Virus record (IMG/VR): IMGVR_UViG_3300026521_000636
Length of the DNA stretch: 64,000 nt
Source: an uncultured virus (IMG/VR IMGVR_UViG_3300026521_000636)
Lineage: Duplodnaviria; Heunggongvirae; Uroviricota; Caudoviricetes
Strand: one strand, 5' to 3'
In this document: positions 1 to 64,000 of the stretch, one piece after another
How positions within the stretch are numbered: the first letter of the stretch is position 1
Layout: each line of letters opens with the position of its first letter
Notes under the pieces: model-generated
Seen by the model: the letters and a program-made list of their open reading frames with translations, nothing else
The model's database searches: none
Told to the model about the DNA's origin: nothing
Translations under genes and position numbers: made by a program

Positions 1-480
1 ATGGGAAAAGGTAATTATAATGGTAAACCTCACGAAATGGTTATGTTCTTTTTAAATAAAGACTTTGACATTGATTGTGATTTATCACCTTTTATCAAAC
101 AAAATAATATTTTTATTAGTACTATTAAATACCAAAATTACAAATTTATTTTTGAAACCAAACATTTTAATATCAATATTCTAGCCGAAGAGATAATAGA
201 AAAACTTTCAGAGTTAAATATAAAAGACTTTCAATATAAAATTATTTACGATAATGCTCTAAGACGAGATGCTATTTCTGTCTTATATGAAAAAATCAAC
301 CATAAAAATTTTGATATTGACATCGGATTTACTTATTTTAACCCCTATCTATCAGAATATAGTATTTTAATTTCAATAAACGGTCATAAATCTACTTATA
401 AAACAGGTAAATTAAATGAACCCCATATTATGAATATAGGACACCTTTATATGAATTTATTTCCCGAATATACTATCTAA
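1..480 (+). CDS. hypothetical protein (C-terminal PExxI motif family; may be 5'-truncated by window edge)
   Basis: Open frame from base 1; ends FPEYTI like several other small ORFs. Confidence 0.7.
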   Translation: MGKGNYNGKPHEMVMFFLNKDFDIDCDLSPFIKQNNIFISTIKYQNYKFIFETKHFNINILAEEIIEKLSELNIKDFQYKIIYDNALRRDAISVLYEKINHKNFDIDIGFTYFNPYLSEYSILISINGHKSTYKTGKLNEPHIMNIGHLYMNLFPEYTI

Positions 481-484
481 TTTT

Positions 485-492
485 TGTATAAT
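485..492 (+). promoter_or_regulatory. sigma70-type -10 element (T-rich + TGTATAAT), representative of many copies
   Basis: TGTATAAT also at 9366, 12680, 14397, 17215, 26031, 29130, 33107, 34904, 41108, 57959 and on minus strand at 49146-49153, each shortly upstream of an RBS/ATG; TGTAAAAT variants also recur. Confidence 0.7.
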
Positions 493-518
493 TAATATAA
501 AAATGTTAAGGAAACTGT

Positions 519-2072
519 ATGGCTAAAACTAAATTAGTAAATGGTGTTAAACTTGATTATGTTGCCGGTTCTTTTGCCAGTTTTGCCAAAATTAATAATT
601 CTAATAAAGAACTGAAAGAAGAAAATATTAAAGATTATATAGGACTTATGAAATTTATAGAAGGTAAGCTCAAGGGTTATATAAATGTTAGCACTTTATT
701 TAATGCTTATCAAGAAGAAGGGGATGGTCGATCTATAAAAGAACATAATAATTTTGGTTATGATAAAGTTTATGCTGATTCTGGTGGATTACAAGTCCTT
801 ACAGCAGGTAAAACTATCAATGATGAAGTTAAAGAAAAAGTTTATACAGTCCAAGCTAAATATTCAGACTATGCTATGACATTTGATGAAATGCCTATAA
901 TGATAGCTAAAGACTTAGGTAAAAAATCAAAAATCGGCGATTATGGACAAGTCTTTGTTGATGAGTTAGTAGAGAAAAATGCGGAATTATCTGCAATGCA
1001 TATTCAAAAACAAATAGATATGTTTGAATCATTAAATACATCCACTAAAATTTTACCAATCATACATGGATATGACATTGATTCATATTTACGTTATGCT
1101 AAATCTATTTTTAATAACCTAGATCATATAGGACATCATATTCAAGGGATGTCTATTGCATCGTTAAGTGGTCATGCGGATAATAAAGTGGGGATAATGA
1201 AAGTATTTGACTTTGTGCCAAAGATATTAAATAGTGGTGAGATTAATCCTCAATATTTAGAACATATTCATTTACTAGGTGTTGCATCTTCACAAAGAAT
1301 AATACCTATTATTATGATGATTAAAAAAGGATTATTACCAATTAAAACACTTTCATTTGATAGCACCGCAATAACAAAAGCATACACATTTGGTAGAGCA
1401 TATCAGACCATAGAAGAATATAAAAATCCGAGGGACTTTAGTACAGAAGTAACATTAAAAAGTTATAAAAATAAAGAGTTTCCAAACATAAAACAATTAT
1501 ATCAGAGTATGTATGATACGTTTAAAGATTATGAAAATTTTATGTTTGATGATTGGGAAGATATAGCAAAACATTCACCAAATAATGGCGATAAACGGGC
1601 TTTAAAAGATCAATATTTGGAAGAAGGCTTAGAATATCAAAGAAAATACTTACAGCAAGTAAGGATAGCTAATCTATATCATCATTATACTTATGTTTCC
1701 ATGCTAGAAGGCTATATTGACGATGAACTTAGTATAACAGAATTGTTTGGTTATAATAAAACTGTTGAAACTATGATGCAATCATTTGAGAGTGTAAACA
1801 CACTTGAAGAATTATCAGAAATGTGCGAATATTTTTATAATTTTGCTAAAGTCGGTCGAACAGATTTAAGAATTAAAAAAGTAAAAACGGTTAAAGAGTT
1901 TAAAGAAAAATATGAAGAAGAAGGTATTGATGTATATGCGGAATTAGGTATCGACAAAGACGTTGAAATCCTAAGTGAAGAATTAAAAAAACCTTGGATT
2001 AAATCTTCAATAAAAAGAGCAAAAGGGGAAGATTATCCTCATGGTGAGGAACCAACCAATGCACTTTTTTAA
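519..2072 (+). CDS. TGT/DpdA-like guanine transglycosylase, paralog 1
   Basis: LFNAYQEE, YADSGGLQ, MTFDE, PIIHG, HIHLLG, SFDS match TGT-fold catalytic motifs; AAGGA RBS; QueE nearby. Confidence 0.8.
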   Translation: MAKTKLVNGVKLDYVAGSFASFAKINNSNKELKEENIKDYIGLMKFIEGKLKGYINVSTLFNAYQEEGDGRSIKEHNNFGYDKVYADSGGLQVLTAGKTINDEVKEKVYTVQAKYSDYAMTFDEMPIMIAKDLGKKSKIGDYGQVFVDELVEKNAELSAMHIQKQIDMFESLNTSTKILPIIHGYDIDSYLRYAKSIFNNLDHIGHHIQGMSIASLSGHADNKVGIMKVFDFVPKILNSGEINPQYLEHIHLLGVASSQRIIPIIMMIKKGLLPIKTLSFDSTAITKAYTFGRAYQTIEEYKNPRDFSTEVTLKSYKNKEFPNIKQLYQSMYDTFKDYENFMFDDWEDIAKHSPNNGDKRALKDQYLEEGLEYQRKYLQQVRIANLYHHYTYVSMLEGYIDDELSITELFGYNKTVETMMQSFESVNTLEELSEMCEYFYNFAKVGRTDLRIKKVKTVKEFKEKYEEEGIDVYAELGIDKDVEILSEELKKPWIKSSIKRAKGEDYPHGEEPTNALF

Positions 2073-2436
2073 TAAAATTAAATCATTTATAAAAGGATTA
2101 GAATTAACTAAATTCGATAAAATCTTCTTTATAGGATATATTAGTTTATGGATATATTATTTATTTAGTGGAATGAGTTATTTAACTGCTGGCGGTATAT
2201 TATTAATTCTTGGAGCATGGCTAGTTTTTAAAGGTGAAATTTTTGTTGCAACTTTAAACTATGTTATAGCCGATATAATGTGGGTTTTAAATGCTATTAA
2301 TATAGGTGATAATGAAGGTACTATTTTCATTATAATTGGTATGCTTTTAGGTATTGCAGCAACTTATAAAATGCAAATTGGATCTTTAGCAAAATCATTA
2401 AAAATAGAAAAAAATTGTAAAATAAAACTAAAATAA
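2059..2436 (+). CDS. small multi-pass membrane protein
   Basis: About 4 hydrophobic segments; ATG 2059 preceded by GAGGA is a likelier start than 2041. Confidence 0.65.
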   Translation: MHFFNKIKSFIKGLELTKFDKIFFIGYISLWIYYLFSGMSYLTAGGILLILGAWLVFKGEIFVATLNYVIADIMWVLNAINIGDNEGTIFIIIGMLLGIAATYKMQIGSLAKSLKIEKNCKIKLK

Positions 2437-2448
2437 AAAAGGATTAAT

Positions 2449-3213
2449 ATGATACCTATTATGGAAATGTTTGGCCCAACTATACAAGGTGAGGGTGCAA
2501 GAAGTGGTGTAATTTCATATTTTTTAAGAGTTGGTGGGTGTAATTTTACTTGTAAAGGTTTTGGTGTGGCATATACCGATCCTGATGGCAATGAAAAGTT
2601 TGGATGTGATAGTTATTATGCCGTTGACCAAAAATTTAAGAAGTCATGGGATTTTTTAAACTATAAAGAAATTGTTAATAAAATGAATATAATTCTGAAT
2701 AAAGGGGCTCATGGTATTTTTAAACCTGATATAATTATAACCGGTGGAGAACCACTAATGTATTGGAATAATGAAGACTTTCAAAACGTATTAATTTACT
2801 ATATATCAAGAGGTTATAAAATCACGATTGAAACTAATGGTAGTATTGATATTGATTTCACAAAAGATTATCAAAAAGAAATTATGTTTTCTATGTCGGT
2901 TAAATTAAAAAATAGTGGTGAAGCAGAACATAGAAGAATTAATATAAAAAATCTTACTAATATACTTGAAAATTCTAAATATAGTTATTTTAAATTTGTT
3001 ATTGGTAATGATATGAATGATGTAGAAAAAGAAATTATAGATATTTTAGACAGCATTCCATATTATACTGATGTTTTTGTAATGCCTATGGGAGAAACTA
3101 CCGATGGGATTGAAAAACACGCTTTAAAAACTGCTGAATTAGCTATTAAAAATAATTGGAAATATAGCGATAGATTACATATTAGATTATGGAATGATAA
3201 ACCGGGTGTTTAG
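2449..3213 (+). CDS. queE: 7-carboxy-7-deazaguanine synthase QueE (radical SAM)
   Basis: EMFGPTIQGEG, RVGGCNFTC...CDSYY (Cys motif with insertion, epsilonproteobacterial type), ITGGEP, IETNG, RLHIRLW. Confidence 0.93.
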   Translation: MIPIMEMFGPTIQGEGARSGVISYFLRVGGCNFTCKGFGVAYTDPDGNEKFGCDSYYAVDQKFKKSWDFLNYKEIVNKMNIILNKGAHGIFKPDIIITGGEPLMYWNNEDFQNVLIYYISRGYKITIETNGSIDIDFTKDYQKEIMFSMSVKLKNSGEAEHRRINIKNLTNILENSKYSYFKFVIGNDMNDVEKEIIDILDSIPYYTDVFVMPMGETTDGIEKHALKTAELAIKNNWKYSDRLHIRLWNDKPGV

Positions 3214-3230
3214 ATTTAAGAGGAAAATAT

Positions 3231-4580
3231 ATGAGTAAATTTAAAAATACAGAACTAATTGTCGATTATGTTCTTTCAGGATTCGGAGCTTCATTTCGAT
3301 TAGGCTCACCAAATGAAGCTTACGCTAGAGGTGTTGCAGAAGAATTATTTAGTTCTACTAAATTTTTAGAATCAGAAACTAGAGGCGATAATATTGAAAT
3401 GAGTGCATTGTTTAATGCATATACAGAAGATAGAATGGCGGAACAGTTAAATGGGTTTAATCTTAATTTAAGAGATCTATATACTGGGGGTATGTATGTT
3501 GATTCTGGAGGATTACAGGTTTTAACACAAGGCAAAACTATCGATGAAGAAATGAGAAAAAAAATATATAAAACTCAGGCTTCATATGGTGATTTTGCTA
3601 TGAGTTTTGATGTTATTCCTTCTGAATTTGTAAATGGCGAAAAAATATATTTTCCGGAGCGAGTAGCTGATGCGGGAACACAAGCTGGAAAAAATTTAAT
3701 TGAACAAATTAAAGCATTTAAAGAATACAATACCTCTTGTAAAATCATGCCAATCATTCAAGGATTAGGTGAAAGTGACATGGATTTATATGCTAATAAT
3801 ATGTTTAGCCAACTATCTAAAGATGAATTGGATTATATCACAAGTGTCGCTTTTGGTGGTGGTACAAGTGGTTTTGAATTTTTAAATAGAATGATGAATG
3901 CTCATCATTCAAAAATTTTATCACAAAAAATGAATCATGTGCATTTACTAGGGATTACAGGCTTTTCTAGACTATTACCGCCTATTATTGCAGCAATGAA
4001 TGGAATTCTTCCAGATGTTAATAGAATTTCTTTTGATAGTACAACAATATCAAAGACTTATGTATTAGGGATGGTATGGCCAGAAGTTGAGGATGTTATT
4101 TCTGGTAATGTTAAAGCTGGTGCAAGTACATCGTTAGGCAAAGTAAGAAATAAAACTGTTGAAGCTCATTATGAAAAAATGTGGAATTGGTGGAAAAAAA
4201 ATCCTAATAATATTTTTGATGGTGTTGAAGATCTTTTAGAACATTCCGTATATAACTCTAAAGGTTTTACAACTGGATACCAACAAACAGAAAATTTATC
4301 ATTAGAAGATGGAATCAAAACAATTACCCAAAAGCATGTTTTTGTATATTATAACACATATAATTTTATCAATATTTTAAAAGGATATATAAAAGGCGAG
4401 GTACCATTATCCAACTTGTTAGGTAAGAATCAAAAAGGTATTTTCTTATTTGAACAATTAGAGAGTATTACTGATGTAAACGATTATAATGAGTGGTTTA
4501 TAGATGTTAAAAAACATATAAAGATTGATGTTCCATCTGTTGGTTCAGATAAAGGACAATCAACAAATATTTTATTTTAG
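3231..4580 (+). CDS. TGT/DpdA-like guanine transglycosylase, paralog 2
   Basis: LFNAYTED, VDSGGLQ, SFD, PIIQG, HVHLLG, SFDS. Confidence 0.8.
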   Translation: MSKFKNTELIVDYVLSGFGASFRLGSPNEAYARGVAEELFSSTKFLESETRGDNIEMSALFNAYTEDRMAEQLNGFNLNLRDLYTGGMYVDSGGLQVLTQGKTIDEEMRKKIYKTQASYGDFAMSFDVIPSEFVNGEKIYFPERVADAGTQAGKNLIEQIKAFKEYNTSCKIMPIIQGLGESDMDLYANNMFSQLSKDELDYITSVAFGGGTSGFEFLNRMMNAHHSKILSQKMNHVHLLGITGFSRLLPPIIAAMNGILPDVNRISFDSTTISKTYVLGMVWPEVEDVISGNVKAGASTSLGKVRNKTVEAHYEKMWNWWKKNPNNIFDGVEDLLEHSVYNSKGFTTGYQQTENLSLEDGIKTITQKHVFVYYNTYNFINILKGYIKGEVPLSNLLGKNQKGIFLFEQLESITDVNDYNEWFIDVKKHIKIDVPSVGSDKGQSTNILF

Positions 4581-4589
4581 GTGATATTG

Positions 4590-6170
4590 ATGGCTACAAG
4601 TAAAAAACAAATAAATGGTATTACTTTAGATTATGTTTCTGGTTCATTACGACCTTTCTTAAAAATAGGTTCTGGTAGTACAGATGCTATAAAGCATGAG
4701 GGAGTTGAAGATTTTAAGAAACTACTAGATTGGTCTCAAACACATTTAAAAGGTTACTTTGTACTATCAACACTTTTTAATGCGTTTCAAGAAGAAAAAG
4801 ATGGTAAAGTATTAAAAGAAGAAAACAAACTTAATCATGACGCAATTTATGCCGATTCTGGTGGATTACAAGTCCTCACTAGAGGATTAGAAATTACAGA
4901 TGATATTAAATTGAAAGTATATGATACTCAAGCTAAATATTGTGATTTTGCCATGACATTCGATGAAATGCCTTTAAAAGTTATAGAAAATCAAGATCAA
5001 TTTGGTAAATCAATTATTGATAATAACAGGGTTGTTCATATCAAAGAAATGGTAGGTATATCTGCAAAAAATTCAGCAGCACATATTCAACAGCAAATTG
5101 ATGTATTTGAAAAACTTAAGACGAATACAAAAATATTACCTATTGTACATGGTTTTAGTGAAGAAACATATATCGAATACGCCGAAACAATTATGAAAAA
5201 CTTACATAATATTAAGGAACATATCCAAGGTATGGCTATTGCTTCATTATCAGCATCAGCGGATAATAAGGTAGGTATAATGAAAGTTTTTGATTATGTA
5301 CCAACTCTTATGAATGCTAAAGAGATAAAAGAAGAGTATAGACAACATGTCCACTTACTAGGAGTAGCTTCATATCAAAGAATAATTCCAGTTATGATGA
5401 TGGCTAAAAAGGGTATTTTTGATACCGTTAAAAGAATTTCATTTGATAGTACTGCACTTACAAAATCATATACATTTGGGCGTGTATATGCTAGTGTTGA
5501 AGAAATGAAAAATCCTAAAGATTATGAACCTCTTTTATCATTAAATCATTGGAAAGATCCTCATTCAAAAAATATTAGACAATTTTATAATAACGTACAC
5601 AATTTACTCAAAGACTACCCCGATTATATTTTTGAAGATGTTGAAGATTTGATGAACCATTCACAAAATAATGGTGAGAAATTAAAAGTTAGTGAACAAT
5701 TTAAAAAATATGGAACTGAATATGAAAGAAAATATCTGGCTCAAGTGAGATATAATAGCATTTATAATATGATTCAGTATTTAAGTGTTATTGAAGCTTA
5801 TTTAGAAGATGAACTGGCTGTAGCTGATATATTCTCATATAATGGGACAGTAAGATTTATGTTTGAAACCTTTGAGCATAATGCACATACAAAAGAAGAT
5901 TTTAAAGAGATGTGTAACTATTTTTATACAACGGCTACAACAGGAAGAACGAACCTCAATTATATAATAATGGACACTTTAGAAGAATTTGAAAAAAGTG
6001 AATATGGAAATAATCCCGATGTAAAATCGGACCCATTAGCCGAATTAGGAGTAGGGGAAGTACCAAAACATGAAAAAGGGTATGTTCGACCAGATCTTTT
6101 AGCTCGACGAGCTAAAAGAGCACCTAGAGATTTTAAAGAAGATGGAAATCCATCAGATTCTCTTTTTTAA
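4590..6170 (+). CDS. TGT/DpdA-like guanine transglycosylase, paralog 3 (closest to paralog 1)
   Basis: LFNAFQEE, YADSGGLQ, MTFDE, PIVHG, ADNKVGIMKVFD shared with paralog 1, HLLG, SFDS; ATG 4590 or GTG 4581 start. Confidence 0.8.
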   Translation: MATSKKQINGITLDYVSGSLRPFLKIGSGSTDAIKHEGVEDFKKLLDWSQTHLKGYFVLSTLFNAFQEEKDGKVLKEENKLNHDAIYADSGGLQVLTRGLEITDDIKLKVYDTQAKYCDFAMTFDEMPLKVIENQDQFGKSIIDNNRVVHIKEMVGISAKNSAAHIQQQIDVFEKLKTNTKILPIVHGFSEETYIEYAETIMKNLHNIKEHIQGMAIASLSASADNKVGIMKVFDYVPTLMNAKEIKEEYRQHVHLLGVASYQRIIPVMMMAKKGIFDTVKRISFDSTALTKSYTFGRVYASVEEMKNPKDYEPLLSLNHWKDPHSKNIRQFYNNVHNLLKDYPDYIFEDVEDLMNHSQNNGEKLKVSEQFKKYGTEYERKYLAQVRYNSIYNMIQYLSVIEAYLEDELAVADIFSYNGTVRFMFETFEHNAHTKEDFKEMCNYFYTTATTGRTNLNYIIMDTLEEFEKSEYGNNPDVKSDPLAELGVGEVPKHEKGYVRPDLLARRAKRAPRDFKEDGNPSDSLF

Positions 6171-6210
6171 AAATGTAAAATTAATATAAAATATTAAAAA
6201 AAGGATATAT

Positions 6211-7245
6211 ATGAAAATAGCTATTATTGGTGCTGGATGGTATGGATGTCATATAGCTTCAATTTTAAAATCGTACGCTGTTGATATAACTATTTTTGAA
6301 CAAGAAGATGATATTTTTAAACATGCATCATCAAAAAATCAAAATAGACTTCATTTGGGTTTTCATTATCCTAGATCTTCAATAACACGACTGCAGTCAA
6401 AACAGGGTTTTAAAAATTTTAAAAAAGAGTATGATTTTTGTTGTAGTCCTATAAGTAAAAATTTCTATGCAGTAGATAATCAACGATCTTTAATAGACTT
6501 TGAAACATTTAAAATTATTATGGAACACGATCTGGATTTTAAAATAAAAGATAATACGGACAGACTACAAAACTTATCTGGATTAATTAATACTAAGGAA
6601 GAAGTTATTAATTTTGATATTGCCATAGAACACTTTAAAGAATTATTGTCAGGCGATTTAAGATTAAACTGTAAAATTGAAAATGCAGATATTCAAAATT
6701 GTGATGATTATGTCCAAATTAAAGATGAAAATTTTGATTATTTAATCAACTGTACTTGGGCTACTTTTAGAAATAATTTCAATATTGACGCTTTTTATGA
6801 ATCATGTATTGTTTTACTTTATAAAACATCACATCACGAAAATGATTTCGCTATAACTATTATGGATGGTGAATTTGTATCTCTATTTCCATATACTGAA
6901 AACGGGGTGTACACACTCACATCTGTAAAAAATACAGTTCTAAAAAGAGATAAAAGTTATAAAAAAATTATAGATTTTCAAAATAATTTATCGGATGATT
7001 TTATACAAGAAATTATTAAAAAAATGGAAGCTGAAATGATATATTATTATCCAGATTTTTTAATAGATTTTGAATTTAAAGACTATTTTCTTACAACAAA
7101 AAGTAAACTTAATGTACAAACTGATTCTCGTGAAGTGGTAGTAAAACATAATAATCGAGAGATTTTTGTATTTTCTGGAAAAATAGATACTATCTTTGAA
7201 GCTGAAAAAGAAATTTTAAAAATACTAGGATTAAAAAATGAATAA
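6211..7245 (+). CDS. FAD-dependent oxidoreductase (DAO-like)
   Basis: N-terminal IAIIGAGWYG Rossmann motif, ASSKNQNRLHLGFHYPRS, C-terminal SGKI. Confidence 0.85.
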   Translation: MKIAIIGAGWYGCHIASILKSYAVDITIFEQEDDIFKHASSKNQNRLHLGFHYPRSSITRLQSKQGFKNFKKEYDFCCSPISKNFYAVDNQRSLIDFETFKIIMEHDLDFKIKDNTDRLQNLSGLINTKEEVINFDIAIEHFKELLSGDLRLNCKIENADIQNCDDYVQIKDENFDYLINCTWATFRNNFNIDAFYESCIVLLYKTSHHENDFAITIMDGEFVSLFPYTENGVYTLTSVKNTVLKRDKSYKKIIDFQNNLSDDFIQEIIKKMEAEMIYYYPDFLIDFEFKDYFLTTKSKLNVQTDSREVVVKHNNREIFVFSGKIDTIFEAEKEILKILGLKNE

Positions 7246-7906
7246 TAAAATATGTATCATTGGCGGTACCTCCAATATTTCAAAATCATTTATAAAAATG
7301 GTTGAAAATAATTTTGATATTATAACGGTTGGTAAAAGCTCTAATAATGATATTGAATTTGATATTAATAATGGAAATTTTAATAATATTAATAAAATAC
7401 CTTTAAATTGTTCGTATTATTTAATTGCTGCAGGCATATTATACCCAAAAAAGATTATCGAACAAACAAATAATGAGATTTTAAATAGTATATCTTTAAA
7501 TCTTTTATTTCCGACTTATTTAATTGAACAGATATTAGATATTAATGAAGATGTAAGAATTGTAGTGGTTGGTTCTGAATCGGGTAAAAAAGGTTCATAT
7601 GACACAACTTACTTTTTAAGTAAAGCAGCTTTAAAATCTTATATACAAGAAAAACATATTAAATCTAAAAACCAATCACTAAATATGATTGCTCCATCGG
7701 TTATACTGGATACAAAAATGACACAAGATCGGGACGATTTAGAAGAAGTATTAGAAAGAGCAAAAGATTTACCAAAAGAAAGATATTTAATGAGTGAAGA
7801 AGTCGCTAAACTTATTTATTATTTATTTTTTGAGGATTCAGGGTATATTAATAACGAAGTTATTAATATGAATGGTGGTAAATTTGCAAGAATGAATTAC
7901 AGATAA
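7238..7906 (+). CDS. short-chain dehydrogenase/reductase (SDR)
   Basis: IIGGTSNI nucleotide-binding loop, catalytic S and YxxxK (YFLSK), C-terminal INMNGG. Confidence 0.85.
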   Translation: MNNKICIIGGTSNISKSFIKMVENNFDIITVGKSSNNDIEFDINNGNFNNINKIPLNCSYYLIAAGILYPKKIIEQTNNEILNSISLNLLFPTYLIEQILDINEDVRIVVVGSESGKKGSYDTTYFLSKAALKSYIQEKHIKSKNQSLNMIAPSVILDTKMTQDRDDLEEVLERAKDLPKERYLMSEEVAKLIYYLFFEDSGYINNEVINMNGGKFARMNYR

Positions 7907-7916
7907 GGAAAGGGAT

Positions 7917-9356
7917 ATGAAACAATATAAAAAACGAATAGCATTTATTATATCATCACAACATTTTATAATACATGGTGGTATAGGAACATTTGCACGA
8001 GCTTTCGTAGATATGTGCAATGATTTAGATTATAAAGTCGACTATATAATGGATAAAGCTCCGGCTAATAAAGATTTAGAAGAATACATACTTAAAAATA
8101 ATGGAAATATTTTATACCCTCACAAAGACTTGTCTTATAAAGGTCATAATGCAAGGTTTGTTTTCTCAGATAGTATGAATTTAGAAAAAACTATAAACTT
8201 TAGGGATTCGTTTTTACAATCATTTAAGAATGCAATTTATGATGTTATCATCATAAATTCTAATGATGCTATATTACCAATATTAATAACCGGGATTCAG
8301 AGTATTGCACCGACAATAGTATATTCTCATAGTGGTGAACTAGTTTTTGTAAATGAAAAACATGATCCAGTCTTTAAAAAGTCTGTAGTCGAAATTTATA
8401 AACAATTAATGTGTTTGGATGATATTATAATCGGAACTCATAGTGACCATAATAAAGCTATCATAGAAAATAACTTTCCAGATATAAATGTCAAAACATT
8501 ACCTTTAAGGATAGCTGATAAGGGGTTATTAGACTCCATAGATCCGAATATTGAAAAAAATGGCGTGTTATTTGTAGGTCGTTATGAACCAAGAAAAAAT
8601 CCCGACACATTTTTAAAAGGTGTTTCTGAAGCAGGACTAAAAATCTTAATAATGACAAATGATAACGGGGCTAAAAAATTTGAAGCTAAACTTTTAGCTT
8701 TAGGTTATGAAAAATTTAATGAAAGAAAAAATGATCCACTGCAAAATGATGGAAAAGTATATGAAATAAAATTTGGTATATTTGGAAAAGAAAAAGAAGC
8801 TTTCATGAATAAAGCTAGGCTTTCTTTCCAACCTGCTATTTTAGAATCATATGCATATAGTACAGTTGAAGCATTACATTGTTGTAGAACCGTAGTACTT
8901 GATGAATATTCGTGGGGTAAAAATTTCAAAGGGTTAGCATATTTTACAAATAAAAAGACAATGAGTGAAGATTTAAAACGTTGGCATGATGAAGATTATG
9001 ATATGGAACAGCAATTAGAAAAAATGCGAAAAATTTATAATGATGGTGCGCAGTATTGGACAGATATATTTGAAGAATATTCCGCTTTAAATTTAAACCC
9101 TAAAAAAGTAACAAAAACTAAGTTATACAAATTATTGGATGAACAGAAGGATTTTGTATCCATTTCATATATACTTGAAACGCTACTAAATAGAGATTTA
9201 AATTGGATAGCTATTGATGATGCTGAAATTTTTTATAAAATTATTAATGAATTGGATATTGTTCATACTGATAAAGAAACTTTTATAGCATTAAAAAATA
9301 AAAAATTCAAATTTAATATATCGGACGAAGTTGATGGTTCCGAATTATTATTTTAA
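7917..9356 (+). CDS. GT-B (GT4-like) glycosyltransferase
   Basis: HGGIGTF, LFVGRYEPRKNP, ESYAYSTVEAL (E-x7-E). Confidence 0.85.
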   Translation: MKQYKKRIAFIISSQHFIIHGGIGTFARAFVDMCNDLDYKVDYIMDKAPANKDLEEYILKNNGNILYPHKDLSYKGHNARFVFSDSMNLEKTINFRDSFLQSFKNAIYDVIIINSNDAILPILITGIQSIAPTIVYSHSGELVFVNEKHDPVFKKSVVEIYKQLMCLDDIIIGTHSDHNKAIIENNFPDINVKTLPLRIADKGLLDSIDPNIEKNGVLFVGRYEPRKNPDTFLKGVSEAGLKILIMTNDNGAKKFEAKLLALGYEKFNERKNDPLQNDGKVYEIKFGIFGKEKEAFMNKARLSFQPAILESYAYSTVEALHCCRTVVLDEYSWGKNFKGLAYFTNKKTMSEDLKRWHDEDYDMEQQLEKMRKIYNDGAQYWTDIFEEYSALNLNPKKVTKTKLYKLLDEQKDFVSISYILETLLNRDLNWIAIDDAEIFYKIINELDIVHTDKETFIALKNKKFKFNISDEVDGSELLF

Positions 9357-9394
9357 AATGATATTTGTATAATACATATAAAAAGGTTAAAAAA

Positions 9395-10144
9395 ATGAAA
9401 ATATACCAAATCGAAATAACAAATGCATGTCAATTTAGATGTGATTACTGCCCTAGAACAACAGCTATGACTAGAAAAGTAGGCTCTATGTCTAATGAAA
9501 CGATTAACAGAATAGCTGATGTACTAACTAGTGATTCAATTCGACTTCACCACTATGGCGAAAGTTTAATTGAGTTGGATAAAACTCTTTATGCGATTAA
9601 AGCATTAAAAAATAAAAACCCAGAATTGGTTATAGAATTAAATACAAATGGTGAGTACTTAACCCCAGAAACGACAGATAAACTATTTGAGGCCGGCCTT
9701 TCAAAAGTTAATTTATCATATCATTTCCCACCAAGTATTAAACACTTAAAAAATATTGATCCAAAATATAGAGAACGAATTGAAGTTATGAAAATAGCCC
9801 ACTTATCTGAAATTGAAAAGTATAAAAATGAGTTAAAAGAAGTAAAAGAAATAGGATACAAAGTAATCTTAAAACAATTAAGAGACTTAGGTCAAGTTAA
9901 TGCAGATAGTGCAGGAAAAGGTAATGCATGGAAAGAATGTTCTTTTATAAAAAATAATGAATTCGTAGTATTATGGGATGGACGTATTGTCACTTGTTGC
10001 GAAGTATTTGATGGTGAACCAGAAGAAATACTAGGATCAATTTTTGATGACTCTTTACCAGAAAAAAATAAATATATTTCTAAATGTGCTACTTGTATGG
10101 GTTATGGAAATGGCGATATTGAAACTGAAAAAATAAATATTTAA
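9395..10144 (+). CDS. radical SAM protein with SPASM/Twitch-like C-terminus
   Basis: CQFRCDYC (Cx3Cx2C), YGE, NTNG, C-terminal C..CC..CxxC; the track start 9365 falls in the TGTATAAT promoter so ATG 9395 is preferred. Confidence 0.88.
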   Translation: MKIYQIEITNACQFRCDYCPRTTAMTRKVGSMSNETINRIADVLTSDSIRLHHYGESLIELDKTLYAIKALKNKNPELVIELNTNGEYLTPETTDKLFEAGLSKVNLSYHFPPSIKHLKNIDPKYRERIEVMKIAHLSEIEKYKNELKEVKEIGYKVILKQLRDLGQVNADSAGKGNAWKECSFIKNNEFVVLWDGRIVTCCEVFDGEPEEILGSIFDDSLPEKNKYISKCATCMGYGNGDIETEKINI

Positions 10145-10205
10145 GGGTCTATTAAGGTATTACTACTTATAATATTTAATACCATTATAAGGAGGTTCAT
10201 ACCAT

Positions 10206-12686
10206 ATGAACGCAGATTTAGAAAAAACACATAGTACCTTACCAGCACACCCTGTTGGGCAGGCTATAACTACGAAAACCAAAGTAATAGAATTTGCTGA
10301 AAAAATCGTAAATTCTCAACTAGGAGAAATTACTGGCGCATTCATAGATACCGATACAATGCACCTTTGTTTAAAATATTCAAGTAGTAAAACTGCTCTC
10401 ACAGCAAAAATGAATAATAAAAAAGAAGATATTTTAACCCCTATTTTCTTAAAAGCAAAAGGTAAAAATATTCAAGATTATACCTTTAATGTAATTCTAA
10501 ACTCATCCGATAGTTCAACAAAAATACGTACAGATGCAGCATTAATTGAACATGGAATATTATATGCTATTGAATCAAAATTTTCTGAATCCATTTCAGA
10601 AAAAAAGATTATTGATCTATTGAATGAACTTCGTAATAAACACTTGAAAAGTTTTTATACAGCTTTAAAAGATGACAAACTATATCTTAATTTAGTAAAA
10701 CAAAATTACATGCCTGTAACAGATATTATAATGACTGGCAAAATAATAGAAAACCCAATATTACTTGAAGCTTATGCTGATGAAGCATATATAAGTGAGA
10801 TGGATATTCTGGATATTATAGAAAAATTTGGTCACTATATGCGCTCATACAAAATGAAACTCAAAGAGGGTGTTAATATCAATGATGATATATTTGATGA
10901 TAAATCAAAAATGGTAAAGCCACAATTTGTAGAATTTGAATATATATCAGACCACCTATATAATTTATTTGATGTAGAAATTGCTGCTAGAATCGATACA
11001 TCTTCTACCGAACCAATAAGTGCTATTACTCATATGAAATTAGAAAAAGCATTTGAAATGATTGGACAAAATGGTAATGTTGAAGATGGTCTAGGTAATA
11101 ATAGAGCGAAGAAAAAGTGGAATGATCCGGCTAGAATTGGTTTATTTTATGATCAACTAAACACTTATATAAATGAAATGGAATCAGGGTCATTTAATCA
11201 TCATGCCCGTCACGATGCGTACGTAACAGCGACAAAACAACGTACTCTACTCTATAGACATTTTGAAGAACATATAACTAAAGATTTTGAGATAGATAAA
11301 GTTAGTGGTAAGTTGAAAGAAGTAAAAGTTAAATCAATTACTCCTTCAAACACTAAACTTATAATTAGTTCAGGGAATATAACTGTTGCTAATTCGCAGC
11401 ATTTAGTTGAAAATAGATTACTCATAAAACAGTTGGCTTATTATTTTATCGAAACATCAATATATGGCAAATTTCATTATAATCCATGGGAACGTGATGA
11501 ATTAATTAAAGAAGTTTATGATTGCAATAAAGGTTTGATTGATAAAGTTTTAGATAGATTTAAAGAACATTTTTTATCAAAAAAATTCAAAGATACTGAT
11601 AAATCAAAAATAAAAGAGATGATTGAAAGATGGGGCGATGATAGAATCCCTGTAAGATTTGTAACTGAAGAGGGTGATATAATCAACCAATTTATAACTT
11701 CATCAAATACAGGTTTATCGGCTACAAAAAACCAAGAAATACTAGCTCCATATAAAACAGAGCAAAATACTATTAGAAGTATTATAGCCGATTATCAGAT
11801 TGATAATAAAAATATTTCATTAGCATTAACACATAGTGATATTAGAAAAATTTCTGCTAAGTTAAATTATAATGAAAATATAATAACATTAGTTAATCTT
11901 ATATCTGATAATCCTCTGTATTGGGATGATGAACAGAAAAAAACAAAAATCGATTCTATGAACACAGTTGATTGTACTTATACAGTATCACTCACTAAAA
12001 AAATGGCTAAATCCTTTGCCCAATTATTTATTAAGGGTGATGATAAACTTCAAGATAACTTGTTAAAGTATGAAAAACTTATAGAGACAGAATTGGCTAA
12101 AGACGACTACGATGAATTGATACTAAAATCATTTGAAAATAGCGTCGCCGATTTAAAAAGCCAATTAGAAGGACATTACAGTCATCATAGACTATTCCAT
12201 TTGAAAAAATATGCCCACCTACAATTAGAAGCTATTATTAAGGTCATTAATGTTTTTGAAAAAGTATATAAAATGGACCAATATAATGAACGTATGAGAG
12301 ATTTGACAATTGCAAGCAACGATAATACTGTGTTAGTTTCAGAACACGACTATACTAAAGGTCGCTTGGTCGGTTTATTCTTTAATGCTTTAAAAATATT
12401 AAAAACTAAAAAAGCCAATTATTGGCATGATGAAGATGAAATGATTCGATATTTTAAATTGTTTATAGAAACCCTAGAAGATGTCCGATTATTATATAGA
12501 AATATTAATGGCGACATTGTAACGGTAACAAAATTATTCAAAGAGACCATATATCCTAAGAATATAGATACCAACAATAGTAATATTGTATTATCTACCT
12601 TTAAAGTATCAGTAACCGATCTTACAGATAATATTATAAAAGTGTTTAAATCGAAAATAATAAATACTAATCAAAATAATGTATAA
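10206..12686 (+). CDS. large hypothetical protein, possibly AIPR/ParB-like central region
   Basis: 826-aa ORF with AGGAGG RBS; NITVANSQH...IPVRFV...ITSSNT loosely resembles AIPR motifs (weak). Confidence 0.6.
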   Translation: MNADLEKTHSTLPAHPVGQAITTKTKVIEFAEKIVNSQLGEITGAFIDTDTMHLCLKYSSSKTALTAKMNNKKEDILTPIFLKAKGKNIQDYTFNVILNSSDSSTKIRTDAALIEHGILYAIESKFSESISEKKIIDLLNELRNKHLKSFYTALKDDKLYLNLVKQNYMPVTDIIMTGKIIENPILLEAYADEAYISEMDILDIIEKFGHYMRSYKMKLKEGVNINDDIFDDKSKMVKPQFVEFEYISDHLYNLFDVEIAARIDTSSTEPISAITHMKLEKAFEMIGQNGNVEDGLGNNRAKKKWNDPARIGLFYDQLNTYINEMESGSFNHHARHDAYVTATKQRTLLYRHFEEHITKDFEIDKVSGKLKEVKVKSITPSNTKLIISSGNITVANSQHLVENRLLIKQLAYYFIETSIYGKFHYNPWERDELIKEVYDCNKGLIDKVLDRFKEHFLSKKFKDTDKSKIKEMIERWGDDRIPVRFVTEEGDIINQFITSSNTGLSATKNQEILAPYKTEQNTIRSIIADYQIDNKNISLALTHSDIRKISAKLNYNENIITLVNLISDNPLYWDDEQKKTKIDSMNTVDCTYTVSLTKKMAKSFAQLFIKGDDKLQDNLLKYEKLIETELAKDDYDELILKSFENSVADLKSQLEGHYSHHRLFHLKKYAHLQLEAIIKVINVFEKVYKMDQYNERMRDLTIASNDNTVLVSEHDYTKGRLVGLFFNALKILKTKKANYWHDEDEMIRYFKLFIETLEDVRLLYRNINGDIVTVTKLFKETIYPKNIDTNNSNIVLSTFKVSVTDLTDNIIKVFKSKIINTNQNNV

Positions 12687-12710
12687 TTATTAATAAAAAG
12701 GATAACTGAT

Positions 12711-13064
12711 ATGGCTGTTAAGCAATTAAATAATTTTGTATGGATTACAACGAGTTTTGAGGGGTTTCATAAATACCCCGATGCTCCTGAAGAGGTTTCA
12801 TTTTTAAAAGAAAGACACAGACATATATTCAAACTTAAAATTTGGATTGAAGTATTTCATAATGATAGAGACATTGAATTTATTCTTTTTAAAAGATTTA
12901 TTGATTCATTAATAGTTGAAAATGAAATGGATTATAAATCATGTGAAATGATTTCTGATGATCTCGCAAATTGGATTAATGAAAAATTTCCAAAGCGGAC
13001 TATAAAAATTGAAGTTTCTGAAGATGGAGAAAATGGCTCTTATAAAGAATATGAAGCTATATAG
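12711..13064 (+). CDS. queD: QueD-like / 6-pyruvoyl-tetrahydropterin synthase-like T-fold protein
   Basis: FEGFH, HRH metal motif, RDIEF, SCE, EVSEDGENG; size and context. Confidence 0.7.
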   Translation: MAVKQLNNFVWITTSFEGFHKYPDAPEEVSFLKERHRHIFKLKIWIEVFHNDRDIEFILFKRFIDSLIVENEMDYKSCEMISDDLANWINEKFPKRTIKIEVSEDGENGSYKEYEAI

Positions 13065-13072
13065 GTTTAGAC

Positions 13073-14161
13073 ATGAAAAATATTTTTTTAGTTGATATTG
13101 AATATATACCAACCCGTTATTCTTCACAATGGAAAGAATGGATTCCAGAAGAAATTAATAAATCCGAGTTATTAAATTGTGTTGTAATAGATGGTCCGGA
13201 TAACAAAGATTATGAAACAACCCCTGGTGGGTTTTTCAATTTCTTTGAAACTAATTTATATAAAATGGTGCAAGGGCAAAAAATAGCAAAACTCTTTATG
13301 GAAGATAAAGTCAATGATGGTGATATATTCTTATTTACTGATGGTTGGCATCCTGCAGTAATATCTTTAAGACAAATGATAAATCTCTCTAAGAAAAAAA
13401 TTAAAATGATGGGTATGTTTCATGCTGGGGCTTATGACCCAGCAGATATATTGGGACAAACTTGCAGAGATAATTTTTTAAATATTGAATTAGGTTACTT
13501 AGATTGCTTAGATACGGCTATATTTGCTACTAAATTTAGTAAACAACTTATGCTTGACAATCTTATTATTGATGATGTGAAAAAAAATGAATTAGATAAA
13601 AAAATGGTAGTGACAGGTTTCCCATATAATTTTGATCATTTATATCAAAGTAAAAATAAATCTAACAATATTTTATTTCCTCACAGAATAAGTCCAGAAA
13701 AACATATTGAACTTTTTAGAAAAAAAGATAAAATATCAGAACAATACAACACTATTGAGGAATTACTTCCCAATTTTGAAGCAATTGTTACTTTAGAAAT
13801 AACAAAAAATAAAGATGAGTTTCATGAATTATTAGCTAACTCAAAATATAGTGTTAGTTTCGCAGATCAAGAAACTTGGGGCATTTCAGTATTTGAATCA
13901 TTAATGAGTGGATGCTTGCCAATTATACCAAATAAATTAAGTTATAATGAAATGTATTCAGATGAACTTAAATATGATCCATATGATGAAAATGGTAATG
14001 AAGATATATATAACTGGCCTATAAAAGTTAAAAAAGTTATTGACCGTTTAGAACAATTAACACTAGAAGATAAACAAAAAATAATAGATAAAAATATAAA
14101 ATATTTAAAAGAATATTATTGTACTTTTGAGTATATTTTAGATTTACTAATTATAGGATAG
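13073..14161 (+). CDS. GT-B glycosyltransferase
   Basis: FPHRISPEK, ETWGISVFESLMSGC (E-x7-E), HAGAYDPAD; directly follows the QueD-like gene. Confidence 0.82.
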   Translation: MKNIFLVDIEYIPTRYSSQWKEWIPEEINKSELLNCVVIDGPDNKDYETTPGGFFNFFETNLYKMVQGQKIAKLFMEDKVNDGDIFLFTDGWHPAVISLRQMINLSKKKIKMMGMFHAGAYDPADILGQTCRDNFLNIELGYLDCLDTAIFATKFSKQLMLDNLIIDDVKKNELDKKMVVTGFPYNFDHLYQSKNKSNNILFPHRISPEKHIELFRKKDKISEQYNTIEELLPNFEAIVTLEITKNKDEFHELLANSKYSVSFADQETWGISVFESLMSGCLPIIPNKLSYNEMYSDELKYDPYDENGNEDIYNWPIKVKKVIDRLEQLTLEDKQKIIDKNIKYLKEYYCTFEYILDLLIIG

Positions 14162-14454
14162 AGTCCATCTAATTTCAAAGTTAAATTCAAGACTATTATC
14201 GAATACAGGATATGAATTTAACTTAATTTTTATTAAATTCCTTTTGCAACGTCTATTTAGATTTAACTCCATTAAATCTAATTTTTAATAGCTTTATAAT
14301 TCACCCCCCACTTATTTTCTTATAAATATTTTTTAATATTTCTACTATTTTATCATAATATCATTTATCATATTAAAATAGGATTTTGACTTTTTTTGTA
14401 TAATATTATCTATACAAATTCACTCAATAAAAGAGTTACCAAGGATAAAAAATT

Positions 14455-16001
14455 ATGACACAAAATAATATTTCAAATATTAAATCTACTATCGAGAATG
14501 ATCCAAAAGGATTGAAATTAGAGCTTGTAATTTCGGGCATACCTTAGGCTACTTTAAATTAAGAAGTCAGCACGATGATTTATTTAGAATTACAGCATTA
14601 TCTTTACGAAAATGCCTAGACTATATTGAAGAAAAATTACCAGGCAATGTTTTATTACAGGGTCTATTCAATGCATACACAGAGGAAGTCATGGCTCGTA
14701 GAGCAAGTGAAGAATCAATTAATGTACCGTTCAAATCTATCTTCCCACATGGATTGCATGCTGATTCAGGTGGTTTACAAATGGTTACTTTAGGTAAGGG
14801 TACTGTTGAAAAAGAAGATAGACTTAAAATCTATGAAACACAAAGTAAGTATGCTGATTATGCTATGAGCTTTGATGAAATTCCTGCAGTATTTATTGAT
14901 GATGTTAAATACTATATGCAAAGTCTAATTGAAGAAAAAGGTATTGAGTCAGGTAATAATCTCAGGGAACAATTTGATTATTTTGCTACAACCGATTCAA
15001 CTTGTAGAATTGTACCCATCGTACAAGGTTGGGGGATAAAAGACACAAATACATTCGCTAAAGGATTATTTGCACAATTTACTGATGAAGAAAAAAGCAA
15101 AATGGATATTTTTGCTTCGGGTTTCCAAAGTACATCTGTTTATGCATCGGCGAAAAGGGCATTCGACTTATACAGAGTTGAGTCAATACCTGAAAATGCT
15201 AAACAACATCTGCACCTTTTAGGGGTAACAGGTTTTAAAAGGTTAATACCTATTTTGATACTAATCAAAAATAATATGACTGAGGGTTTAAAATCTCTAT
15301 CATTTGATTCGGTTACACTTTCTATGAGTTATGTTATGGGTGGCACTGTTCCTTCTGTTGATGATTTTAAAAATGGTAAGGGCAAAATAAAATTAGGTAA
15401 AAAACGTAATAAAGATGTGGATGCTTATTGGCAAGAAATTTTTGATTTTTGGAAAGACGATCCAGAATTCCCTTTTGATGATTTAAATGATATGATGGAA
15501 CATAGCTATTATAATTCAAATGGATTAACTAGTGGTTACCAACAATATGAGCATTTTTTACAAGCTGATGAAGATGGCAATTTTACTAAAAAAAATAAAA
15601 AAATAGCTGATTTTCATTTTGCTAAAGTATTGAAGCAAGAGCAGTATTATATTTTATATCAAGTTCATAATTATGTACAAATATTAGAATCCTTTTTAGA
15701 AGATGATATTAAACTTGAGCATATTTTTAAAGGTAAAGATCTAGTATTATTCCAAGCTTTAGAAAAAGTTACAACTGATGATGATTTTAATGATTGGTAT
15801 GAATACCTTAAAAAATCTACAGGTTTTTCAATTTTAACTATGAATTCTGAAGCAAAATCATCAGAGGAAACAACTAATTTATTATTTGATGACTCAAATA
15901 ACGAACCTATAAAAGAAAGAAAAAAACAACCATCTAGAGTAGCTAAAAAACCGACTAAAGTAGAAGAAGATAATATTGATGCTATGAATGATTTATTTTA
16001 A
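14455..16001 (+). CDS. TGT/DpdA-like transglycosylase, paralog 4, interrupted by a frameshift near 14545
   Basis: ATG 14455 (RBS AAGGA, promoter 14397) reads MTQN...LELVISGIP then TAG 14545-14547. The -1 frame continues GYFKL...GLFNAYTEE into the 14691 ORF with HADSGGLQ, SFDE, PIVQG, HLLG, SFDS. Confidence 0.75.
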
Positions 16002-16056
16002 TTATTATTTAAGGGAATTCTTCTTATAATAGATTTAATTATACTAAAGGATTTAA

Positions 16057-16377
16057 ATGAATTTTTATATTGAATTTTATAAACGTGTTGATGAAAGAGT
16101 TAATCATACATTAACAGGATTTTTACTTTTACTCGAAAGTATTTTATTAGGAATAATTTTATATTTTACAATTTTTACAAGTGATACAAATGCATGGGTA
16201 CTAACTTTTATTATAGCATGGCTTATGTCATTACTTATTAATGTTACTCTATTTGGTGTGTTTGTAATGATTAAGCATTTTTTAAAATGGATTAATACCG
16301 ATTTAAAAAATGCTATAAATGAAACTCATGCGTCATTTGGTACTATACCTAGTAAACATGGTAGAATTAAATTTTAA
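16057..16377 (+). CDS. membrane protein (2 TM)
   Basis: Two hydrophobic helices; AAGGA RBS. Confidence 0.7.
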   Translation: MNFYIEFYKRVDERVNHTLTGFLLLLESILLGIILYFTIFTSDTNAWVLTFIIAWLMSLLINVTLFGVFVMIKHFLKWINTDLKNAINETHASFGTIPSKHGRIKF

Positions 16378-16384
16378 ATTATAA

Positions 16385-16669
16385 ATGAAATATCTTATAA
16401 TAGAAGAGACCTTATTAATTGCCAAAGTTGAGAAAATATCTCATGGGTTTAATTCTACAAGTGTAGTATATAGAAATCCAATTTCCGATAAAGTTTCAGA
16501 AACTACTTGGCCTACATATCATGCTAAAAAAATATTATTTGAAACATTTATTGATGCAATAGCATATATTATAAAACATTTAGATAAGACATCTAATCTT
16601 GAGTTTAAACAACGAGTATTTGAGTATGAGTATATTCTATTAAACAACTATCCGGAGAAATTATTATGA
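16385..16669 (+). CDS. hypothetical protein (C-terminal YPEKLL)
   Basis: ORF coupled to the next gene (ATGA overlap). Confidence 0.65.
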   Translation: MKYLIIEETLLIAKVEKISHGFNSTSVVYRNPISDKVSETTWPTYHAKKILFETFIDAIAYIIKHLDKTSNLEFKQRVFEYEYILLNNYPEKLL

Positions 16670-17193
16670 AATATACACAAAAAGGCCTAATGCGCTTTTT
16701 TAGAGATAATGAGGTATCTGAAATTGAGGTCTTTATAAGTTATGTTGGAGATTATAGAAAAAATGGACGTAAAACTATATCGACCTTGTTTACTATTATC
16801 AATCCTCAAAAAATTATTATTAAAGAATCTATTTTCGGAAAAATACTATTTGATGATATTGATGATGAAGATACTAGTAAAGCCTCTGCTCTTTTTGGAT
16901 TTGATATAAATCGCAGTAATAATCCATTATATCCTAATGATGGTAGCATTATTAATAATTTTGATACTCACTCAGATATATTAGATATAAATAATAATAA
17001 ATTCGATTTTGATGGAGATTTAATTAATAGAATTTTCTTCTTCACAAAAAAAGAGGAAGCAGAAATACACTTCGTTAAGTTACTTAATCATTACCTTAAA
17101 GGGGTTGGGTTAAGCGAAGCATTATCAGAAAGAGATAAAATTTTAAATAAATTAAAGGATACAAATCCCGAAAAGATTTTAGAATTGATTTAA
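16666..17193 (+). CDS. hypothetical protein (C-terminal NPEKILELI)
   Basis: ORF, GGAG RBS. Confidence 0.65.
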   Translation: MKYTQKGLMRFFRDNEVSEIEVFISYVGDYRKNGRKTISTLFTIINPQKIIIKESIFGKILFDDIDDEDTSKASALFGFDINRSNNPLYPNDGSIINNFDTHSDILDINNNKFDFDGDLINRIFFFTKKEEAEIHFVKLLNHYLKGVGLSEALSERDKILNKLKDTNPEKILELI

Positions 17194-17291
17194 GTTATCT
17201 TTAAATAGATTTTTTGTATAATAAATAAAACAAAATTCATACTGTTATTGGATTCAACTAAAGTTGAAAGGAATAACAAAGGAGAACACTT

Positions 17292-18656
17292 ATGATTAAT
17301 TTTAAAACACTTCAAACTGATTTCTATCAGATTTCAATGGCTTTCGCTTATGTACTTTCAAATAAAGCAAATGTAACAACTGGTTTTGAGGGCTTTGTAA
17401 GAAATGTAAAAGCGGCTGTAAACCCAAACAGAGATTTTTATATCTTTAGTGGAGAGCAGGAAGTAAAAGACTACATCGAAACTGTAAAAAAAGAAATCAG
17501 AGACCCACAATTCATAGAAACTTTTATTGAGCTTATAGAACCTAAAATAACTGCTAAGAATAAAGAGGATCTTATTCAAGAATTTAGAGAAAAATGGAAA
17601 ACTCTTGATTTTGATTTTGAGTATAACGTAGTTGCAGAAGGCTCTATTGTATTTCCTTTTGTACCTGTTTTTCAATATAAAGGACCTAAAATTTGGGGGC
17701 AACTTATTGAAACTTATGTTACAAATATTTACAACGGTAAAACAGCATTTGCTACTCTTAAAAAACTTAAAGAAGAAGATAAAGCATTTGTAACAGATAG
17801 TGAATTTATTTTCATTAAAGGTATTATGGAAAATAATCCTTTTGCTATAAATGAATACACTAAAAATCTTGAGAGAACTGCTGAGGAATTTAGAAAGTCA
17901 ACAGATAAAATCCTTCTTGAAGCAGCATTTAGAAGAGCACCAACAAAAATTATAGCAGATGTAGCATCTAATGTAGCTATTAGTAAAGGTTGGGATGGTA
18001 CTTCAAATGTTTCAAATGTTCTTAATGGTATGATTACAGCTGATAAAGTTGGTGGTACAATGGCTCATGCTTTTGTAATGAGTTTTGAAAATGAAAGAGA
18101 TGCCTTTAAAGCATGGGATAGAATCTTTCCTGGAACAACAATGCTTATCGATACTTATGACGTTGAAAATGCAGCAAAAATGATTAAAGAGATGGTTGAT
18201 AACGGTGAGATAACTAAACCGAACGATCTTAGAATTGATAGTGACCCTATTGATGATTACTGTAAACTCGTTTACGATATTTTTGATAATGCTATTGGTA
18301 TCTTTGTAAGTGGCGATATGGACACAGAAAAATTTGAAATCCTAGATGGACAAAATATTCCATATAGTAAAGCTATGGCTGGAACAAAATATGTTTATGA
18401 AAACTATATCGCATCAAAACTTAATAGTGGTTTTGTTTACAAAATCGTAGAGTACATTAATGAGGATGGGAAAACTATTAGACCTGAGAAAAAAGCAAAT
18501 GGGAAATCAAATTACCCTGGACTTAAAATGGTAAGTTATGATGAGTTTAGAAATATTCTTACTATTTGGAATAATACAGATAAAGGACAGTTTGGGTTTT
18601 CAGGAATGAGTAAAATCAAACCAGATTCAAAAGTTGAATTCAAAACTTCTTCATAA
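17292..18656 (+). CDS. pncB: nicotinate/nicotinamide phosphoribosyltransferase (PncB/NAMPT family)
   Basis: TDFYQ, FRRA, GTMAH, LIDTYD, RIDS, VYKIVE motifs. Confidence 0.85.
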   Translation: MINFKTLQTDFYQISMAFAYVLSNKANVTTGFEGFVRNVKAAVNPNRDFYIFSGEQEVKDYIETVKKEIRDPQFIETFIELIEPKITAKNKEDLIQEFREKWKTLDFDFEYNVVAEGSIVFPFVPVFQYKGPKIWGQLIETYVTNIYNGKTAFATLKKLKEEDKAFVTDSEFIFIKGIMENNPFAINEYTKNLERTAEEFRKSTDKILLEAAFRRAPTKIIADVASNVAISKGWDGTSNVSNVLNGMITADKVGGTMAHAFVMSFENERDAFKAWDRIFPGTTMLIDTYDVENAAKMIKEMVDNGEITKPNDLRIDSDPIDDYCKLVYDIFDNAIGIFVSGDMDTEKFEILDGQNIPYSKAMAGTKYVYENYIASKLNSGFVYKIVEYINEDGKTIRPEKKANGKSNYPGLKMVSYDEFRNILTIWNNTDKGQFGFSGMSKIKPDSKVEFKTSS

Positions 18657-18663
18657 AAAAATA

Positions 18664-18699
18664 CCACTTCTTTATAAATATTAACATATAGAGAGGTGG
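18664..18699 (+). promoter_or_regulatory. late promoter TATAAATA embedded in an RBS-sequestering hairpin
   Basis: CCACTTCTTTATA (18664-18676) pairs with TATAGAGAGGTGG (18687-18699), 13 bp with 2 G:U; TATAAATA at 18673-18680. Confidence 0.65.
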
Positions 18700-18706
18700 G
18701 TCAAAT

Positions 18707-19456
18707 ATGTTAGCAAAAGTTACAAAAAAAGTAAAAAATTTCATTCAAAATCTAGAAGTTGTTTCTCCTAAAGACTACAACAAATACTTTAATGACATTG
18801 CATTTGATATGGGTATAGAAACAAGCGAATTTGATTGTGATATGTCTAATGCTATTGATAAACATCGTGACACTTTAGAAGAAAATACATCTCTTGCTAT
18901 AAATGCTATTAATACTCGTGATGTAAAAGCTCTAGAACTTGTAAACGATAATATGAGTAAATTAAAAAAAGAAATTATAGAACTTAAAGAATTAGTATAT
19001 AAAGACGAATTAACTCAAGTATATAATAGAAAATATATTACTGATAATATATTATCTGGAGATTATTTTAAAATTAATGGTCTTATGGTTATTCTTGACA
19101 TGAATAATCTTAAAAAAATCAATGATACCATTGGACATGTAGCTGGAGATAAGGCTATAATCTATCTTTCTAAAGAACTAAAGAATTTAACAGAAAATAC
19201 TATTAGATTTGGAGGAGATGAATTTCTATTATTTTTTGATGACATTGATTTAGAAGATTGCTTCTTAAAACTACATAAATTACGTGAAAAAATAAGTACC
19301 AAAATATTTCGCTTTAAAGGTGTTGAATTTAATATTAGTTTTGCTTTCGCTGCTATAGCTATCGACCCATCAAAAAAATTCAAAGAAACTCTTGAAATTG
19401 TAGATAATGAAATGTATAAAGATAAAGAAAGAGTTAAAAATATGTTAAACAAATAA
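18707..19456 (+). CDS. diguanylate cyclase (coiled coil + GGDEF)
   Basis: DELTQVYNR, DMNNLKKINDTIGHVAGD, RFGGDEF. Confidence 0.92.
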   Translation: MLAKVTKKVKNFIQNLEVVSPKDYNKYFNDIAFDMGIETSEFDCDMSNAIDKHRDTLEENTSLAINAINTRDVKALELVNDNMSKLKKEIIELKELVYKDELTQVYNRKYITDNILSGDYFKINGLMVILDMNNLKKINDTIGHVAGDKAIIYLSKELKNLTENTIRFGGDEFLLFFDDIDLEDCFLKLHKLREKISTKIFRFKGVEFNISFAFAAIAIDPSKKFKETLEIVDNEMYKDKERVKNMLNK

Positions 19457-19511
19457 AAAAAATAATTTTATTTTAAGTTCTTCTTTGGTATAATCTTTAG
19501 AAGGATTTAAA

Positions 19512-20342
19512 ATGAATATACACTTTACAAATAAAAGTCTTTTTTACGATTTAAATAAACAATCAATAGCAACAGTAAAAGTTGGATCTCATATGTATGG
19601 TCTAAATAATGAACGTAGTGATATAGATTATCTATCAATTTATATAGAACCTATTAAAAATAGAGATAGTTTTATGTGGACTCATCACCAACTACAATTT
19701 AAAGACGATAAGATAGATTATAATTTTTCATCAATCCAAACTTTTATAAGAAATACTTTAACAGGTGATGCTACAATCAATTTTGAAGTAATTCATTCCA
19801 AAGATTTACTTCAAACTGATTTAGCATGGCTTTATGAATATAAAGATTTTTTTATAAATTACAATATAATTAAAAGTTATTTAGGATTAGCTAAACGAGA
19901 TTTAAAATATTGGAATAAAGATACAAAAAATGCTAAATTTCATAATGGAGAATCCAATAAAAAATTATCTCATTTTGTTAGAGGTGTTTTATTTGCTAAA
20001 CTACTACTAGAAGATAATTTTGATTTTAATTTAGAAATTAAACATACTTTTTCAGAATTTAAATATAATGATTTAGAATTATTATCAAGAATAAAAAATG
20101 GTTCATTAGATTTTTCATTTGATTATCTTATATCGATTATTAGTTCATATATGGAACAACTAAGAATTTTAAATAATAAAAAATTAGAAGAAGGAGCAAT
20201 CCATAGATATATGAAAACCGATATTTTAGCAAAATTAGATATAGAGATCCAAAAAACAGTTGAAAAATTAGATACCGAGATCAATTTTTTAGATTATGAT
20301 GATTTATTTTATAAAGCGTTAGAAGAAGGGGTTGAGTATTGA
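19512..20342 (+). CDS. DNA polymerase beta-superfamily nucleotidyltransferase
   Basis: VGSHMYGL...SDID (GS + DxD). Confidence 0.8.
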   Translation: MNIHFTNKSLFYDLNKQSIATVKVGSHMYGLNNERSDIDYLSIYIEPIKNRDSFMWTHHQLQFKDDKIDYNFSSIQTFIRNTLTGDATINFEVIHSKDLLQTDLAWLYEYKDFFINYNIIKSYLGLAKRDLKYWNKDTKNAKFHNGESNKKLSHFVRGVLFAKLLLEDNFDFNLEIKHTFSEFKYNDLELLSRIKNGSLDFSFDYLISIISSYMEQLRILNNKKLEEGAIHRYMKTDILAKLDIEIQKTVEKLDTEINFLDYDDLFYKALEEGVEY

Positions 20343-20938
20343 AAGAGTTAATTAAAGCAACTAAAAAATTTGATAATTTCTTAAAAATGCAATTATATGT
20401 CATTTTTATAATCAGTATGAGTTGGTCTTTGATACTACCTTTAATAACTAAATTACAAGGATTACTTTGGGCTACTAGTATTATTTCTATTTTTTTAATA
20501 TTGACTAAATTAACAGCTTTTATAGCTCCAAGATTTAAAAATATTAAATTGCATTTAGCATATAGAAATCTAATTATATTAGATGGACTTTATCTTCTAA
20601 GTCTTTCAACATATTTTATAAGCCCGTTGTTATTCTTGTATGTTGAAGGTGTATTAATGTTAATCTATACAATTATAATGTCGGTTTTTGGTATTAGATA
20701 TGATGCCTTTTTAATGAAAAAATACGATATTACTACTTTTGAAAACGTTCAATATGCTGAACGTATTTCAATGGCAACAGCATCAATCATAGGTTATTCT
20801 ATTGTTGTACTATTAGATCTGTTTACAAATAGTATTTCAACAGTTTTATACGTTTTCATTATAATTTTATTAATCAATCTATTGATGCAGATTTACAATT
20901 ATATATTTTATTGGAAAAGGTTGAATATTGGAAATTAA
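20339..20938 (+). CDS. multi-pass membrane protein (half-MFS-like)
   Basis: 5-6 hydrophobic segments. Confidence 0.65.
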   Translation: MKELIKATKKFDNFLKMQLYVIFIISMSWSLILPLITKLQGLLWATSIISIFLILTKLTAFIAPRFKNIKLHLAYRNLIILDGLYLLSLSTYFISPLLFLYVEGVLMLIYTIIMSVFGIRYDAFLMKKYDITTFENVQYAERISMATASIIGYSIVVLLDLFTNSISTVLYVFIIILLINLLMQIYNYIFYWKRLNIGN

Positions 20939-21242
20939 AGTTGGTAATATAAAATACGTAGTTAATAAAGACAAATATATTATAGCTAAAGTATATGTTT
21001 CGGAAATACTTGATGATGCTATTGTAGTACAAAATATAATTGAAGAAGATCTATGCCCGGCATTACTAAGAATACCAAATACACATAAAAATATAATATT
21101 TGATACTTATCACAATGCTAAAATTATGTTTGGTGCTCTCATCTTTAAAGAGGGGAAAAATATAAATGCCAAAATTGATTATAAATCATTTGATTCATTT
21201 GTAAAATATACAGAAAGATTTAGCCCAGAGCTATTAATTTAG
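20928..21242 (+). CDS. hypothetical protein (C-terminal SPELLI)
   Basis: ORF overlapping the upstream gene. Confidence 0.55.
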   Translation: MEIKVGNIKYVVNKDKYIIAKVYVSEILDDAIVVQNIIEEDLCPALLRIPNTHKNIIFDTYHNAKIMFGALIFKEGKNINAKIDYKSFDSFVKYTERFSPELLI

Positions 21243-21251
21243 GAGATAACA

Positions 21252-21746
21252 ATGAATTGTATAGGATTATTTGGTACTTGCGGTAACAGTAAATGGAGAG
21301 ATAGTTTCATTAAAGATTTTAAAGAACGAGATATTGAATGTTTTAACCCTTTAGTAGAAGATTGGAAACCAGAAGACGCTGTAATTGAAGCAGAACATTT
21401 AGCTAATGATAGCATTTTATTATTCCCAATAACAAAAGAAACGTACGGTGTAGGATCATTATCTGAAGTAGGTTTTGGAATATTAAACGCTATAAAAATA
21501 GATGATAGACGTGATTTCATAGTTATGATCGAAAGTGAATTAGATGATGAATTAATGAAAGATAAAGAAAGAGCTAAAGAAAGTTTAAGAGCAAGAGCAT
21601 TAGTTTTAGAACATCTTAAAAAACATAATTTTTCCAACGTGTATCTTGTTGATACATTTGATGAAATGGCAAATGCTGCTAGAGTTCTATATCGAGCGAA
21701 TTCTATTCGATCACAAATGGATAAATTTTCAATTAAAAATAAATAA
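21252..21746 (+). CDS. nucleoside 2-deoxyribosyltransferase-like protein
   Basis: GLFGTCGNSKWRD, FNP, SLSEVG pattern; AGGAG RBS. Confidence 0.65.
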   Translation: MNCIGLFGTCGNSKWRDSFIKDFKERDIECFNPLVEDWKPEDAVIEAEHLANDSILLFPITKETYGVGSLSEVGFGILNAIKIDDRRDFIVMIESELDDELMKDKERAKESLRARALVLEHLKKHNFSNVYLVDTFDEMANAARVLYRANSIRSQMDKFSIKNK

Positions 21747-21786
21747 TTGTAATAAATAATTCTAGAATATAAACTAGGATTATTAA

Positions 21787-22164
21787 ATGACATTAACACA
21801 ATTAAACGAATTTAACTTATTTGGTAATAAGAACAAAGAACTTAAATTTAAAAAACAAGGTGACTTTATTGAATTTGATTTGAGTGATAATAGATTCAAA
21901 AAAGATAGTATCAAATTTATTAAAATACGTAAACGAGATGGTTATCCAAATTTAGTAGGGCAATACAGAGCATTTATTAGAGCTAGAGGTCATGTATTCA
22001 AAGTTATAGACCCAAATTTTGATAACTTAATTCGAGAAATTATAAGAACCCTAAAAGATTTAAGAATAATGGCTAAAAGTAGTAGAACAGAAACAGCACC
22101 AGCAGATATTCCATATATAGAAGTAAAAGACTTTAAAGGAATTAAAGCTTACCTTGATAAATAA
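21787..22164 (+). CDS. hypothetical protein, possible internal head protein
   Basis: MTLTQLNE leader; AATAAATA upstream. Confidence 0.6.
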   Translation: MTLTQLNEFNLFGNKNKELKFKKQGDFIEFDLSDNRFKKDSIKFIKIRKRDGYPNLVGQYRAFIRARGHVFKVIDPNFDNLIREIIRTLKDLRIMAKSSRTETAPADIPYIEVKDFKGIKAYLDK

Positions 22165-22280
22165 TGTTAATTTTAGATATTATGACATATACAATCTTAT
22201 TTATACCCATAGTATATTTGATAATTACTAAGGGTACAGATCATTCATTTATGGATAAGATTATAAACCTCCGACGTTAA
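22164..22280 (+). CDS. small hydrophobic protein (38 aa, not in ORF track)
   Basis: TAATG coupling to the previous gene; MLILDIMTYTILFIPIVYLII. Confidence 0.4.
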   Translation: MLILDIMTYTILFIPIVYLIITKGTDHSFMDKIINLRR

Positions 22281-22311
22281 AATTGTAAAATACCTTAAAA
22301 AGGTATAAATT

Positions 22312-22710
22312 TTGACAACAACAGATATTTTTTTAAACCCCTTAGAAGAAAAGTTTTATAAATCAGGATTTGAATATTATAAAGAAGTAGGACATATCGA
22401 TAATGAGATTTTAGAACCTCTTTCAGAATTAAATTCTATTAATGGCTTAGCTTCATTATATTCATGCCAATCTCATCCAGAAAAAAACATTAATAGCAGT
22501 TATTTAATAATAAAATTTTCGGAAGAATTAACATACCCCATCACAAATGCTATTTACGATATTAAAGAAAAATATAACTTGGAAATAGAATGGTATAACT
22601 CATGCTACTATAATTTTGAAACATCATATTTCATTGATAATGTTGTGATTATTAGAGGTGGAACTGATTATAGATATTTTCAAGCTCTTTCTAATTTAAT
22701 AATTGACTGA
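22312..22710 (+). CDS. hypothetical protein, weak TYW3-like motif
   Basis: ID..I...L..LN...G...YSCQSH pattern; TTG start after AAGG. Confidence 0.5.
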   Translation: MTTTDIFLNPLEEKFYKSGFEYYKEVGHIDNEILEPLSELNSINGLASLYSCQSHPEKNINSSYLIIKFSEELTYPITNAIYDIKEKYNLEIEWYNSCYYNFETSYFIDNVVIIRGGTDYRYFQALSNLIID

Positions 22711-22754
22711 TTTTTTTGTAAAATAAATTAAAAATGAATAAAAGGATAGAATTA

Positions 22755-22994
22755 ATGGCTAAAGAAAATAATACTGAAGAGGTTATGAAAGTACAGATTT
22801 TTAATAATGTGTATGATTACAATCAATTATCAGACGACACAAAAAAAATGTTTATTTTACAGGATGATATAAGACGAGATTTAGCGTTTCATCACGCTAG
22901 AGCAGATGCAGCTCTAATGCATATTAGACAAAATTTAGAAGATTTAATTAAAAATGAAACCCCAATCGGTACAGTTGATAAAGGAGAAAAATAA
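22755..22994 (+). CDS. hypothetical protein
   Basis: AAGGA RBS before ATG 22755. Confidence 0.6.
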   Translation: MAKENNTEEVMKVQIFNNVYDYNQLSDDTKKMFILQDDIRRDLAFHHARADAALMHIRQNLEDLIKNETPIGTVDKGEK

Positions 22995-23320
22995 TGAGTA
23001 AAGTAAGAAAAGTTTATAAACTAATAGATAAATCGGTTATTTTAGGAACAGAATTAGAATCATCTGAATCTACAATAACTGTTGGTACACCAGTAAGTTT
23101 AACACAAGTCGTTAATCCACAAACAGGAGAACCGGAGATCGCATTTTTACCAATGGATTTAATATTCGCTGATGTTCAAGATTCAAAAAATCATGTAACA
23201 TTAAAACAATCTCATATTATGTGGGAAAAAGATATGGCTGATTTTCCAGCTTATGATGCAAACTATGTACAAACAACAACTGGTATTGAGCCTGTTACAT
23301 CTGGTATAATTAAGGGGTAA
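22994..23320 (+). CDS. hypothetical protein (Sm-like fold common in T4-like phages)
   Basis: KL....ILG...PV...F.P...HIM...Y...TTGI pattern; AAGGAG RBS. Confidence 0.55.
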   Translation: MSKVRKVYKLIDKSVILGTELESSESTITVGTPVSLTQVVNPQTGEPEIAFLPMDLIFADVQDSKNHVTLKQSHIMWEKDMADFPAYDANYVQTTTGIEPVTSGIIKG

Positions 23321-23323
23321 GTT

Positions 23324-23542
23324 ATGGTATTAACATTAGACGAAGCAAAAGCACATATTCAATATTATAAAGTTGCACATCCAAATCATTTTAAAGATAT
23401 TGGTGGTGAAAATATAACTGATGAAAAAATTGAAGAAGCTCTTAGAATTACTGAGGTTATTGCCGGTGGACTACCACAATCTGAAGATGAGATTTTTATA
23501 AATGAGTTAAAAAGAATTTGTAATGACACTCAACGAAGCTAA
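23324..23542 (+). CDS. hypothetical protein (tandem paralog A)
   Basis: TLDEAK...P..F...DEKIEEAL similar to the next ORF. Confidence 0.6.
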   Translation: MVLTLDEAKAHIQYYKVAHPNHFKDIGGENITDEKIEEALRITEVIAGGLPQSEDEIFINELKRICNDTQRS

Positions 23543-23777
23543 GCAATTTTATAGTAAATTTAAATCAAATTATCCTGAGAAAATATTTTCATTATCTGCA
23601 AATATTGAATTATCAGATGATAAATTGGATACAGCTATTTTTTTAGCTGAACAATTTTGGTTAAGTGAAAATATATCAGAAGAATCGGCATTTGAAAAAG
23701 CATTAAATTTCTTAATTAAAGAATCAAGGAACGATACAAATGAAGAAACTAAAAGAGATCGAATTCAAAACAACTAA
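23523..23777 (+). CDS. hypothetical protein (tandem paralog B)
   Basis: TLNEAK...YPEKIF...DDKLDTAI. Confidence 0.6.
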   Translation: MTLNEAKQFYSKFKSNYPEKIFSLSANIELSDDKLDTAIFLAEQFWLSENISEESAFEKALNFLIKESRNDTNEETKRDRIQNN

Positions 23778-23865
23778 TGTAGAATCTTTTATTGAAGAAT
23801 GTAGGACTTTAAAAATAAACTATGTAGGCATTATGAATTATTTAAGGACAGAGCATAATGGATAA
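23740..23865 (+). CDS. small hypothetical protein (41 aa, not in ORF track)
   Basis: AAGGA RBS, MKKLKEIEFK..., fills the gap before NADAR. Confidence 0.4.
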   Translation: MKKLKEIEFKTTNVESFIEECRTLKINYVGIMNYLRTEHNG

Positions 23866-24373
23866 ATTAACAGAACAATATCGACAAACAGATTCTCATT
23901 TTTATTTTTGGAATACTATATATTCGCAATGGTACACATCAAAAAATCAAATCAATGATAATGGTGTAAGCTATCCAAATGCTGAGAAATATATGATGGT
24001 TGCAAAAGCTAAACATTTCGATGATGATAAAATATTAGAAAAAATGTTAAAAACTGATAACCCAAAGGAAGTTAAAGCACTTGGTAGAAGGGTTAAAAAT
24101 TTTAACGATGAAAGTTGGGATAAAGTTAAGGAAGATATTGTTACCAAAGCAAATTACCTTAAATTTAAACAAAACTCAGATTTATTAAAGATACTCATGG
24201 AACATAAAGATTTAATTCTTGTAGAGGCTTCACCAGTTGATAAAATTTGGGGTATTGGTTTACATTTTTCCGATAATAAAGTACTGGATGAATCAAAATG
24301 GCGTGGAAAAAATCTACTAGGAAAATGTATAATGAAAGCTAGAGATTTAATATTAAAAGAAGAGGAAAAATAA
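23858..24373 (+). CDS. NADAR family protein (YbiA-like)
   Basis: SQWY, AEKYMM..KA..F.D, KALGRRVKNF, KFKQN, LVEASPVDKIWGIG, GKNLLG. Confidence 0.92.
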   Translation: MDKLTEQYRQTDSHFYFWNTIYSQWYTSKNQINDNGVSYPNAEKYMMVAKAKHFDDDKILEKMLKTDNPKEVKALGRRVKNFNDESWDKVKEDIVTKANYLKFKQNSDLLKILMEHKDLILVEASPVDKIWGIGLHFSDNKVLDESKWRGKNLLGKCIMKARDLILKEEEK

Positions 24374-24376
24374 AAT

Positions 24377-26002
24377 ATGAGTAAAAAGAAAATTAAAGAT
24401 TTAATTATTGGCACGGAAGCTAGAGATGCATTAGCACAAGGAGTAGAATCAGTTGTTAATGCAGTTGGTACTACACTTGGACCAAAAGGTCAAAATGTAT
24501 TAATTGATAGTGGACATCCTATGGCACCTTCAACAATCACAAAGGACGGTGTAACAGTTATTAGAAATCTTCAGTTATCAGATTATACAGAAAATTTAGC
24601 AGTAAAAATTCTAAGACAAGCATCAGAAAAAACTGTTGATGAGTGCGGTGACGGTACAACTACTACTGCTATTTTGGGTGGAGCAATTTATACAGAAGGC
24701 CTTAAGCATTTAGCAAGTGGAGCTAATCCCGTTATGATTAAAAGAGGTATTGATAAAGTAGTTAGTAAACTAATTGAATCTCTTGATAATATTAAAGTTG
24801 ATGTGACTACTGATGATCAAATTAGAAATGTCGCGACAATTTCTGCTAATGGTGATGAAGAAATTGGTAGTCTAATTGTTCAAGCTATGGATAAAGTTGG
24901 GAAAGATGGAGTTATTACTGTTGAAAATGGTAAATCTATGAATGATGAATTAGAAACAACTGATGGAATGAAAATTGATAGAGGATTTGCTAGTGCATAC
25001 TTTGTTACTAATCCTGAAAAAAATATCGCTGAATTACAAAATCCATTAATTCTTGTTACTGATTATGAATTCCAAACAGCAAATGATGTTGTTCCACTTT
25101 TAGAAGCAGCACATAGTAAATCAAGACCATTATTAATTATCTCTGAAGGTGGAAGTGCAGAAGCATTACAAACTCTAATCGTTAATAAATTGAAAGGTGT
25201 TATTTCTGTTTGTGCTATTGATGCACCTGGTTTTGGTGCTAGAAAAAAAGAATATCTAAAAGATATTGCTGCAATGGTAGGAGCTGAGTTCGTATCTGCT
25301 GATTTAGATATTTCTATTGAACAAATTACAGCCGATATGATGGGTTCATGTGAAAAAGCGATTATATCAAAATTTGATACAACATTAGTAAATAGTCAAC
25401 CTAGAGGAACATCAAAAGATGATAGATTAGCGGAGTTACAAGGTCAAATCAAAGTTGCTGATAATCAATATGATATTGAATTTTATAAAGAACGTATTGC
25501 TAAAATGACTGGCGGTGTAGCTGTTATTCGAGTTGGTGGTGCTTCAGAAACAGAAGTTGAAGAGAAAAAAGATAGGGTCGATGATGCTCTTGGTGCTACT
25601 CATGCAGCAGTTGAAAGTGGTATTGTAATTGGCGGTGGATGTGCATTATTACATGCTGCCGAAAGTGTAAATGTTAAAGATTTAAATATTGCTAATTCTG
25701 ATGAAGCTGCGGGTGTACAAATTATATTAGAAGCTATCAAACAACCACTTAAATTAATTGTTGAAAATGGTGGAGGAAGTGGAGATTTTGTATCTGAAAC
25801 TGTTATTAGAAATACTGATATAGAAGGGTATGGATTTAATGCAGCGACTGAAGAGTATGGCGACCTTTTTGAAATGGGTATTATTGACCCAGTAAAAGTA
25901 ACAAAATCAGCTCTTAAAAATGCTGCATCAGTTGCTACATTACTACTAACATCAAAAACTATCTTAATGAAACAAAATCAAGCAACAGCTGTTCATGGCT
26001 AA
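24377..26002 (+). CDS. groEL: chaperonin GroEL-like
   Basis: TLGPKG, ITKDGVTV, GDGTTT, APGFG, EKKDRVDDAL, GGG, GIIDPVKV. Confidence 0.97.
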   Translation: MSKKKIKDLIIGTEARDALAQGVESVVNAVGTTLGPKGQNVLIDSGHPMAPSTITKDGVTVIRNLQLSDYTENLAVKILRQASEKTVDECGDGTTTTAILGGAIYTEGLKHLASGANPVMIKRGIDKVVSKLIESLDNIKVDVTTDDQIRNVATISANGDEEIGSLIVQAMDKVGKDGVITVENGKSMNDELETTDGMKIDRGFASAYFVTNPEKNIAELQNPLILVTDYEFQTANDVVPLLEAAHSKSRPLLIISEGGSAEALQTLIVNKLKGVISVCAIDAPGFGARKKEYLKDIAAMVGAEFVSADLDISIEQITADMMGSCEKAIISKFDTTLVNSQPRGTSKDDRLAELQGQIKVADNQYDIEFYKERIAKMTGGVAVIRVGGASETEVEEKKDRVDDALGATHAAVESGIVIGGGCALLHAAESVNVKDLNIANSDEAAGVQIILEAIKQPLKLIVENGGGSGDFVSETVIRNTDIEGYGFNAATEEYGDLFEMGIIDPVKVTKSALKNAASVATLLLTSKTILMKQNQATAVHG

Positions 26003-26056
26003 TAATTAATTTTTATTTAATAATCCTTTTTGTATAATAATATAAAAGGATTATTA

Positions 26057-26485
26057 ATGACTATAATTGAAATGCTTGAAACTCCAGAAAAATATATTCC
26101 ACACGGCGATTATTGCTATTATAACAACACCAACTGTCCATTTTGGGAATTAAAAAGTGGTGAATATCCTCCACAAGAAGATGGATATTGTCATTACTTA
26201 CACGAATCTGATTGGGATTATAATGAACGGTCTAAAGCTGAAATTGTTTATGCTAAAAATCCAGATCTAATAGGTACAAATGTAAATGACTACTTTGATG
26301 ATGATATTGACCCAATATCAGGAAAGAAAACACATTTCCCAGTAAGTTTATTATTCGATCAAGTAAAAAGTTGTAATGTAAATATGGATGGTTATGACGA
26401 TACTATTATTATTCAATATGATTCTGATACAGGTGAAAAAAATGAAATTTCCATAGGAGATTTAAAAAAGACTAACAATGCTTAA
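26057..26485 (+). CDS. hypothetical protein (Cys-containing)
   Basis: IPHGDYCY...CPFW...GYC...DQVKSC; ATG 26057 after AAGGA. Confidence 0.65.
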   Translation: MTIIEMLETPEKYIPHGDYCYYNNTNCPFWELKSGEYPPQEDGYCHYLHESDWDYNERSKAEIVYAKNPDLIGTNVNDYFDDDIDPISGKKTHFPVSLLFDQVKSCNVNMDGYDDTIIIQYDSDTGEKNEISIGDLKKTNNA

Positions 26486-26879
26486 AATAGAAACTTCAAC
26501 AAATAAATCGTCTAAATCTATGTTTATAAAAGGGATTATCCACTTTACGGATAATGAATTAAATTTTGAAGTTCTACAAGAAGAATTCTTTTTTAATTTC
26601 TTGGAAAAGAATGGGGAATTCTTATCCCAATCCGATTTTGATATTCGCCTTGAATACGATTTAAAAGAGTTTGAGTGGGATATTAATCCTAAAGAAGATG
26701 AAGTGTACGGAGTGCTATGGGAATTTAAATTACACTCTAACAAATCTTGGACGGATTGTGGTTATGAATATGATAGTGAGATAGAAACTATTAATTTAAC
26801 TTTTGATCTTTTTGACTTAGAAGCTACTAATAGGGTTTTAAATGATGAAAGATATTTTAGCTTTGAAGGAGATAATTGA
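26478..26879 (+). CDS. hypothetical protein
   Basis: Acidic ORF coupled to neighbours. Confidence 0.6.
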   Translation: MLKIETSTNKSSKSMFIKGIIHFTDNELNFEVLQEEFFFNFLEKNGEFLSQSDFDIRLEYDLKEFEWDINPKEDEVYGVLWEFKLHSNKSWTDCGYEYDSEIETINLTFDLFDLEATNRVLNDERYFSFEGDN

Positions 26880-27319
26880 TGATATGCCCAATTTGTAATA
26901 AAGGTAAGGCATTACCAAATGAAAAACAACCTCAGCCTGGAACACATGCTTATACCATAGTTTATGATTGTGGTACAAAGATTGATTATGCTTATGGGTA
27001 TGATGATTATGAAGAAGTTACAGTTAAATGTACCGATAAAAAAACCAATTCAAATGAAAAACCAAAACCACAAGAAAAAAATAATAAATTATCTTCAATA
27101 ATATTTGAACACAAAGGTTTATTTCCGGAATCGGATATACATTTAGTTCATAAAGTTTTAGGATTTATGGTTGAAGCTATTGAAGATGCCCCTAAAAATA
27201 AAAGAGATATTCAATCTTTAAATGGTTCGGAGTTAATGAAAGAAGTTATGAAAAAAGGTAAAGGATCACTCAATCCAAACACAGTTGAAAAAATTATTAA
27301 ATTTATTAAGGAGATATAA
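26876..27319 (+). CDS. Zn-ribbon plus GatB/YqeY-like C-terminal domain protein
   Basis: CPIC...C..C; C-terminal LMKEVMKKGKGSLNP. Confidence 0.55.
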   Translation: MMICPICNKGKALPNEKQPQPGTHAYTIVYDCGTKIDYAYGYDDYEEVTVKCTDKKTNSNEKPKPQEKNNKLSSIIFEHKGLFPESDIHLVHKVLGFMVEAIEDAPKNKRDIQSLNGSELMKEVMKKGKGSLNPNTVEKIIKFIKEI

Positions 27320-27321
27320 TA

Positions 27322-27843
27322 ATGAAATTAAAAGACTTAATCAATGAAGAAAAAGAAACTAAAGGGACTTATGCAGGTGTATTACTTAGTCAAGACGATG
27401 AAGATAAAATCATCTCAATAGTGAAAGAAATGGGAATACCTAATCCTATTCCTCGAAAAGATATTCATATTACACTTTTGTATAGTAGAAAGGTACTACC
27501 AGATTATAAACCAAATGAAAATTTAGATATTTGGGCATATCCGACTGAATTTCATATTTTTAATGGTGGTAATGGTAAAGATATTCTTGTATTAAAGATT
27601 GACTCTCCTGATTTAGTTAAAAGACATAAAGAGTTGATGAAAGAACATGAAGCTACTTATGATTTCCCAGAATATATCCCACATATCACATTAAGTTATG
27701 ATTTAGAAGATTATTTAAATACAGAAGATGATAGACTTAAAGCCATTAATGAAAAATTTAAAAGTTTATTACCTAAAGAGTTTCATTTAGTTAGAGAATA
27801 CGTAGAAGATTTAAATTTAGATTGGGAGAATAGTAATGACTGA
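27322..27843 (+). CDS. acb1: anti-CBASS 2H phosphoesterase Acb1 (T4 gp57B-like)
   Basis: Two HxT motifs in T4 57B-like context: PNPIPRKDIHITLLYSR, LVL..DS, ATYDFPEYIPHITLSY, REY.E.L.LDW. Confidence 0.85.
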   Translation: MKLKDLINEEKETKGTYAGVLLSQDDEDKIISIVKEMGIPNPIPRKDIHITLLYSRKVLPDYKPNENLDIWAYPTEFHIFNGGNGKDILVLKIDSPDLVKRHKELMKEHEATYDFPEYIPHITLSYDLEDYLNTEDDRLKAINEKFKSLLPKEFHLVREYVEDLNLDWENSND

Positions 27844-28783
27844 AAATCTGTTAAATTATATTAAAGAGTTATCACTTAATGATAAAAAAACTTTAATTCA
27901 AAAAGTCACTAAGCTATTTGAAGAAGGTGGTGAACTTTCTAAAGTAGTTTTACCATTTGAAGGAGCTTATGCTACAAATCATAGAGTAGTAAACAAACAA
28001 AAGATTCTTGAAGAATGTGCTGATGTTTTTCTAGTAAACCAAAGTATAATGTATAGTGCCGGGTTTACTGATGAAGAATTCAATGATATGGTTTTAAAGA
28101 AAGCTCAAGTATGGAATGGATTACAAGTTAAAGAAGATAGAGCATTAGCAAAAAGTGATTTGATGCCTTATGAAATTCATATTACAGTTAATGCTGAAAA
28201 TGGCATTGATATAGAACAATATAAAAAAGATTGTAAATTTATCGGTGTTAAACCTATTGTACTTGATTTACAAGATAAATCCGGTGAACCTGTTATGGAT
28301 GATGTAATGACTTCATCTAAAATTGTTGGTAATAATGGTGAAGCATTTGAAGAAATGAAAAGAATTTCTAATCATCTAACTTCACTAGGTTATAATGTAA
28401 TTAGAGAAAAGATTGAAGCCAGTTATTGGCATACTAAAGCACCTTTTAAAATTGATGGCGATACAAAAATGCCAGAGGGATGCTATTTTGAATGCCACCT
28501 AAACGTTTCTTGTACAGATGAAAAATTACCTCTACTATCAACTATAGCAAAAAATACAAATTGTCATCTTTCAAAAAATAAATTTAAAGTATTTGATGAT
28601 GGAAGCTTTACAATTATGATGACTTATCGAAGCTATGACCAAATGTTTGAAGATTTTGAAGATAGTTTAAAATGGATTAAAAAATGTTTAATTACAGATA
28701 ATTTTGAATTAGAAAAAGAAGTAGTGGAATTTAGTATCTATGATACAAAAATTACTCATGACTCAAAATGGTTGGAAGCGTAA
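27836..28783 (+). CDS. MazG-like nucleotide pyrophosphohydrolase domain fusion
   Basis: KLFEEGGEL...EECAD N-terminal MazG motif; C-terminal YEIHITV / FECH duplicated domain. Confidence 0.65.
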   Translation: MTENLLNYIKELSLNDKKTLIQKVTKLFEEGGELSKVVLPFEGAYATNHRVVNKQKILEECADVFLVNQSIMYSAGFTDEEFNDMVLKKAQVWNGLQVKEDRALAKSDLMPYEIHITVNAENGIDIEQYKKDCKFIGVKPIVLDLQDKSGEPVMDDVMTSSKIVGNNGEAFEEMKRISNHLTSLGYNVIREKIEASYWHTKAPFKIDGDTKMPEGCYFECHLNVSCTDEKLPLLSTIAKNTNCHLSKNKFKVFDDGSFTIMMTYRSYDQMFEDFEDSLKWIKKCLITDNFELEKEVVEFSIYDTKITHDSKWLEA

Positions 28784-29126
28784 ATTGAATACTAATCTTC
28801 TTGAGAAAAAAGCTGATGAATTAATAGACAATGCAGGAATTGTTTGTTTATGCGGTAGTACAAAATTTAAAAAAGAATTTGAAATAGCTACTTCAATATT
28901 ATCCAAAAAAGGCTTTATTGTATTAAGTGTTGCACAATTTTCCCATCATGATAATTTACCTTTAACCGAATTTGAAAAAATAACTTTTAATAAGTTACAT
29001 TTTAAAAAAATAGAATTAGCAGATTTAGTTTATATTGTCAATCCAAATAATTATATTGGTGAATCTACAAAGGATGAAATTGAATATGCTAAATCTCTAA
29101 ATAAAAAAATACAATATATGTTTTGA
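28758..29126 (+). CDS. hypothetical protein, NDT/DUF4406-like
   Basis: CLCGSTKF...H..KI..AD...N...YIGEST..EIEYA; start uncertain. Confidence 0.6.
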   Translation: MTQNGWKRKLNTNLLEKKADELIDNAGIVCLCGSTKFKKEFEIATSILSKKGFIVLSVAQFSHHDNLPLTEFEKITFNKLHFKKIELADLVYIVNPNNYIGESTKDEIEYAKSLNKKIQYMF

Positions 29127-29157
29127 ATTTGTATAATATAATAAAAAAAGGAAGAAT

Positions 29158-29316
29158 ATGGATCATAAAATTCGAGAATTATTAGAAAAAATCCAACATT
29201 TTACAAATAAAGCCGTAGGTTTACTACAAGAAGAAAAATATGATGAAGCCGCTTTTTTCTTTAATCTAAGTTCTAGTTTAAATTCTGAAATCGCATTACT
29301 AATAAAGAGAGATTAA
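29158..29316 (+). CDS. small hypothetical protein (52 aa, not in ORF track)
   Basis: TGTATAAT promoter 29130, AAGGAAG RBS, MDHKIRELLEK... Confidence 0.55.
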   Translation: MDHKIRELLEKIQHFTNKAVGLLQEEKYDEAAFFFNLSSSLNSEIALLIKRD

Positions 29317-29318
29317 TA

Positions 29319-30650
29319 GTGATTACATTAGAATATGTTGCTAGTGCTTGGATGAATTTTAATTTCCTAAATTCAAAAGACCCGGAATTATTAAAATGGG
29401 CATCTGAAAATTATACTGCAAATTTAAAATATATGATGAGTAAATTAGAAAATAATATTTTTGAATTTTCCGGACTTTATAATGCTTTTTATGAACCCGA
29501 ACAATATGAGCGTATTTTAGAATGTGGAATAAGTGATCCGAGTTGCGGACATAAACATGTTTATGCTGATAGTGGTGGTCTTCAGATGATGAAGCAAAAT
29601 CTAAATATTACTGAAGAGATTAAAAAAAATATAATGCAAAATCAAGCAAAATACTCAGATTTTGCATTTATTTTTGATGAAATACCATCTTATAATGTTG
29701 ATGATACACGAGTATTTGTGAATGAATGGGTAAAACCTTACGGTGAAAGAACAGGACAAAATTTAAATACATTATTAAAAGTTATAAAAGATAATAATTC
29801 TCATACAAAAGCAATACCTATTGTTCAAGGTAGAGGAAGAGAGCAAATAACTGAATTTACAAACGCAATGTTATCTCAAATATCAAAGAACGATTTAAAA
29901 TATATTGAAGCTTTTGCTATGGGTAATGCCCATGGAAATGGTTTTGGTTTATTGCAATCTACTAGTACTTTTTTATCTATGAAAAATATCGATAATAAAT
30001 TTAAAAAACACATTCACTTACTTGGAGTAACAGGTTTTGATAGGATGATTCCAATTCTTCAATTAGTAAAAAATGGTTTATTTGAGCATACCGAAAAGAT
30101 TTCATTTGATAGCAGTTATCATGCTAAAACCTATGCTTTTGGCAATCTTCAAAAAAGCGTTGAATGGTGTATTAATGGTATGCAAGATGATAAATTAGGT
30201 TTAAAAAGAAATAAAATGACAGAAGACTTTTTTAAAGAATTAGATGATTTTTGGAAAAATTCTCCCACGTATAATATTGATGAATTTGATGACTATTTTA
30301 AATATTCATCATGGGATAAAGATAAAATCAACACACCAAATAGACAATTAGCTGAGCGAGACGTAGAAGCATATAAAAAAAATGTAAATATTATTCAAAA
30401 TTATATTTTCTTAAATATGTACAAATATTTTGAAGTTTTAAATAAATTTATGACTGATGAACTTACTATGGAGCAGATTCTCCATAGTAAAAAAACTCTA
30501 AAGATATTCCAACCATTACAAAATGTATATTCACTTGATGAATTATATGATTGGGAAAATTATGCCGCATCAAATTATAAAGTTCAAGTTAGTAGCTCTA
30601 TCGATAAAGCACCTTTTGACATTGATAAAGTAACTGATGTTTTATTTTAA
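29319..30650 (+). CDS. TGT/DpdA-like guanine transglycosylase, paralog 5
   Basis: LYNAFYE, YADSGGLQ, FDE, PIVQG, HIHLLG, SFDS. Confidence 0.8.
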   Translation: MITLEYVASAWMNFNFLNSKDPELLKWASENYTANLKYMMSKLENNIFEFSGLYNAFYEPEQYERILECGISDPSCGHKHVYADSGGLQMMKQNLNITEEIKKNIMQNQAKYSDFAFIFDEIPSYNVDDTRVFVNEWVKPYGERTGQNLNTLLKVIKDNNSHTKAIPIVQGRGREQITEFTNAMLSQISKNDLKYIEAFAMGNAHGNGFGLLQSTSTFLSMKNIDNKFKKHIHLLGVTGFDRMIPILQLVKNGLFEHTEKISFDSSYHAKTYAFGNLQKSVEWCINGMQDDKLGLKRNKMTEDFFKELDDFWKNSPTYNIDEFDDYFKYSSWDKDKINTPNRQLAERDVEAYKKNVNIIQNYIFLNMYKYFEVLNKFMTDELTMEQILHSKKTLKIFQPLQNVYSLDELYDWENYAASNYKVQVSSSIDKAPFDIDKVTDVLF

Positions 30651-30662
30651 TAGGAAACATTT

Positions 30663-31973
30663 ATGACAACAAATTTAGAATTCGTTTTTTCAGCTTTTCC
30701 TCATTATATGAAAATGTGTAGGCAACAGGGTGAGATGTATAAAGCAACAGCCCAGTCAGTCCAAACATCAATAGCATATATGAGATCAAAACTCAAAGAT
30801 AATGTATCTGTAAGTGCTTTATTTAATGCATATACAGAGGAAGATTGTGCTAGAAATGCATCTAATAGATTTACAGGTATGAAATCCATTATTGGTAGTA
30901 ACCTCTATGCTGATAGTGGTGGATTACAAATGATGACTTTAGGACATACAGTTGATGAAGCACAAAGAAAAAAAATTTATGAAACCCAAATAAAATATGC
31001 GACACATGCTATGAGTTTTGATGAAATTCCCGGTATTTTCATTGATAAAAAAAAATATTATAAACCAGATACCGTATATAACTGTGGCGTTATTTCTGGG
31101 GGAAATTTACTTGAACAGTATAATTTTTTCAAAGAGGCTAGATCAAATACAAAAATTGTGCCAATTATTCAGGGATGGGGTTATAAAGATACAGATCTAT
31201 TTACTCAAGGTTTGATGACAAATTGTAAAAATATTTGGAACGAATTTGATATGTTAGCTGCTGGATTTCAAAGTTCATCAATTTGGGGAACGGCTCAAAG
31301 AGCAATAGATATATATACAAATCCATTACTCAAAAAACAATTTTTAAATCATTATCACATGCTTGGTATGAGTGGTTATAAAAGAATAATCCCTATGATA
31401 ATGATACTTAAAAGCGGATTAATAAAAGATATGAAGACACTTTCATTTGATAGTTCCTCAATATCTATGACATATGTAATGGGCAACGTTATAAAATCGA
31501 CTGATGATTTAATCAATAATAGAAAATATGAATTGGGGAAAGAAAGAACTAAAGAAGTTGAGGATTACTATAAAGAGCTGTATGAATTCTGGAAAGATGC
31601 ACCCAATTGCAATTTTAAAGATTGGGAAGACTTATTAGAAAATTCTCAATGGAATAGTAGGGGTGTTAAGAGTGCAAAAGCTCGTCATGATGAAACCAAT
31701 GATATTAATGAATCATTAAAATATCTGACACAAGAACAATATTTTATTTTCTATAATGTATATAAGTATGCTATGGTTCTTGAAGATTTTTTAGAGGGTA
31801 ATATAGAATTATCAGATATATTTAAAGGTAAGGATTTAGAATTATTCAGTCAATTAGAAAAAATAGATAATATAGATGATTTCTATGAATGGCAAGATTA
31901 TGTAAATAAAACACAAAATATAAAATTAGAAATATTTGAGAAAGATAATGATTTTTCAAATATTTTATTTTAA
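30663..31973 (+). CDS. TGT/DpdA-like guanine transglycosylase, paralog 6 (closest to paralog 4)
   Basis: LFNAYTEE, YADSGGLQ, SFDE, PIIQGWG, AGFQS, HMLG, SFDS. Confidence 0.8.
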   Translation: MTTNLEFVFSAFPHYMKMCRQQGEMYKATAQSVQTSIAYMRSKLKDNVSVSALFNAYTEEDCARNASNRFTGMKSIIGSNLYADSGGLQMMTLGHTVDEAQRKKIYETQIKYATHAMSFDEIPGIFIDKKKYYKPDTVYNCGVISGGNLLEQYNFFKEARSNTKIVPIIQGWGYKDTDLFTQGLMTNCKNIWNEFDMLAAGFQSSSIWGTAQRAIDIYTNPLLKKQFLNHYHMLGMSGYKRIIPMIMILKSGLIKDMKTLSFDSSSISMTYVMGNVIKSTDDLINNRKYELGKERTKEVEDYYKELYEFWKDAPNCNFKDWEDLLENSQWNSRGVKSAKARHDETNDINESLKYLTQEQYFIFYNVYKYAMVLEDFLEGNIELSDIFKGKDLELFSQLEKIDNIDDFYEWQDYVNKTQNIKLEIFEKDNDFSNILF

Positions 31974-31986
31974 TTTAAATATTTTA

Positions 31987-31994
31987 TATAAATA
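31987..31994 (+). promoter_or_regulatory. T4-type late promoter TATAAATA (representative)
   Basis: Exact TATAAATA also at 18673, 44898, 47226, 50946, 54473 and 57729, each shortly before a start codon; AATAAATA variants at other sites. Confidence 0.7.
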
Positions 31995-32023
31995 ATATTA
32001 ATCAGAATAAAAAAGGGAATAAT

Positions 32024-33085
32024 ATGAAATTAATAGATGTTATTATGGATAACTCATTAGAAATTGATGAAGGTTTTATCTTAGAACTAGAGGAATTGGA
32101 TTTACTTGAAAATATAGTAAATGAATTAGAATTATTAGAAGCTAGAAATATAGCAACTACAAGCAATGAAAATATAGTGTATGTTAAATCACTTAAAGCA
32201 TTGCGTGAAAAAGCAAGAAAAATCATTAAAGATGCTATGAAAAAAAATCCAAAAACTAGAGCTGAATTAATAGCAAAAGTAAGATACTTAACAGGTAGAG
32301 GTAAAAAAGAACAACGTATTAAAGATGCTGCAAAAGGAATATATAAAGGTGGTAAACCAGTTGAAGATAGCGTATATAATATTACTAAAGCGGATTTAGA
32401 AATCATAAAGAAAAATGAAGCAGAAGGTAAATCTAAACCTAAAACATTATCTCCTAACCAAATTACTTATAAAGCTAGCCAGACACCAGGTGACTATAAA
32501 ACATTAACTTTAACTAATCTTTTTGCTATAAAAATTAAAGATAAAGTTTATACAGTTAAATCGGCAGAAGATAAAATAGAAAAATATGCAACTGATGCAG
32601 CAAAAGTTGTAGTTGAAGCTAGAAATAAAACTGCAAAAATTTGTAAAGAGTTTGGGTTAAAAGAACCTTTCATTCCAAAATCAGAGGAAGAAGCTAAAAA
32701 ATATATCATTGATGTATTGATTAAACCTATGTCTAAAGCTGCAAGAAATGCTAAAGAAAAAGCTAAAGAAATGTTAAATCGAAAAATGGCTGGTGAATCA
32801 TTACCAAAAAATGACTATGTAATTAAAATTGATTCTTATAGACATGGTAAAGTTACAGTTCTTGTTCAACTACATCTTGATAAAGTTGTTGAATCATTAG
32901 GTTTAGAAGGTATAAAAGCAAGTGAAGTTCCAGATTCATGGTCAGGCACTAAAGCTGCATGGGGGAAACAAGTAAAACAGTACAAGGCAGAAATTCAAGA
33001 TAAGATTGAGTCAATAGCTGGACCAAATGCTACAGTTTCAATCGGTAATGCTGGTGGTTGGATTACTATTAGATTTACTAAATAA
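32024..33085 (+). CDS. Lys-rich protein with acidic leader, probable internal head protein
   Basis: Late promoter; MKL leader rich in LxE, followed by a basic body. Confidence 0.6.
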   Translation: MKLIDVIMDNSLEIDEGFILELEELDLLENIVNELELLEARNIATTSNENIVYVKSLKALREKARKIIKDAMKKNPKTRAELIAKVRYLTGRGKKEQRIKDAAKGIYKGGKPVEDSVYNITKADLEIIKKNEAEGKSKPKTLSPNQITYKASQTPGDYKTLTLTNLFAIKIKDKVYTVKSAEDKIEKYATDAAKVVVEARNKTAKICKEFGLKEPFIPKSEEEAKKYIIDVLIKPMSKAARNAKEKAKEMLNRKMAGESLPKNDYVIKIDSYRHGKVTVLVQLHLDKVVESLGLEGIKASEVPDSWSGTKAAWGKQVKQYKAEIQDKIESIAGPNATVSIGNAGGWITIRFTK

Positions 33086-33136
33086 TAATACTATAAGGTT
33101 GTTTTTTGTATAATTACAATTATACAGGAGACAACC

Positions 33137-34030
33137 ATGACAATAGCATTTATTTCGGATATTCATCTTGATTTTTGGATACCTATAAAATTAAATGGAA
33201 CTAAAGAAGATTTACGATTAGACAACTTTATATCAAACACTTTAAAACCGATAAAAGCTGATGTACTCATTATCGGTGGTGACAATTCCCACTATAATCA
33301 ACAATTTAAAAAACTCCTTATAAAACTAGCAGAATTAAAATTATTTAAAAAGATAATTATTACTTATGGTAATCATGATATGTATTTAGTTTCAAATAAA
33401 CAAATACACGATTATAAAATTTCGATCAATAAAATCACAGAAATGAAAAAAATATGTACTGATATTGATACTGTTGAATTTTTAGATGGTAATATAATTG
33501 AGGTAGATGGAATAAAAATCGGAGGTTGTGCTATGTGGTATGATTATTCATATGCTAAAAAATTCTTTAATATGAATGATTTCCATATGCTACAAAAATG
33601 GAAACAGGTTATGAATGACGCCAACTATATTTATGGTACAGATCACTTAGGGTTAAATGAAGTTAGATCAATGTATTCATATGGAAAAACTAAAATTTAT
33701 ACTTTTGATCCATTGCTATTTTTTGAATCGGAAAAAGATAAACTATTAAAAATAATAGATAAGGTAGATATTTTTGTTTCGCATTTTGGTCCAGCTATAC
33801 CACCCAATTTGGAATCAAAATATATGAATATTGATACAGGTTTTTATTATTTTGATGGCGAACATTATCTTTGGGGTGAAAAAGCACCTAAATTATGGAT
33901 TTTTGGACATACTCATACAAAATATGAATGGAAAGTTAATAATACATGGATGGTATCAAATCCATTAGGATATAAATCTGAAAATACTGGAACATCTATT
34001 GATATAATAGAGTTAGACGACCTTTATTAA
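33137..34030 (+). CDS. calcineurin-like metallophosphoesterase
   Basis: SDIH, GGD, GNHD, SH, FGHTH. Confidence 0.9.
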   Translation: MTIAFISDIHLDFWIPIKLNGTKEDLRLDNFISNTLKPIKADVLIIGGDNSHYNQQFKKLLIKLAELKLFKKIIITYGNHDMYLVSNKQIHDYKISINKITEMKKICTDIDTVEFLDGNIIEVDGIKIGGCAMWYDYSYAKKFFNMNDFHMLQKWKQVMNDANYIYGTDHLGLNEVRSMYSYGKTKIYTFDPLLFFESEKDKLLKIIDKVDIFVSHFGPAIPPNLESKYMNIDTGFYYFDGEHYLWGEKAPKLWIFGHTHTKYEWKVNNTWMVSNPLGYKSENTGTSIDIIELDDLY

Positions 34031-34084
34031 ATATTAAGTTATATTTAGATATAATTATAATATTAAAATAAAAAGGTATTATAT

Positions 34085-34885
34085 ATGAACGATAAAACTT
34101 TCGATGAAGAAATTGGTGAATTTTCAGGATTTAGTGAAGCAGATTATAATTTAACTGAACCTATGAAATTAATAGCTAAAATGGAGATGAAAGCACTAAA
34201 TGTTATTTGTGGTGAAAATAATGTTGGGAAAAGCCTAACAAATAAACTTCTCTGGGCTAGTACATTTTTTATGAATTTAAAAATTACTCAAAGTTTTAAT
34301 TCATTACCTAAAGAACAAATGTCTGATGAAGAAATATTAGAATTAATATTAAATAATACATTTGATGATCAAAGTTTTGAAGGTACTATCAATTATTCAT
34401 CAAGAGATGAAATAGTAAAGGTGGCTTTTTATAAATTAGAATATAGATTAGAAAATGGAAAAGTATGCGATCTTGTTATTGATTTTCCTAATAAAGCTAA
34501 GCCTATGGGTCCTATTATTTACCTTTCAAAAGAAGCAAGAGATTTTTCTAATATTGAAAAATATTTAAAGATTAAAAAATTATTAAATATACACGAAATA
34601 GAATCTTGGGACAGTATTACTGCTTTATCTGACTTTTTCAAAATCTATGATATTTTAGCTATAGAATCACTTTTACAAAAGTTTGATAATGCTAGTGAAT
34701 TTATCACTCTTATAAATCAAATGCCAGGTGGTAATGAATTACTAGATGATGATTTAGTCGATATAAAATTAGATCATGAAAATTCTGAATTATATTATAT
34801 TGATAAAAATAAGAATCAGAAACGTTTAAGTACATTAGGTGCTGGAACACAATCTATAATATTAATGCTTCTTTCCGCAGTATAA
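34085..34885 (+). CDS. ABC/AAA_15-like ATPase fragment
   Basis: Walker A GENNVGKS and signature-like LGAGTQ; stops before any Walker B. Confidence 0.55.
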   Translation: MNDKTFDEEIGEFSGFSEADYNLTEPMKLIAKMEMKALNVICGENNVGKSLTNKLLWASTFFMNLKITQSFNSLPKEQMSDEEILELILNNTFDDQSFEGTINYSSRDEIVKVAFYKLEYRLENGKVCDLVIDFPNKAKPMGPIIYLSKEARDFSNIEKYLKIKKLLNIHEIESWDSITALSDFFKIYDILAIESLLQKFDNASEFITLINQMPGGNELLDDDLVDIKLDHENSELYYIDKNKNQKRLSTLGAGTQSIILMLLSAV

Positions 34886-34931
34886 AAATTTATTTAGCCT
34901 TTTTGTATAATAATTATAAAAAGGCTTTATT

Positions 34932-35285
34932 ATGTTTTATATTTTATACTCTAACAAAACAATAAATAAATCTCCTGAAATATCCTATGCTAATGGCACT
35001 ACTCTACCCTTTAAGGAAGGATATTTTTTATTTGATGACAGCGATAAATCTATAAATTTTTGGATTAATGAATCATCTAATTATATCGAATTTGAAGGTA
35101 ACAGATTTAAAATTGATAAAAAATTAAAATTCAAAAATAAAAATCATGCTACAATAATCCTTAATTCTTTAAAATTAGCCGAATTGAAAAAAAATGGTGG
35201 TGACTTCTTCTTCCCGAATACGTTTAAAAATATCAAAAATACCTTTGAACAACTTATAAGTACCTACCCCGAATATTCCATTTAA
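34932..35285 (+). CDS. hypothetical protein (C-terminal YPEYSI)
   Basis: Own TGTATAAT promoter and AAGG RBS. Confidence 0.65.
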   Translation: MFYILYSNKTINKSPEISYANGTTLPFKEGYFLFDDSDKSINFWINESSNYIEFEGNRFKIDKKLKFKNKNHATIILNSLKLAELKKNGGDFFFPNTFKNIKNTFEQLISTYPEYSI

Positions 35286-35325
35286 AAAATTGTAAAATAA
35301 GTATAATATATCACAAGGAGTAAAA

Positions 35326-36699
35326 GTGAGTGAAATTTTTAATGTACCAGAAATAATAGAAAATATAAGTGGTGAAAAAGTAAGTTCTTATCTTGAAGCA
35401 GAGCATAGAAGTTTTGCAATTTATACATTGCAGCAAAGAGCAATACCTTTCTTTAATGGGATGAAGCCCGTTCAACAAAGATGTCTTTGGCAATTAAGAG
35501 GAACTAGTAAATATGAAAAAGTCGCAAAACTAACCGGACAAGTTATGAGTATTCACCCACACGGCGATGCTTCAATTGCAGATTCAATAAACCAAATGGC
35601 CGGACCATATTGTAACAATATTTCATTTTTTGATGGTCATGGTGCTTTTGGAACAAGAATTAATCCAACAGCATTTGGTAGTCCAAGATATGTATCAGCA
35701 AAATTTAGTTCATTTGCAAAAGAAGTGATCTTTAAAGATTGGGAAATTGTAGAATTACAACCAACATACGATGAAACTGATATGGAACCAACATTACTTT
35801 TGCCATTAATCCCACTTTTATTATTAAATGGTATTCAAGGTATTGCTACAGGTTATTCTACAACAATTTTACCTAGAGACCCTAAAGATGTAATTGATAG
35901 ACAAATAAAAGTTTTAAAAGGACAAAAGATTGATAATCCTTTACCATACTCTAAACCTATTGATAACTGGGCTATCCGACATGAAGATAATCCTAACAAA
36001 TATACATTCTTAGGTGAATGTGAGATCATTGATACGAGTAGTGCAAAAATCACTAAATTGCCATTTGGTATGACTCATGCTAAGGTTGTTGAATCATTGG
36101 CGAAAATGGTTGATAAAGGGCAAATTGTTGATTATACAGACAAGTCTAAGACTGATATTGATATTACAGTAAACTTTAAACGAGCAGCTCTCAAAAATAA
36201 AAGTGGGGAATTTGCTGCAAGAAAATTAAAACTTTCCGCAGGTATGACTGAAAGAATAATTGTCTTGGATTCAGAAGAATCTAAAGCAGTCGTAGAATAT
36301 GATGATGCTGCACAATTTATTAAGGATTATACAGAATGGAGATTAAGTTTTTTTCCAAGACGATATGAACGATTTATACAATTAAATCTAGCAGAAATCA
36401 GTAGATTAAATGATATAGTTTTGGCAATCGATAATAATTTAGGTGGTCAAGCTAAAAATATTAAAAATAAAGCAGATTTAATTACATTTATTGAGGGTAT
36501 TGGAGTTATCGATATAGAATATATCGCATCTTTACCAGTTTATAGATTTACAGAAGAAGAATATGATAAAGCTAAAGCAAAAATTGCCGAATTAGAAAAA
36601 CAAAATATGGAATATAATAACATTATTGATGATGTAGATCTCCAAAAAAATATTTTTATAAATGAACTAAAAGAAGTCAAAAAGAAATTTGCCAAATAA
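35326..36699 (+). CDS. gp52: type II DNA topoisomerase subunit A (T4 gp52/GyrA-like)
   Basis: RAIP..GMKPVQQR, HPHGDAS, SPRY active-site Tyr, LLNGIQGIATG. Confidence 0.93.
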   Translation: MSEIFNVPEIIENISGEKVSSYLEAEHRSFAIYTLQQRAIPFFNGMKPVQQRCLWQLRGTSKYEKVAKLTGQVMSIHPHGDASIADSINQMAGPYCNNISFFDGHGAFGTRINPTAFGSPRYVSAKFSSFAKEVIFKDWEIVELQPTYDETDMEPTLLLPLIPLLLLNGIQGIATGYSTTILPRDPKDVIDRQIKVLKGQKIDNPLPYSKPIDNWAIRHEDNPNKYTFLGECEIIDTSSAKITKLPFGMTHAKVVESLAKMVDKGQIVDYTDKSKTDIDITVNFKRAALKNKSGEFAARKLKLSAGMTERIIVLDSEESKAVVEYDDAAQFIKDYTEWRLSFFPRRYERFIQLNLAEISRLNDIVLAIDNNLGGQAKNIKNKADLITFIEGIGVIDIEYIASLPVYRFTEEEYDKAKAKIAELEKQNMEYNNIIDDVDLQKNIFINELKEVKKKFAK

Positions 36700-36747
36700 T
36701 ATTTATTAGTAGTAATAAATAAAGTAAAAATATCAGCAGGTTTATAA

Positions 36748-37935
36748 ATGGCAATTACACAGATAGCAGACTCAAATAATAATATAGGTACATTATATGA
36801 AGAGGTATTAAAACCTCTTTATGGTGATGATGCAGATAGAATTTTATCTAATACAATATTAATCAGAAGTTTTTTTTTAAATATTATTAAAAAATTTGTT
36901 GATTCTGAAAATATGATTAATATTCGAGAATTTTCAACGGATCCTATTATGTATTACTTAACAAGTGGCGAGTACAACTATGATATTATTAAAGATTATA
37001 TTACCGACTCAATAGTAATTCCCAATACTACTGATCTAAGTATGTTAAATAATCAAATTAATAATTTGGAATATAAATTACCATTAGTAGTCGAAGCTCT
37101 ATCATACAATAATGTTACTGAAGAATTATGGGATCAATATTTGGATGATATTTTTTTATACTACGCTGATGATGCAAATAATCCAGTTCATAAAATTATA
37201 ATTGAAGATGTCATATCGGTATTCAAGTTATGGAATGATACATCAAATACAAACCAAAAAGAAATGCTAAAAGCATACAATGCAAATAATAATATTTCGT
37301 ATGATACTAATACTTTTTGGTTTGAACCATTTAATTCCATATCTAGTAAATATTGGGAAAAGTTTTCATTCGCTTTAACTATTAATGATTATGATATTTA
37401 TGATTCTAATAATGATACGTATCTAGATATTATAGCGAATGAGTATTTCACCAATGGATATTTTGATGAAATAATAATAAAAATAAACTACTACTATTGG
37501 TTTGATAATTTTCAAAAAATTACTGATTGGGTTGAAAAAAATCTAAAATCTGCTCTGGTTTCATATAGATTCAATACAATATTTTCAATTTCTAATAGAT
37601 ATGCAACTACTGAAGAAGCCGAAAAATATAATGACATCGTACGTCTAAATACTGAAGATGAGGAATTAACTATGTATAAAGAACGATTACCAATACTCCT
37701 TGATACTATTCTTAAAAACCCTCAAACATATGGCTTTGAACTTATTGGTGGATATTTTGGTAAAGAAGGATATAGTAATAATGCTGTTGATCAATCAATT
37801 TATGATAATGAGTTCAAAGATTATCTATGTGATATAGCTAATAGCTCACCATTTAGCAGTTTAAATGATATGTATGTTAGAGTATTTAATGATCCAAATA
37901 AAAAAATTTTTATTTGTATTGATAATACCCCTTAA
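36748..37935 (+). CDS. hypothetical protein (acidic, possibly virion structural)
   Basis: 395-aa ORF; AATAAATA upstream. Confidence 0.6.
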   Translation: MAITQIADSNNNIGTLYEEVLKPLYGDDADRILSNTILIRSFFLNIIKKFVDSENMINIREFSTDPIMYYLTSGEYNYDIIKDYITDSIVIPNTTDLSMLNNQINNLEYKLPLVVEALSYNNVTEELWDQYLDDIFLYYADDANNPVHKIIIEDVISVFKLWNDTSNTNQKEMLKAYNANNNISYDTNTFWFEPFNSISSKYWEKFSFALTINDYDIYDSNNDTYLDIIANEYFTNGYFDEIIIKINYYYWFDNFQKITDWVEKNLKSALVSYRFNTIFSISNRYATTEEAEKYNDIVRLNTEDEELTMYKERLPILLDTILKNPQTYGFELIGGYFGKEGYSNNAVDQSIYDNEFKDYLCDIANSSPFSSLNDMYVRVFNDPNKKIFICIDNTP

Positions 37936-37944
37936 AGGTAAATT

Positions 37945-38382
37945 ATGAGAATAAAAAAATATTACAATAATGTAATTGTGATTTTTGAGACTATTAATGA
38001 CAATATAATAATTAAACATGAATCAGTTATTTTTGATATAGTATCTACTTTTGAGGAAACAGCTTTATTAAATAAGAATATTGAATTTGATAAGTTAATT
38101 AAATTACAACAAAAAAACCCTAGACATATTTTAATACCTTATAATACAAAACCACTAGACAATATACGTATTATGTTAAAAATGTTAAATAATTTTCTAA
38201 GAGTTACTAATCAATCTTATGATTTTATAATCGAAAGTATCATTGTACAAAATGATATTGAAATATTAGCTTATGGTCATGAAATATATCTTAATTCTAT
38301 AAAAGATATTACATTTTCACCATTAGCTCGATCGAAATGGTCAAATCCTCAATTAATAGCTAAAATATGTAATGTAGATTAA
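37945..38382 (+). CDS. hypothetical protein
   Basis: ORF with AAGG RBS. Confidence 0.55.
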   Translation: MRIKKYYNNVIVIFETINDNIIIKHESVIFDIVSTFEETALLNKNIEFDKLIKLQQKNPRHILIPYNTKPLDNIRIMLKMLNNFLRVTNQSYDFIIESIIVQNDIEILAYGHEIYLNSIKDITFSPLARSKWSNPQLIAKICNVD

Positions 38383-38439
38383 TATTTATTTAAAATTAAG
38401 TTTTATTTTAATATAATTATCGAAAATAAAAGGATAATT

Positions 38440-39093
38440 ATGGTTAATAAGCTCACAATAGAAAATGCTTGGAAGCAAGATCCATTTAAATCATACTATG
38501 TTATACAAAATCCAAAAATCGATAAAAAGAAGCAAAAAATATCTGGACTAAGTATTAAATACGTTGAATATCGTGTTAAAGATTGGGATGATAAATTTGT
38601 ACGTTTTGAAAAAGTAAATAAACTTAAAAATAAACGATTCGCAGATATTATATCATTCGATAAACGCTATCCTGATGCTGAAAATGAAGTATATGCTGAA
38701 AAAGTTTCAAAAGCAAAAACTAAACCGGATACTTATGTTTCGTATGGTATTTTTATCGACCCACAAATGGCTACGTATCACAAATTAATTAGATTACATA
38801 GACTGGCAGAAGATATGGCTGGCATATATAAAGCCTTAAAAAATAATGAAATTAATAGTGTAGATAATGAAACTAATAACTCTTTAAAATCTAAAAAGAA
38901 AAAAACAGATACAAGTGATAAAGGTGAAGTTATATCTAAAGAAGCGGAAGATGATATTAAGTCGGGAGTTAGTAATAAAGTGACGTTTAGCATAGATGAG
39001 GTTAAAAAATATTTTGAAGAAATCCAAAATACTGATTACTTTACTAAATTAGAGGATATTCAAATTGAAAATCCAGATTTAGCTACAAAATAA
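38440..39093 (+). CDS. hypothetical protein
   Basis: ORF with TATAAT and AAGGA RBS. Confidence 0.65.
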   Translation: MVNKLTIENAWKQDPFKSYYVIQNPKIDKKKQKISGLSIKYVEYRVKDWDDKFVRFEKVNKLKNKRFADIISFDKRYPDAENEVYAEKVSKAKTKPDTYVSYGIFIDPQMATYHKLIRLHRLAEDMAGIYKALKNNEINSVDNETNNSLKSKKKKTDTSDKGEVISKEAEDDIKSGVSNKVTFSIDEVKKYFEEIQNTDYFTKLEDIQIENPDLATK

Positions 39094-39103
39094 GGAGATA
39101 AAA

Positions 39104-39550
39104 ATGGCTAAGGTAACATCTTGTGGTATTGTACCAATAAGAAATAATAATGGGCATATCGAAATTCTTTTAGGACAACCAATTAATGGCGGTTTCTATG
39201 GTATGGGATTTTTAAAAGGTCAAGTAGAAAATAATGAAACTGATTTAACCGCTGCATTACGTGAATTTGCGGAAGAAAGTGGCGATCTGGATATTGAATT
39301 GATAGATAAAGAGTTGTTTTTTACACAAAATAATCCAAAAAAATTAATTCATATTTGGCCTGCAACAGTTCTTGATACGGCGCACAACAAGTCAAAAATT
39401 AGAAATGATGGGGTCGTTGAAGATCATGATGAAGAAAATGATTATATTCAATTCTTCGATATAAATGATTTACCTATGGTTTTTAGAAATCAACAAGATA
39501 TTCTCGATGAATTATTACTATTCATCGAAAAGAACAAAAATAAATTTTAA
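39104..39550 (+). CDS. NUDIX hydrolase
   Basis: KGQVENNETDLTAALREFAEESG Nudix box. Confidence 0.9.
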   Translation: MAKVTSCGIVPIRNNNGHIEILLGQPINGGFYGMGFLKGQVENNETDLTAALREFAEESGDLDIELIDKELFFTQNNPKKLIHIWPATVLDTAHNKSKIRNDGVVEDHDEENDYIQFFDINDLPMVFRNQQDILDELLLFIEKNKNKF

Positions 39551-39612
39551 TCTTAAATTAAGATAGTTTAGATTATAATACATTATTCAAAAACAATATA
39601 AGGAATTAAAAA

Positions 39613-40827
39613 ATGAGTCAATTAAATGCGAGTAAGTTTGAAAATAGTTCTCAATTAGAGAATCTGTATAAAGTAGCGTGTGATACAAGTGTATCTGTTA
39701 TTGTTGAAGGTGATCATGGAATTGGTAAATCTGAAAGTGTTTATGCGTTTGCTAAGAAAAATAATTTTCATGTGGAACCCTTATTTCTATCACACCAAGA
39801 AGTTGCCGATTTAATTGGTATTCCAACACTTGAGAGAGATGAAAATGGACAGCCACTTACAACATGGTCAAAACCTATTTGGCTTCATAGAATGGAAGAA
39901 GCAGCTGCAAGAGGACAAAGAACCATTCTATTCTTAGATGAATTAAATAGAGCACAGACTGAAGTAAGACAGGCTGCTCTACAACTTGTACTTGATAAAA
40001 TGATTCATGAGCATAAACTACCAGATACTGTTGTAAATGGAGTAGCTTTCCAAGCATTTGTTGTTGCGGCAGTTAATCCTGCAGATGGTTTCTATCAAGT
40101 TGATGAACTTGATCCAGCACTAATGGATAGATTTTTACATTTTAAACTTACAGTAAACGCTGATAGTTGGTTAGATTGGGCTTCTGAAAACGGAGTACAT
40201 AAAACTATTATCAGTTATATCGCTAATAGTAAAGATAAGTTATATGTGCGTGATGAAAATGCTGCAATCTTTCCAACACCAAGAAGTTGGACAAAGTTAA
40301 GTGAGCTTCTTCTTTCGTATGAAGATAAAAATATTGACAATCAAGCATTGATGCATAATCTTATTACTGGTAAAATTGGATATACTGTCGGTGCACAATT
40401 TATGACATATTACAAAGAAAATTCTGTAATTGTTTCAGTTGAAGATATTGAAAAAATTACTAAAAAAGCATGGCCTTCTGCTGTTAAAAAATATGGTGAT
40501 GCTACGGTTGAAGCATGTGATATGGTAGCTAAGAAAATATCAAAAGAGATTGATGAATTGGAAATTCCACTTCTAAAAGAGTTAAGTGCAAACTTAGTAG
40601 AAAAGTATCTTAATGATGAAGGTAAAGTTAAGTTTGAAGATGCAAGACCGTTAATTTGTTATCTACATGCACTACCAATTGAACAGCTAGCAGCAGTTAT
40701 TAAAGAAATCCAAGTTGAGGATGAAGAAAATAATTCTAAAAGATATGATAACCTTGCAGAAATTACACCTCAAAAAGAAATTTTTAGAAGAATTGTGAAA
40801 AGAGTTAAAAAACTTTCAATCGACTAA
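39613..40827 (+). CDS. MoxR-like AAA+ ATPase
   Basis: GDHGIGKS, LFLDELNRA, AAVNP, LDPALMDRF, PTPRSW. Confidence 0.88.
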   Translation: MSQLNASKFENSSQLENLYKVACDTSVSVIVEGDHGIGKSESVYAFAKKNNFHVEPLFLSHQEVADLIGIPTLERDENGQPLTTWSKPIWLHRMEEAAARGQRTILFLDELNRAQTEVRQAALQLVLDKMIHEHKLPDTVVNGVAFQAFVVAAVNPADGFYQVDELDPALMDRFLHFKLTVNADSWLDWASENGVHKTIISYIANSKDKLYVRDENAAIFPTPRSWTKLSELLLSYEDKNIDNQALMHNLITGKIGYTVGAQFMTYYKENSVIVSVEDIEKITKKAWPSAVKKYGDATVEACDMVAKKISKEIDELEIPLLKELSANLVEKYLNDEGKVKFEDARPLICYLHALPIEQLAAVIKEIQVEDEENNSKRYDNLAEITPQKEIFRRIVKRVKKLSID

Positions 40828-40840
40828 GATTTTTTTAATA

Positions 40841-40858
40841 GTGGGGATTTCCCCCCAC
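40841..40858. terminator. GC-rich hairpin after the AAA gene
   Basis: GTGGGG-ATTTCC-CCCCAC. Confidence 0.5.
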
Positions 40859-40891
40859 ATAAATAAGTATAAACCAATAGGAGATAGTATT

Positions 40892-41077
40892 ATGTCTTTA
40901 GAAAATATAAGATTCCAAAAAATTTCACTTAATAAGTTTTCTGATAATGAGAAAGCTGATTTAGTTAAAGAACTTAAAAAACGTAATATTTCTCATCGTT
41001 TAACTTCAACATCAATTTTATTTGATGAAAGATATTTAAAACAAGTTAAGGATTTGGTTCCACCTTCTTTAAGATAA
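40892..41077 (+). CDS. small hypothetical protein
   Basis: AGGAG RBS before ATG 40892 (track start 40841 lies in the hairpin). Confidence 0.6.
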   Translation: MSLENIRFQKISLNKFSDNEKADLVKELKKRNISHRLTSTSILFDERYLKQVKDLVPPSLR

Positions 41078-41186
41078 ATCTTTTAAATTACTTTTAATTA
41101 TTAATTTTGTATAATAATTAAATTACTACTAAAAAAGTACCATATAACTTTATATATGGAAAAAATACAAATGGATAGAATCAATT

Positions 41187-41972
41187 ATGAATATTACTCA
41201 ACCCGAACCTAATTTAAATACACCTCCAAAGAAAAGAAGAGGACGTTTAAAAAAAGGGGAAAAAGTTACTGCTAGTGGTTATAAAACTATGACTATGGAA
41301 GAAGCTTATAAATCTGTTGAAGGTATGAAATATAAAATAGCAAATAAATATAAAGTTTTTTGTAACGCAAGTGTTTCATATGAAGATTTAATTGGAGCAG
41401 CAAATATAGGGCTTGCATGGGCATATAGAGATTGGGATGCAAATACTGCTAAATTTACTACTTTCTCACACAATAGAATTGAAAGACAAATTGACCTATA
41501 CTTATGTGAAATGCTACCAAAATATAAAAACAATGTAGATGCTAAAAATTGGCTAAGAAGAAAAAATGATGAAAGCTTTAAACAACTTCAAGAAAGAAAA
41601 GTAACTAAAGACCCAGAATTTAATGAATTGCATGGTTTAGATGGTAAAAAAGAATTCACCAAAGAATTATATAATTTATATACTCAAAAAATGGCTAATA
41701 AACTATATAACAATGGACAACATCTAATTGTTACTTCGGCAAGTGGTTTTCAAAATGGCGATAATGAAGATTTCAATATTTTTGATGCTCTTAATGATGA
41801 TAATGACAATGTTGATATAGAAGAGGAATTTGATATTAATGAATTAGAAGATGTAACGCAAAAAGAAATAGCTTCTATGATTCTTGAAGGGTATTCTATT
41901 CAAGAAATTGCTAAAAAATTTGGCGTTTCAAAAGCTAAATTAATAAATTTAGCGGGTGTAAAGGAATTTTAA
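41187..41972 (+). CDS. sigma-70-like RNA polymerase sigma factor
   Basis: Region 2-like YEDLIGAANIGL..A...WD...AKFTTF; C-terminal HTH GYSIQEIAKKFGVS. Confidence 0.75.
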   Translation: MNITQPEPNLNTPPKKRRGRLKKGEKVTASGYKTMTMEEAYKSVEGMKYKIANKYKVFCNASVSYEDLIGAANIGLAWAYRDWDANTAKFTTFSHNRIERQIDLYLCEMLPKYKNNVDAKNWLRRKNDESFKQLQERKVTKDPEFNELHGLDGKKEFTKELYNLYTQKMANKLYNNGQHLIVTSASGFQNGDNEDFNIFDALNDDNDNVDIEEEFDINELEDVTQKEIASMILEGYSIQEIAKKFGVSKAKLINLAGVKEF

Positions 41973-42217
41973 TGTTACCTTCTATAAATGAAAATCAAGC
42001 TGATTATGTATTAAGTTTAGTTAAAAATGGTTTGAACGATCTTATTTCACATACAGAATTAGATGAAAGTAAAGATTCAATAAAATTTACTCTACAACCA
42101 GATTTAATAGAAAAATTTTCTAATAAATTTCCAGATGCGAATTTAGTAGATTTGGATAATGTTGTTACTTGGATACTTTATAAATCTATGATGTTTAAAA
42201 AGGAAGATGATGGATAA
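41972..42217 (+). CDS. hypothetical protein
   Basis: TAATG coupling. Confidence 0.6.
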   Translation: MLPSINENQADYVLSLVKNGLNDLISHTELDESKDSIKFTLQPDLIEKFSNKFPDANLVDLDNVVTWILYKSMMFKKEDDG

Positions 42218-42605
42218 TACTGTAACTATTAATGCTCCAGATTATACAATAGATGGAGATTTAAATATTTTAAGTACTACTTTACATAGTGGATCTTGGC
42301 AATCGCCATTATTTGATAATGCTACAATCGTATCAGGTAACAGTAATCCACTAATTATTGGGGATAAAGATCCCAATGAACAAGAAATTTATATTGTGGA
42401 AAAATGGCAAACCAAAGCACCAATTATTATTGATGCCGACTTAATAATATCATTAAAAAAAGATATTTTAAGTGAAGATGAATTATATAAAAAAATAATG
42501 GATAAAATCAATAGTGATTATCCAGAAGTAGCTCTTAAAATTGGAGCTAATAAACTAAGAATTAGAAAATTATCAATACCTATTGAAATAAAGGACAATC
42601 AATGA
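42207..42605 (+). CDS. hypothetical protein
   Basis: ORF with AAGGA RBS. Confidence 0.6.
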   Translation: MMDNTVTINAPDYTIDGDLNILSTTLHSGSWQSPLFDNATIVSGNSNPLIIGDKDPNEQEIYIVEKWQTKAPIIIDADLIISLKKDILSEDELYKKIMDKINSDYPEVALKIGANKLRIRKLSIPIEIKDNQ

Positions 42606-42970
42606 CACTTTTAGAAATTATGAATGAAAATAATATAGATCCAAATTGGATTTTTACACATGCTAGATTACATGATAAAGAAGGATTATTTTTCTTTGAA
42701 TCCATTATAAAAGAAAATGATGAAGGTGAGGATGAACATTATTTTGATACAAAATGTATGCTAATTGATGGAGCTCGTCTTGATTATTCCGATGATATGG
42801 AAAAAAATTTAGAGCTCAATAGTAAAGATGGTATGATTATCTTATCTCGTATAGATGGAGCATCATTGACACTTAAAAAAAGCGATTTTGAAAATTTACC
42901 CTTTAAAGTAACGGAATTTGGCTCAAAAATAAATCATTCAAAACCTAATGAATTTATTAAAATCGATTAA
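42602..42970 (+). CDS. hypothetical protein
   Basis: ATGA coupling; MTLLEIMNE leader. Confidence 0.6.
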   Translation: MTLLEIMNENNIDPNWIFTHARLHDKEGLFFFESIIKENDEGEDEHYFDTKCMLIDGARLDYSDDMEKNLELNSKDGMIILSRIDGASLTLKKSDFENLPFKVTEFGSKINHSKPNEFIKID

Positions 42971-42979
42971 AGGACCATT

Positions 42980-44032
42980 ATGGGATGTTGGAATGAAACA
43001 TGTGGACTCTCACAAAAATCTATTAGTTATGGTGAAGCAGTATATGCCGTAATCATTCTAAATGAAAATGCAGTATATAAATCATGCTATGCTAATGGAA
43101 TGGCTAGACCTTTTTCTTTTTTAATAGAAGGAACCTATGATGATTATGGCTCTATCGAAAATATTAAAGATACATTTGCAGCAAAATCTTTAGTTTTATT
43201 ATTCAATGATCTAATAAATGAAAATAAACTTATTATATCGGATGAAGTTATGAATCAGAATTACTTTAATAATGAAGAAATTGGCTATGATGGTAAATAC
43301 TTTGCCCATCCAGAAGCAATTTTTAAATTTATTGAAAGAGGGTATCTAAGCCTAAGTACAAATTCTTTCGACGGTGGAAAAAATGAACAAACATTTTCTT
43401 TTACTCTTTTTGATTGTGATGCATATGATGCCATGAAAGAAGTAATTGAATATAGAGAAGTAAAATATATAGATCTTCAATATGATGTACAAGAATTTTT
43501 AAATACCCTATTAAACAAAAATAATATCAATTTAAATAAGGCTGAAATAAGAGAAAAATTAAAAGATGACAATTTGAGTGATGAAGAAAAAGATATACTT
43601 ATTGAACTTTTATTCCAGGACCGTAATTCATTATGGGGTGGTGAGAAATTAAAGTCTAAAGCATCTAAATGGGGAAACATGTTGTCATATTTAAGAAGTT
43701 ATGAAAGTGTTAATCGAGATGCATTTAATAAACTAGAAAAAATAGTAAGATCAACATATAATCAAAATAACAATAACGACATCAATACAACTATATCAGA
43801 TTTTATAATAACACTCTTGATATTTAATACTTTTAGAAAATCTTGGGCACCACAAGGTCATGCATCACAGGATGATAATCTTATTGAAATAATTGATTTC
43901 ACAGAACGGTTTTTAAGAAAATTATACAAGAAGAGAGATATTTTAAAAGAAGAAGGCTACTATGAAGATGAAAATGAAGTTATAGGTAGTGTTTCAATAT
44001 TAGATGAAAAGAAATTACTATGCAATTCGTAA
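42980..44032 (+). CDS. conserved phage hypothetical protein
   Basis: MGCWNETCGLSQ...G.YDDYG N-terminal motif typical of phage proteins. Confidence 0.65.
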   Translation: MGCWNETCGLSQKSISYGEAVYAVIILNENAVYKSCYANGMARPFSFLIEGTYDDYGSIENIKDTFAAKSLVLLFNDLINENKLIISDEVMNQNYFNNEEIGYDGKYFAHPEAIFKFIERGYLSLSTNSFDGGKNEQTFSFTLFDCDAYDAMKEVIEYREVKYIDLQYDVQEFLNTLLNKNNINLNKAEIREKLKDDNLSDEEKDILIELLFQDRNSLWGGEKLKSKASKWGNMLSYLRSYESVNRDAFNKLEKIVRSTYNQNNNNDINTTISDFIITLLIFNTFRKSWAPQGHASQDDNLIEIIDFTERFLRKLYKKRDILKEEGYYEDENEVIGSVSILDEKKLLCNS

Positions 44033-44517
44033 ATGTATTTGACTTGGATTGTACCCTAATAGATAGTTCACACAGAATAAATAAATTTGGAGATCCAAAA
44101 AAAGGTCTAGATTTAGACTATTGGATCGACCATTCAATATCAGAATTCATAAATAAAGATAAGCTCTTACCTTTAGTAGAAGTTTTTCAAGAATTTAAGA
44201 AAACAAATTTTTCAAACATCGCTGTAACTGCAAGAGAAATGACTAACGCAGATTATGAATTTTTAAAACAGCACGATTTACATTTTGATATGATATTACA
44301 TAGAGAAGATAGCGTTGAATTAGATCACATACTTAAAAGTAGAAAATTAGATGAATTATTTGCATCCACAAACTTAAAGCCTTTTTTAGCGTTTGATGAT
44401 AAAGAAGAGAATTTAGAAATATTTAAAAAATTTGGTTTTACATGTATTAATGCTATCGAAATTAATACTATTATGTTAGGCATATCATTAAAATGCAATG
44501 CAGAAAAAAATAATTGA
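44020..44517 (+). CDS. HAD-superfamily phosphatase (PNK 3'-phosphatase-like)
   Basis: FDLDCTL, VTAR, K, FDD motifs. Confidence 0.85.
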   Translation: MQFVNVFDLDCTLIDSSHRINKFGDPKKGLDLDYWIDHSISEFINKDKLLPLVEVFQEFKKTNFSNIAVTAREMTNADYEFLKQHDLHFDMILHREDSVELDHILKSRKLDELFASTNLKPFLAFDDKEENLEIFKKFGFTCINAIEINTIMLGISLKCNAEKNN

Positions 44518-44545
44518 AATAGGATCTTCCCTATTTCAATTTTTT
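44512..44545. terminator. bidirectional rho-independent terminator
   Basis: AATTGAAATAGG / CCTATTTCAATT 12-bp stem with T-run between convergent ORFs. Confidence 0.75.
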
Positions 44546-44576
44546 CCTTTTTATAGGCAAGGTAAAGGTGTCCACC

Positions 44577-44879
44577 TTATTCTTTTGAAAAAATTCGTTC
44601 TGCAAATTGAGTAACAGGTCCTCTAAGAACTTTTTGTAATTCTATACCAAATAGATTTACTTCTTCATGTTCTTCTTTTGTAGCATTTAAAAGGGTGGTT
44701 AAACCATTAGTATATCTTGTAATATACTGATTATCAATCTGTCTATTTGAACCTAATACAATAACTTTACAAGAAGAATCAATACGACTTAATACTAGTT
44801 GTAATGTAGAATTACTCATATTTTGAGCTTCATCAATAATTACAATAGCATCTGAAAGTGTTCGACCTCTCATACTACC
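44577..44879 (-). pseudogene. displaced duplicate of the phoH 3' end
   Basis: 98-aa frame with 84/98 residues identical (hand count) to the C-terminus of PhoH at 45661-45960; lacks the PIN domain and Walker A. Confidence 0.8.
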
Positions 44880-44930
44880 AAAACTTTTTAATAATTGTAT
44901 AAATAATATAAAAGGATTAAGGACAAATTC

Positions 44931-45668
44931 ATGATATATACCATATATAAAATCACAAATAAACTAAATAATAAAATATATATAGGAGCCCACACAACAG
45001 AGGACATTTCCGACAATTATATGGGTTCGGGAGCAATATTAAAAAAAGCTATTGAAAAATATGGGTTAGATAATTTTTATAAAGAGGTGTTATATACGTT
45101 TACAACCGAAGAAGAAATGTATTTAAAAGAAGCAGAGTTAGTTAATGAAGAATTTATTCAACGAGATGATACTTATAATTTAAAGGTCGGTGGATATGGA
45201 GGATGGTCTTATATTAACGAAAATAAATTAAATAATACAGAAAAAAATAGATTATCAAGATTAAAAAATTTGGAAAAAGCAAATGAAGCAAATAAAAAAT
45301 TAGTTGCTGAAGGGAAGCATAGAAAAGGCTTTAAGATTAGTGCGGAAACAAAATTGAAAATGTCGTTAAATAAGAATCGGTCATTTCCTGGCGAAAAAAA
45401 CCCTCAATATGGGAAAAAATGCGTTAATAAAAATGGTAAAAATTTGATGATATTAAAAGAGGAAGTAAATGACTATATTAAAAAAGGTTGGGAGTTAGGT
45501 CAAATACAAAATAAACCAGATACCAAAGGAAATAAAAATGCGTCCTTTGGTAAAAGCTGGTACACAAATGGTGAAGAAAGTAAATTATTAAGCCAAGAAG
45601 AGTCAATTAAATACATTTCTTTAGGTTGGACAAAGGGTAGAACATTGAAAAAAAGTAAGACTAGCTAG
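44931..45668 (+). mobile_element. free-standing GIY-YIG (Seg-like) homing endonuclease
   Basis: YTIYKITNKLNNKIYIGAH...YMGSG...E...YNL; two C-terminal G.KN..(F/Y)GK...GW..G repeats; late promoter at 44898. Confidence 0.88.
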
Positions 45669-45675
45669 TCTTACT
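45654..45675. repeat. perfect 22-bp palindrome at the overlapping stops of the endonuclease and phoH
   Basis: AGTAAGACTAG-CTAGTCTTACT; both proteins therefore end SKTS. Confidence 0.9.
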
Positions 45676-47088
45676 AAAAATTTTTTCCGCAAATGTTGTT
45701 ATAGGTCCTCTTAATACTTTCTGTAATTCTATACCGAATAAACTTACTTCTTCATGTTCTTCTTTTGTAGCATTTAAAAGTGCAGTCAAACCATTCGTAT
45801 ATTTGGTAATATATTGATTATCGATTTGTCTATTTGAACCCAATACAACAACTTTACAAGAAGAATCAACCCTAGTCAATGTTAGTTGTAGTGTACTAGT
45901 ACTCATATTTTGAGCTTCATCAATAATTACAATAGCATTAGATAAAGTTCTTCCGCGAAGTGCACCAGTCCACATAGTTTCAACTTGATAACGTTCTACT
46001 AACTCTTGGACTTTTTCAGATATTCGTTCTTCAGTTACAGTTTCTCCCTTACCAGGCTTATTTTCTTTTGATTTTTTTAACATTTGACCCGCAATATAAG
46101 CAAGAGTATCAAATAATGGGAAATTATATATCTCAAATTTTGCTTCATTCGTTGAAAGATAACCTACATCTTCTCCTTTAGCTAACGATTCAACTGAGTT
46201 TCTAATATAGACTATACGTTGATATTCTTTACACTTAATCAATTCCATTGCTGCACTAATAGCTAAAAGGGTTTTACCAGAACCAGCTTTAGCTTCAGCT
46301 ACAACGATATTATAATGATTATTAAGTAATGCATTACTAAAAAATAATTGTTCGGCATTCATAGGATTTACATTTTGTTTACGTAATTCTTTTTCATCTA
46401 AAAATTGTATTTTATTATTAATTATATAAGCAAGTATTTTTTGCCCGTCTTTATTAAAAATATAATTAAAATTATTTGGTTTGTGTTCGGAGTTAAAATC
46501 TAAAATATTATCTCCCTCTCGAACTTCCTGTCCATTTAAATTAATTTCTTTAATAAAATCTAAAGAAATCTCTTTATTTCCTAAATTTAATGGTTCTGTC
46601 TCCAGTCCTAAACTTATAGCTCTTGTTCTAGCCATCACATCTAATGATATAAATTTAATATGTTCATAATTTATATCCTCTGTATTATGTATTAAATCCA
46701 ATGTAATTTCTAAGATCTTTCTATCATTTCTTATACTATTACTCGTATTATCAGAATCAGCTTTATATACTTCCTTGGATATAATATGAATAACAGTATC
46801 ATCTACTTTAGTTTCGATTAAAACTATATCAAATGATTTATTGTTGTCGCTATTTGCTTTTATAACTCTTTTATCTTTAATTTCCGCATCAAATAACATT
46901 CTACCGAACTCTCTGGCTTGGAAATTTATTTCATCCCAACCACTTTTTTTACTATCTATTTCATCTAATACTGTTTCTGGTAAAATAATAAGATTTTTAC
47001 CATTATCCGATAAAGTGAATAGATTTTTTGCGTCGTCAAGTATTATATTTGTATCTAAACAAAATACTTTTTCAAATTTTTTAGTCAT
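45661..47088 (-). CDS. phoH: PIN-PhoH (PhoH2/YlaK-like) protein
   Basis: PIN LDTNIIL...E.D...NDRKIL...D; AGSGKT, RGRTL, IIDEAQN, GSNRQID. Confidence 0.92.
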   Translation of the reverse strand: MTKKFEKVFCLDTNIILDDAKNLFTLSDNGKNLIILPETVLDEIDSKKSGWDEINFQAREFGRMLFDAEIKDKRVIKANSDNNKSFDIVLIETKVDDTVIHIISKEVYKADSDNTSNSIRNDRKILEITLDLIHNTEDINYEHIKFISLDVMARTRAISLGLETEPLNLGNKEISLDFIKEINLNGQEVREGDNILDFNSEHKPNNFNYIFNKDGQKILAYIINNKIQFLDEKELRKQNVNPMNAEQLFFSNALLNNHYNIVVAEAKAGSGKTLLAISAAMELIKCKEYQRIVYIRNSVESLAKGEDVGYLSTNEAKFEIYNFPLFDTLAYIAGQMLKKSKENKPGKGETVTEERISEKVQELVERYQVETMWTGALRGRTLSNAIVIIDEAQNMSTSTLQLTLTRVDSSCKVVVLGSNRQIDNQYITKYTNGLTALLNATKEEHEEVSLFGIELQKVLRGPITTFAEKIFSKTS

Positions 47089-47255
47089 AAATAAAGTCTC
47101 CTTTTTGACATTTAAACGGATAGGAATAATTCCAATCTCATTTTTATTTATGAAATATTTCCCCCACTTACACCTTTTTCAAATATTTAACTATTAACAA
47201 ACAATAAAAATTACTACGTACACCATATAAATAAAAAGAAAATAAGGCATTAAAA

Positions 47256-47699
47256 ATGAAAATAAGAAATATTCTATTAGAAGCTAAAAAAAGAAGATGG
47301 AAAGGTCTAAATAATCATATCGTAGAAATTTTACCAAATAAAACGGGTTTCGGAACTGGTTCTGGTAAGTTTAGAATTAATAAAAAAGATGATAATGAAA
47401 TTTGGACAATAAAAGTTGGACCAAATAGTACAAAATATTATATATATCTTGGTATAAGTCCTAATGCTAAAAAAATTGGATTTCGTATCCAGCCAAATAA
47501 AATAAATAGTGGAGTTGATGGTCATAAATTATTTAACAAAATTAAAAAATTAACAGATACTTTCAATAATCAAATAATTTATCCAAAAAATAATAATACT
47601 GTAAATGAAGATTTTATTGATGAATTAATTAAATTAAATACTAATTTGTTTAATGAAATCAATAAAGCTGTGATAGATTTAAAAGAAAACTTTAAATAA
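47256..47699 (+). CDS. hypothetical protein, possible internal head protein
   Basis: TATAAATA at 47226; MKIRNILLE leader. Confidence 0.6.
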   Translation: MKIRNILLEAKKRRWKGLNNHIVEILPNKTGFGTGSGKFRINKKDDNEIWTIKVGPNSTKYYIYLGISPNAKKIGFRIQPNKINSGVDGHKLFNKIKKLTDTFNNQIIYPKNNNTVNEDFIDELIKLNTNLFNEINKAVIDLKENFK

Positions 47700-47704
47700 T
47701 TTTT

Positions 47705-49114
47705 TTATTTAAAGTTTTTTAATTCTATTTTTTCAACCTCAAATGGGTATTGAGCCTCTTTATAAAAATCTTTTCTAGATTTTATATGTTTTTTATCATA
47801 TTTTAAATTAGATGTTATATCAATTACTGTAACATGTTCTTTCTGTCCAGATTTTCTTCTAAGCCCTCTTCCAATCGATTGTATAACTTTTGTAAAACTT
47901 TTTCCAGGTGTAGGTGCAAGAATTAAGTTGTTAATATGTACAATATCAATTCCAGTACTAAGTAATGAATATGTTCCAACTGTTACTAAATTACCACCAT
48001 AAACGAATTCATTAAATTTCTCTTGTCTTTTATCAACCGTTAATTTTGAACTAATATAACCACACTCTAGAAATTCTGATAAATCTTCAGCCGGATCTAT
48101 ATTCTTCATCAATATCAATGTGTTACCTTCTAATGAATCAACAATGGCTTTCATTAATTTTTGAAACATTTCATTACTTTGTAAAAAAACAGTCTCTTCA
48201 TGCCAGTCAATAAATGAGCCTAAATATTCTTTAGGGTAAACCAATTCAAAAATATTAATATCTATTGAAGATAATATATTTCTCTTTTGTAATTCATGTG
48301 CTTTTACATCATAAACCACAGGACCAAAACCAGCTGTTAAATTAGCTTTGTCTAAAGGATCTTTTGGCACAGTACCCGTCAAACCTATTCTCAAATATGA
48401 ATTTTTTGCCTCATTCATAATTTGTTGAGCTACATATGCTTTAGCGCCATGTACTTCATCCCATATCACACATTCAAAATCTCGTATAAAATGTTTATTA
48501 TTTTGTAGTGTTTGCCAAGTAGCCACAATATTAATTTCATTATCTTTTTTACCACTACCAAACATACCGACAGGAATATCAAATTGTTTTATATAATCAA
48601 ATGTCTGTTTTAACAATGATGATGATGGTACAATGACAATCGTTTTCATATTTAGTTTATTGGCATATTTAACGATAGCTGATGTCAATAAGGTATTATG
48701 ATGAACTGTTCCATTTGCTATTTGATATAAATGATTTTCAGAATTAACTTCGACATCATATAATAAACCCTGTTCATTTAGATTCTCTATATTTGTAACT
48801 ACTGCCATATGTTTTTCATCAACATTATATAATCTATCACCTATAGACAATTCATTGACTTTTTTTATAGTTTGGTCATCTAACATTAAGATATGATTAT
48901 CAGTAGTTATTATATTCTCTATTGCATCAATCTCTAGCTTTATTAAATTATCCTCTTTTACAATAAGACCTTTAATATCAACCCATTTACCGACCTCATC
49001 TTGAATTTGAATTGGTGTACGTTGAAAATATTCCTCATCTCTACGAAATGCAATATCTTCTTCTAACGATATTATTTTAAATAATTGTTCAAAAGTTAAT
49101 TCTATTTCTTCCAT
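47705..49114 (-). CDS. uvsW: split-intein C fragment fused to the C-terminal part of a UvsW-like SF2 helicase
   Basis: aa1-140 intein blocks B/F/G (TTDNH, LYDVEV, HHN) then T of Walker A GKT; DEVH, GLTGT, STGIDI, QSIGRGLR. Confidence 0.88.
   Translation of the reverse strand: MEEIELTFEQLFKIISLEEDIAFRRDEEYFQRTPIQIQDEVGKWVDIKGLIVKEDNLIKLEIDAIENIITTDNHILMLDDQTIKKVNELSIGDRLYNVDEKHMAVVTNIENLNEQGLLYDVEVNSENHLYQIANGTVHHNTLLTSAIVKYANKLNMKTIVIVPSSSLLKQTFDYIKQFDIPVGMFGSGKKDNEINIVATWQTLQNNKHFIRDFECVIWDEVHGAKAYVAQQIMNEAKNSYLRIGLTGTVPKDPLDKANLTAGFGPVVYDVKAHELQKRNILSSIDINIFELVYPKEYLGSFIDWHEETVFLQSNEMFQKLMKAIVDSLEGNTLILMKNIDPAEDLSEFLECGYISSKLTVDKRQEKFNEFVYGGNLVTVGTYSLLSTGIDIVHINNLILAPTPGKSFTKVIQSIGRGLRRKSGQKEHVTVIDITSNLKYDKKHIKSRKDFYKEAQYPFEVEKIELKNFK
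48695..49114 (-). mobile_element. atypically split intein, C-terminal fragment (140 aa)
   Basis: Ends HHN|T; no N-terminal Cys/Ser block A; own RBS and TGTATAAT promoter upstream. Confidence 0.8.
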
Positions 49115-49225
49115 TTATAGTCCTAAGAATTTATATAATATATTAATTATACATTTTATGTTAATAAATATTTAAAGTATAATAGTGTATAATAATAACT
49201 TATTACCATAAAAAGGGATTTTAAC

Positions 49226-50167
49226 TTGAAATTTTTAATTAGTTTTTTATTTATCATAACACACTTACAAGCACTAAGTACAGAACAAATAAATAAAATA
49301 AAATCAACCTATAAAATAGGAATGGAAATAAAAGCGTCAGATGGGATGACATTTGGTTATAGTTTAGCAAGTATTATGGGACAAGAAAGTTCTTGGGGAC
49401 GATACGTTGTTGGTGATAAATGGGCAAATGGAAAATTAAAGCCTCTTTATGATTCATCGTTAGGAAACTTTCAAGTAAAATTAGAAACAGCAAAAATAAC
49501 AATTAAAAAATTTCAACATTTAAAAAAGAAATATGCATATTTAATTTATGATGGAAGAATAAATTATGATAAATTTGCTAAATATAAATCGGATTATATA
49601 TATCTAAAAACTATTACTAAAGATGGTTTTAATAGTTATTTTGAAGCTAAATCTGTACATTTATTAAATAATAAAAATTATGACAAAATATTATATTATG
49701 AATCAATATTAAATAATCCTATTTGGATTAAAAGATATAACTCTGAGGAGAAAAGAGCTATAAGAACTTTTAAATGGGCAAAAAAAGAATTAAAATACCA
49801 TAAAAATATTCATAAAAATAATATTAAAAAATTGAAGATTAAATTAAAAGAACAATACCCACAAGATTTAGCACACCTTAAAGAAGTAAAAATCCAATAT
49901 ATAAAAATGAAAAGGAAAGTAGACAAAGATGTATTGATGGTTAATAAATTATTAAGTGATTTTAATTTTGGTGCTGAAATTGCTGGACACTATCTCCTTT
50001 TATGTTATGAACAAGCTAAGAAAAAACATTTTAAAAATCCTCTTAAAAAAGCAATAGGACGATATAATGGTGGGTGGAATAATACTCAATATTATCTAAA
50101 AGTCAAAGAACGTATGAAAGTTGTTAAAAAAGTTATCAATAATAATTTAAATACAATGAATAAATAA
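49226..50167 (+). CDS. lytic transglycosylase/lysozyme-like protein with signal peptide and long insertion
   Basis: QESSWG, GNFQV, AIGRYNGG...Y..KV; hydrophobic N-terminus. Confidence 0.7.
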   Translation: MKFLISFLFIITHLQALSTEQINKIKSTYKIGMEIKASDGMTFGYSLASIMGQESSWGRYVVGDKWANGKLKPLYDSSLGNFQVKLETAKITIKKFQHLKKKYAYLIYDGRINYDKFAKYKSDYIYLKTITKDGFNSYFEAKSVHLLNNKNYDKILYYESILNNPIWIKRYNSEEKRAIRTFKWAKKELKYHKNIHKNNIKKLKIKLKEQYPQDLAHLKEVKIQYIKMKRKVDKDVLMVNKLLSDFNFGAEIAGHYLLLCYEQAKKKHFKNPLKKAIGRYNGGWNNTQYYLKVKERMKVVKKVINNNLNTMNK

Positions 50168-50191
50168 AAGAAAAATAAGGATGAAACATTC

Positions 50192-50545
50192 ATGGTTATA
50201 AATTTTGATAAACAAATAGACCCAAATATAACAGATATTAAAGTAGCTGGACAAGACTTTGAAATGATTAATCTTGTAACTGGTGGATCAATGGGGTGGA
50301 GTATCGATATTGATCTAAATATTATCAGTTTTCTGGGAACAACAGATGTTCAAATTACTTTTAATTCAGCATCTTCATTAGAACTTTACTCTAAACAAAT
50401 AGAGTTGGCTACTAGTACACCATATAATCCATATACACATGGATTAGCAGAAGATCCTCATTATGATAAAATACCGACAGGTCAAATTCAAACACATACA
50501 TATACTGATACAGATATTGAACAAGACTTGATCAATAATAATTAA
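50192..50545 (+). CDS. hypothetical protein (tandem pair A)
   Basis: Ends HTYTDTDIEQDLINNN. Confidence 0.65.
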   Translation: MVINFDKQIDPNITDIKVAGQDFEMINLVTGGSMGWSIDIDLNIISFLGTTDVQITFNSASSLELYSKQIELATSTPYNPYTHGLAEDPHYDKIPTGQIQTHTYTDTDIEQDLINNN

Positions 50546-50561
50546 ATAAAGGAATTAAATA

Positions 50562-50936
50562 ATGGTTAGATTAGAATTTGTTAAAGGACAAGGTGGTGTT
50601 GCAAATATCATTAATGGTAATCTAAGAGATACTGATAGAGAAGAATTATTAGATATTGAAGATGCAACACGAGTTATAGTTAATTTCTATTCAGCTATCG
50701 CTATAAATGATGATTTAATTGCTATGGAGATATCTGGGTATATTATTGTTTTTGAGTCATTAGAAGATATGGAACCATATCTAACACAAATAGATTTATT
50801 AGATGGTGAAATTTTTAATCCTGGTATTAATGGAATAAAAACTCCGGATTGGGATGTAGCAAGTAGAGATAAAACCGAAGGTATTGTAGAACATACATAT
50901 GAAGATACCGATATTGAAAAAGATCTAATAAATTAA
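50562..50936 (+). CDS. hypothetical protein (tandem pair B)
   Basis: Ends HTYEDTDIEKDLIN. Confidence 0.65.
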   Translation: MVRLEFVKGQGGVANIINGNLRDTDREELLDIEDATRVIVNFYSAIAINDDLIAMEISGYIIVFESLEDMEPYLTQIDLLDGEIFNPGINGIKTPDWDVASRDKTEGIVEHTYEDTDIEKDLIN

Positions 50937-50980
50937 TATATCACATATAAATAAAAGTGTAAAAAAAATAAGGAGTTACT

Positions 50981-51190
50981 ATGAAATTAGGTGAACTATT
51001 AAACAAAAATACAATAAATGAAAATTCAAATATTACTGAAGATGTTTTAAGACAAGCAATGGCAGAATCAGGTAAAACTCGAGCGAATGACCTAAAAGCA
51101 TACTTAAAATATAAATTTCCAGATATGCCTTTTACTGCTAAAGAACTAACAGCTATTGTAAAAGAGTTTAGAACAACTCTAGATTATTAA
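50981..51190 (+). CDS. small hypothetical protein, possible internal head protein
   Basis: TATAAATA at 50946, AAGGAG RBS, MKLGELL..INE leader. Confidence 0.6.
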   Translation: MKLGELLNKNTINENSNITEDVLRQAMAESGKTRANDLKAYLKYKFPDMPFTAKELTAIVKEFRTTLDY

Positions 51191-51192
51191 TC

Positions 51193-51723
51193 TCAATTAT
51201 AAGGTTCTATATTAAATTCTTCAAATAGAACCTTAAGCCCAACAGTTAATTTTCCCGACTTTGGAAAGTCAGGAAATTTTTTCTTTCGTCCACTCAATCC
51301 ATATTCTTTTTTTAATTTATTATAATTTCGTTTAGATACCTTTTGAGCTTTTGGTTCTTCTGATGGATGTATATAAAAATTTCCTTCTTCATCTTGATAT
51401 GCACCAGCTTCTAAATAATCTGCTAAATTTCGTAAAAAATCTGGCAAACTGATCGGGTGGTTAGTTTCATCTGCTCCGAAATATCTTTTCCAGTTATTTG
51501 TGATTTTTCCTTCCATTGCATTTGCCCTAAACTCTAAAGCATTTCTAATCGTACCTTTTTGTTCAGAACATTCTTCATTTTTTAATTTATGAATATGATC
51601 TAATACCATTTTATCGAGTTCAACCTCAATTCCTAATAATGGACATATTTTATTATTTTCTAACCATAATTTTTCTTTTAATTCTTTTATATTTTTCTGT
51701 TTTAATTGTATTAATTGTTTCAT
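51193..51723 (-). CDS. gp49: recombination endonuclease VII (T4 gp49-like)
   Basis: CPLLG...VLDHIH...GTIR..L...AN.MEGKI...L..LADYL...HP; ATG 51723 preferred over 51792. Confidence 0.8.
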   Translation of the reverse strand: MKQLIQLKQKNIKELKEKLWLENNKICPLLGIEVELDKMVLDHIHKLKNEECSEQKGTIRNALEFRANAMEGKITNNWKRYFGADETNHPISLPDFLRNLADYLEAGAYQDEEGNFYIHPSEEPKAQKVSKRNYNKLKKEYGLSGRKKKFPDFPKSGKLTVGLKVLFEEFNIEPYN

Positions 51724-51780
51724 AGTTTTATTTATATGATAAAAATTGTAAAATTGATATAAAAAAAATAAGGTTTTGTA

Positions 51781-53202
51781 ATGGATGAGCAAATAGATGA
51801 TACAGAATATGAAGACGCTTTAGCCGAATTAGAGGCAGAATCATCTTCAAAAAAGAAAAAGAAGAAAAAAACAGTTGAACATTCAGAAGGCAAACTATTA
51901 GATATTGAAGATAAAGAACGAATTTTACTTGCTCAACTTATTAATAACCCAGAATTATTTGTTAAAGGTATAACTTTTCTAGATAAAGATTTCTTTGAAT
52001 CAAAAATTAATAAATTAATTGTGGAATTTATGATTGATTATTATGATTTATATAAAAGTATCCCGCCTGAAGATGCTATACTATTAGAATTAAATTTAGA
52101 TAACGTACATGATGATTGGTTAGATATAAATAAACCTTGGCCAACAGAGTATCTTGAAGACTATTTAAATGCGTTTATAAAAAATATGAGTATGAAAGGT
52201 GCTATCGAAGATAGTATTGAATTACTAGAAGAAGAAGATTATGGAACTATTGAGAAGAAGATTAAAGATGCTGTAAACGTTGATATTGATACAAAGTTAG
52301 GTGTAACCATAGATACTGATAAAGATAATTTTCGTGACTTATTTAAAATGCTAACATCAACTGAAGCTACAATTCCAACTGGATGGTGGAACGTAGATGA
52401 TAAATTAGATGGTGGTGTAACAATACCAAGTTTAAATTATTTATTAGCTAAATCTGGTGGTGGTAAATCAATAGGTTTAATAAATTTAGCATGGAATTAT
52501 ATTCAGATGAAAAGGGATGTTATTTATATTTCTCTAGAACTAAAGGAAGAGAAAATCATGAAGAGGTATATAACCCACTCAACTAAAATTCCGACCCATC
52601 AAATTGAAAAGTCTGAGATGGAAATTTATAACCATCTAAAGAAATGTGATAATAAGGGGTATGGTCGATTTACTGTTCATTTCTATCAACCCAATACACT
52701 AAGTGCAATGAAGTTGGAATTATTTGTAAGAAATTATTTACAAAAATATAATACAGTACCTATTATTATTCTAGATTATGCAGGTTTAATGACACCAAAT
52801 GGTAAAAATTGGCAAGGTATGTTTGAAAAAGATAAATATGTTTCTGAAGAATTAAGAGCTGTGGCAACGTTATTTGATACGATCGTTTGGACAGCAGACC
52901 AATATAATAGATGTATATCATTTGGTGAACAGGTAATAACACCGAATGGTAAAAAAAATATTGAAGATGTTGAAATAGGGGATAAAGTTCTTGGGGGCAA
53001 TAATAGTTATCGTACTGTAACAGCGATAACGGAGCCGGAAGAACAAGAAGTATATAAAATTACTTTAAAAAGTGGAAAAACTATCAAAGTATCAGGAAGA
53101 CATATCTTCCCAAAAGTTTTAGAAGATGGGAAATTAGTAGAAGATTGCATATTATCTTCATTAAGTATAGGTGACAAGTTGGTGGTCTCCGATAAAATAT
53201 GA
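51781..53202 (+). CDS. gp41: replicative helicase (gp41/DnaB) N-terminal part fused to a split-intein N fragment
   Basis: PTGW..VD..L.GG, AKSGGGKS, YISLEL, ILDYAGLM, SEELRA.A, TADQYNR then intein C1. Confidence 0.9.
   Translation: MDEQIDDTEYEDALAELEAESSSKKKKKKKTVEHSEGKLLDIEDKERILLAQLINNPELFVKGITFLDKDFFESKINKLIVEFMIDYYDLYKSIPPEDAILLELNLDNVHDDWLDINKPWPTEYLEDYLNAFIKNMSMKGAIEDSIELLEEEDYGTIEKKIKDAVNVDIDTKLGVTIDTDKDNFRDLFKMLTSTEATIPTGWWNVDDKLDGGVTIPSLNYLLAKSGGGKSIGLINLAWNYIQMKRDVIYISLELKEEKIMKRYITHSTKIPTHQIEKSEMEIYNHLKKCDNKGYGRFTVHFYQPNTLSAMKLELFVRNYLQKYNTVPIIILDYAGLMTPNGKNWQGMFEKDKYVSEELRAVATLFDTIVWTADQYNRCISFGEQVITPNGKKNIEDVEIGDKVLGGNNSYRTVTAITEPEEQEVYKITLKSGKTIKVSGRHIFPKVLEDGKLVEDCILSSLSIGDKLVVSDKI
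52912..53199 (+). mobile_element. split intein N fragment (96 aa), gp41-8-like site
   Basis: Begins CISFGEQVITPNG, IGDKV, LKSGKTIKVSGRH (block B), stop with no block F/G. Confidence 0.85.
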
Positions 53203-53387
53203 AAAATGGAACATTCAGATTAAAAACTAGATTATTTATCTTTCCAAAATCATTCTTTGGTATTGAGAAGTGGGGCATTCAAAAAGTATATCAACGTTTT
53301 TGGAAAGACTATGTTAATTATGAAGAGCCAGACTTTGCATGTTGGGAAGATTACTGCTGGGATAATCAAATAGAAAGATTAATTTGA
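53199..53387 (+). CDS. small hypothetical protein
   Basis: ATGA coupling to the helicase; not intein-like. Confidence 0.5.
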   Translation: MKNGTFRLKTRLFIFPKSFFGIEKWGIQKVYQRFWKDYVNYEEPDFACWEDYCWDNQIERLI

Positions 53388-53438
53388 TTTTAAGGTTAAT
53401 TTAGATATTATTTTTAAATATAATTCAAGGAGAATAAT

Positions 53439-53963
53439 ATGCTAGTTATTAAAGCTATACAATTTGCAGCAGAAAAACATAAAGGTCAAGAACGAAGATG
53501 TTCTGGATTACCCTATGTAACACATCCAATTATTGTATCTCAACTAATTGCAAAATATAAAAATGGCTCTAAAAAGCTAGATGAATTACAATGTGCTGGA
53601 TTACTCCATGATGTTTTAGAAGATACAGATTGTACATATTCTGAGTTAGAGCGGGAATTTGGTCCATTAGTAGCTTCAATAGTCGTTGAATTAACGTCAG
53701 ATCCTGTAGCAATTAAGCAGCTAGGTAAGAATGAATATTTAAAGCAAAAAATGATTAAAATGTCTAAATATGCTTTTATCATAAAATTAATAGATCGACT
53801 TTCAAATGTTTTAGACAAACCTGGAGAGTCATATGTTAAAAAGACGTTAAATATGATGGAATTTCTTAAAAAAAATCGTCCTGATATAACTGAACGGCAA
53901 TTAAGAATTATAAATGAGATAGAAAATGTGTGTCTGGAGTTTCAAAAAAATGAGTGTAAGTAA
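53439..53963 (+). CDS. HD-domain (p)ppGpp hydrolase-like small alarmone hydrolase
   Basis: AAEKHKGQ.R...PYVTHP, LLHDVLED, KLIDRLSN. Confidence 0.88.
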   Translation: MLVIKAIQFAAEKHKGQERRCSGLPYVTHPIIVSQLIAKYKNGSKKLDELQCAGLLHDVLEDTDCTYSELEREFGPLVASIVVELTSDPVAIKQLGKNEYLKQKMIKMSKYAFIIKLIDRLSNVLDKPGESYVKKTLNMMEFLKKNRPDITERQLRIINEIENVCLEFQKNECK

Positions 53964-54468
53964 ATTTGAATATCAACTATTAGAAGATGAATTGAAAAAA
54001 ACTAAACGTGAGTTAAACCAATTAAAAAATATGCAAGAATTTGAATATCTAGTAGGTCAAGAATTTAAAATGCCTATGAAATTTGGTTTTGATATTACAG
54101 AGTCAAATATTAAATCACTAAAAAGTGATTTAGGATTCATTTTATGGGCACTTATAAAAAATAACCATTTAACTCCAGAAGATTTTGATGATGAAGTAAT
54201 GTCAGCTGTTGAAAAAATAAATCAAATACGTCCAAAAAATTACGTAGAATTTAAAGCAGCAATATCGTTTAGTAGATTACGTCAATCTAATAAATATGGT
54301 AGTACCTATATTGAAGAATTTCAAACACAAATTTTAAATGATGTTTATTGGTTAGGAATCTGGTTTTATATTAAAAATCCACAAGAATTTTTATTTGAAT
54401 ATAATAATAAAATTATGCAATTAAACACTAAAAATTTTTCATTTGTAAACCCCCAATTATTTGTTTAA
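53950..54468 (+). CDS. hypothetical protein (C-terminal NPQLFV)
   Basis: GGAG RBS before ATG 53950. Confidence 0.6.
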   Translation: MSVSKFEYQLLEDELKKTKRELNQLKNMQEFEYLVGQEFKMPMKFGFDITESNIKSLKSDLGFILWALIKNNHLTPEDFDDEVMSAVEKINQIRPKNYVEFKAAISFSRLRQSNKYGSTYIEEFQTQILNDVYWLGIWFYIKNPQEFLFEYNNKIMQLNTKNFSFVNPQLFV

Positions 54469-54501
54469 TAGTTATAAATATTTTAAAAAGTAGGTTTAAA
54501 T

Positions 54502-56679
54502 ATGGATGTTAAATATTTTTTAGAAAAATTAGGAAGTTTATTAATTATTGGATTTGTTATTATATCCACGTCTATTATACTTTATTTTAGCTATAAGTCA
54601 AATAATAAAGATATTATGGATGACATTGACAATAATTTACGCCACGAATTGATTATTTTATCTATTGCGTCCGAAGATTTGTTTAACAAATATAACAATA
54701 TACTTACAATGTTAGGGGATAATATTTTATCCAAAGATAATAAACAAAAATATTTAGATACAGCATTAAAATTAGAAACTGATGCAGTGGGCTATGGTTT
54801 TATATCACCCGAAGGTAATATATTAATTAACTCCTCAAACGTCGATATAAAGAAGATCTCTAATTTTATCTCCAACCCCAAAACTAAAGGAACATTTCTT
54901 AAAACTATAAAATCAAAATCATCAATTTTAGGACGGTCATATTTATTTAAACCGACAAATCAATTAATTGTACCAATAAGAAAAAGTATTAGGAAAAATT
55001 CAAAAGTATATGGTGTACTAGCGGTAGGCATTAATATAAATAAGTCGTTTTCTAATTTATTTACAAATAAAATACATAACAATTCTATAATTTTATTAAT
55101 CAAAAATAACTCAGCTAGAATTCAATATTCAAACGATAATACGTTCGAAATAGATTCTATTTTAAAAACCGATAATCCTCGACTTTTTAAAACTATAAAT
55201 CAAATGACATTGACTAATACATCATTAAATAATATAAAATATAGGGTAGGTGTAAAATTTATTGAAAAATACAATCTATGGCTTGTTATAGGCTTTCCTT
55301 CAAAAGTTATATCTTCATTAAAAAATGAATGGTTAATAAATGCTGTATCTATATGGTTTGTTTTTAACGTAAGTTTTATTATAATGATATTAATTATTAA
55401 TAAGATTAATAACGATCGGAAAAATGAATTGGAATATATTTCTATACATGATCCATTAACACATATTGGAAATAGATATTATTTAAATAAGAAAATAGTC
55501 GATTACGAAGAATATAGTATGCTATTTTTAGATCTAGACAATTTTAAATTTATAAATGATAACTTCGGACATAATTACGGAGATAAATTTTTAGTTTCTA
55601 TAGCAACAGAACTTAAAAAAAATATTTCTGCTGATGATTTATTAATACGTTTTAGTGGTGATGAATTTATAATTATTACTAGGGAAATGAATAAAGATAA
55701 ATTATTAAGTTTTGCTAAAAGATTATTGAATATGACTAATGAGAAATTTAAATATGAGCATAAGACAACCATGAGTATTGGTATTGCACAACGAGAGGGA
55801 TCTGAAGATCTACATAATGTAAAATATAAAGCAGATTTAGCTTTATATATAGCAAAAGAAGAACTAAACACCATTATATTCTATGATAAAAATATAGAAG
55901 AATCATTTAAAGAAGAACATTTAATAGAAAATGAACTATTAGAAGGTATTATTTTAAAAGAAATTTTCATGGTTTATCAACCACAATTAAATACTAAAAA
56001 TAAAATCGTAGGAATAGAAGCATTAGTTCGATGGAATAATTCAAAGTTAGGTTATATAAATCCCGAGACATTTATCAAAATCGCTGAAAAAAATGGAAAT
56101 ATGATAATTTTAGGTGATCATATATTAAATCAAGTTTTTAGTGATATTAATACATTTAAAAATATAATTCCAGATAATTTTAATATATCTATTAATATTT
56201 CTGTTAAACAATTTATGGAAGATAACTTTGTACAAAAATTAAAGGATAAATTATACCAATATAAAGTCAATCCAAATAATATCACATTAGAAGTAACAGA
56301 AAATATATTTATTTTAGATTTAAACTATATGGAACAAATAATAAATGATTTGCATACATTGGGTGTAAAAATTTCTATTGATGATTTTGGAACAGGATAC
56401 TCTTCTTTATCTTCTGTTAAACATCTGACTATTGATGAAATAAAGATTGATAAATCTTTTGTAGATAATATTGAAAACGACCATAGTTCCAAAAGTATGG
56501 CTGAAGTAATTATTAAAATGAGTAAAATTTTTAATACCATTATTTTAGCTGAAGGTATAGAAAATATCAAACAAAAAGAAATTCTTGATAACTTAGGGTG
56601 CGATTTCTACCAAGGATATTACTTTTCAAAACCTTTACCATTAACAAAATTAAAAGAGTTCATAAAAAATAATATTTAA
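54502..56679 (+). CDS. membrane sensor (Cache-like)-GGDEF-EAL c-di-GMP enzyme
   Basis: 2 TM flanking a periplasmic domain; HDPLT, DLDNFK, RFSGDEF; YQPQ, EALVRW, LEVTE, DDFGTGYSS, KIDKSF, AEGIE, QGY. Confidence 0.92.
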   Translation: MDVKYFLEKLGSLLIIGFVIISTSIILYFSYKSNNKDIMDDIDNNLRHELIILSIASEDLFNKYNNILTMLGDNILSKDNKQKYLDTALKLETDAVGYGFISPEGNILINSSNVDIKKISNFISNPKTKGTFLKTIKSKSSILGRSYLFKPTNQLIVPIRKSIRKNSKVYGVLAVGININKSFSNLFTNKIHNNSIILLIKNNSARIQYSNDNTFEIDSILKTDNPRLFKTINQMTLTNTSLNNIKYRVGVKFIEKYNLWLVIGFPSKVISSLKNEWLINAVSIWFVFNVSFIIMILIINKINNDRKNELEYISIHDPLTHIGNRYYLNKKIVDYEEYSMLFLDLDNFKFINDNFGHNYGDKFLVSIATELKKNISADDLLIRFSGDEFIIITREMNKDKLLSFAKRLLNMTNEKFKYEHKTTMSIGIAQREGSEDLHNVKYKADLALYIAKEELNTIIFYDKNIEESFKEEHLIENELLEGIILKEIFMVYQPQLNTKNKIVGIEALVRWNNSKLGYINPETFIKIAEKNGNMIILGDHILNQVFSDINTFKNIIPDNFNISINISVKQFMEDNFVQKLKDKLYQYKVNPNNITLEVTENIFILDLNYMEQIINDLHTLGVKISIDDFGTGYSSLSSVKHLTIDEIKIDKSFVDNIENDHSSKSMAEVIIKMSKIFNTIILAEGIENIKQKEILDNLGCDFYQGYYFSKPLPLTKLKEFIKNNI

Positions 56680-56736
56680 GTTAATTATAAGTTTATTTTG
56701 TATATAATAAAACCTAATAAAAATTTAGGAGTTAGA

Positions 56737-57660
56737 ATGGAAAAACTTATGAAGACCATTGGATGGTCAGTAGTACTAGGTATTGGCCTTGTTATAATCT
56801 TAGGATTTATGGCAATCACAAAAACTGGATTTGCAATTGTAAATGACGGTGAAAGAGGCGTTATGAAAACAGGTACAAAATATGATATGACGGAAGTACA
56901 ACCCGGTTATCATTTCTTTATACCAATCTATCAGAGTATTGAGATAGACACGATTCGTCCAAAACTTATTAATTATTCAAGAACAGAAGCAAACAAAGAA
57001 GATTCTGAATTACTTATTTTTGAACCGGTTCTTAAAGGTTTAGATAAAAAAGGTATTCCTATTGAGTTAGCTTTAAGTATTGAAGTAAAACCCGTAGCAG
57101 ATCAACTAGCTGAAATGTATAAGAATGATGGTGATTTTGAAAATGCATTCTATAAAAAAGTTAAGCAGGTAAATAGAGAGGCCGTACAAGCTACAATTTC
57201 TAGATTTAGTGTTGATACTATTATGGATAAAAGACCTGAAGTTGAAAAGTATCTTACAGAAAAACTTAATGAAAGTTACTCTAAAAACCCATATTTTAAA
57301 TTGGTAAATATCAATCTTAAAGATATTATAGTGCCAAAAGAGATCGCTGATAAGATGTTAGAAGTTCAATCGGCTAAACAAGATGCTCTCAAATCACAAG
57401 AGTTAATTAAGAAAGCACAAAATGAAGCTAAAGCGAGAGAAGCTAAAGCTCAAGGTGAAGCTAATGCAGTTAAAATTGCGGCACAAGGTAGAGCTGATGC
57501 TATTTTAGTCGAGGCTAATGCCCAATCAAAAGCTAATAAATTACTTAGTGCATCATTAACTGATAAGGTTATTAAAATTCAAACCGTTGAAAAGTGGAAT
57601 GGTTCTGTACCTACTTATGTTGGTGGAGAAAATTCACAATTTATTATGGATATGAAATAA
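56737..57660 (+). CDS. SPFH/band 7/prohibitin family protein
   Basis: N-terminal TM, GERGV...G...PG.HF..P, Ala/Glu-rich coiled coil, KWNG..P; ATG 56737 after AGGAG. Confidence 0.88.
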   Translation: MEKLMKTIGWSVVLGIGLVIILGFMAITKTGFAIVNDGERGVMKTGTKYDMTEVQPGYHFFIPIYQSIEIDTIRPKLINYSRTEANKEDSELLIFEPVLKGLDKKGIPIELALSIEVKPVADQLAEMYKNDGDFENAFYKKVKQVNREAVQATISRFSVDTIMDKRPEVEKYLTEKLNESYSKNPYFKLVNINLKDIIVPKEIADKMLEVQSAKQDALKSQELIKKAQNEAKAREAKAQGEANAVKIAAQGRADAILVEANAQSKANKLLSASLTDKVIKIQTVEKWNGSVPTYVGGENSQFIMDMK

Positions 57661-57674
57661 TCCTTACAACTAAA

Positions 57675-57697
57675 TATCTAGGTTTTTAACCTAGATA
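57675..57697. terminator. hairpin terminator
   Basis: TATCTAGGTT / AACCTAGATA 10-bp stem after the SPFH gene. Confidence 0.6.
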
Positions 57698-57750
57698 CCT
57701 CTCTTTATACTAATCCCTAATAAACCCATATAAATAAATTAAAAATATGG

Positions 57751-57954
57751 ATGTATAGAATGAAAAAACAATTTACATACCAAAATAATATTTTAGCATT
57801 TCCTTGCGGTATTGAAGTTGAAATCAACAAACAGAAACTCAAAGACATTTATAAAATCTTTAAATTGGAAAATGAATTTGAAGAAATGATTAAAATAGGT
57901 TATAGTGAAATACCCCAATGGGCTGCTTCTCAAATTAGACAATATCTAACATAA
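57751..57954 (+). CDS. small hypothetical protein
   Basis: TATAAATA at 57729. Confidence 0.5.
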   Translation: MYRMKKQFTYQNNILAFPCGIEVEINKQKLKDIYKIFKLENEFEEMIKIGYSEIPQWAASQIRQYLT

Positions 57955-57992
57955 AAATTGTATAATAAAAAGAAACAATTAAGGAGTATATT

Positions 57993-59108
57993 TTGGCTTT
58001 ACCAAAAAAGAAAAAAATTTTTTCTATCCCACTTAACCCGTACACTTCAAAAGAAGACTTTGAAAACATCTTTGTTCCATTCTTAAAAAAGAATGCCGAT
58101 TGGATTTATGATGTATATTTTACAAGTAGAATCCCACCATTTATGCAAGATGCAATGGGAGCAAATTTTGATAATAATTCATTAGTACAAATTTTTAATA
58201 ATGCTATGGCATTAGAACAAGCTACAGGAGTTAGAGTTTCAGCAACTTTCAATAATGTTAATGTTCCACCTACTGCAGAGAATTTAGAAATATTTTGTTC
58301 AAATCTACAATTTTTATATGATGCAGGACTCAGAAGCATGACACAACCACACAATCATTGGATGATGACCGGTGTATTTAAAGAAAAATTTCCCGAATTA
58401 CAAGTAAAGAATACAGTTTTAAAAAGAGTTGCTACAGCACAAGACTTTTGGACTGCATGTGAAGCAGGTTATGATTATATTAATATTGATAGAATTCTTT
58501 TGCGTGATGAAGAAATGCTAAAGAGAATTAAAAAAGCCCAACTTAAATTTGAAAAAGAAACTGGAAAATATGTACCTATCGCATTACTTGCTAATGAAGG
58601 GTGTAGAGGTAAATGTCCGGTAATGAATGAACATTATACAATTAATAATGCTAGTGGTAGCAAACAACCAGGAACAGACAAACCATATTTTTATCAAAAA
58701 ATTAGTGAAGTTAGTTGCCCTAAATGGAGATTAGAAGATCCTGCTTATTCATTCAAAATAGGCAACATACCACCATATCGAGAAGATTTTGAAAGACTTT
58801 TAGAGTATGTAGATGTAATAAAAACTCATGGTAGAGAAGGGTTTGGACTACTAAATGATACTATCAAATTCATTGAGAGTTATATTAATGGTGATGAAGA
58901 ATTACATGACATTTCAATTAGAGGTCAAATTGAAGATTTAAAAGTCGACCAAAATAAATTGCAATTATGGCGAAAACATATTAGAACGTGTCAATTTGAA
59001 TGTTGGGATTGTCATCTTTGTGATGAACTAGTAGCATCAGCTCAAAAAAAGAAGGATAAAGATTTAGGTACATCAATAGATGATTTAATAAATTCATATG
59101 AAGGATAA
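57993..59108 (+). CDS. peptidase U32-like (Fe-S) protein
   Basis: LANEGCRGKCP...H, C, K.HGRE, Cys-rich C-terminus CQFECWDCHLC; AAGGAG before TTG. Confidence 0.72.
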   Translation: MALPKKKKIFSIPLNPYTSKEDFENIFVPFLKKNADWIYDVYFTSRIPPFMQDAMGANFDNNSLVQIFNNAMALEQATGVRVSATFNNVNVPPTAENLEIFCSNLQFLYDAGLRSMTQPHNHWMMTGVFKEKFPELQVKNTVLKRVATAQDFWTACEAGYDYINIDRILLRDEEMLKRIKKAQLKFEKETGKYVPIALLANEGCRGKCPVMNEHYTINNASGSKQPGTDKPYFYQKISEVSCPKWRLEDPAYSFKIGNIPPYREDFERLLEYVDVIKTHGREGFGLLNDTIKFIESYINGDEELHDISIRGQIEDLKVDQNKLQLWRKHIRTCQFECWDCHLCDELVASAQKKKDKDLGTSIDDLINSYEG

Positions 59109-59370
59109 CATTATGATTAAGATAATTTCAAAATATGATGATAATTCATCATTAGATTTTTTAGCGACTAAATGTAATTATGAAGTTGTTATAAGTACTA
59201 TTGATGATACAACACAATCCACTATATGTGATGGTAAAGATGCAGGACTAAAAGCATTAGAAGTAATTGATCAATATAAATTGCTTTCTGATAGTAATCC
59301 TCCTTTCCCATTCATAGAATCGACAATAGTAAAATATCTTGCTCCATTAATTAATAAGATAGGTTTATAA
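59098..59370 (+). CDS. hypothetical protein
   Basis: ORF between U32 and dcd; start may be 59113. Confidence 0.55.
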   Translation: MKDNIMIKIISKYDDNSSLDFLATKCNYEVVISTIDDTTQSTICDGKDAGLKALEVIDQYKLLSDSNPPFPFIESTIVKYLAPLINKIGL

Positions 59371-59372
59371 TT

Positions 59373-59984
59373 ATGAGTGTTTTACTTGGAAGTAAGATTA
59401 TAGAAGAAGTATCTAATGGGAAAATTATCATTGAACCATTCAATAAATCTTTTGTAGGACCAAATTCTATTGATATAACATTAGCTAATAAACTAATTAC
59501 ATATGAACATTGTGAAATTAGAAAAATTGATGGGGAATATACTGTTGTACCCGCAAAAATATTTGGTTATCAAGAGCCTATTATTGATATGGCTAAAGAA
59601 AATACAACGTATGAATTAAAAATTCCGGAAGAAGGATTAGTACTTTCTCCAAATATTCTATATTTAGGAAGTACAAATGAAAAGGCAGGAAGTGATTATT
59701 ATGTCCCAATGTATGAAGGTCGTAGCTCAATGGCTCGATTAGGAATACAATCTCATGTTTCTGCAGGATTTGGGGATATTTTTTTTAAAAGTAATTGGAC
59801 CTTAGAAATAACAGTAGTACATAAAACAAAGATATACCCAAATTGTCGAATTGGACAAGTATATTTTCATGAAGTAAATGAATTAGAAAGAAGAGATTTA
59901 ATTAAAATGAAAAAATACTACCAAGGAAAATATTCAGACCAGATAGGTCCTCAAAAATCTAAATCATATTTAGATTTTCAATAA
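59373..59984 (+). CDS. dcd: dCTP deaminase
   Basis: PNSIDITL, EGRSSMARLG, AGFGD, TLEI, RIGQ, GKY..Q.GP..S. Confidence 0.92.
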   Translation: MSVLLGSKIIEEVSNGKIIIEPFNKSFVGPNSIDITLANKLITYEHCEIRKIDGEYTVVPAKIFGYQEPIIDMAKENTTYELKIPEEGLVLSPNILYLGSTNEKAGSDYYVPMYEGRSSMARLGIQSHVSAGFGDIFFKSNWTLEITVVHKTKIYPNCRIGQVYFHEVNELERRDLIKMKKYYQGKYSDQIGPQKSKSYLDFQ

Positions 59985-60008
59985 ATAAAATAAAAAAGGA
60001 GATTTACT

Positions 60009-60923
60009 ATGGCAGTAATTCAAAATATATTCAAAAATCTTGAATACAAATTAAATATGACCGAAGAAATAAAACTTTTCAAATGGTCAAATAAAAATAT
60101 TAAAGAAAAATTAGCGGAATTAATGGATTGGAATGAACAATATTCACCAGAAGCAGTTATTGTTAAAGCAGCTGAGCAAATTTTAGAATTAAATTATCCT
60201 AATGATTATTTAAAGTATTCTGCTATGCAGCAAAAATTTAAACACTCACATCCATTTTATATTGAAAATACCGTTGATGATGTATCGGGATTTATTGATT
60301 GGGTGAATAGTGTATTTGACCATTTTGATGGGCTTCAAGAAGGTTTATTAGGTGGATTAGTAGTAACTCCAGCTATTGAGGGGTCTATGATTTCATGCGA
60401 ATATGAAAAAGGGAAACTTGTAAGAGTACTTAACAAGGGTGATGGAGATGACGCAGAGATGATTATTAATATGATGGATTTATCATCAATCCCACAAGAA
60501 ATTTCAGTTAAGAAAAATATAGCTGTTAGAGGAATAGTCACCCTTAAAGATCCAAATAAAAAGAATAAAGGACAAACTGTTACATCGGCTGTTAATTCAA
60601 TAATGTTTGCAGATAATGCTGATGATAGTAATCTAGTATTCATACCTAATGAATGGCTTGCTGCTGACGGTAAATGGCAGAATACTTCAAAAACATATCA
60701 AATACTTAAAGATAATGGATTTATTGTTCCAGCAGTACATAAGGCTGCACAAGTTATTGAGGCTCTTGAAAAATATGAAGAATACATTGCAACAGATTTT
60801 GGTTATGAATTAATGGGTTGTAGAATTGAAGTAGAAAAATCAGATACAATTAATGAGCTTATTGACATTATGAAAGAAGAAAATCTTTCAGATTATCAAC
60901 ATAAAATAATTTTGATGGGATAA
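60009..60923 (+). CDS. degenerate NAD-dependent DNA ligase adenylation-domain homolog
   Basis: YEKGKLVRVLNKGDG..E, VRG, GF and FKHSHP match LigA, but KxDG is replaced by AIEG; no OB/HhH/BRCT domains. Confidence 0.65.
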   Translation: MAVIQNIFKNLEYKLNMTEEIKLFKWSNKNIKEKLAELMDWNEQYSPEAVIVKAAEQILELNYPNDYLKYSAMQQKFKHSHPFYIENTVDDVSGFIDWVNSVFDHFDGLQEGLLGGLVVTPAIEGSMISCEYEKGKLVRVLNKGDGDDAEMIINMMDLSSIPQEISVKKNIAVRGIVTLKDPNKKNKGQTVTSAVNSIMFADNADDSNLVFIPNEWLAADGKWQNTSKTYQILKDNGFIVPAVHKAAQVIEALEKYEEYIATDFGYELMGCRIEVEKSDTINELIDIMKEENLSDYQHKIILMG

Positions 60924-60942
60924 AGGTTTTATACCTTTATCC
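60918..60942. terminator. bidirectional hairpin between convergent genes
   Basis: GGATAAAGGT / ACCTTTATCC. Confidence 0.65.
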
Positions 60943-61218
60943 ATTATATCTGAATGGTTCACTATCAATCGTTATTGTCCCTTCAGATGAATCTGTATCT
61001 CCTGCAAATAATGAATCCTCTTTATTTTCACCATCTTGAATGAATGTCCATATTAATGTATTACCTTTAGTTTTAAATTTCAAATTTTTAATTTCGATAC
61101 CTAATTCTTCAGCATACTCAATTAAACTATCTTTTATATCAGCCTTAACCGCTTCCAATCCCTTATAATCATTTTTAACTTCTACACTATTACTCTCTAG
61201 TAAATCCTTTAATTTCAT
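60937..61218 (-). CDS. hypothetical protein (MKLKDLLE leader)
   Basis: CAT at 61216-61218 and TTA at 60937-60939 show minus strand; the track's + label is wrong. Confidence 0.75.
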   Translation of the reverse strand: MKLKDLLESNSVEVKNDYKGLEAVKADIKDSLIEYAEELGIEIKNLKFKTKGNTLIWTFIQDGENKEDSLFAGDTDSSEGTITIDSEPFRYNG

Positions 61219-61505
61219 TTGTTCTTCTCCTTATTTAATTTTTTATTTTTACCCCATTTTTTAAAAGTTTTAGCTAGGGTCGCTCTTTTTTTTAATAATA
61301 CCGCTTCATCATGATCTTTCTTTGAAGCTTTAGGATTATTTATAATTTTATCAGCTTTTTCAATAGCTGTTTTAATACAATCATAAGATGTTTTTCTAAA
61401 TCCCATATCTTCACATTGTTGAGTAAAAGCTCCAACTGTTCCTTTTTTCTTCATAGATTTAGCTACATCTTGAGCCCACCATTCATTTAATTGTTTTAAT
61501 TTCAC
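61215..61505 (-). CDS. hypothetical basic protein (MKLKQLNE leader)
   Basis: GTG start (CAC 61503-61505) with AGGAG on minus strand. Confidence 0.75.
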   Translation of the reverse strand: MKLKQLNEWWAQDVAKSMKKKGTVGAFTQQCEDMGFRKTSYDCIKTAIEKADKIINNPKASKKDHDEAVLLKKRATLAKTFKKWGKNKKLNKEKNK

Positions 61506-61514
61506 TTTGTACTC

Positions 61515-62069
61515 CTAAAATATAAATATTTCTTTAATTTCTGGCATTAACTCAGCAATATCACTACTAACAATCTCAGTCAAATTCTTATCTACATAAT
61601 TAATAAACTCGTTAATAAGTATTTTTGACTCCTTAATCATTTTATTTACTTGTTCTTCTTCAGGTTTATCCTCTATACCTTCAAATAAATAAAGGGCTGA
61701 AGTATCCAATTTATTATATATGGCATTCATAATTTGGTTATTTGTTTTTGAACCTATTTTAGAACCAAACATTAATGAACCTTTCAAATATCGTTCTCCA
61801 GGCGATCTAAAAGCAGACCCCATCCTAGTAACTGATATACCAAATTTAAAATATATTTGTAATGGATTCTTATCTGGAAATGCTGAAAACTCATAAATTA
61901 TATCTAATGTATCATTCCAACCTGTTCTAAGTTCTATTGCTTCGATACTAATACCATAATCTTTAAAAGAATTATCTATTTGAACTAAAAATTCATCTTT
62001 TGATTTTTTTAAATAAAAATATTGTATATCCTTACTGGGAAACATACCCAAATTATTGATAAATTCCAT
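61515..62069 (-). CDS. hypothetical protein
   Basis: CAT at 62067-62069, minus strand. Confidence 0.7.
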   Translation of the reverse strand: MEFINNLGMFPSKDIQYFYLKKSKDEFLVQIDNSFKDYGISIEAIELRTGWNDTLDIIYEFSAFPDKNPLQIYFKFGISVTRMGSAFRSPGERYLKGSLMFGSKIGSKTNNQIMNAIYNKLDTSALYLFEGIEDKPEEEQVNKMIKESKILINEFINYVDKNLTEIVSSDIAELMPEIKEIFIF

Positions 62070-62311
62070 TATATTTCCTGGATTATTATAGTATTCATAC
62101 CTAAATAAGAGATACTATATTTTCTCATTAGAGATGGTATAGAATTCATATCATCAACTATATTTTTAACTCTTTTCGATGGTAATGATACATCAATTTC
62201 GTACCCATTTGACTTTTTAAAGTATTTAACTTTTAAATTATTATTTTTAAAATATTCTTCAATATCACTTATTTTAGATTCATTTATCTTCAATATATTC
62301 TTTAATAGCAT
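62069..62311 (-). CDS. hypothetical protein (MLLKNILKINE leader)
   Basis: CAT at 62309-62311; AATAAATA upstream on minus strand. Confidence 0.7.
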   Translation of the reverse strand: MLLKNILKINESKISDIEEYFKNNNLKVKYFKKSNGYEIDVSLPSKRVKNIVDDMNSIPSLMRKYSISYLGMNTIIIQEI

Positions 62312-62420
62312 AGTATTTTAACCTTTTTTTCTTTTATTTATTAAAAAATTACTTTTTAGTACCAAAATTATAATTAATTTTGTAAAGTAATCTAAAAGAA
62401 CTATATTTTAAAGGCATAAT

Positions 62421-62975
62421 ATGATAATTAAAAAACATAGAAATAATTTAAATCTATTGAACTGCTCTAAAGAAGAAATGGAAAAGATACTTACTTTTCT
62501 AGAAAATGATATGGATACTTCACTAAAAATAGAAGAATATCCGACATGGGATAAATGGAGTGATCATATTAATATTATGGATCATGCCAATTCTTTAGGC
62601 GATATTTCCGAATTTAAACGTTCGGGAGTATATAAAATATACCATAAGAAAAAACTTATATATATTGGTGAAACTAGATGTGATGGTTCATTAAGTACTA
62701 AAGATCATAAAGTTAGAAATGGTATGTGGGCTAGAAGAGGAGATTTTAGAAGTACAGCGTTAAGTAATGGGACTGTTAAAAACCCATATGGTAATGCTTT
62801 ATCATTTCTTGAAAAGTTTGGGGTAGATGAATTAAAAAATGTAACTCATAGATTCCATGTTGTATCACCAGAATTTTGTCTTGAAGCTGAAACAGATTTA
62901 TTACAGCAATATTATGATAAACACAAAACATTACCAATATTACAAACCGAAATCGATTATAAGCGTGTTCAGTAA
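62421..62975 (+). CDS. GIY-YIG nuclease-domain protein
   Basis: SGVYKIY....IYIGET...R...E..LL..Y...H..LP. Confidence 0.7.
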   Translation: MIIKKHRNNLNLLNCSKEEMEKILTFLENDMDTSLKIEEYPTWDKWSDHINIMDHANSLGDISEFKRSGVYKIYHKKKLIYIGETRCDGSLSTKDHKVRNGMWARRGDFRSTALSNGTVKNPYGNALSFLEKFGVDELKNVTHRFHVVSPEFCLEAETDLLQQYYDKHKTLPILQTEIDYKRVQ

Positions 62976-63023
62976 TTTTTAAATAAAATGTAAAATATTA
63001 CTATAATCAATTAAAGGCTTAAA

Positions 63024-64000
63024 ATGAAATATGAATGTATAATGGATTTTGCATTAACCGATAATAAGGTTGGCGATATAGTAAATATTGAAAAAACGAA
63101 TGCCGGATACTTAGTAAATGATATTGAAATATTAGATTCTGAATCAACATACAAATATTTTAAAAAAAGAAAAATCCCAGGTTTTAACCATGCACCATTT
63201 AGCCATTCAAAAATGGAGACATGGGCTAGTTGTCCTAAAAAATTTGAATTTAATTACATCATTCGTCCACCTAGGGAATCTACACCCAACCCTATTTTAG
63301 AAAAAGGAACTTTATTTCACGCTGTTTTAGAGTTTGATATGGTAGATAAACTTGATGATTTTGATATTCCTGATAATTTTGAGGCTCTGTCTCGTGATGA
63401 TTGTGGAAAAATTATTACTCAAGCATTAGAATTTTCAGAAAATTCAGAAATTTACCAATGGATTAAAAATCTAAAAGGTAAAAAAGTACCAGAACAAGAA
63501 ATGTTCCTTGGACCAAATCTTGAACCTGTAGAATGTTTAGAAGATTCTTTAATACGAGGCTTTATAGACTTAATAATTTGGGATGATGAAACTGGTTCGT
63601 GTTATATATTTGATTGGAAAACAGGCGGCAAATCAAAAGAGGCTCTAAAAAAGTGGCCTAAATCAAAAGACCAATTAGAATTATATGCCATTTGGGCTCA
63701 TGAAGTTTATGGTGCTAGTTATATAGAAACTGCGTTTGTTTATGTAGAACATAATCATATGGCTAAATATACATTTGAATCTAAAGATATTCCTATACTC
63801 AAAAAAAAGTTTTTAAATAAAATAAATAATATTGAAAAAGATAAAACTTTTAATAAATCTATATCACAACTTTGTGCATGGTGCGATTTTAAAGAATTAT
63901 GCTTAGGTATTCCAGCAGATAAAAATCCAAGAGAAATAACTAAGGATGAAATATTTTCCGCAGCTAAAGGTACACCTAAAAAAAATAAATCAAATTCTAA
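63024..64000 (+). CDS. PD-(D/E)XK exonuclease, Cas4/RecB-like with Fe-S cysteines (3'-truncated; absent from ORF track)
   Basis: SHSKMETWASCPKKF, GTLFH, RGFIDL, FDWKTG, QLELYA, LCAWCDFKELC; frame runs off the window. Confidence 0.85.
   Translation, partial: MKYECIMDFALTDNKVGDIVNIEKTNAGYLVNDIEILDSESTYKYFKKRKIPGFNHAPFSHSKMETWASCPKKFEFNYIIRPPRESTPNPILEKGTLFHAVLEFDMVDKLDDFDIPDNFEALSRDDCGKIITQALEFSENSEIYQWIKNLKGKKVPEQEMFLGPNLEPVECLEDSLIRGFIDLIIWDDETGSCYIFDWKTGGKSKEALKKWPKSKDQLELYAIWAHEVYGASYIETAFVYVEHNHMAKYTFESKDIPILKKKFLNKINNIEKDKTFNKSISQLCAWCDFKELCLGIPADKNPREITKDEIFSAAKGTPKKNKSNS

Follow-up and report, generated by a model that had tools for sequence, protein, structure and literature searches.

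The window analysed here is a 64,000-nucleotide stretch of the 224,467-bp record of an uncultured Caudoviricetes phage (IMG/VR IMGVR_UViG_3300026521_000636). Its left half carries six genes for DpdA2-type transglycosylases, among which lie genes of 7-deazaguanine synthesis, glycosyltransferases and other enzymes (Table 1).

Table 1. Genes of the locus in window coordinates (OG, orthogroup; dN/dS against the sister genome)
Feature	Position	Strand	Remarks
Paralog 1, DpdA2-type transglycosylase, OG1	519..2072	+	PIxHG, ...GHADNKVG loop; tail ...PTNALF; dN/dS 0.02
Small hydrophobic protein	2041..2436	+	homolog near QueE in 7 metagenome loci
QueE-like radical SAM, 7-carboxy-7-deazaguanine synthase	2449..3213	+	phrog_2076 5e-56; Pfam Fer4_12/Radical_SAM
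Paralog 2, DpdA2-type, OG2	3231..4580	+	tail ...STNILF; dN/dS 0.02
Paralog 3, DpdA2-type, OG3	4581..6170	+	GTG 4581 or ATG 4590; tail ...PSDSLF; dN/dS 0.02
FAD-dependent oxidoreductase (DAO family)	6211..7245	+	Pfam PF01266 1.4e-7
Short-chain dehydrogenase/reductase (SDR)	7238..7906	+	Pfam adh_short_C2 3.5e-9; NCBIfam SDR models below cut-off
GT1-family glycosyltransferase, 479 aa	7917..9356	+	Pfam PF00534 2.5e-6; tail ...GSELLF as in the DpdA paralogs
Radical SAM/SPASM enzyme	9365..10144	+	Pfam Radical_SAM 1.6e-14, SPASM 5.6e-4
826-aa protein	10206..12686	+	no family assigned; atlas matches all <0.9
DpdL (QueD paralog), proposed 7-carboxy-7-deazaguanine decarboxylase	12711..13064	+	LxxxHRHxF signature; dN/dS 0.03
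GT-B (GT4-like) protein, 362 aa	13073..14161	+	AlphaFold pLDDT 91.1 and Foldseek
Paralog 4, 30 N-terminal codons	14455..14547	+	frame A, ...LKLELVISGIP then TAG; good RBS
Paralog 4, remainder, OG4	14544..16001	+	-1 frame; tail ...AMNDLF
MazG-like pyrophosphatase	27836..28783	+	phrog_1247 2.5e-39
DUF4406/nucleoside 2-deoxyribosyltransferase-like	28740..29126	+	weak match: Pfam PF14359 2.3e-4, 21.9 bits vs cut-off 22
Paralog 5, DpdA2-type, OG5	29319..30650	+	...GNAHGNGFG loop; tail ...VTDVLF
Paralog 6, DpdA2-type, OG6 (sister of OG4)	30663..31973	+	tail ...FSNILF; dN/dS 0.05

The six transglycosylase paralogs

A profile search of the entire record returns exactly six copies, the same six ORFs that a preliminary description had listed as paralogs with LFNAxxE/DSGGLQ-type motifs and no Cys/His zinc motif. 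Full-length alignment (26-47% identity to paralog 1) confirms this: L.NA..E, DSGGLQ, FD..P, PI..G, H.H.LG and SFDS are constant in all six, which also retain the three catalytic-motif aspartates and the other invariant residues; since there is no invariant Cys column, the motif CxCxxC...H is absent. The subgroups proposed earlier (1+3; 4+6; 2; 5) reappear in the alignment and in a neighbour-joining tree. The frame of paralog 4, which opens at 14455, is interrupted by a stop at 14547. Its -1 frame is open over 14502-16001, and the remainder has no ATG, GTG or TTG upstream of 14691. The split is also present in the sister genome and at loci L134/L135, contigs from three other runs have no indel at the frame break, and the remainder has a dN/dS of 0.03 (782 comparable nucleotides, against the sister genome). 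The product of paralog 4 may therefore be made at a low level or in two pieces, given the interrupted frame. For paralog 3, P0001 begins MATSKK, corresponding to the start at 4590.

All six match phrog_10773 (PHROG, unknown function; E 1e-36 to 1e-61), the DpdA2 of Vibrio phage VH7D (E 4e-19 to 3e-27; 26-31% identity across 240-400 residues) and the DpdA of phage ACP17 (E 4e-16 to 1e-30); the values for paralog 1 are 2e-22 and 7e-28, respectively. Neither E. coli Tgt nor the 259-aa DpdA3 of phage phiST is matched by any of them at E<=10, and Pfam PF01702 finds nothing in the window genome even at that threshold, with matches in 14/14 control genomes. The predicted structure, which is that of paralog 5 only, nevertheless has the TGT fold with its catalytic aspartates, as had been anticipated; the top Foldseek match is the heterodimeric mouse enzyme 7b2i. 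In this model a helical C-terminal domain replaces the zinc subdomain, and there is no PUA domain. The tRNA TGTs (bacterial Tgt, ArcTGT, QTRT1/QTRT2) are only ~13% identical; they act on tRNA, whereas the substrate of the six paralogs is probably DNA.

Judged by sequence, the closest characterised relatives are the DNA-modifying DpdA2 enzymes of Vibrio phages nt-1 and VH7D (described in PMC6884629 and PMC10516641), which belong to the same protein lineage. Like these, the six have the TGT fold yet are missed by standard TGT models, and adjoin deazaguanine synthesis genes (in VH7D the homologous gene is flanked by FolE and by QueF-QueC). According to PMC10516641, in E. coli VH7D DpdA2 modified DNA with preQ1, preQ0 and some CDG, and DpdA2 phages have <0.1% of G modified. 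The differences concern the pathway (DpdL without QueC/QueF here, a preQ1 or G+ route in the Vibrio phages) and the copy number: cultured phages of the subfamily have a single place in 71/71 records, in agreement with the earlier statement that one copy is usual. The earlier reading as DpdA-type DNA transglycosylases is partly supported, namely as regards the DpdA2 lineage, the fold and the 7-deazaguanine genes nearby.

In the neighbour-joining tree, which carries no support values, the six copies come from a clade of at least seven orthogroups on its own branch apart from single-copy DpdA2; they fall into separate orthogroups, each with orthologs on other contigs, and a 306-kb relative has at least four copies. 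All six have dN/dS of 0.02-0.05 against the sister genome (GroEL, 0.03). Every orthogroup has its own conserved pocket loop, whose counterpart in TGT lines the base pocket where the 7-substituent points; in two of the orthogroups Gln is replaced by His. The copies are thus ancient, separately conserved and constrained, which fits functional specialisation, and from the loops we infer that their specificities differ. Members of OG1, OG2 and OG4 occur both in the window phage, with DpdL, and in a preQ0/G+ relative with QueC and an ArcS-like gene; since their loops are conserved across DpdL and QueC phages, a separate base for each copy is argued against, and division by DNA context or partner seems more probable than by base.

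Base synthesis and sugar genes

The QueE neighbour named earlier is borne out by phrog_2076 and Pfam; its best NCBIfam matches are all QueE models, each under its cut-off. The gene called QueD-like is DpdL instead: it has LxxxHRHxF, the signature defined in PMC10516641, where QueD has CxxxHGH, and is 38.5% identical to CGPG_00067 of phiST and 41.6% to ACP17 DpdL. A genuine QueD/PTPS precedes the window by 6 kb (record positions 90756-91358). FolE, QueC and QueF were not found (Pfam across 270 ORFs; tblastn); as the record is 85% complete, QueC or FolE could sit in the missing part.

The pathway resembles that of phiST (DpdA3, DpdL, MazG-like CGPG_00068 and FolE/QueD/QueE), which shares DpdL, QueD, QueE, the MazG-like gene and the lack of QueC, and in whose DNA, by Table 1 of PMC10516641, dDG amounts to 302,000 per million nucleotides. 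The expected base is likewise 7-deazaguanine, probably formed through decarboxylation by DpdL; the same source reports dDG as undetected in E. coli with dpdL and dpdA of phiST or ACP17. phiST differs in its transglycosylase, in having FolE and in lacking the GT-B partner of DpdL. In locus L122 a MazG-like gene separates QueE from a DpdA. The ACP17 module (QueD-FolE-x-DpdA-GT-DpdL-QueE) has the same DpdA lineage, DpdL and the GT-B neighbour (31.7% identity, 99% of query), and its DpdA bears the polymerase-like tail considered below; however, ACP17 is T4-like, with one DpdA and with FolE.

Both GT-B enzymes of the preliminary description are upheld, the GT1 enzyme by Pfam and the GT4-like protein by AlphaFold and Foldseek (BshA 6d9t best, 9.7e-11, then glycogen synthase, Gtf3 and MshA). 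The latter type adjoins DpdL in 24/74 metagenome loci, and also in ACP17, the PA5oct group, Phosso, BUDD/X1 and BCSR5. Fourteen of the 16 listed homologs of the GT1 enzyme have an LF motif (SLESLFA, DLFG, DLFSFT etc.) at most seven residues from the end, the exceptions being P0139 and P0142; it is a candidate DNA glycosyltransferase and probably acts on DNA. The FAD, SDR and radical SAM genes (nearest solved structure of the last, BtrN, PDB 4m7t, 1.3e-6) exist as described, and the block they form with this GT, including the FAD oxidoreductase, occurs in the window phage and, beyond it, only in the sister genome; it is tied to deazaguanine only by position and by the GT tail. The 826-aa protein, elsewhere present only in the sister genome, has no match in Pfam, PHROG, NCBIfam or PDB. 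Homologs of the small hydrophobic protein lie near QueE at L106, L107, L108, L109, L116, L117 and, adjoining QueE, in the relative G001.

The common C-terminal tail

Each copy terminates in a short disordered ...[ST][ND]xLF tail. In the family, [LIMF]F followed by at most two residues ends 105/120 members, against a background of 23/320 ORFs in the window genome; nine of the 320 end in LF (the six copies, the GT1 enzyme, RIIA and one 534-aa protein). The DNA polymerase tail resembles the DpdA tail in all four T4-like relatives whose polymerase was inspected (polymerase/DpdA: ACP17, SLDDLFE/TLDELFE; G002, TLEDLFS/SLEELFT; G003, TLEDLFS/TLEDLFA; G004, TLDDLF/TLPEDF), and in G001 the tail is also on RNase HII and a DUF5591/ArcS-like protein. 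The gp43 tail, reported to bind gp45 (T4/RB69; PDB 1b8h, PMC3012046), is alike in its extreme C-terminal position, in the acidic-then-hydrophobic L..LF pattern and in the docking site predicted for G003, although it sits on a DNA polymerase and the window tails on DNA-modifying enzymes.

That prediction concerns the clamp and the last 45 DpdA residues of G003, not proteins of the window phage. The complex scores 0.66 (best of three controls, 0.00), passing a mark reached by 51/78 solved complexes and 2/108 mismatched pairs, with contacts at tail residues 412-422, 100% contact agreement between runs and partner pLDDT of at least 51; because the RB69 clamp-polymerase peptide complex is solved (1b8h), the pass may only reflect likeness to it. 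The window genome (85% complete record) yielded neither clamp nor T4-like polymerase, VH7D DpdA2, the one experimentally tested enzyme inspected, ends without the tail, and a 2025 preprint (10.64898/2025.12.06.692756) describes the claimed clamp-bound T4 DNA glucosyltransferase as not reproduced. The common tail probably attaches all six copies to the replication clamp.

Interpretation and alternatives

With moderate confidence, we regard the locus of this uncultured phage (~224 kb) as an island for 7-deazaguanine modification of DNA, with clamp-tethered DpdA2-type copies that share the work. FolE (of the host or unsampled), then QueD and QueE, would supply 7-carboxy-7-deazaguanine as a free base, which DpdL would decarboxylate; the DpdA copies would then swap guanine of double-stranded phage DNA for 7-deazaguanine or a derivative after replication. 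The tail would tether each copy to the processivity factor, so that writing follows the fork, and the GT1 enzyme with the same tail would act on DNA as well. Because the orthogroups are old and have their own conserved loops (two with Gln to His), the copies may divide the work. DNA context or partner would more probably set them apart than the base, and jointly they would give coverage beyond that of one DpdA2.

Alternatively, rather than writing independently, the copies might be subunits of hetero-oligomeric transglycosylases (cf. eukaryotic QTRT1/QTRT2), with the adjacent pairs 2+3 and 5+6 as the working enzymes: paralog 2 ends at 4580 and abuts paralog 3, a gap of 12 nt separates paralogs 5 and 6, neighbouring copies form two pairs in G001 as well (OG2+OG1, OGx+OG4), TGTs are described as dimers (PMC6884629), and the best structural match is itself heterodimeric. 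However, the pairings in G001 are not those of the window, and the catalytic aspartates and invariant residues persist in every copy, unlike in a non-catalytic partner subunit; we consider this explanation unlikely.

Modification of RNA, by some or all copies, is less probable still. Here 7-deazaguanine would enter phage or host tRNAs, for example as protection of the anticodon loop from host nucleases. The classical TGT substrates are tRNA-Tyr, Asn, Asp and His, and the phage encodes 22 tRNAs, with Tyr-GTA, Asn-GTT, two Asp-GTC and His-GTG among them, a tmRNA and many genes related to tRNA or RNA repair (Hen1, Pnkp-like, RNA ligases, Thg1-like, AspRS, EF-Tu, SmpB); the fold of the modelled copy would also suit an RNA target. 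Against this, the zinc motif is missing from all six and the zinc subdomain and PUA domain from the model, the tail is like the clamp tail of a DNA polymerase, DNA is what the nearest tested relatives modify (PMC10516641), and the DpdL/MazG context resembles that of phiST, with its dDG-bearing DNA. Equally doubtful is redundancy in both chemistry and target, as an arms-race buffer for differing hosts, temperatures or infection stages, or against host DpdA inhibitors. Counter-defence genes do occur in the window (Acb1, 27322-27843; NADAR, 23858-24373), and the copies are distributed over three distinct groups, possibly expressed at different times; but redundant genes are rarely held, as these six are, at dN/dS of 0.02-0.05 with group-specific loops across distant phages.

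Six DpdA2-type paralogs and their neighbours

The six genes (paralogs 1-6; 436-529 residues) align from end to end with 36 invariant columns, including L.NA..E, DSGGLQ, FD..P, PI..G, H.H.LG and SFDS; the identity of the other copies to paralog 1 is 26-47%. All six match one PHROG of unassigned function, and their profile, run against the whole record (linear, 224,467 bp, G+C about 27%, estimated to be 85% complete), finds these six copies and no others; in this record the window covers 97350-161349. We believe that this agreement excludes chance, so the six divergent paralogs reported in the preliminary description are real.

Coordinates of the features discussed (window-based unless marked as record or assigned to another genome)
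Feature	Position	Strand	Remark
Paralog 1	519	+	
QueE-like	2449-3213	+	between paralogs 1 and 2; Pfam scan
Paralog 2	3231	+	
Paralog 3	4581/4590	+	
DpdL	12711-13064	+	117 aa; before paralog 4
GT-B, GT4-like glycosyltransferase	13073-14161	+	directly after DpdL; predicted fold, pLDDT 91.1
Paralog 4	14455/14502	+	
MazG-like	27836-28783	+	ahead of paralogs 5-6; in phiST a MazG-like gene adjoins DpdL
Paralog 5	29319	+	
Paralog 6	30663	+	
PTPS/QueD	record 90756-91358		7 kb upstream of paralog 1; Pfam scan
GT-B homolog, ACP17	KY979132.2 84803-85831		
GT-B homolog, PA5oct	MK797984.1 224613-225458		
RNase HII, G001	149405-150019		ends ..KTTDILF
ArcS-like DUF5591 protein, G001	300388-301131		ends ..SPSNSLF
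NADAR domain protein	23858-24373		E 5e-48; between DpdA groups
GroEL	24377-26002		
Acb1 anti-CBASS phosphodiesterase	27322-27843		Pfam 1e-33; between DpdA groups
GGDEF-EAL protein	54502-56679		
TnpB/Cas12f-like (OrfB_IS605)	record 45833-47023		

Their assignment to the TGT fold needed fold and profile methods, since sequence searches gave no TGT match: the six have no TGT family match in Pfam or NCBIfam, a profile search with them finds no TGT among PDB sequences, and PF01702 has no match in the whole genome at E<=10, while all 14 control genomes matched. An AlphaFold model of paralog 5, built from an alignment of 53 relatives, has pLDDT 92.1 and pTM 0.91, and its top 50 Foldseek matches in the PDB are all tRNA-guanine transglycosylases and the DNA preQ0 insertase DpdA (7ui4). 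In hhalign the family profile matches E. coli Tgt with a probability of 94.3% (E 1e-7), pairing DSGGLQ with DSGGFQ, FDEIP with FDECTP, PIVQG with GIIQG and HLLGV with YLMGVG; the TGT-like fold proposed earlier is thus borne out. The variable segment after "A.G" falls on the Tgt loop AVGGLAVGE, which we take from established TGT structures to border the side of the pocket facing the 7-substituent. The third aspartate motif, SFDS, sits just past the end of the hhalign block, and its motif and position suggest that this aspartate may be the equivalent of the Tgt nucleophile. The tRNA-guanine transglycosylases (PF01702) differ in having both a family-model match and a Cys3His zinc site; the six paralogs have neither. 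As was claimed at the outset, the Cys/His zinc motif is absent: the alignment of the six has no conserved Cys column, and helices stand in place of the zinc subdomain in the paralog 5 model.

The subfamily is indicated by comparison with phages. The tblastn search with paralog 5 matched 71 of 50,697 phage records at one place in each, namely the Vibrio schizo-T4 phages KVP40, VH7D, phi-Grn1 and ValKK3, the Stenotrophomonas Moby group, Pseudomonas pf16, and Acidovorax, Xanthomonas and Synechococcus phages; megablast of 20 kb gave no match in cultured phages. In blastp all six match VH7D DpdA2 (E from 4e-19 to 3e-27) and the ACP17 homolog, and none matches phiST DpdA3 or E. coli Tgt. The VH7D gene lies between FolE and QueF-QueC, and from this position we infer that it is the DpdA2 of PMC10516641; the subfamily of the ACP17 DpdA is presumed as well. 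PMC6884629 defines DpdA2 as a family missed by PSI-BLAST from phage 9g DpdA and found by HHpred, and the behaviour of the six (invisible to sequence models, seen by profile and fold) fits this definition. According to PMC10516641, VH7D DpdA2 in E. coli puts preQ1, preQ0 and a little CDG (7-carboxy-7-deazaguanine) into DNA.

With DpdA2 the six share homology, the TGT fold with its catalytic aspartates, and neighbouring deazaguanine synthesis genes; by analogy they are putative exchangers of DNA guanine for a 7-deazaguanine base. DpdA enzymes are the sole known entry route of 7-deazaguanines into DNA. Their modification efficiency ranges from less than 0.1% to 100% of G. The literature searched, judged by its listings and by passages of PMC10516641 and PMC6884629, describes no phage with more than one DpdA. 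We regard the island as real, an unusual variant of a known system: of the DpdA2 lineage, of the DpdL type, and with six constrained putative writers.

The expected base follows from the pathway genes. The Pfam scan of 270 ORFs of the record finds QueD and QueE; GTP cyclohydrolase I (FolE), QueC and QueF are absent from these ORFs and from tblastn searches with the phage versions, in a record that is 85% complete. The gene at 12711-13064, at first described as "QueD-like", proved to be DpdL instead: its sequence reads ..FLKERHRHIFKL.., that is L-KER-HRH-I-F, or LxxxHRHxF, and it is homologous to the DpdL of phiST (CGPG_00067; 38.5% identity, E 2e-15) and of ACP17 (41.6%, 2e-26). In PMC10516641, LxxxHRHxF replaces the CxxxHGH of QueD and marks a proposed CDG decarboxylase; the step from CDG to 7-deazaguanine is given there as a proposal so far, and FolE, not found in our record, is listed for DpdL-type phages. 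Considering which of these genes were and were not found, the free base expected is CDG, and 7-deazaguanine if DpdL works as proposed. Two other candidates were discarded: ORF 2041-2436 is a small hydrophobic protein and not QueD, and the CxxCxxCC protein (record 28167-28868), considered as a DpdM-like methylase, proved dissimilar to the gene that follows QueC in VH7D, a possible DpdM.

The GT-B enzyme next to DpdL has a Foldseek list headed by BshA, glycogen synthase, Gtf3 and MshA. Homologs of the two genes are adjacent in 24 of 74 metagenome loci around DpdA relatives, in ACP17 (gene order QueD-FolE-x-DpdA-GT-DpdL-QueE), in the PA5oct group, and in Sinorhizobium phage Phosso, Xanthomonas BUDD/X1 and Burkholderia BCSR5. 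The word "glycosyltransferase" is absent from the main text of PMC10516641, the paper that defines DpdL. The enzyme may be the missing component behind the failed reconstitution of the 7-deazaguanine nucleoside in E. coli. Since it has no LF tail of the kind described below, we suspect that its substrate is the free base or some small molecule.

The FAD oxidoreductase, the SDR, the 479-aa glycosyltransferase GT1, the radical SAM/SPASM enzyme (nearest solved relative, BtrN) and an 826-aa protein occur, among the loci compared, only in the window phage and its sister genome. The block is absent from G001, a 306-kb relative, and from every other locus, and is therefore not core to the multi-DpdA system; its only ties to deazaguanine are its gene position and the tail of the GT1. 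Searches of PDB, Pfam, NCBIfam, PHROG and the atlas gave nothing usable for the 826-aa protein.

The C-terminal tail and its probable tie to the sliding clamp

All six paralogs end in ...[ST][ND]xLF, and in the paralog 5 model this tail is disordered (pLDDT below 50 at residues 439-443). A database profile search found 149 relatives; among the best 120 of these, LF is the ending of 56, and 105 close with [LIMF]F followed by no more than two residues, a pattern carried by 23 of 320 ORFs of the window genome. Nine ORFs of the genome end in LF itself: the six paralogs, the 479-aa GT1 (...GSELLF), RIIA and a 534-aa protein that belongs to a different family. Most of the 16 database homologs listed for the GT1 end in ...SLESLFA or ...DLF.. 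as well.

In all four T4-like relatives examined (ACP17, G002, G003 and G004) the DpdA tail mirrors the C-terminus of the DNA polymerase encoded by the same phage; VH7D DpdA2 has no such tail. In G001 the same tail is found on RNase HII and on the ArcS-like DUF5591 protein. In archaea and eukaryotes RNase HII is one of the classical clients of the clamp. The gp45 clamp receives the T4/RB69 polymerase tail in a hydrophobic pocket (PMC3012046). A complex prediction for the gp45-like clamp of G003 and the C-terminal 45 residues of its DpdA scored 0.66, against 0.00 for the best of three controls; 51 of 78 solved complexes attain this mark, as do 2 of 108 mismatched pairs. Contacts agreed between runs at 100% (partner pLDDT at least 51) and join tail residues 412-422 to clamp residues 32, 35-39, 105-108, 195-197 and 210-217. 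The RB69 clamp/peptide complex (1b8h) is already solved, so this result may show likeness only.

From these data it is probable that the tail, common to the DpdA copies and the 479-aa GT1, tethers them to the clamp. On the other side, searches of the window genome with PF09116, PF02916, PF02768 and tblastn turned up neither a sliding clamp nor a T4-like polymerase, and no polymerase C-terminus was identified in this phage for comparison. A 2025 preprint (10.64898/2025.12.06.692756) could not reproduce the older report of gp45 binding by the T4 alpha-glucosyltransferase. The literature searched holds no link between DpdA and a sliding clamp; the two papers that mention both are, by their listing, a general review and a genome announcement. 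If the tail does bind the clamp, it would let a "post-replicative" base exchange keep pace with replication; it could also serve as a sequence marker by which other modification enzymes that act on DNA are recognised, the 450-aa glycosyltransferase family of this phage being one example.

Two further families have conserved hydrophobic C-termini. Seven ORFs end in ...Y.P....(D/N)(I/L)F(V/I/L)F, for example record 6918-7442(-), 10238-10996(-), 87128-88732, 197838-198305(-), 206338-207081(-) and 217292-217636; the ending ...PE(I/L)F(I/L), in some cases slightly varied, is found on six small ORFs (record 8675-9037, 28896-29219, 38255-38524, 39107-39469, 151275-151817 and 174855-175289).

Orthogroups and a possible division of labour

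In a neighbour-joining tree of the best 120 of the 149 relatives, computed without support values, the six window proteins fall in one clade, separate from the single-copy proteins. The pocket loop is conserved within each orthogroup and differs between groups, except for OG1, OG3 and OGx.

Orthogroups, pocket loops and dN/dS against the sister genome
Group	Window copy	Others, among the matches listed	Pocket loop	dN/dS
OG1	paralog 1	21	IASL.GHADNKVG; PIxHG with His replacing Gln	0.02
OG2	paralog 2	7	A.GG...SEFE	0.02
OG3	paralog 3	3	as OG1	0.02
OG4	paralog 4	2	A.GF	0.03 (first 782 nt of the long frame only)
OG5	paralog 5	5	ACGNAH.NGFG	0.05
OG6	paralog 6	none	AAGFQSSS	0.05
OGx	none	17 members	as OG1	
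Single-copy proteins			GGIAMGAAALGKG	

The dS values are 0.3-0.56, and GroEL, taken for comparison, has a dN/dS of 0.03. Several long contigs hold at least two DpdA relatives. G001 (306 kb), with only 42 of 320 ORFs in common with the window genome, carries at least four copies, arranged side by side as two pairs: OG2-OG1, with QueE behind it, and OGx-OG4.

G001 has QueC and a DUF5591 protein and lacks DpdL (DUF5591 being the core domain of ArcS, according to PMC10516641); it therefore probably makes preQ0/G+, and the probable base of the window phage is 7-deazaguanine. Yet both phages have members of OG1, OG2 and OG4, and the group loops are conserved across members. The copy number thus appears not to be tied to a particular base. 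The same groups in phages with different expected bases tilt the odds towards a division by DNA context or by partner over one by base. Six or seven diverged, constrained copies within a single genome would permit a direct comparison of the residues that set the choice of base and of motif.

The interrupted frame of paralog 4 and other genome features

Behind a good RBS, the ORF of paralog 4 opens with the ATG at 14455 and runs up to ...LKLELVISGIP, where it meets TAG; the remainder follows in the -1 frame as L-GYFKLRS..., and orthologs without the interruption read ...SG(I/V)PGYFKL. The site is CCT-TA-GGC in the window and the sister genome (frameshift; 2-nt insert with TAG), CCC-TA-GGC in L134/L135 (64% identical; frameshift) and CCG-TGAAGACTA-GGA in L111/L112 (9-nt insert, in-frame TGA); four other loci have the uninterrupted CCN-GGN. 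The interruption is thus kept at one codon boundary of the OG4 gene in diverged phages (window 14455-14700; L131, L134, L135, L111, L112), and among 112 distinct DSGG.Q frames in the loci analysed it is found in OG4 genes only.

A sequencing error as the cause of the frameshift is ruled out by contigs of three further runs from other samples, which have no indel at the site, and also by the sister genome and L134/L135. A pseudogene is ruled out by the dN/dS of paralog 4: the interrupted gene is under strong purifying selection, and between the window and the sister genome 2 of 3 substitutions before the site (frame A) and 8 of 8 after it (frame B) are synonymous. Among recoding mechanisms, +1 slippage and gene-60-type hopping were rejected because the resulting frame or the landing codon misfits the sequence. 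Candidate explanations are that peptidyl-tRNA-Pro slips by -1 at the stop codon, that the enzyme is split into a 30-aa first-strand peptide and the rest, or that expression is deliberately kept low. Frame B has no start codon ahead of 14691, and no stimulatory or stable RNA structure was found downstream of the shift site (z -0.41). We regard paralog 4 as a conserved recoding puzzle. Upstream of it, the length of the poly-C tract at 14303 varies with the run, one X4 contig having one base more and the X3 contig one base less.

It is tempting to combine these observations, and we think the combination as a whole unlikely to hold. A lineage of large vent phages would carry a replisome-coupled "writing crew" of up to seven specialised DpdA enzymes and of enzymes that finish their product (in this phage a glycosyltransferase, in a relative an ArcS-like amidotransferase), all on the sliding clamp via the LF tail. 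Each copy would write a 7-deazaguanine at its own contexts, and here the FAD/SDR/radical-SAM/GT block would possibly oxidise, reduce and glycosylate it further, so that more than one hypermodified base would take the place of G, either almost completely or in a pattern; the dosage of paralog 4 would be set by conserved translational recoding at CCN-TA-GGN.

The genome also has an unusually cell-like gene set: GroEL, GroES, DnaJ, GrpE, EF-Tu, SmpB with tmRNA, AspRS, 22 tRNAs and an actin-like protein. RNA-repair genes (Hen1/Pnkp-like, Thg1-like, Ro60/TROVE) and NAD salvage genes are present, as are four GGDEF proteins, the GGDEF-EAL protein, HDOD and a NIT-MCP chemoreceptor. The Acb1 and NADAR genes lie in the island itself. 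Window segments 44577-47088, 47705-49114 and 51781-53202 hold a PhoH-like gene apparently split by a homing-endonuclease gene, and a helicase and a DnaB-like helicase with intein-like segments; a TnpB/Cas12f-like gene is found elsewhere in the record.

Follow-up and report, generated by a model that had tools for sequence, protein, structure and literature searches.

The C-termini of T4 gp43, gp55 and gp33, which combine hydrophobic and acidic residues, bind the clamp gp45 and are interchangeable, as described in the part of a review available to us (PMC2988020); the comparison with these three ends made in the initial annotation of the DNA studied here agrees with that account. In the T4 record, gp43 terminates in ...SLDFLFG and gp55 in ...SLDFLYEAND, with one residue after the motif in gp43 and five in gp55. 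For the bacterial beta clamp, the binding consensus QL(S/D)LF is given in the consulted part of another review (PMC9690074). With respect to DNA modification, the available part of the work on Vibrio phage nt-1 reports that DpdA2 puts dPreQ0 into DNA and that ArcS (VPFG_00169) yields dG+ (PMC10516641). Our literature search found no paper tying DpdA to a clamp.

The window, i.e. the whole stretch of 64,000 nucleotides analysed here, lies on a 224,467 bp contig of an uncultured virus of the Caudoviricetes (IMG/VR IMGVR_UViG_3300026521_000636). The source phage is a giant phage and the contig is partial. The window ORF set comprised 84 ORFs, non-overlapping and each 50 aa or longer. Exactly 7/84 terminate in LF, the motif forming the last five residues of the protein in all seven, and none of the remaining ORFs of this set has a terminal LF. 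The initial annotation had reported LF at seven named C-termini and nowhere else in the window; the census returned the same places. Over the whole contig, 9 of 368 ORFs terminate in LF. Of the two found among the other 361 ORFs, one is an rIIA-like protein and one has a differing tail (NIFLF).

Six of the seven carriers had been called transglycosylases, and they are true paralogs: all match phrog_10773 (E 1.6e-36 to 4.4e-61) and share the invariant motifs DSGGLQ, H-x-H-L-L-G and SFDS in their alignment. All seven genes lie on the + strand. Paralog 1 (519..2072; 517 aa, long form; phrog_10773 E 1.2e-51) has 82 residues past the last conserved column and closes with TNALF (codons 2055-2069). 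Paralog 2 (3231..4580; 449 aa, short form; E 6.8e-51), for which tblastn matches revealed homologs in Vibrio phage nt-1, Stenotrophomonas phage Moby and Pseudomonas phage pf16, ends in TNILF (4563-4577). It is followed by paralog 3 (4581..6170; 529 aa, long form; E 4.4e-61), where 85 residues, a basic stretch among them, lie past the last conserved column and SDSLF (6153-6167) is terminal. Paralog 5 (29319..30650; 443 aa; E 8e-52), of which an AlphaFold2 model was made, carries TDVLF (30633-30647), and paralog 6 (30663..31973; 436 aa; E 1.6e-36) carries SNILF (31956-31970). The seventh carrier, the glycosyltransferase at 7917..9356 (479 aa), had also been recognised as such and can now be placed in the GT1 family (PF00534, 27.6 bits at a cut-off of 26.4). 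It is without homology to the transglycosylases and ends in SELLF (9339-9353).

Paralog 4 is less straightforward. Three-frame translation and the DNA showed that a one-base frame shift near 14540 parts an N-terminal piece in another frame (14455..14547, + strand) from the main open frame (14691..16001, + strand; 436 aa from the first ATG; E 2.5e-39), which stays open upstream of the ATG at 14691; elsewhere, orthologs are uninterrupted and about 500 aa long. The gene start at 14455 given in the initial annotation falls in the short other-frame piece and does not hold for the main frame, but the MNDLF end (codons 15984-15998) and the internal TNLLF (15873..15887, + strand) described there were both confirmed. 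The internal copy lines up with the ends of the short paralogs (alignment columns 501-557); a basic-acidic extension of 37 residues comes after it and has the second copy of the motif at its end. In this second copy, M provides the canonical hydrophobic residue four before the final F.

Across 65 aligned sequences, D84-S85-G86-G87-L88-Q89 and D264 are invariant. The Asp of D-S-G-G and the second invariant Asp (D264) are presumably the catalytic residues known from TGT. The AlphaFold2 model of paralog 5 (mean pLDDT 94.7, pTM 0.92) retrieved TGT entries as the top ten Foldseek hits in the PDB (best E 2.5e-8, probability 1.00, TM 0.47/0.53), and the bacterial DNA preQ0 insertase DpdA (7ui4) followed at rank 11. 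The six paralogs thus belong to the TGT/DpdA superfamily and, within it, to the phage DpdA2 subfamily, with a TGT-type barrel modelled for paralog 5. A tblastn comparison matched the nt-1 gene located between FolE and QueC, with 59% of the query aligned at 31% identity (E 1e-23). The initial annotation had reasoned that a docking peptide of the gp43 and gp55 kind would argue for DNA rather than tRNA as the substrate; DNA as the probable substrate of the six paralogs fits their homology to the nt-1 protein.

To describe the tail, 37 distinct sequences were compared, drawn from the six paralogs, their 28 closest database relatives and the four paralogs of a related contig of 306 kb. The final two residues are L-F in 37/37, and D or N occupies position -4 in 28/37. 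Positions -6 to -20 are near-random, with an entropy mostly of about 3-3.5 bits (range 2.6-3.5). The stretch past the last conserved column measures 26-85 residues over the paralogs, 26-31 in the three short and 67-85 in the three long ones. The linker proposed at the outset is variable, and it is short in the three short paralogs. In the model of paralog 5, the only short paralog modelled, just the last ~10 residues score low: the last two blocks stand at pLDDT 62 and 43, and residues 438-443 fall below 50. All seven window tails keep L-F together with D, N or E; a hydrophobic residue four before the final F is present in one of them (MNDLF).

The continuity with T4-type ends emerges from more distant members of the transglycosylase family, which end in [ST]L[ED]x[LF]F. 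A strict pattern, [ST][LIMV][polar]x[FLMIW][FWYL] inside the last 10 residues, was found in 68 of 176 family representatives; the number drops to 2/176 once the last 30 residues are removed, and the background among the other ORFs of the two large contigs is 1/361 and 1/377. The DpdA2-type tails also resemble those of DNA polymerase B (PolB) encoded in the same genome. Among 13 phage genomes or contigs possessing both genes, the two tails share at least four identities in 10. The mean for same-genome pairs is 4.31 identities, whereas random C-termini give 1.55 and shuffled pairings 3.79 (p 0.023). Since most tails look alike whatever the genome, same-genome pairs exceed shuffled ones only modestly (p about 0.02). 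Moreover, LF and FF flavours of the two tails co-occur by contig. Poor matches are seen in nt-1 and pf16, whose DpdA tails share 2 identities each with their own PolB tails, and of five gp55-like proteins in T4-like contigs only one has a similar end. The clamp gp45 was found in 3/3 T4-like contigs searched.

Carriers are not confined to the transglycosylases. Among homologs of the GT1 glycosyltransferase, 15/16 have an L-F pair in their last 7 residues, and in five the end reads LESLF followed by a single residue. In nt-1, ArcS ends in ...SLANFF and gp43 in ...TLESFFG. The related 306-kb contig encodes an RNase HII (PF01351, E 7e-23) ending in TTDILF and a DUF5591 (ArcS-core) protein ending in PSNSLF, and its four DpdA paralogs all end in LF. 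The tail is absent from six other genes of the modification cluster in the window (0/6; QueE-like, FAD oxidoreductase, SDR, radical SAM, an 826-aa protein of unknown function and a second glycosyltransferase) and from FolE, QueC, the QueD-like protein and QueE of nt-1 and Moby. It is specific to enzymes acting on the DNA polymer, and enzymes of the precursor pathway are without it. Judged from the sequences, the pattern of LF tails exceeds what chance or simple shared descent would give.

Both large contigs were examined for a receptor: Pfam was run on 197 and 187 proteins and PHROGs on 318, together with searches aimed directly at the families and with a local gp45 profile. By these means, neither the contig containing the window nor its 306-kb relative yielded a clamp of the gp45, PCNA or beta type or a clamp loader; both records being partial, this is absence of evidence. 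The idea that polymerase, late sigma factor and ligase might share the xxLF end did not hold for this contig: NAD ligase, a sigma-like protein and PolB fragments end otherwise, as do topoisomerase II, a DnaB-like helicase and a gp32-like single-strand-binding protein among the identifiable replication proteins.

On balance, the [ST][DN]xLF end is probably (we estimate a probability of roughly 0.6) a clamp-docking short linear peptide, a local variant of the gp43-type end of T4, which would tie DNA hypermodification to replication. In relatives, the tails shade into the gp43-type motif; they match PolB tails of the same genome in T4-like phages and recur on unrelated DNA-acting enzymes. The docking peptide of the gp43 and gp55 kind suggested in the initial annotation is thus borne out in part, by substantial but indirect evidence; against it count the lack of a detected clamp and of a tailed replication protein on the contig, and the S or T of the local tails at a canonically hydrophobic position. 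DNA modification is probably linked to replication because the shared tail of the modifiers appears to be a variant of the peptide with which T4-like polymerases hold the clamp. Enzymes acting on DNA as a polymer would present the peptide at the end of a flexible segment, 10 to about 80 residues long; these enzymes are one glycosyltransferase and six DpdA2-type transglycosylases, the latter predicted to replace guanine in DNA by a 7-deazaguanine base. Clamps loaded at phage forks, or remaining on new DNA, might transport the modifiers along the duplex, and modification would then occur close behind replication and be limited to phage DNA. A ring with several sites could serve several different modifiers at once. 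Three parts of this reading are inferred: a clamp as the receptor, the possession of one by this phage, and a stimulating or guiding effect of docking on modification.

The receptor could instead be the host beta clamp DnaN, the tail then being a degenerate form of the bacterial clamp-binding pentapeptide QL[SD]LF, which is typically C-terminal. The likeness lies in a C-terminal pentapeptide with a final L-F (positions 4-5), present at the extreme end in 7/7 tails, two of which read S-L-F or D-L-F as in the bacterial consensus. The contig further encodes two Rep3-type plasmid-like initiators, and the 306-kb relative contains weak Pol III alpha-like fragments (PF07733, E 5.5e-5, below the cut-off; PF17657, E 5.8e-8). 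However, none of the seven window tails has Q at the first position and none has L at the second, and the tails moreover grade into [ST]L[ED]xLF, the form matching PolB tails of gp45-encoding phages; the Pol III alpha matches are fragmentary and a beta-clamp gene is in neither record. Docking on DnaN is accordingly rather improbable. The failure to find a phage clamp on the contig, which favours the host clamp, also favours another shared hub of the phage, such as the single-strand-binding protein, the helicase or a scaffold bringing the modification enzymes together in one complex. The data show a common peptide on several enzymes and not the identity of its receptor. A second, different C-terminal module of ~35 residues is found on at least eight otherwise dissimilar proteins of the two contigs, which suggests that C-terminal tags in these phages serve more than one purpose. 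Yet in T4-like relatives the same peptide terminates the DNA polymerase, and the T4 polymerase end binds gp45 according to the part of the review cited (PMC2988020); a receptor other than the clamp would thus require a second partner for the polymerase tail, and we consider such a hub unlikely.

A tail with no docking role at all, whether it is a structural or oligomerisation element inherited within the transglycosylase family or a C-terminal signal for turnover by a protease, appears very unlikely. Shared descent accounts for part of the pattern, six of the seven carriers being paralogs, and ClpP is encoded on the related contig and SmpB on this one. Against the absence of a docking role, the tail is invariant next to 15-20 adjoining residues that are not, it is unstructured in the paralog 5 model, and it is present on four folds that are unrelated to one another (GT1, ArcS core, RNase HII and PolB).

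Viewed as a clamp-docking peptide, the tail has its nearest known counterpart in the T4 epitope of gp43, gp55 and gp33, which is likewise C-terminal, combines hydrophobic and acidic residues and follows a variable linker. The consensus [ST]-L-D/E-x-L/F-F/Y is reproduced nearly letter for letter in distant members of the transglycosylase family. The window motif departs from this canonical form because S or T stands four before the final F in 6/7 tails, a position that is L in T4 and hydrophobic in most family members; nothing follows the final F. The epitope is carried by polymerase and late transcription factors in T4 and by DNA-modifying enzymes here, and gp45, present in T4, was not seen as a gene on the contig of the window. 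The DpdA2/ArcS system of nt-1 resembles the locus in that the six paralogs are homologous to the nt-1 protein encoded between FolE and QueC. It differs in having one DpdA2 as opposed to six, and the window cluster possesses extra oxidoreductase, radical-SAM and glycosyltransferase genes. In the available part of its published description (PMC10516641), neither a C-terminal tail nor a clamp is mentioned. The pairing of Dnmt1 with the eukaryotic clamp PCNA differs in its motif, clamp, chemistry and domain of life: the PIP box Qxx[IL]xxFF, of which neither the Q nor the paired aromatics are found in any of the seven window tails, binds another clamp, and methyl transfer takes the place of base exchange. 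The likeness is one of principle, since there too, according to the consulted part of the review (PMC9690074), a DNA-marking enzyme carries a clamp-binding motif that brings its mark to newly replicated DNA.

The window corresponds to positions 97350-161349 of one virus contig of 224,467 bp (28% G+C). Of 84 ORFs called in it without overlap (50 aa or longer), seven end in Leu-Phe, namely those at 519-2072, 3231-4580, 4581-6170, 7917-9356, 14691-16001, 29319-30650 and 30663-31973. They lie at the places where the initial annotation had reported six transglycosylases and one glycosyltransferase with a common LF tail, and no other protein of the set ends in this way. In the whole contig nine of 368 ORFs have an LF end; of the two additional ones, one encodes an rIIA-like protein and the other a protein whose tail differs.

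Both enzyme assignments were borne out. All six paralogs matched phrog_10773 (E 1.6e-36 to 4.4e-61). Their identity to the first paralog is 26-47%, and the motifs DSGGLQ, HxHLLG and SFDS are invariant among them; the remaining carrier belongs to the GT1 family of glycosyltransferases (PF00534). The six paralogs gave no match to Pfam, even at E 10, and a sequence profile built from them found no relative and no tRNA-guanine transglycosylase (TGT) in the PDB. An AlphaFold2 model of the 29319-30650 paralog, based on a 65-sequence alignment (mean pLDDT 94.7, pTM 0.92), was compared with known structures by Foldseek. The best hits were TGTs (E 2.5e-8, probability 1.00), with the bacterial DNA preQ0 insertase DpdA (7ui4) at rank 11, and it was only by this fold comparison, not by the sequence profile, that TGTs in the PDB were reached. 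By tblastn, the family was found in 71 phage records, mostly T4-like, including Vibrio phages of the nt-1/KVP40 type, Stenotrophomonas phages Moby and IME-SM1, Pseudomonas phage pf16 and one Synechococcus phage. The homologs in nt-1 and Moby sit among FolE, QueC, QueD and QueE genes, and passages of PMC10516641 report that nt-1 DpdA2 puts dPreQ0 into DNA in E. coli and that nt-1 ArcS (VPFG_00169) adds dG+. Given the homology to the nt-1 and Moby proteins, the setting among Que genes and the activity of nt-1 DpdA2, the six paralogs are therefore DpdA2-type DNA transglycosylases.

A one-base frame shift near 14540, within the sequence T-T-T-C-G-G-G, breaks the fourth paralog (14455-16001) in two; its first 30 codons, from the ATG at 14455, are out of frame with the ORF at 14691-16001. 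Its orthologs of about 500 aa are intact elsewhere. The break may reflect a genuine pseudogene, programmed frame-shifting or a mistake in the assembly.

Judged from the aligned sequences, the tail is held by a constraint of its own. A C-terminus-anchored set of 37 distinct sequences was assembled from the six paralogs, their 28 closest database relatives and the four paralogs of a related 306-kb IMG/VR contig. The final F (-1) and the L before it (-2) are present in all 37; D or N occupies position -4 in 28, and T, S, M or A occupies position -5 in 33, and the entropy at positions -6 to -20 is mostly near 3-3.5 bits (range 2.6-3.5). The stretch beyond the last conserved column measures 26, 27, 31, 67, 82 and 85 residues in the six paralogs, and in the 29319-30650 model the last six residues have a pLDDT below 50. 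Where the short paralogs stop, the three long ones carry a partly degenerate first copy of the motif (TNLLF in the fourth paralog), followed by a basic stretch and the terminal copy.

A profile search of 1.84 billion representatives yielded 462 members of the family with E no higher than 1e-3, and the C-termini of 176 proteins, comprising the 150 matches listed and members from another search, were compared. All 28 closest relatives end in LF, as against 18 of the other 148; most of the remainder end [ST]-L-[ED]-x-[LF]-F with at most two residues after it. The T4 record provides the comparison: the DNA polymerase gp43 ends ...SLDFLFG and the late transcription factor gp55 ends ...SLDFLYEAND, and neither of the two T4 glucosyltransferases has such a C-terminal peptide. 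A strict pattern, [ST][LIMV][DENQSGTA]x[FLMIW][FWYL] within the last 10 residues, was found in 68 of the 176 versus 1/361 and 1/377 other ORFs of the two large contigs (this one and the 306-kb relative); after trimming of the last 30 residues it remained in two of 176. With a looser pattern the figures were 120/176 versus a background of 103/738. According to passages of PMC2988020, the hydrophobic-acidic C-terminal epitopes of T4 gp43, gp55 and gp33 bind gp45 and are freely exchangeable, the segment ahead of the gp55 epitope is divergent and tolerates change, and clamp binding is not evident from sequence in distant T4 relatives.

The tails were also compared within genomes, nine C-terminal residues being taken from the DpdA2-type protein and from a complete PolB (the gp43-type polymerase) in three isolates and ten IMG/VR contigs; three further contigs in which the PolB frame was cut or split had been left out before counting. 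Ten of the 13 pairs have at least four identities. The mean was 4.31 identities in same-genome pairs versus 3.79 in shuffled pairings (p 0.023), and random C-termini gave a mean of 1.55, with 0.7% of comparisons reaching four. Among the ten IMG/VR contigs, the two with an F-F end on PolB are the two with an F-F or F-W end on DpdA2. The isolates pf16 and nt-1 have an F-F end on PolB only, not on DpdA, and these are the poor pairs, with two identities each; in Moby the tails of DpdA and gp43 are almost the same. The sliding clamp gp45 was matched in all three T4-like contigs searched for it. Gp55-like proteins allowed a weak comparison, an end like the PolB tail being seen in one of five T4-like contigs, which agrees with the remark on distant T4 relatives in the passages of PMC2988020. 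In a structure prediction that combined three copies of the gp45-like clamp of one T4-like contig with the 45 C-terminal residues of its DpdA2-type protein, one control scored close to the complex, and the prediction speaks neither for binding nor against it.

The tail is carried by unrelated enzymes. An L-F pair lies within the last seven residues in 15 of 16 homologs of the glycosyltransferase, five of which read LESLF plus one residue. In the 306-kb relative, the LF end is present on all four DpdA paralogs, on an RNase HII (PF01351, E 7e-23; TTDILF) and on one of two DUF5591 (ArcS-core) proteins (PSNSLF). The nt-1 ArcS ends ...SLANFF and nt-1 gp43 ends ...TLESFFG, and the nt-1 DpdA2 tail is degenerate; in this phage it is ArcS (L012:2504-3184), rather than DpdA2, that has the gp43-matching tail. 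Should the tail be a clamp peptide, the enzyme that is tethered may vary from phage to phage. The tail is absent from the other six genes of the modification cluster in the window and from FolE, QueC, QueD-like and QueE proteins of nt-1 and Moby. The tail thus follows the enzymes that are expected to work on DNA itself.

A second shared C-terminal module, different from the LF tail, comprises about 35 residues and ends ...[YF]-[LI]-P-x-x-[VIL]-K/Q-[ND]-[LIM]-F-[VIL]-F. It is encoded at 61515-62069 (-) in the window, at 6918-7442 (-), 10238-10996 (-), 87128-88732 (+), 197838-198305 (-), 206338-207081 (-) and 217292-217636 (+) of the contig and many times in the 306-kb relative, e.g. within its piece L117 (2717-8591). 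The carriers are 114-534 aa long and otherwise dissimilar, BLAST likeness being limited in most pairs to the last 20-45 residues, and Pfam and PHROG searches gave them no annotation beyond chance-level, sub-cut-off Pfam hits (Cellulase, and Ank_2 in a member from the relative). The F-x-F end recalls clamp peptides.

No clamp was found in the contig or the 306-kb relative by searches with the gp45 C/N and beta-clamp N/C domain families, with Pfam (83 + 42 + 72 contig proteins and 139 + 48 of the relative), with PHROGs (12 + 125 + 116 + 65 proteins) or with a local HMM built from four gp45 sequences; sequence methods likewise found no clamp loader in either, both records being partial. Two AAA-type proteins were considered as clamp loaders and rejected, their PDB matches being only Msp1-like ATPases or nothing useful. 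A strongly conserved 228-aa protein encoded beside SSB was likewise discarded as a clamp: it had no Atlas match, its 69 homologs bear no clamp name and one source labels it a peptidase. A 433-aa protein adjoining a PolB fragment had no PDB match. PolB is represented by scattered fragments, tens of kilobases apart in both records (11479-12120, 64573-65424 and neighbours in the contig; L123:13-1689, L123:10123-10827 and L124:13267-14166 in the relative), and fragments weakly resembling Pol III alpha also occur in the relative. The genome-wide check proposed with the initial annotation, a shared xxLF end on polymerase, sigma factor and ligase, was negative for this contig, because none of the PolB fragments is LF-ended and the ligase, topoisomerase II, sigma-like protein, helicases and SSB lack the tail. 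The RNase HII of the 306-kb relative is the only tailed replication or repair enzyme seen in the lineage.

No recognisable capsid, portal, terminase or tail genes were found in the contig, and stop-codon recoding, examined as a reason, left no sign. The relative has T4-type gp23, gp20, gp15, sheath, baseplate and prohead protease genes. The first ~100 kb of the contig are syntenic with the last ~56 kb of the relative, and the modification cluster is common to both. Together they imply a genome of more than 400 kb; the estimated completeness of 85%, given for each of them, seems too high.

Several other genes deserve mention. Hint (intein-like) segments occur in a helicase gene and a DnaB-like helicase gene of the window (47705-49114 (-) and 51781-53202 (+)), and the relative has inteins also in RecA-like, ribonucleotide reductase and portal genes. 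A GIY-YIG-type homing endonuclease gene (44931-45668 (+)) lies between a PIN-PhoH gene (45661-47088 (-)) and a 98-aa C-terminal PhoH repeat (44577-44873 (-)) with a nearly identical C-terminus; the region 44577-47088 looks like the footprint of an endonuclease insertion with target duplication. Counter-defence and host-like genes are abundant in the window (18707-19456, 23858-24373, 27322-27843 and 54502-56679) and in the contig (42531-43682, 94364-96214 and 163031-163480): NADAR, Acb1 (anti-CBASS), GGDEF and GGDEF-EAL proteins, GroEL/GroES, DnaJ, GrpE, EF-Tu, aspartyl-tRNA synthetase, SmpB, two Rep3-type initiators and an actin-like ParM/Alp7A protein with 81% identity between the contig and the relative.

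The tail very probably serves its carriers as a common peptide for docking of one sort or another. It is unlikely to be purely structural or to mark proteins for degradation, because it is spread over unrelated folds and is disordered in the model. The most economical reading is a clamp-docking peptide, and we assign a probability of about 0.6 to the sliding clamp of the phage as its receptor. The clamp tether put forward in the initial annotation is favoured by the unrelated carriers and by family tails that grade into the gp43 type, and is weakened by the searches of the partial contig, which found neither a clamp nor an identifiable replication protein with the tail. The receptor could also be the host beta clamp, whose binding motif QL[SD]LF fits the L-F end, although the Q and the first L of that motif are missing from the tails, or it could be another phage hub. 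With the phage clamp as receptor, the canonical form of the tail would be that on DpdA2, ArcS and a glycosyltransferase family of T4-like phages, [ST][DN]xLF at the very end would be a form derived in the giant-phage lineage, and the tail would bring polymer-acting modification enzymes to replicating phage DNA.

More tentatively, and at slightly below even odds, T4-like phages and their giant relatives may have their whole hypermodification toolkit (including DpdA2, the ArcS core and a glycosyltransferase family) borne on the clamp by a polymerase-type peptide. Insertion of 7-deazaguanine would then be co-replicative and clamp-directed rather than a free post-replicative scanning; passages of PMC10516641 describe these phage modifications as post-replication events carried out by DpdA. 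In the present virus, six differently specialised transglycosylases and a glycosyltransferase would share one ring as a tool-belt, and a composite modification pattern would be written on phage DNA only. The tail would also be a sequence-only predictor separating DNA-acting from free-precursor enzymes in modification clusters, with the annotation rule for large clusters that a tailed enzyme acts on DNA.

A polymerase-type clamp peptide on DpdA2, ArcS and glycosyltransferases would be a concrete answer to how such an enzyme finds phage DNA, and would bear on the large differences in modification level from one subfamily to another. The activity of phage DpdA may be underestimated when it is assayed in a heterologous system that lacks the cognate clamp. 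C-terminal peptides that bind clamps are textbook knowledge, and passages of PMC9690074 indicate that the tethering of a DNA methyltransferase to PCNA is already known. We found no published link of DpdA or 7-deazaguanine DNA modification to a clamp in the full-text literature searched, from which most subscription journals are absent, and there phage hypermodification DNA transglycosylases, ArcS and glycosyltransferases appear not to have been described as clamp clients before. If the replication clamp does deliver modification enzymes, this would parallel Dnmt1-PCNA in eukaryotes and the coupling of late transcription to replication in T4.
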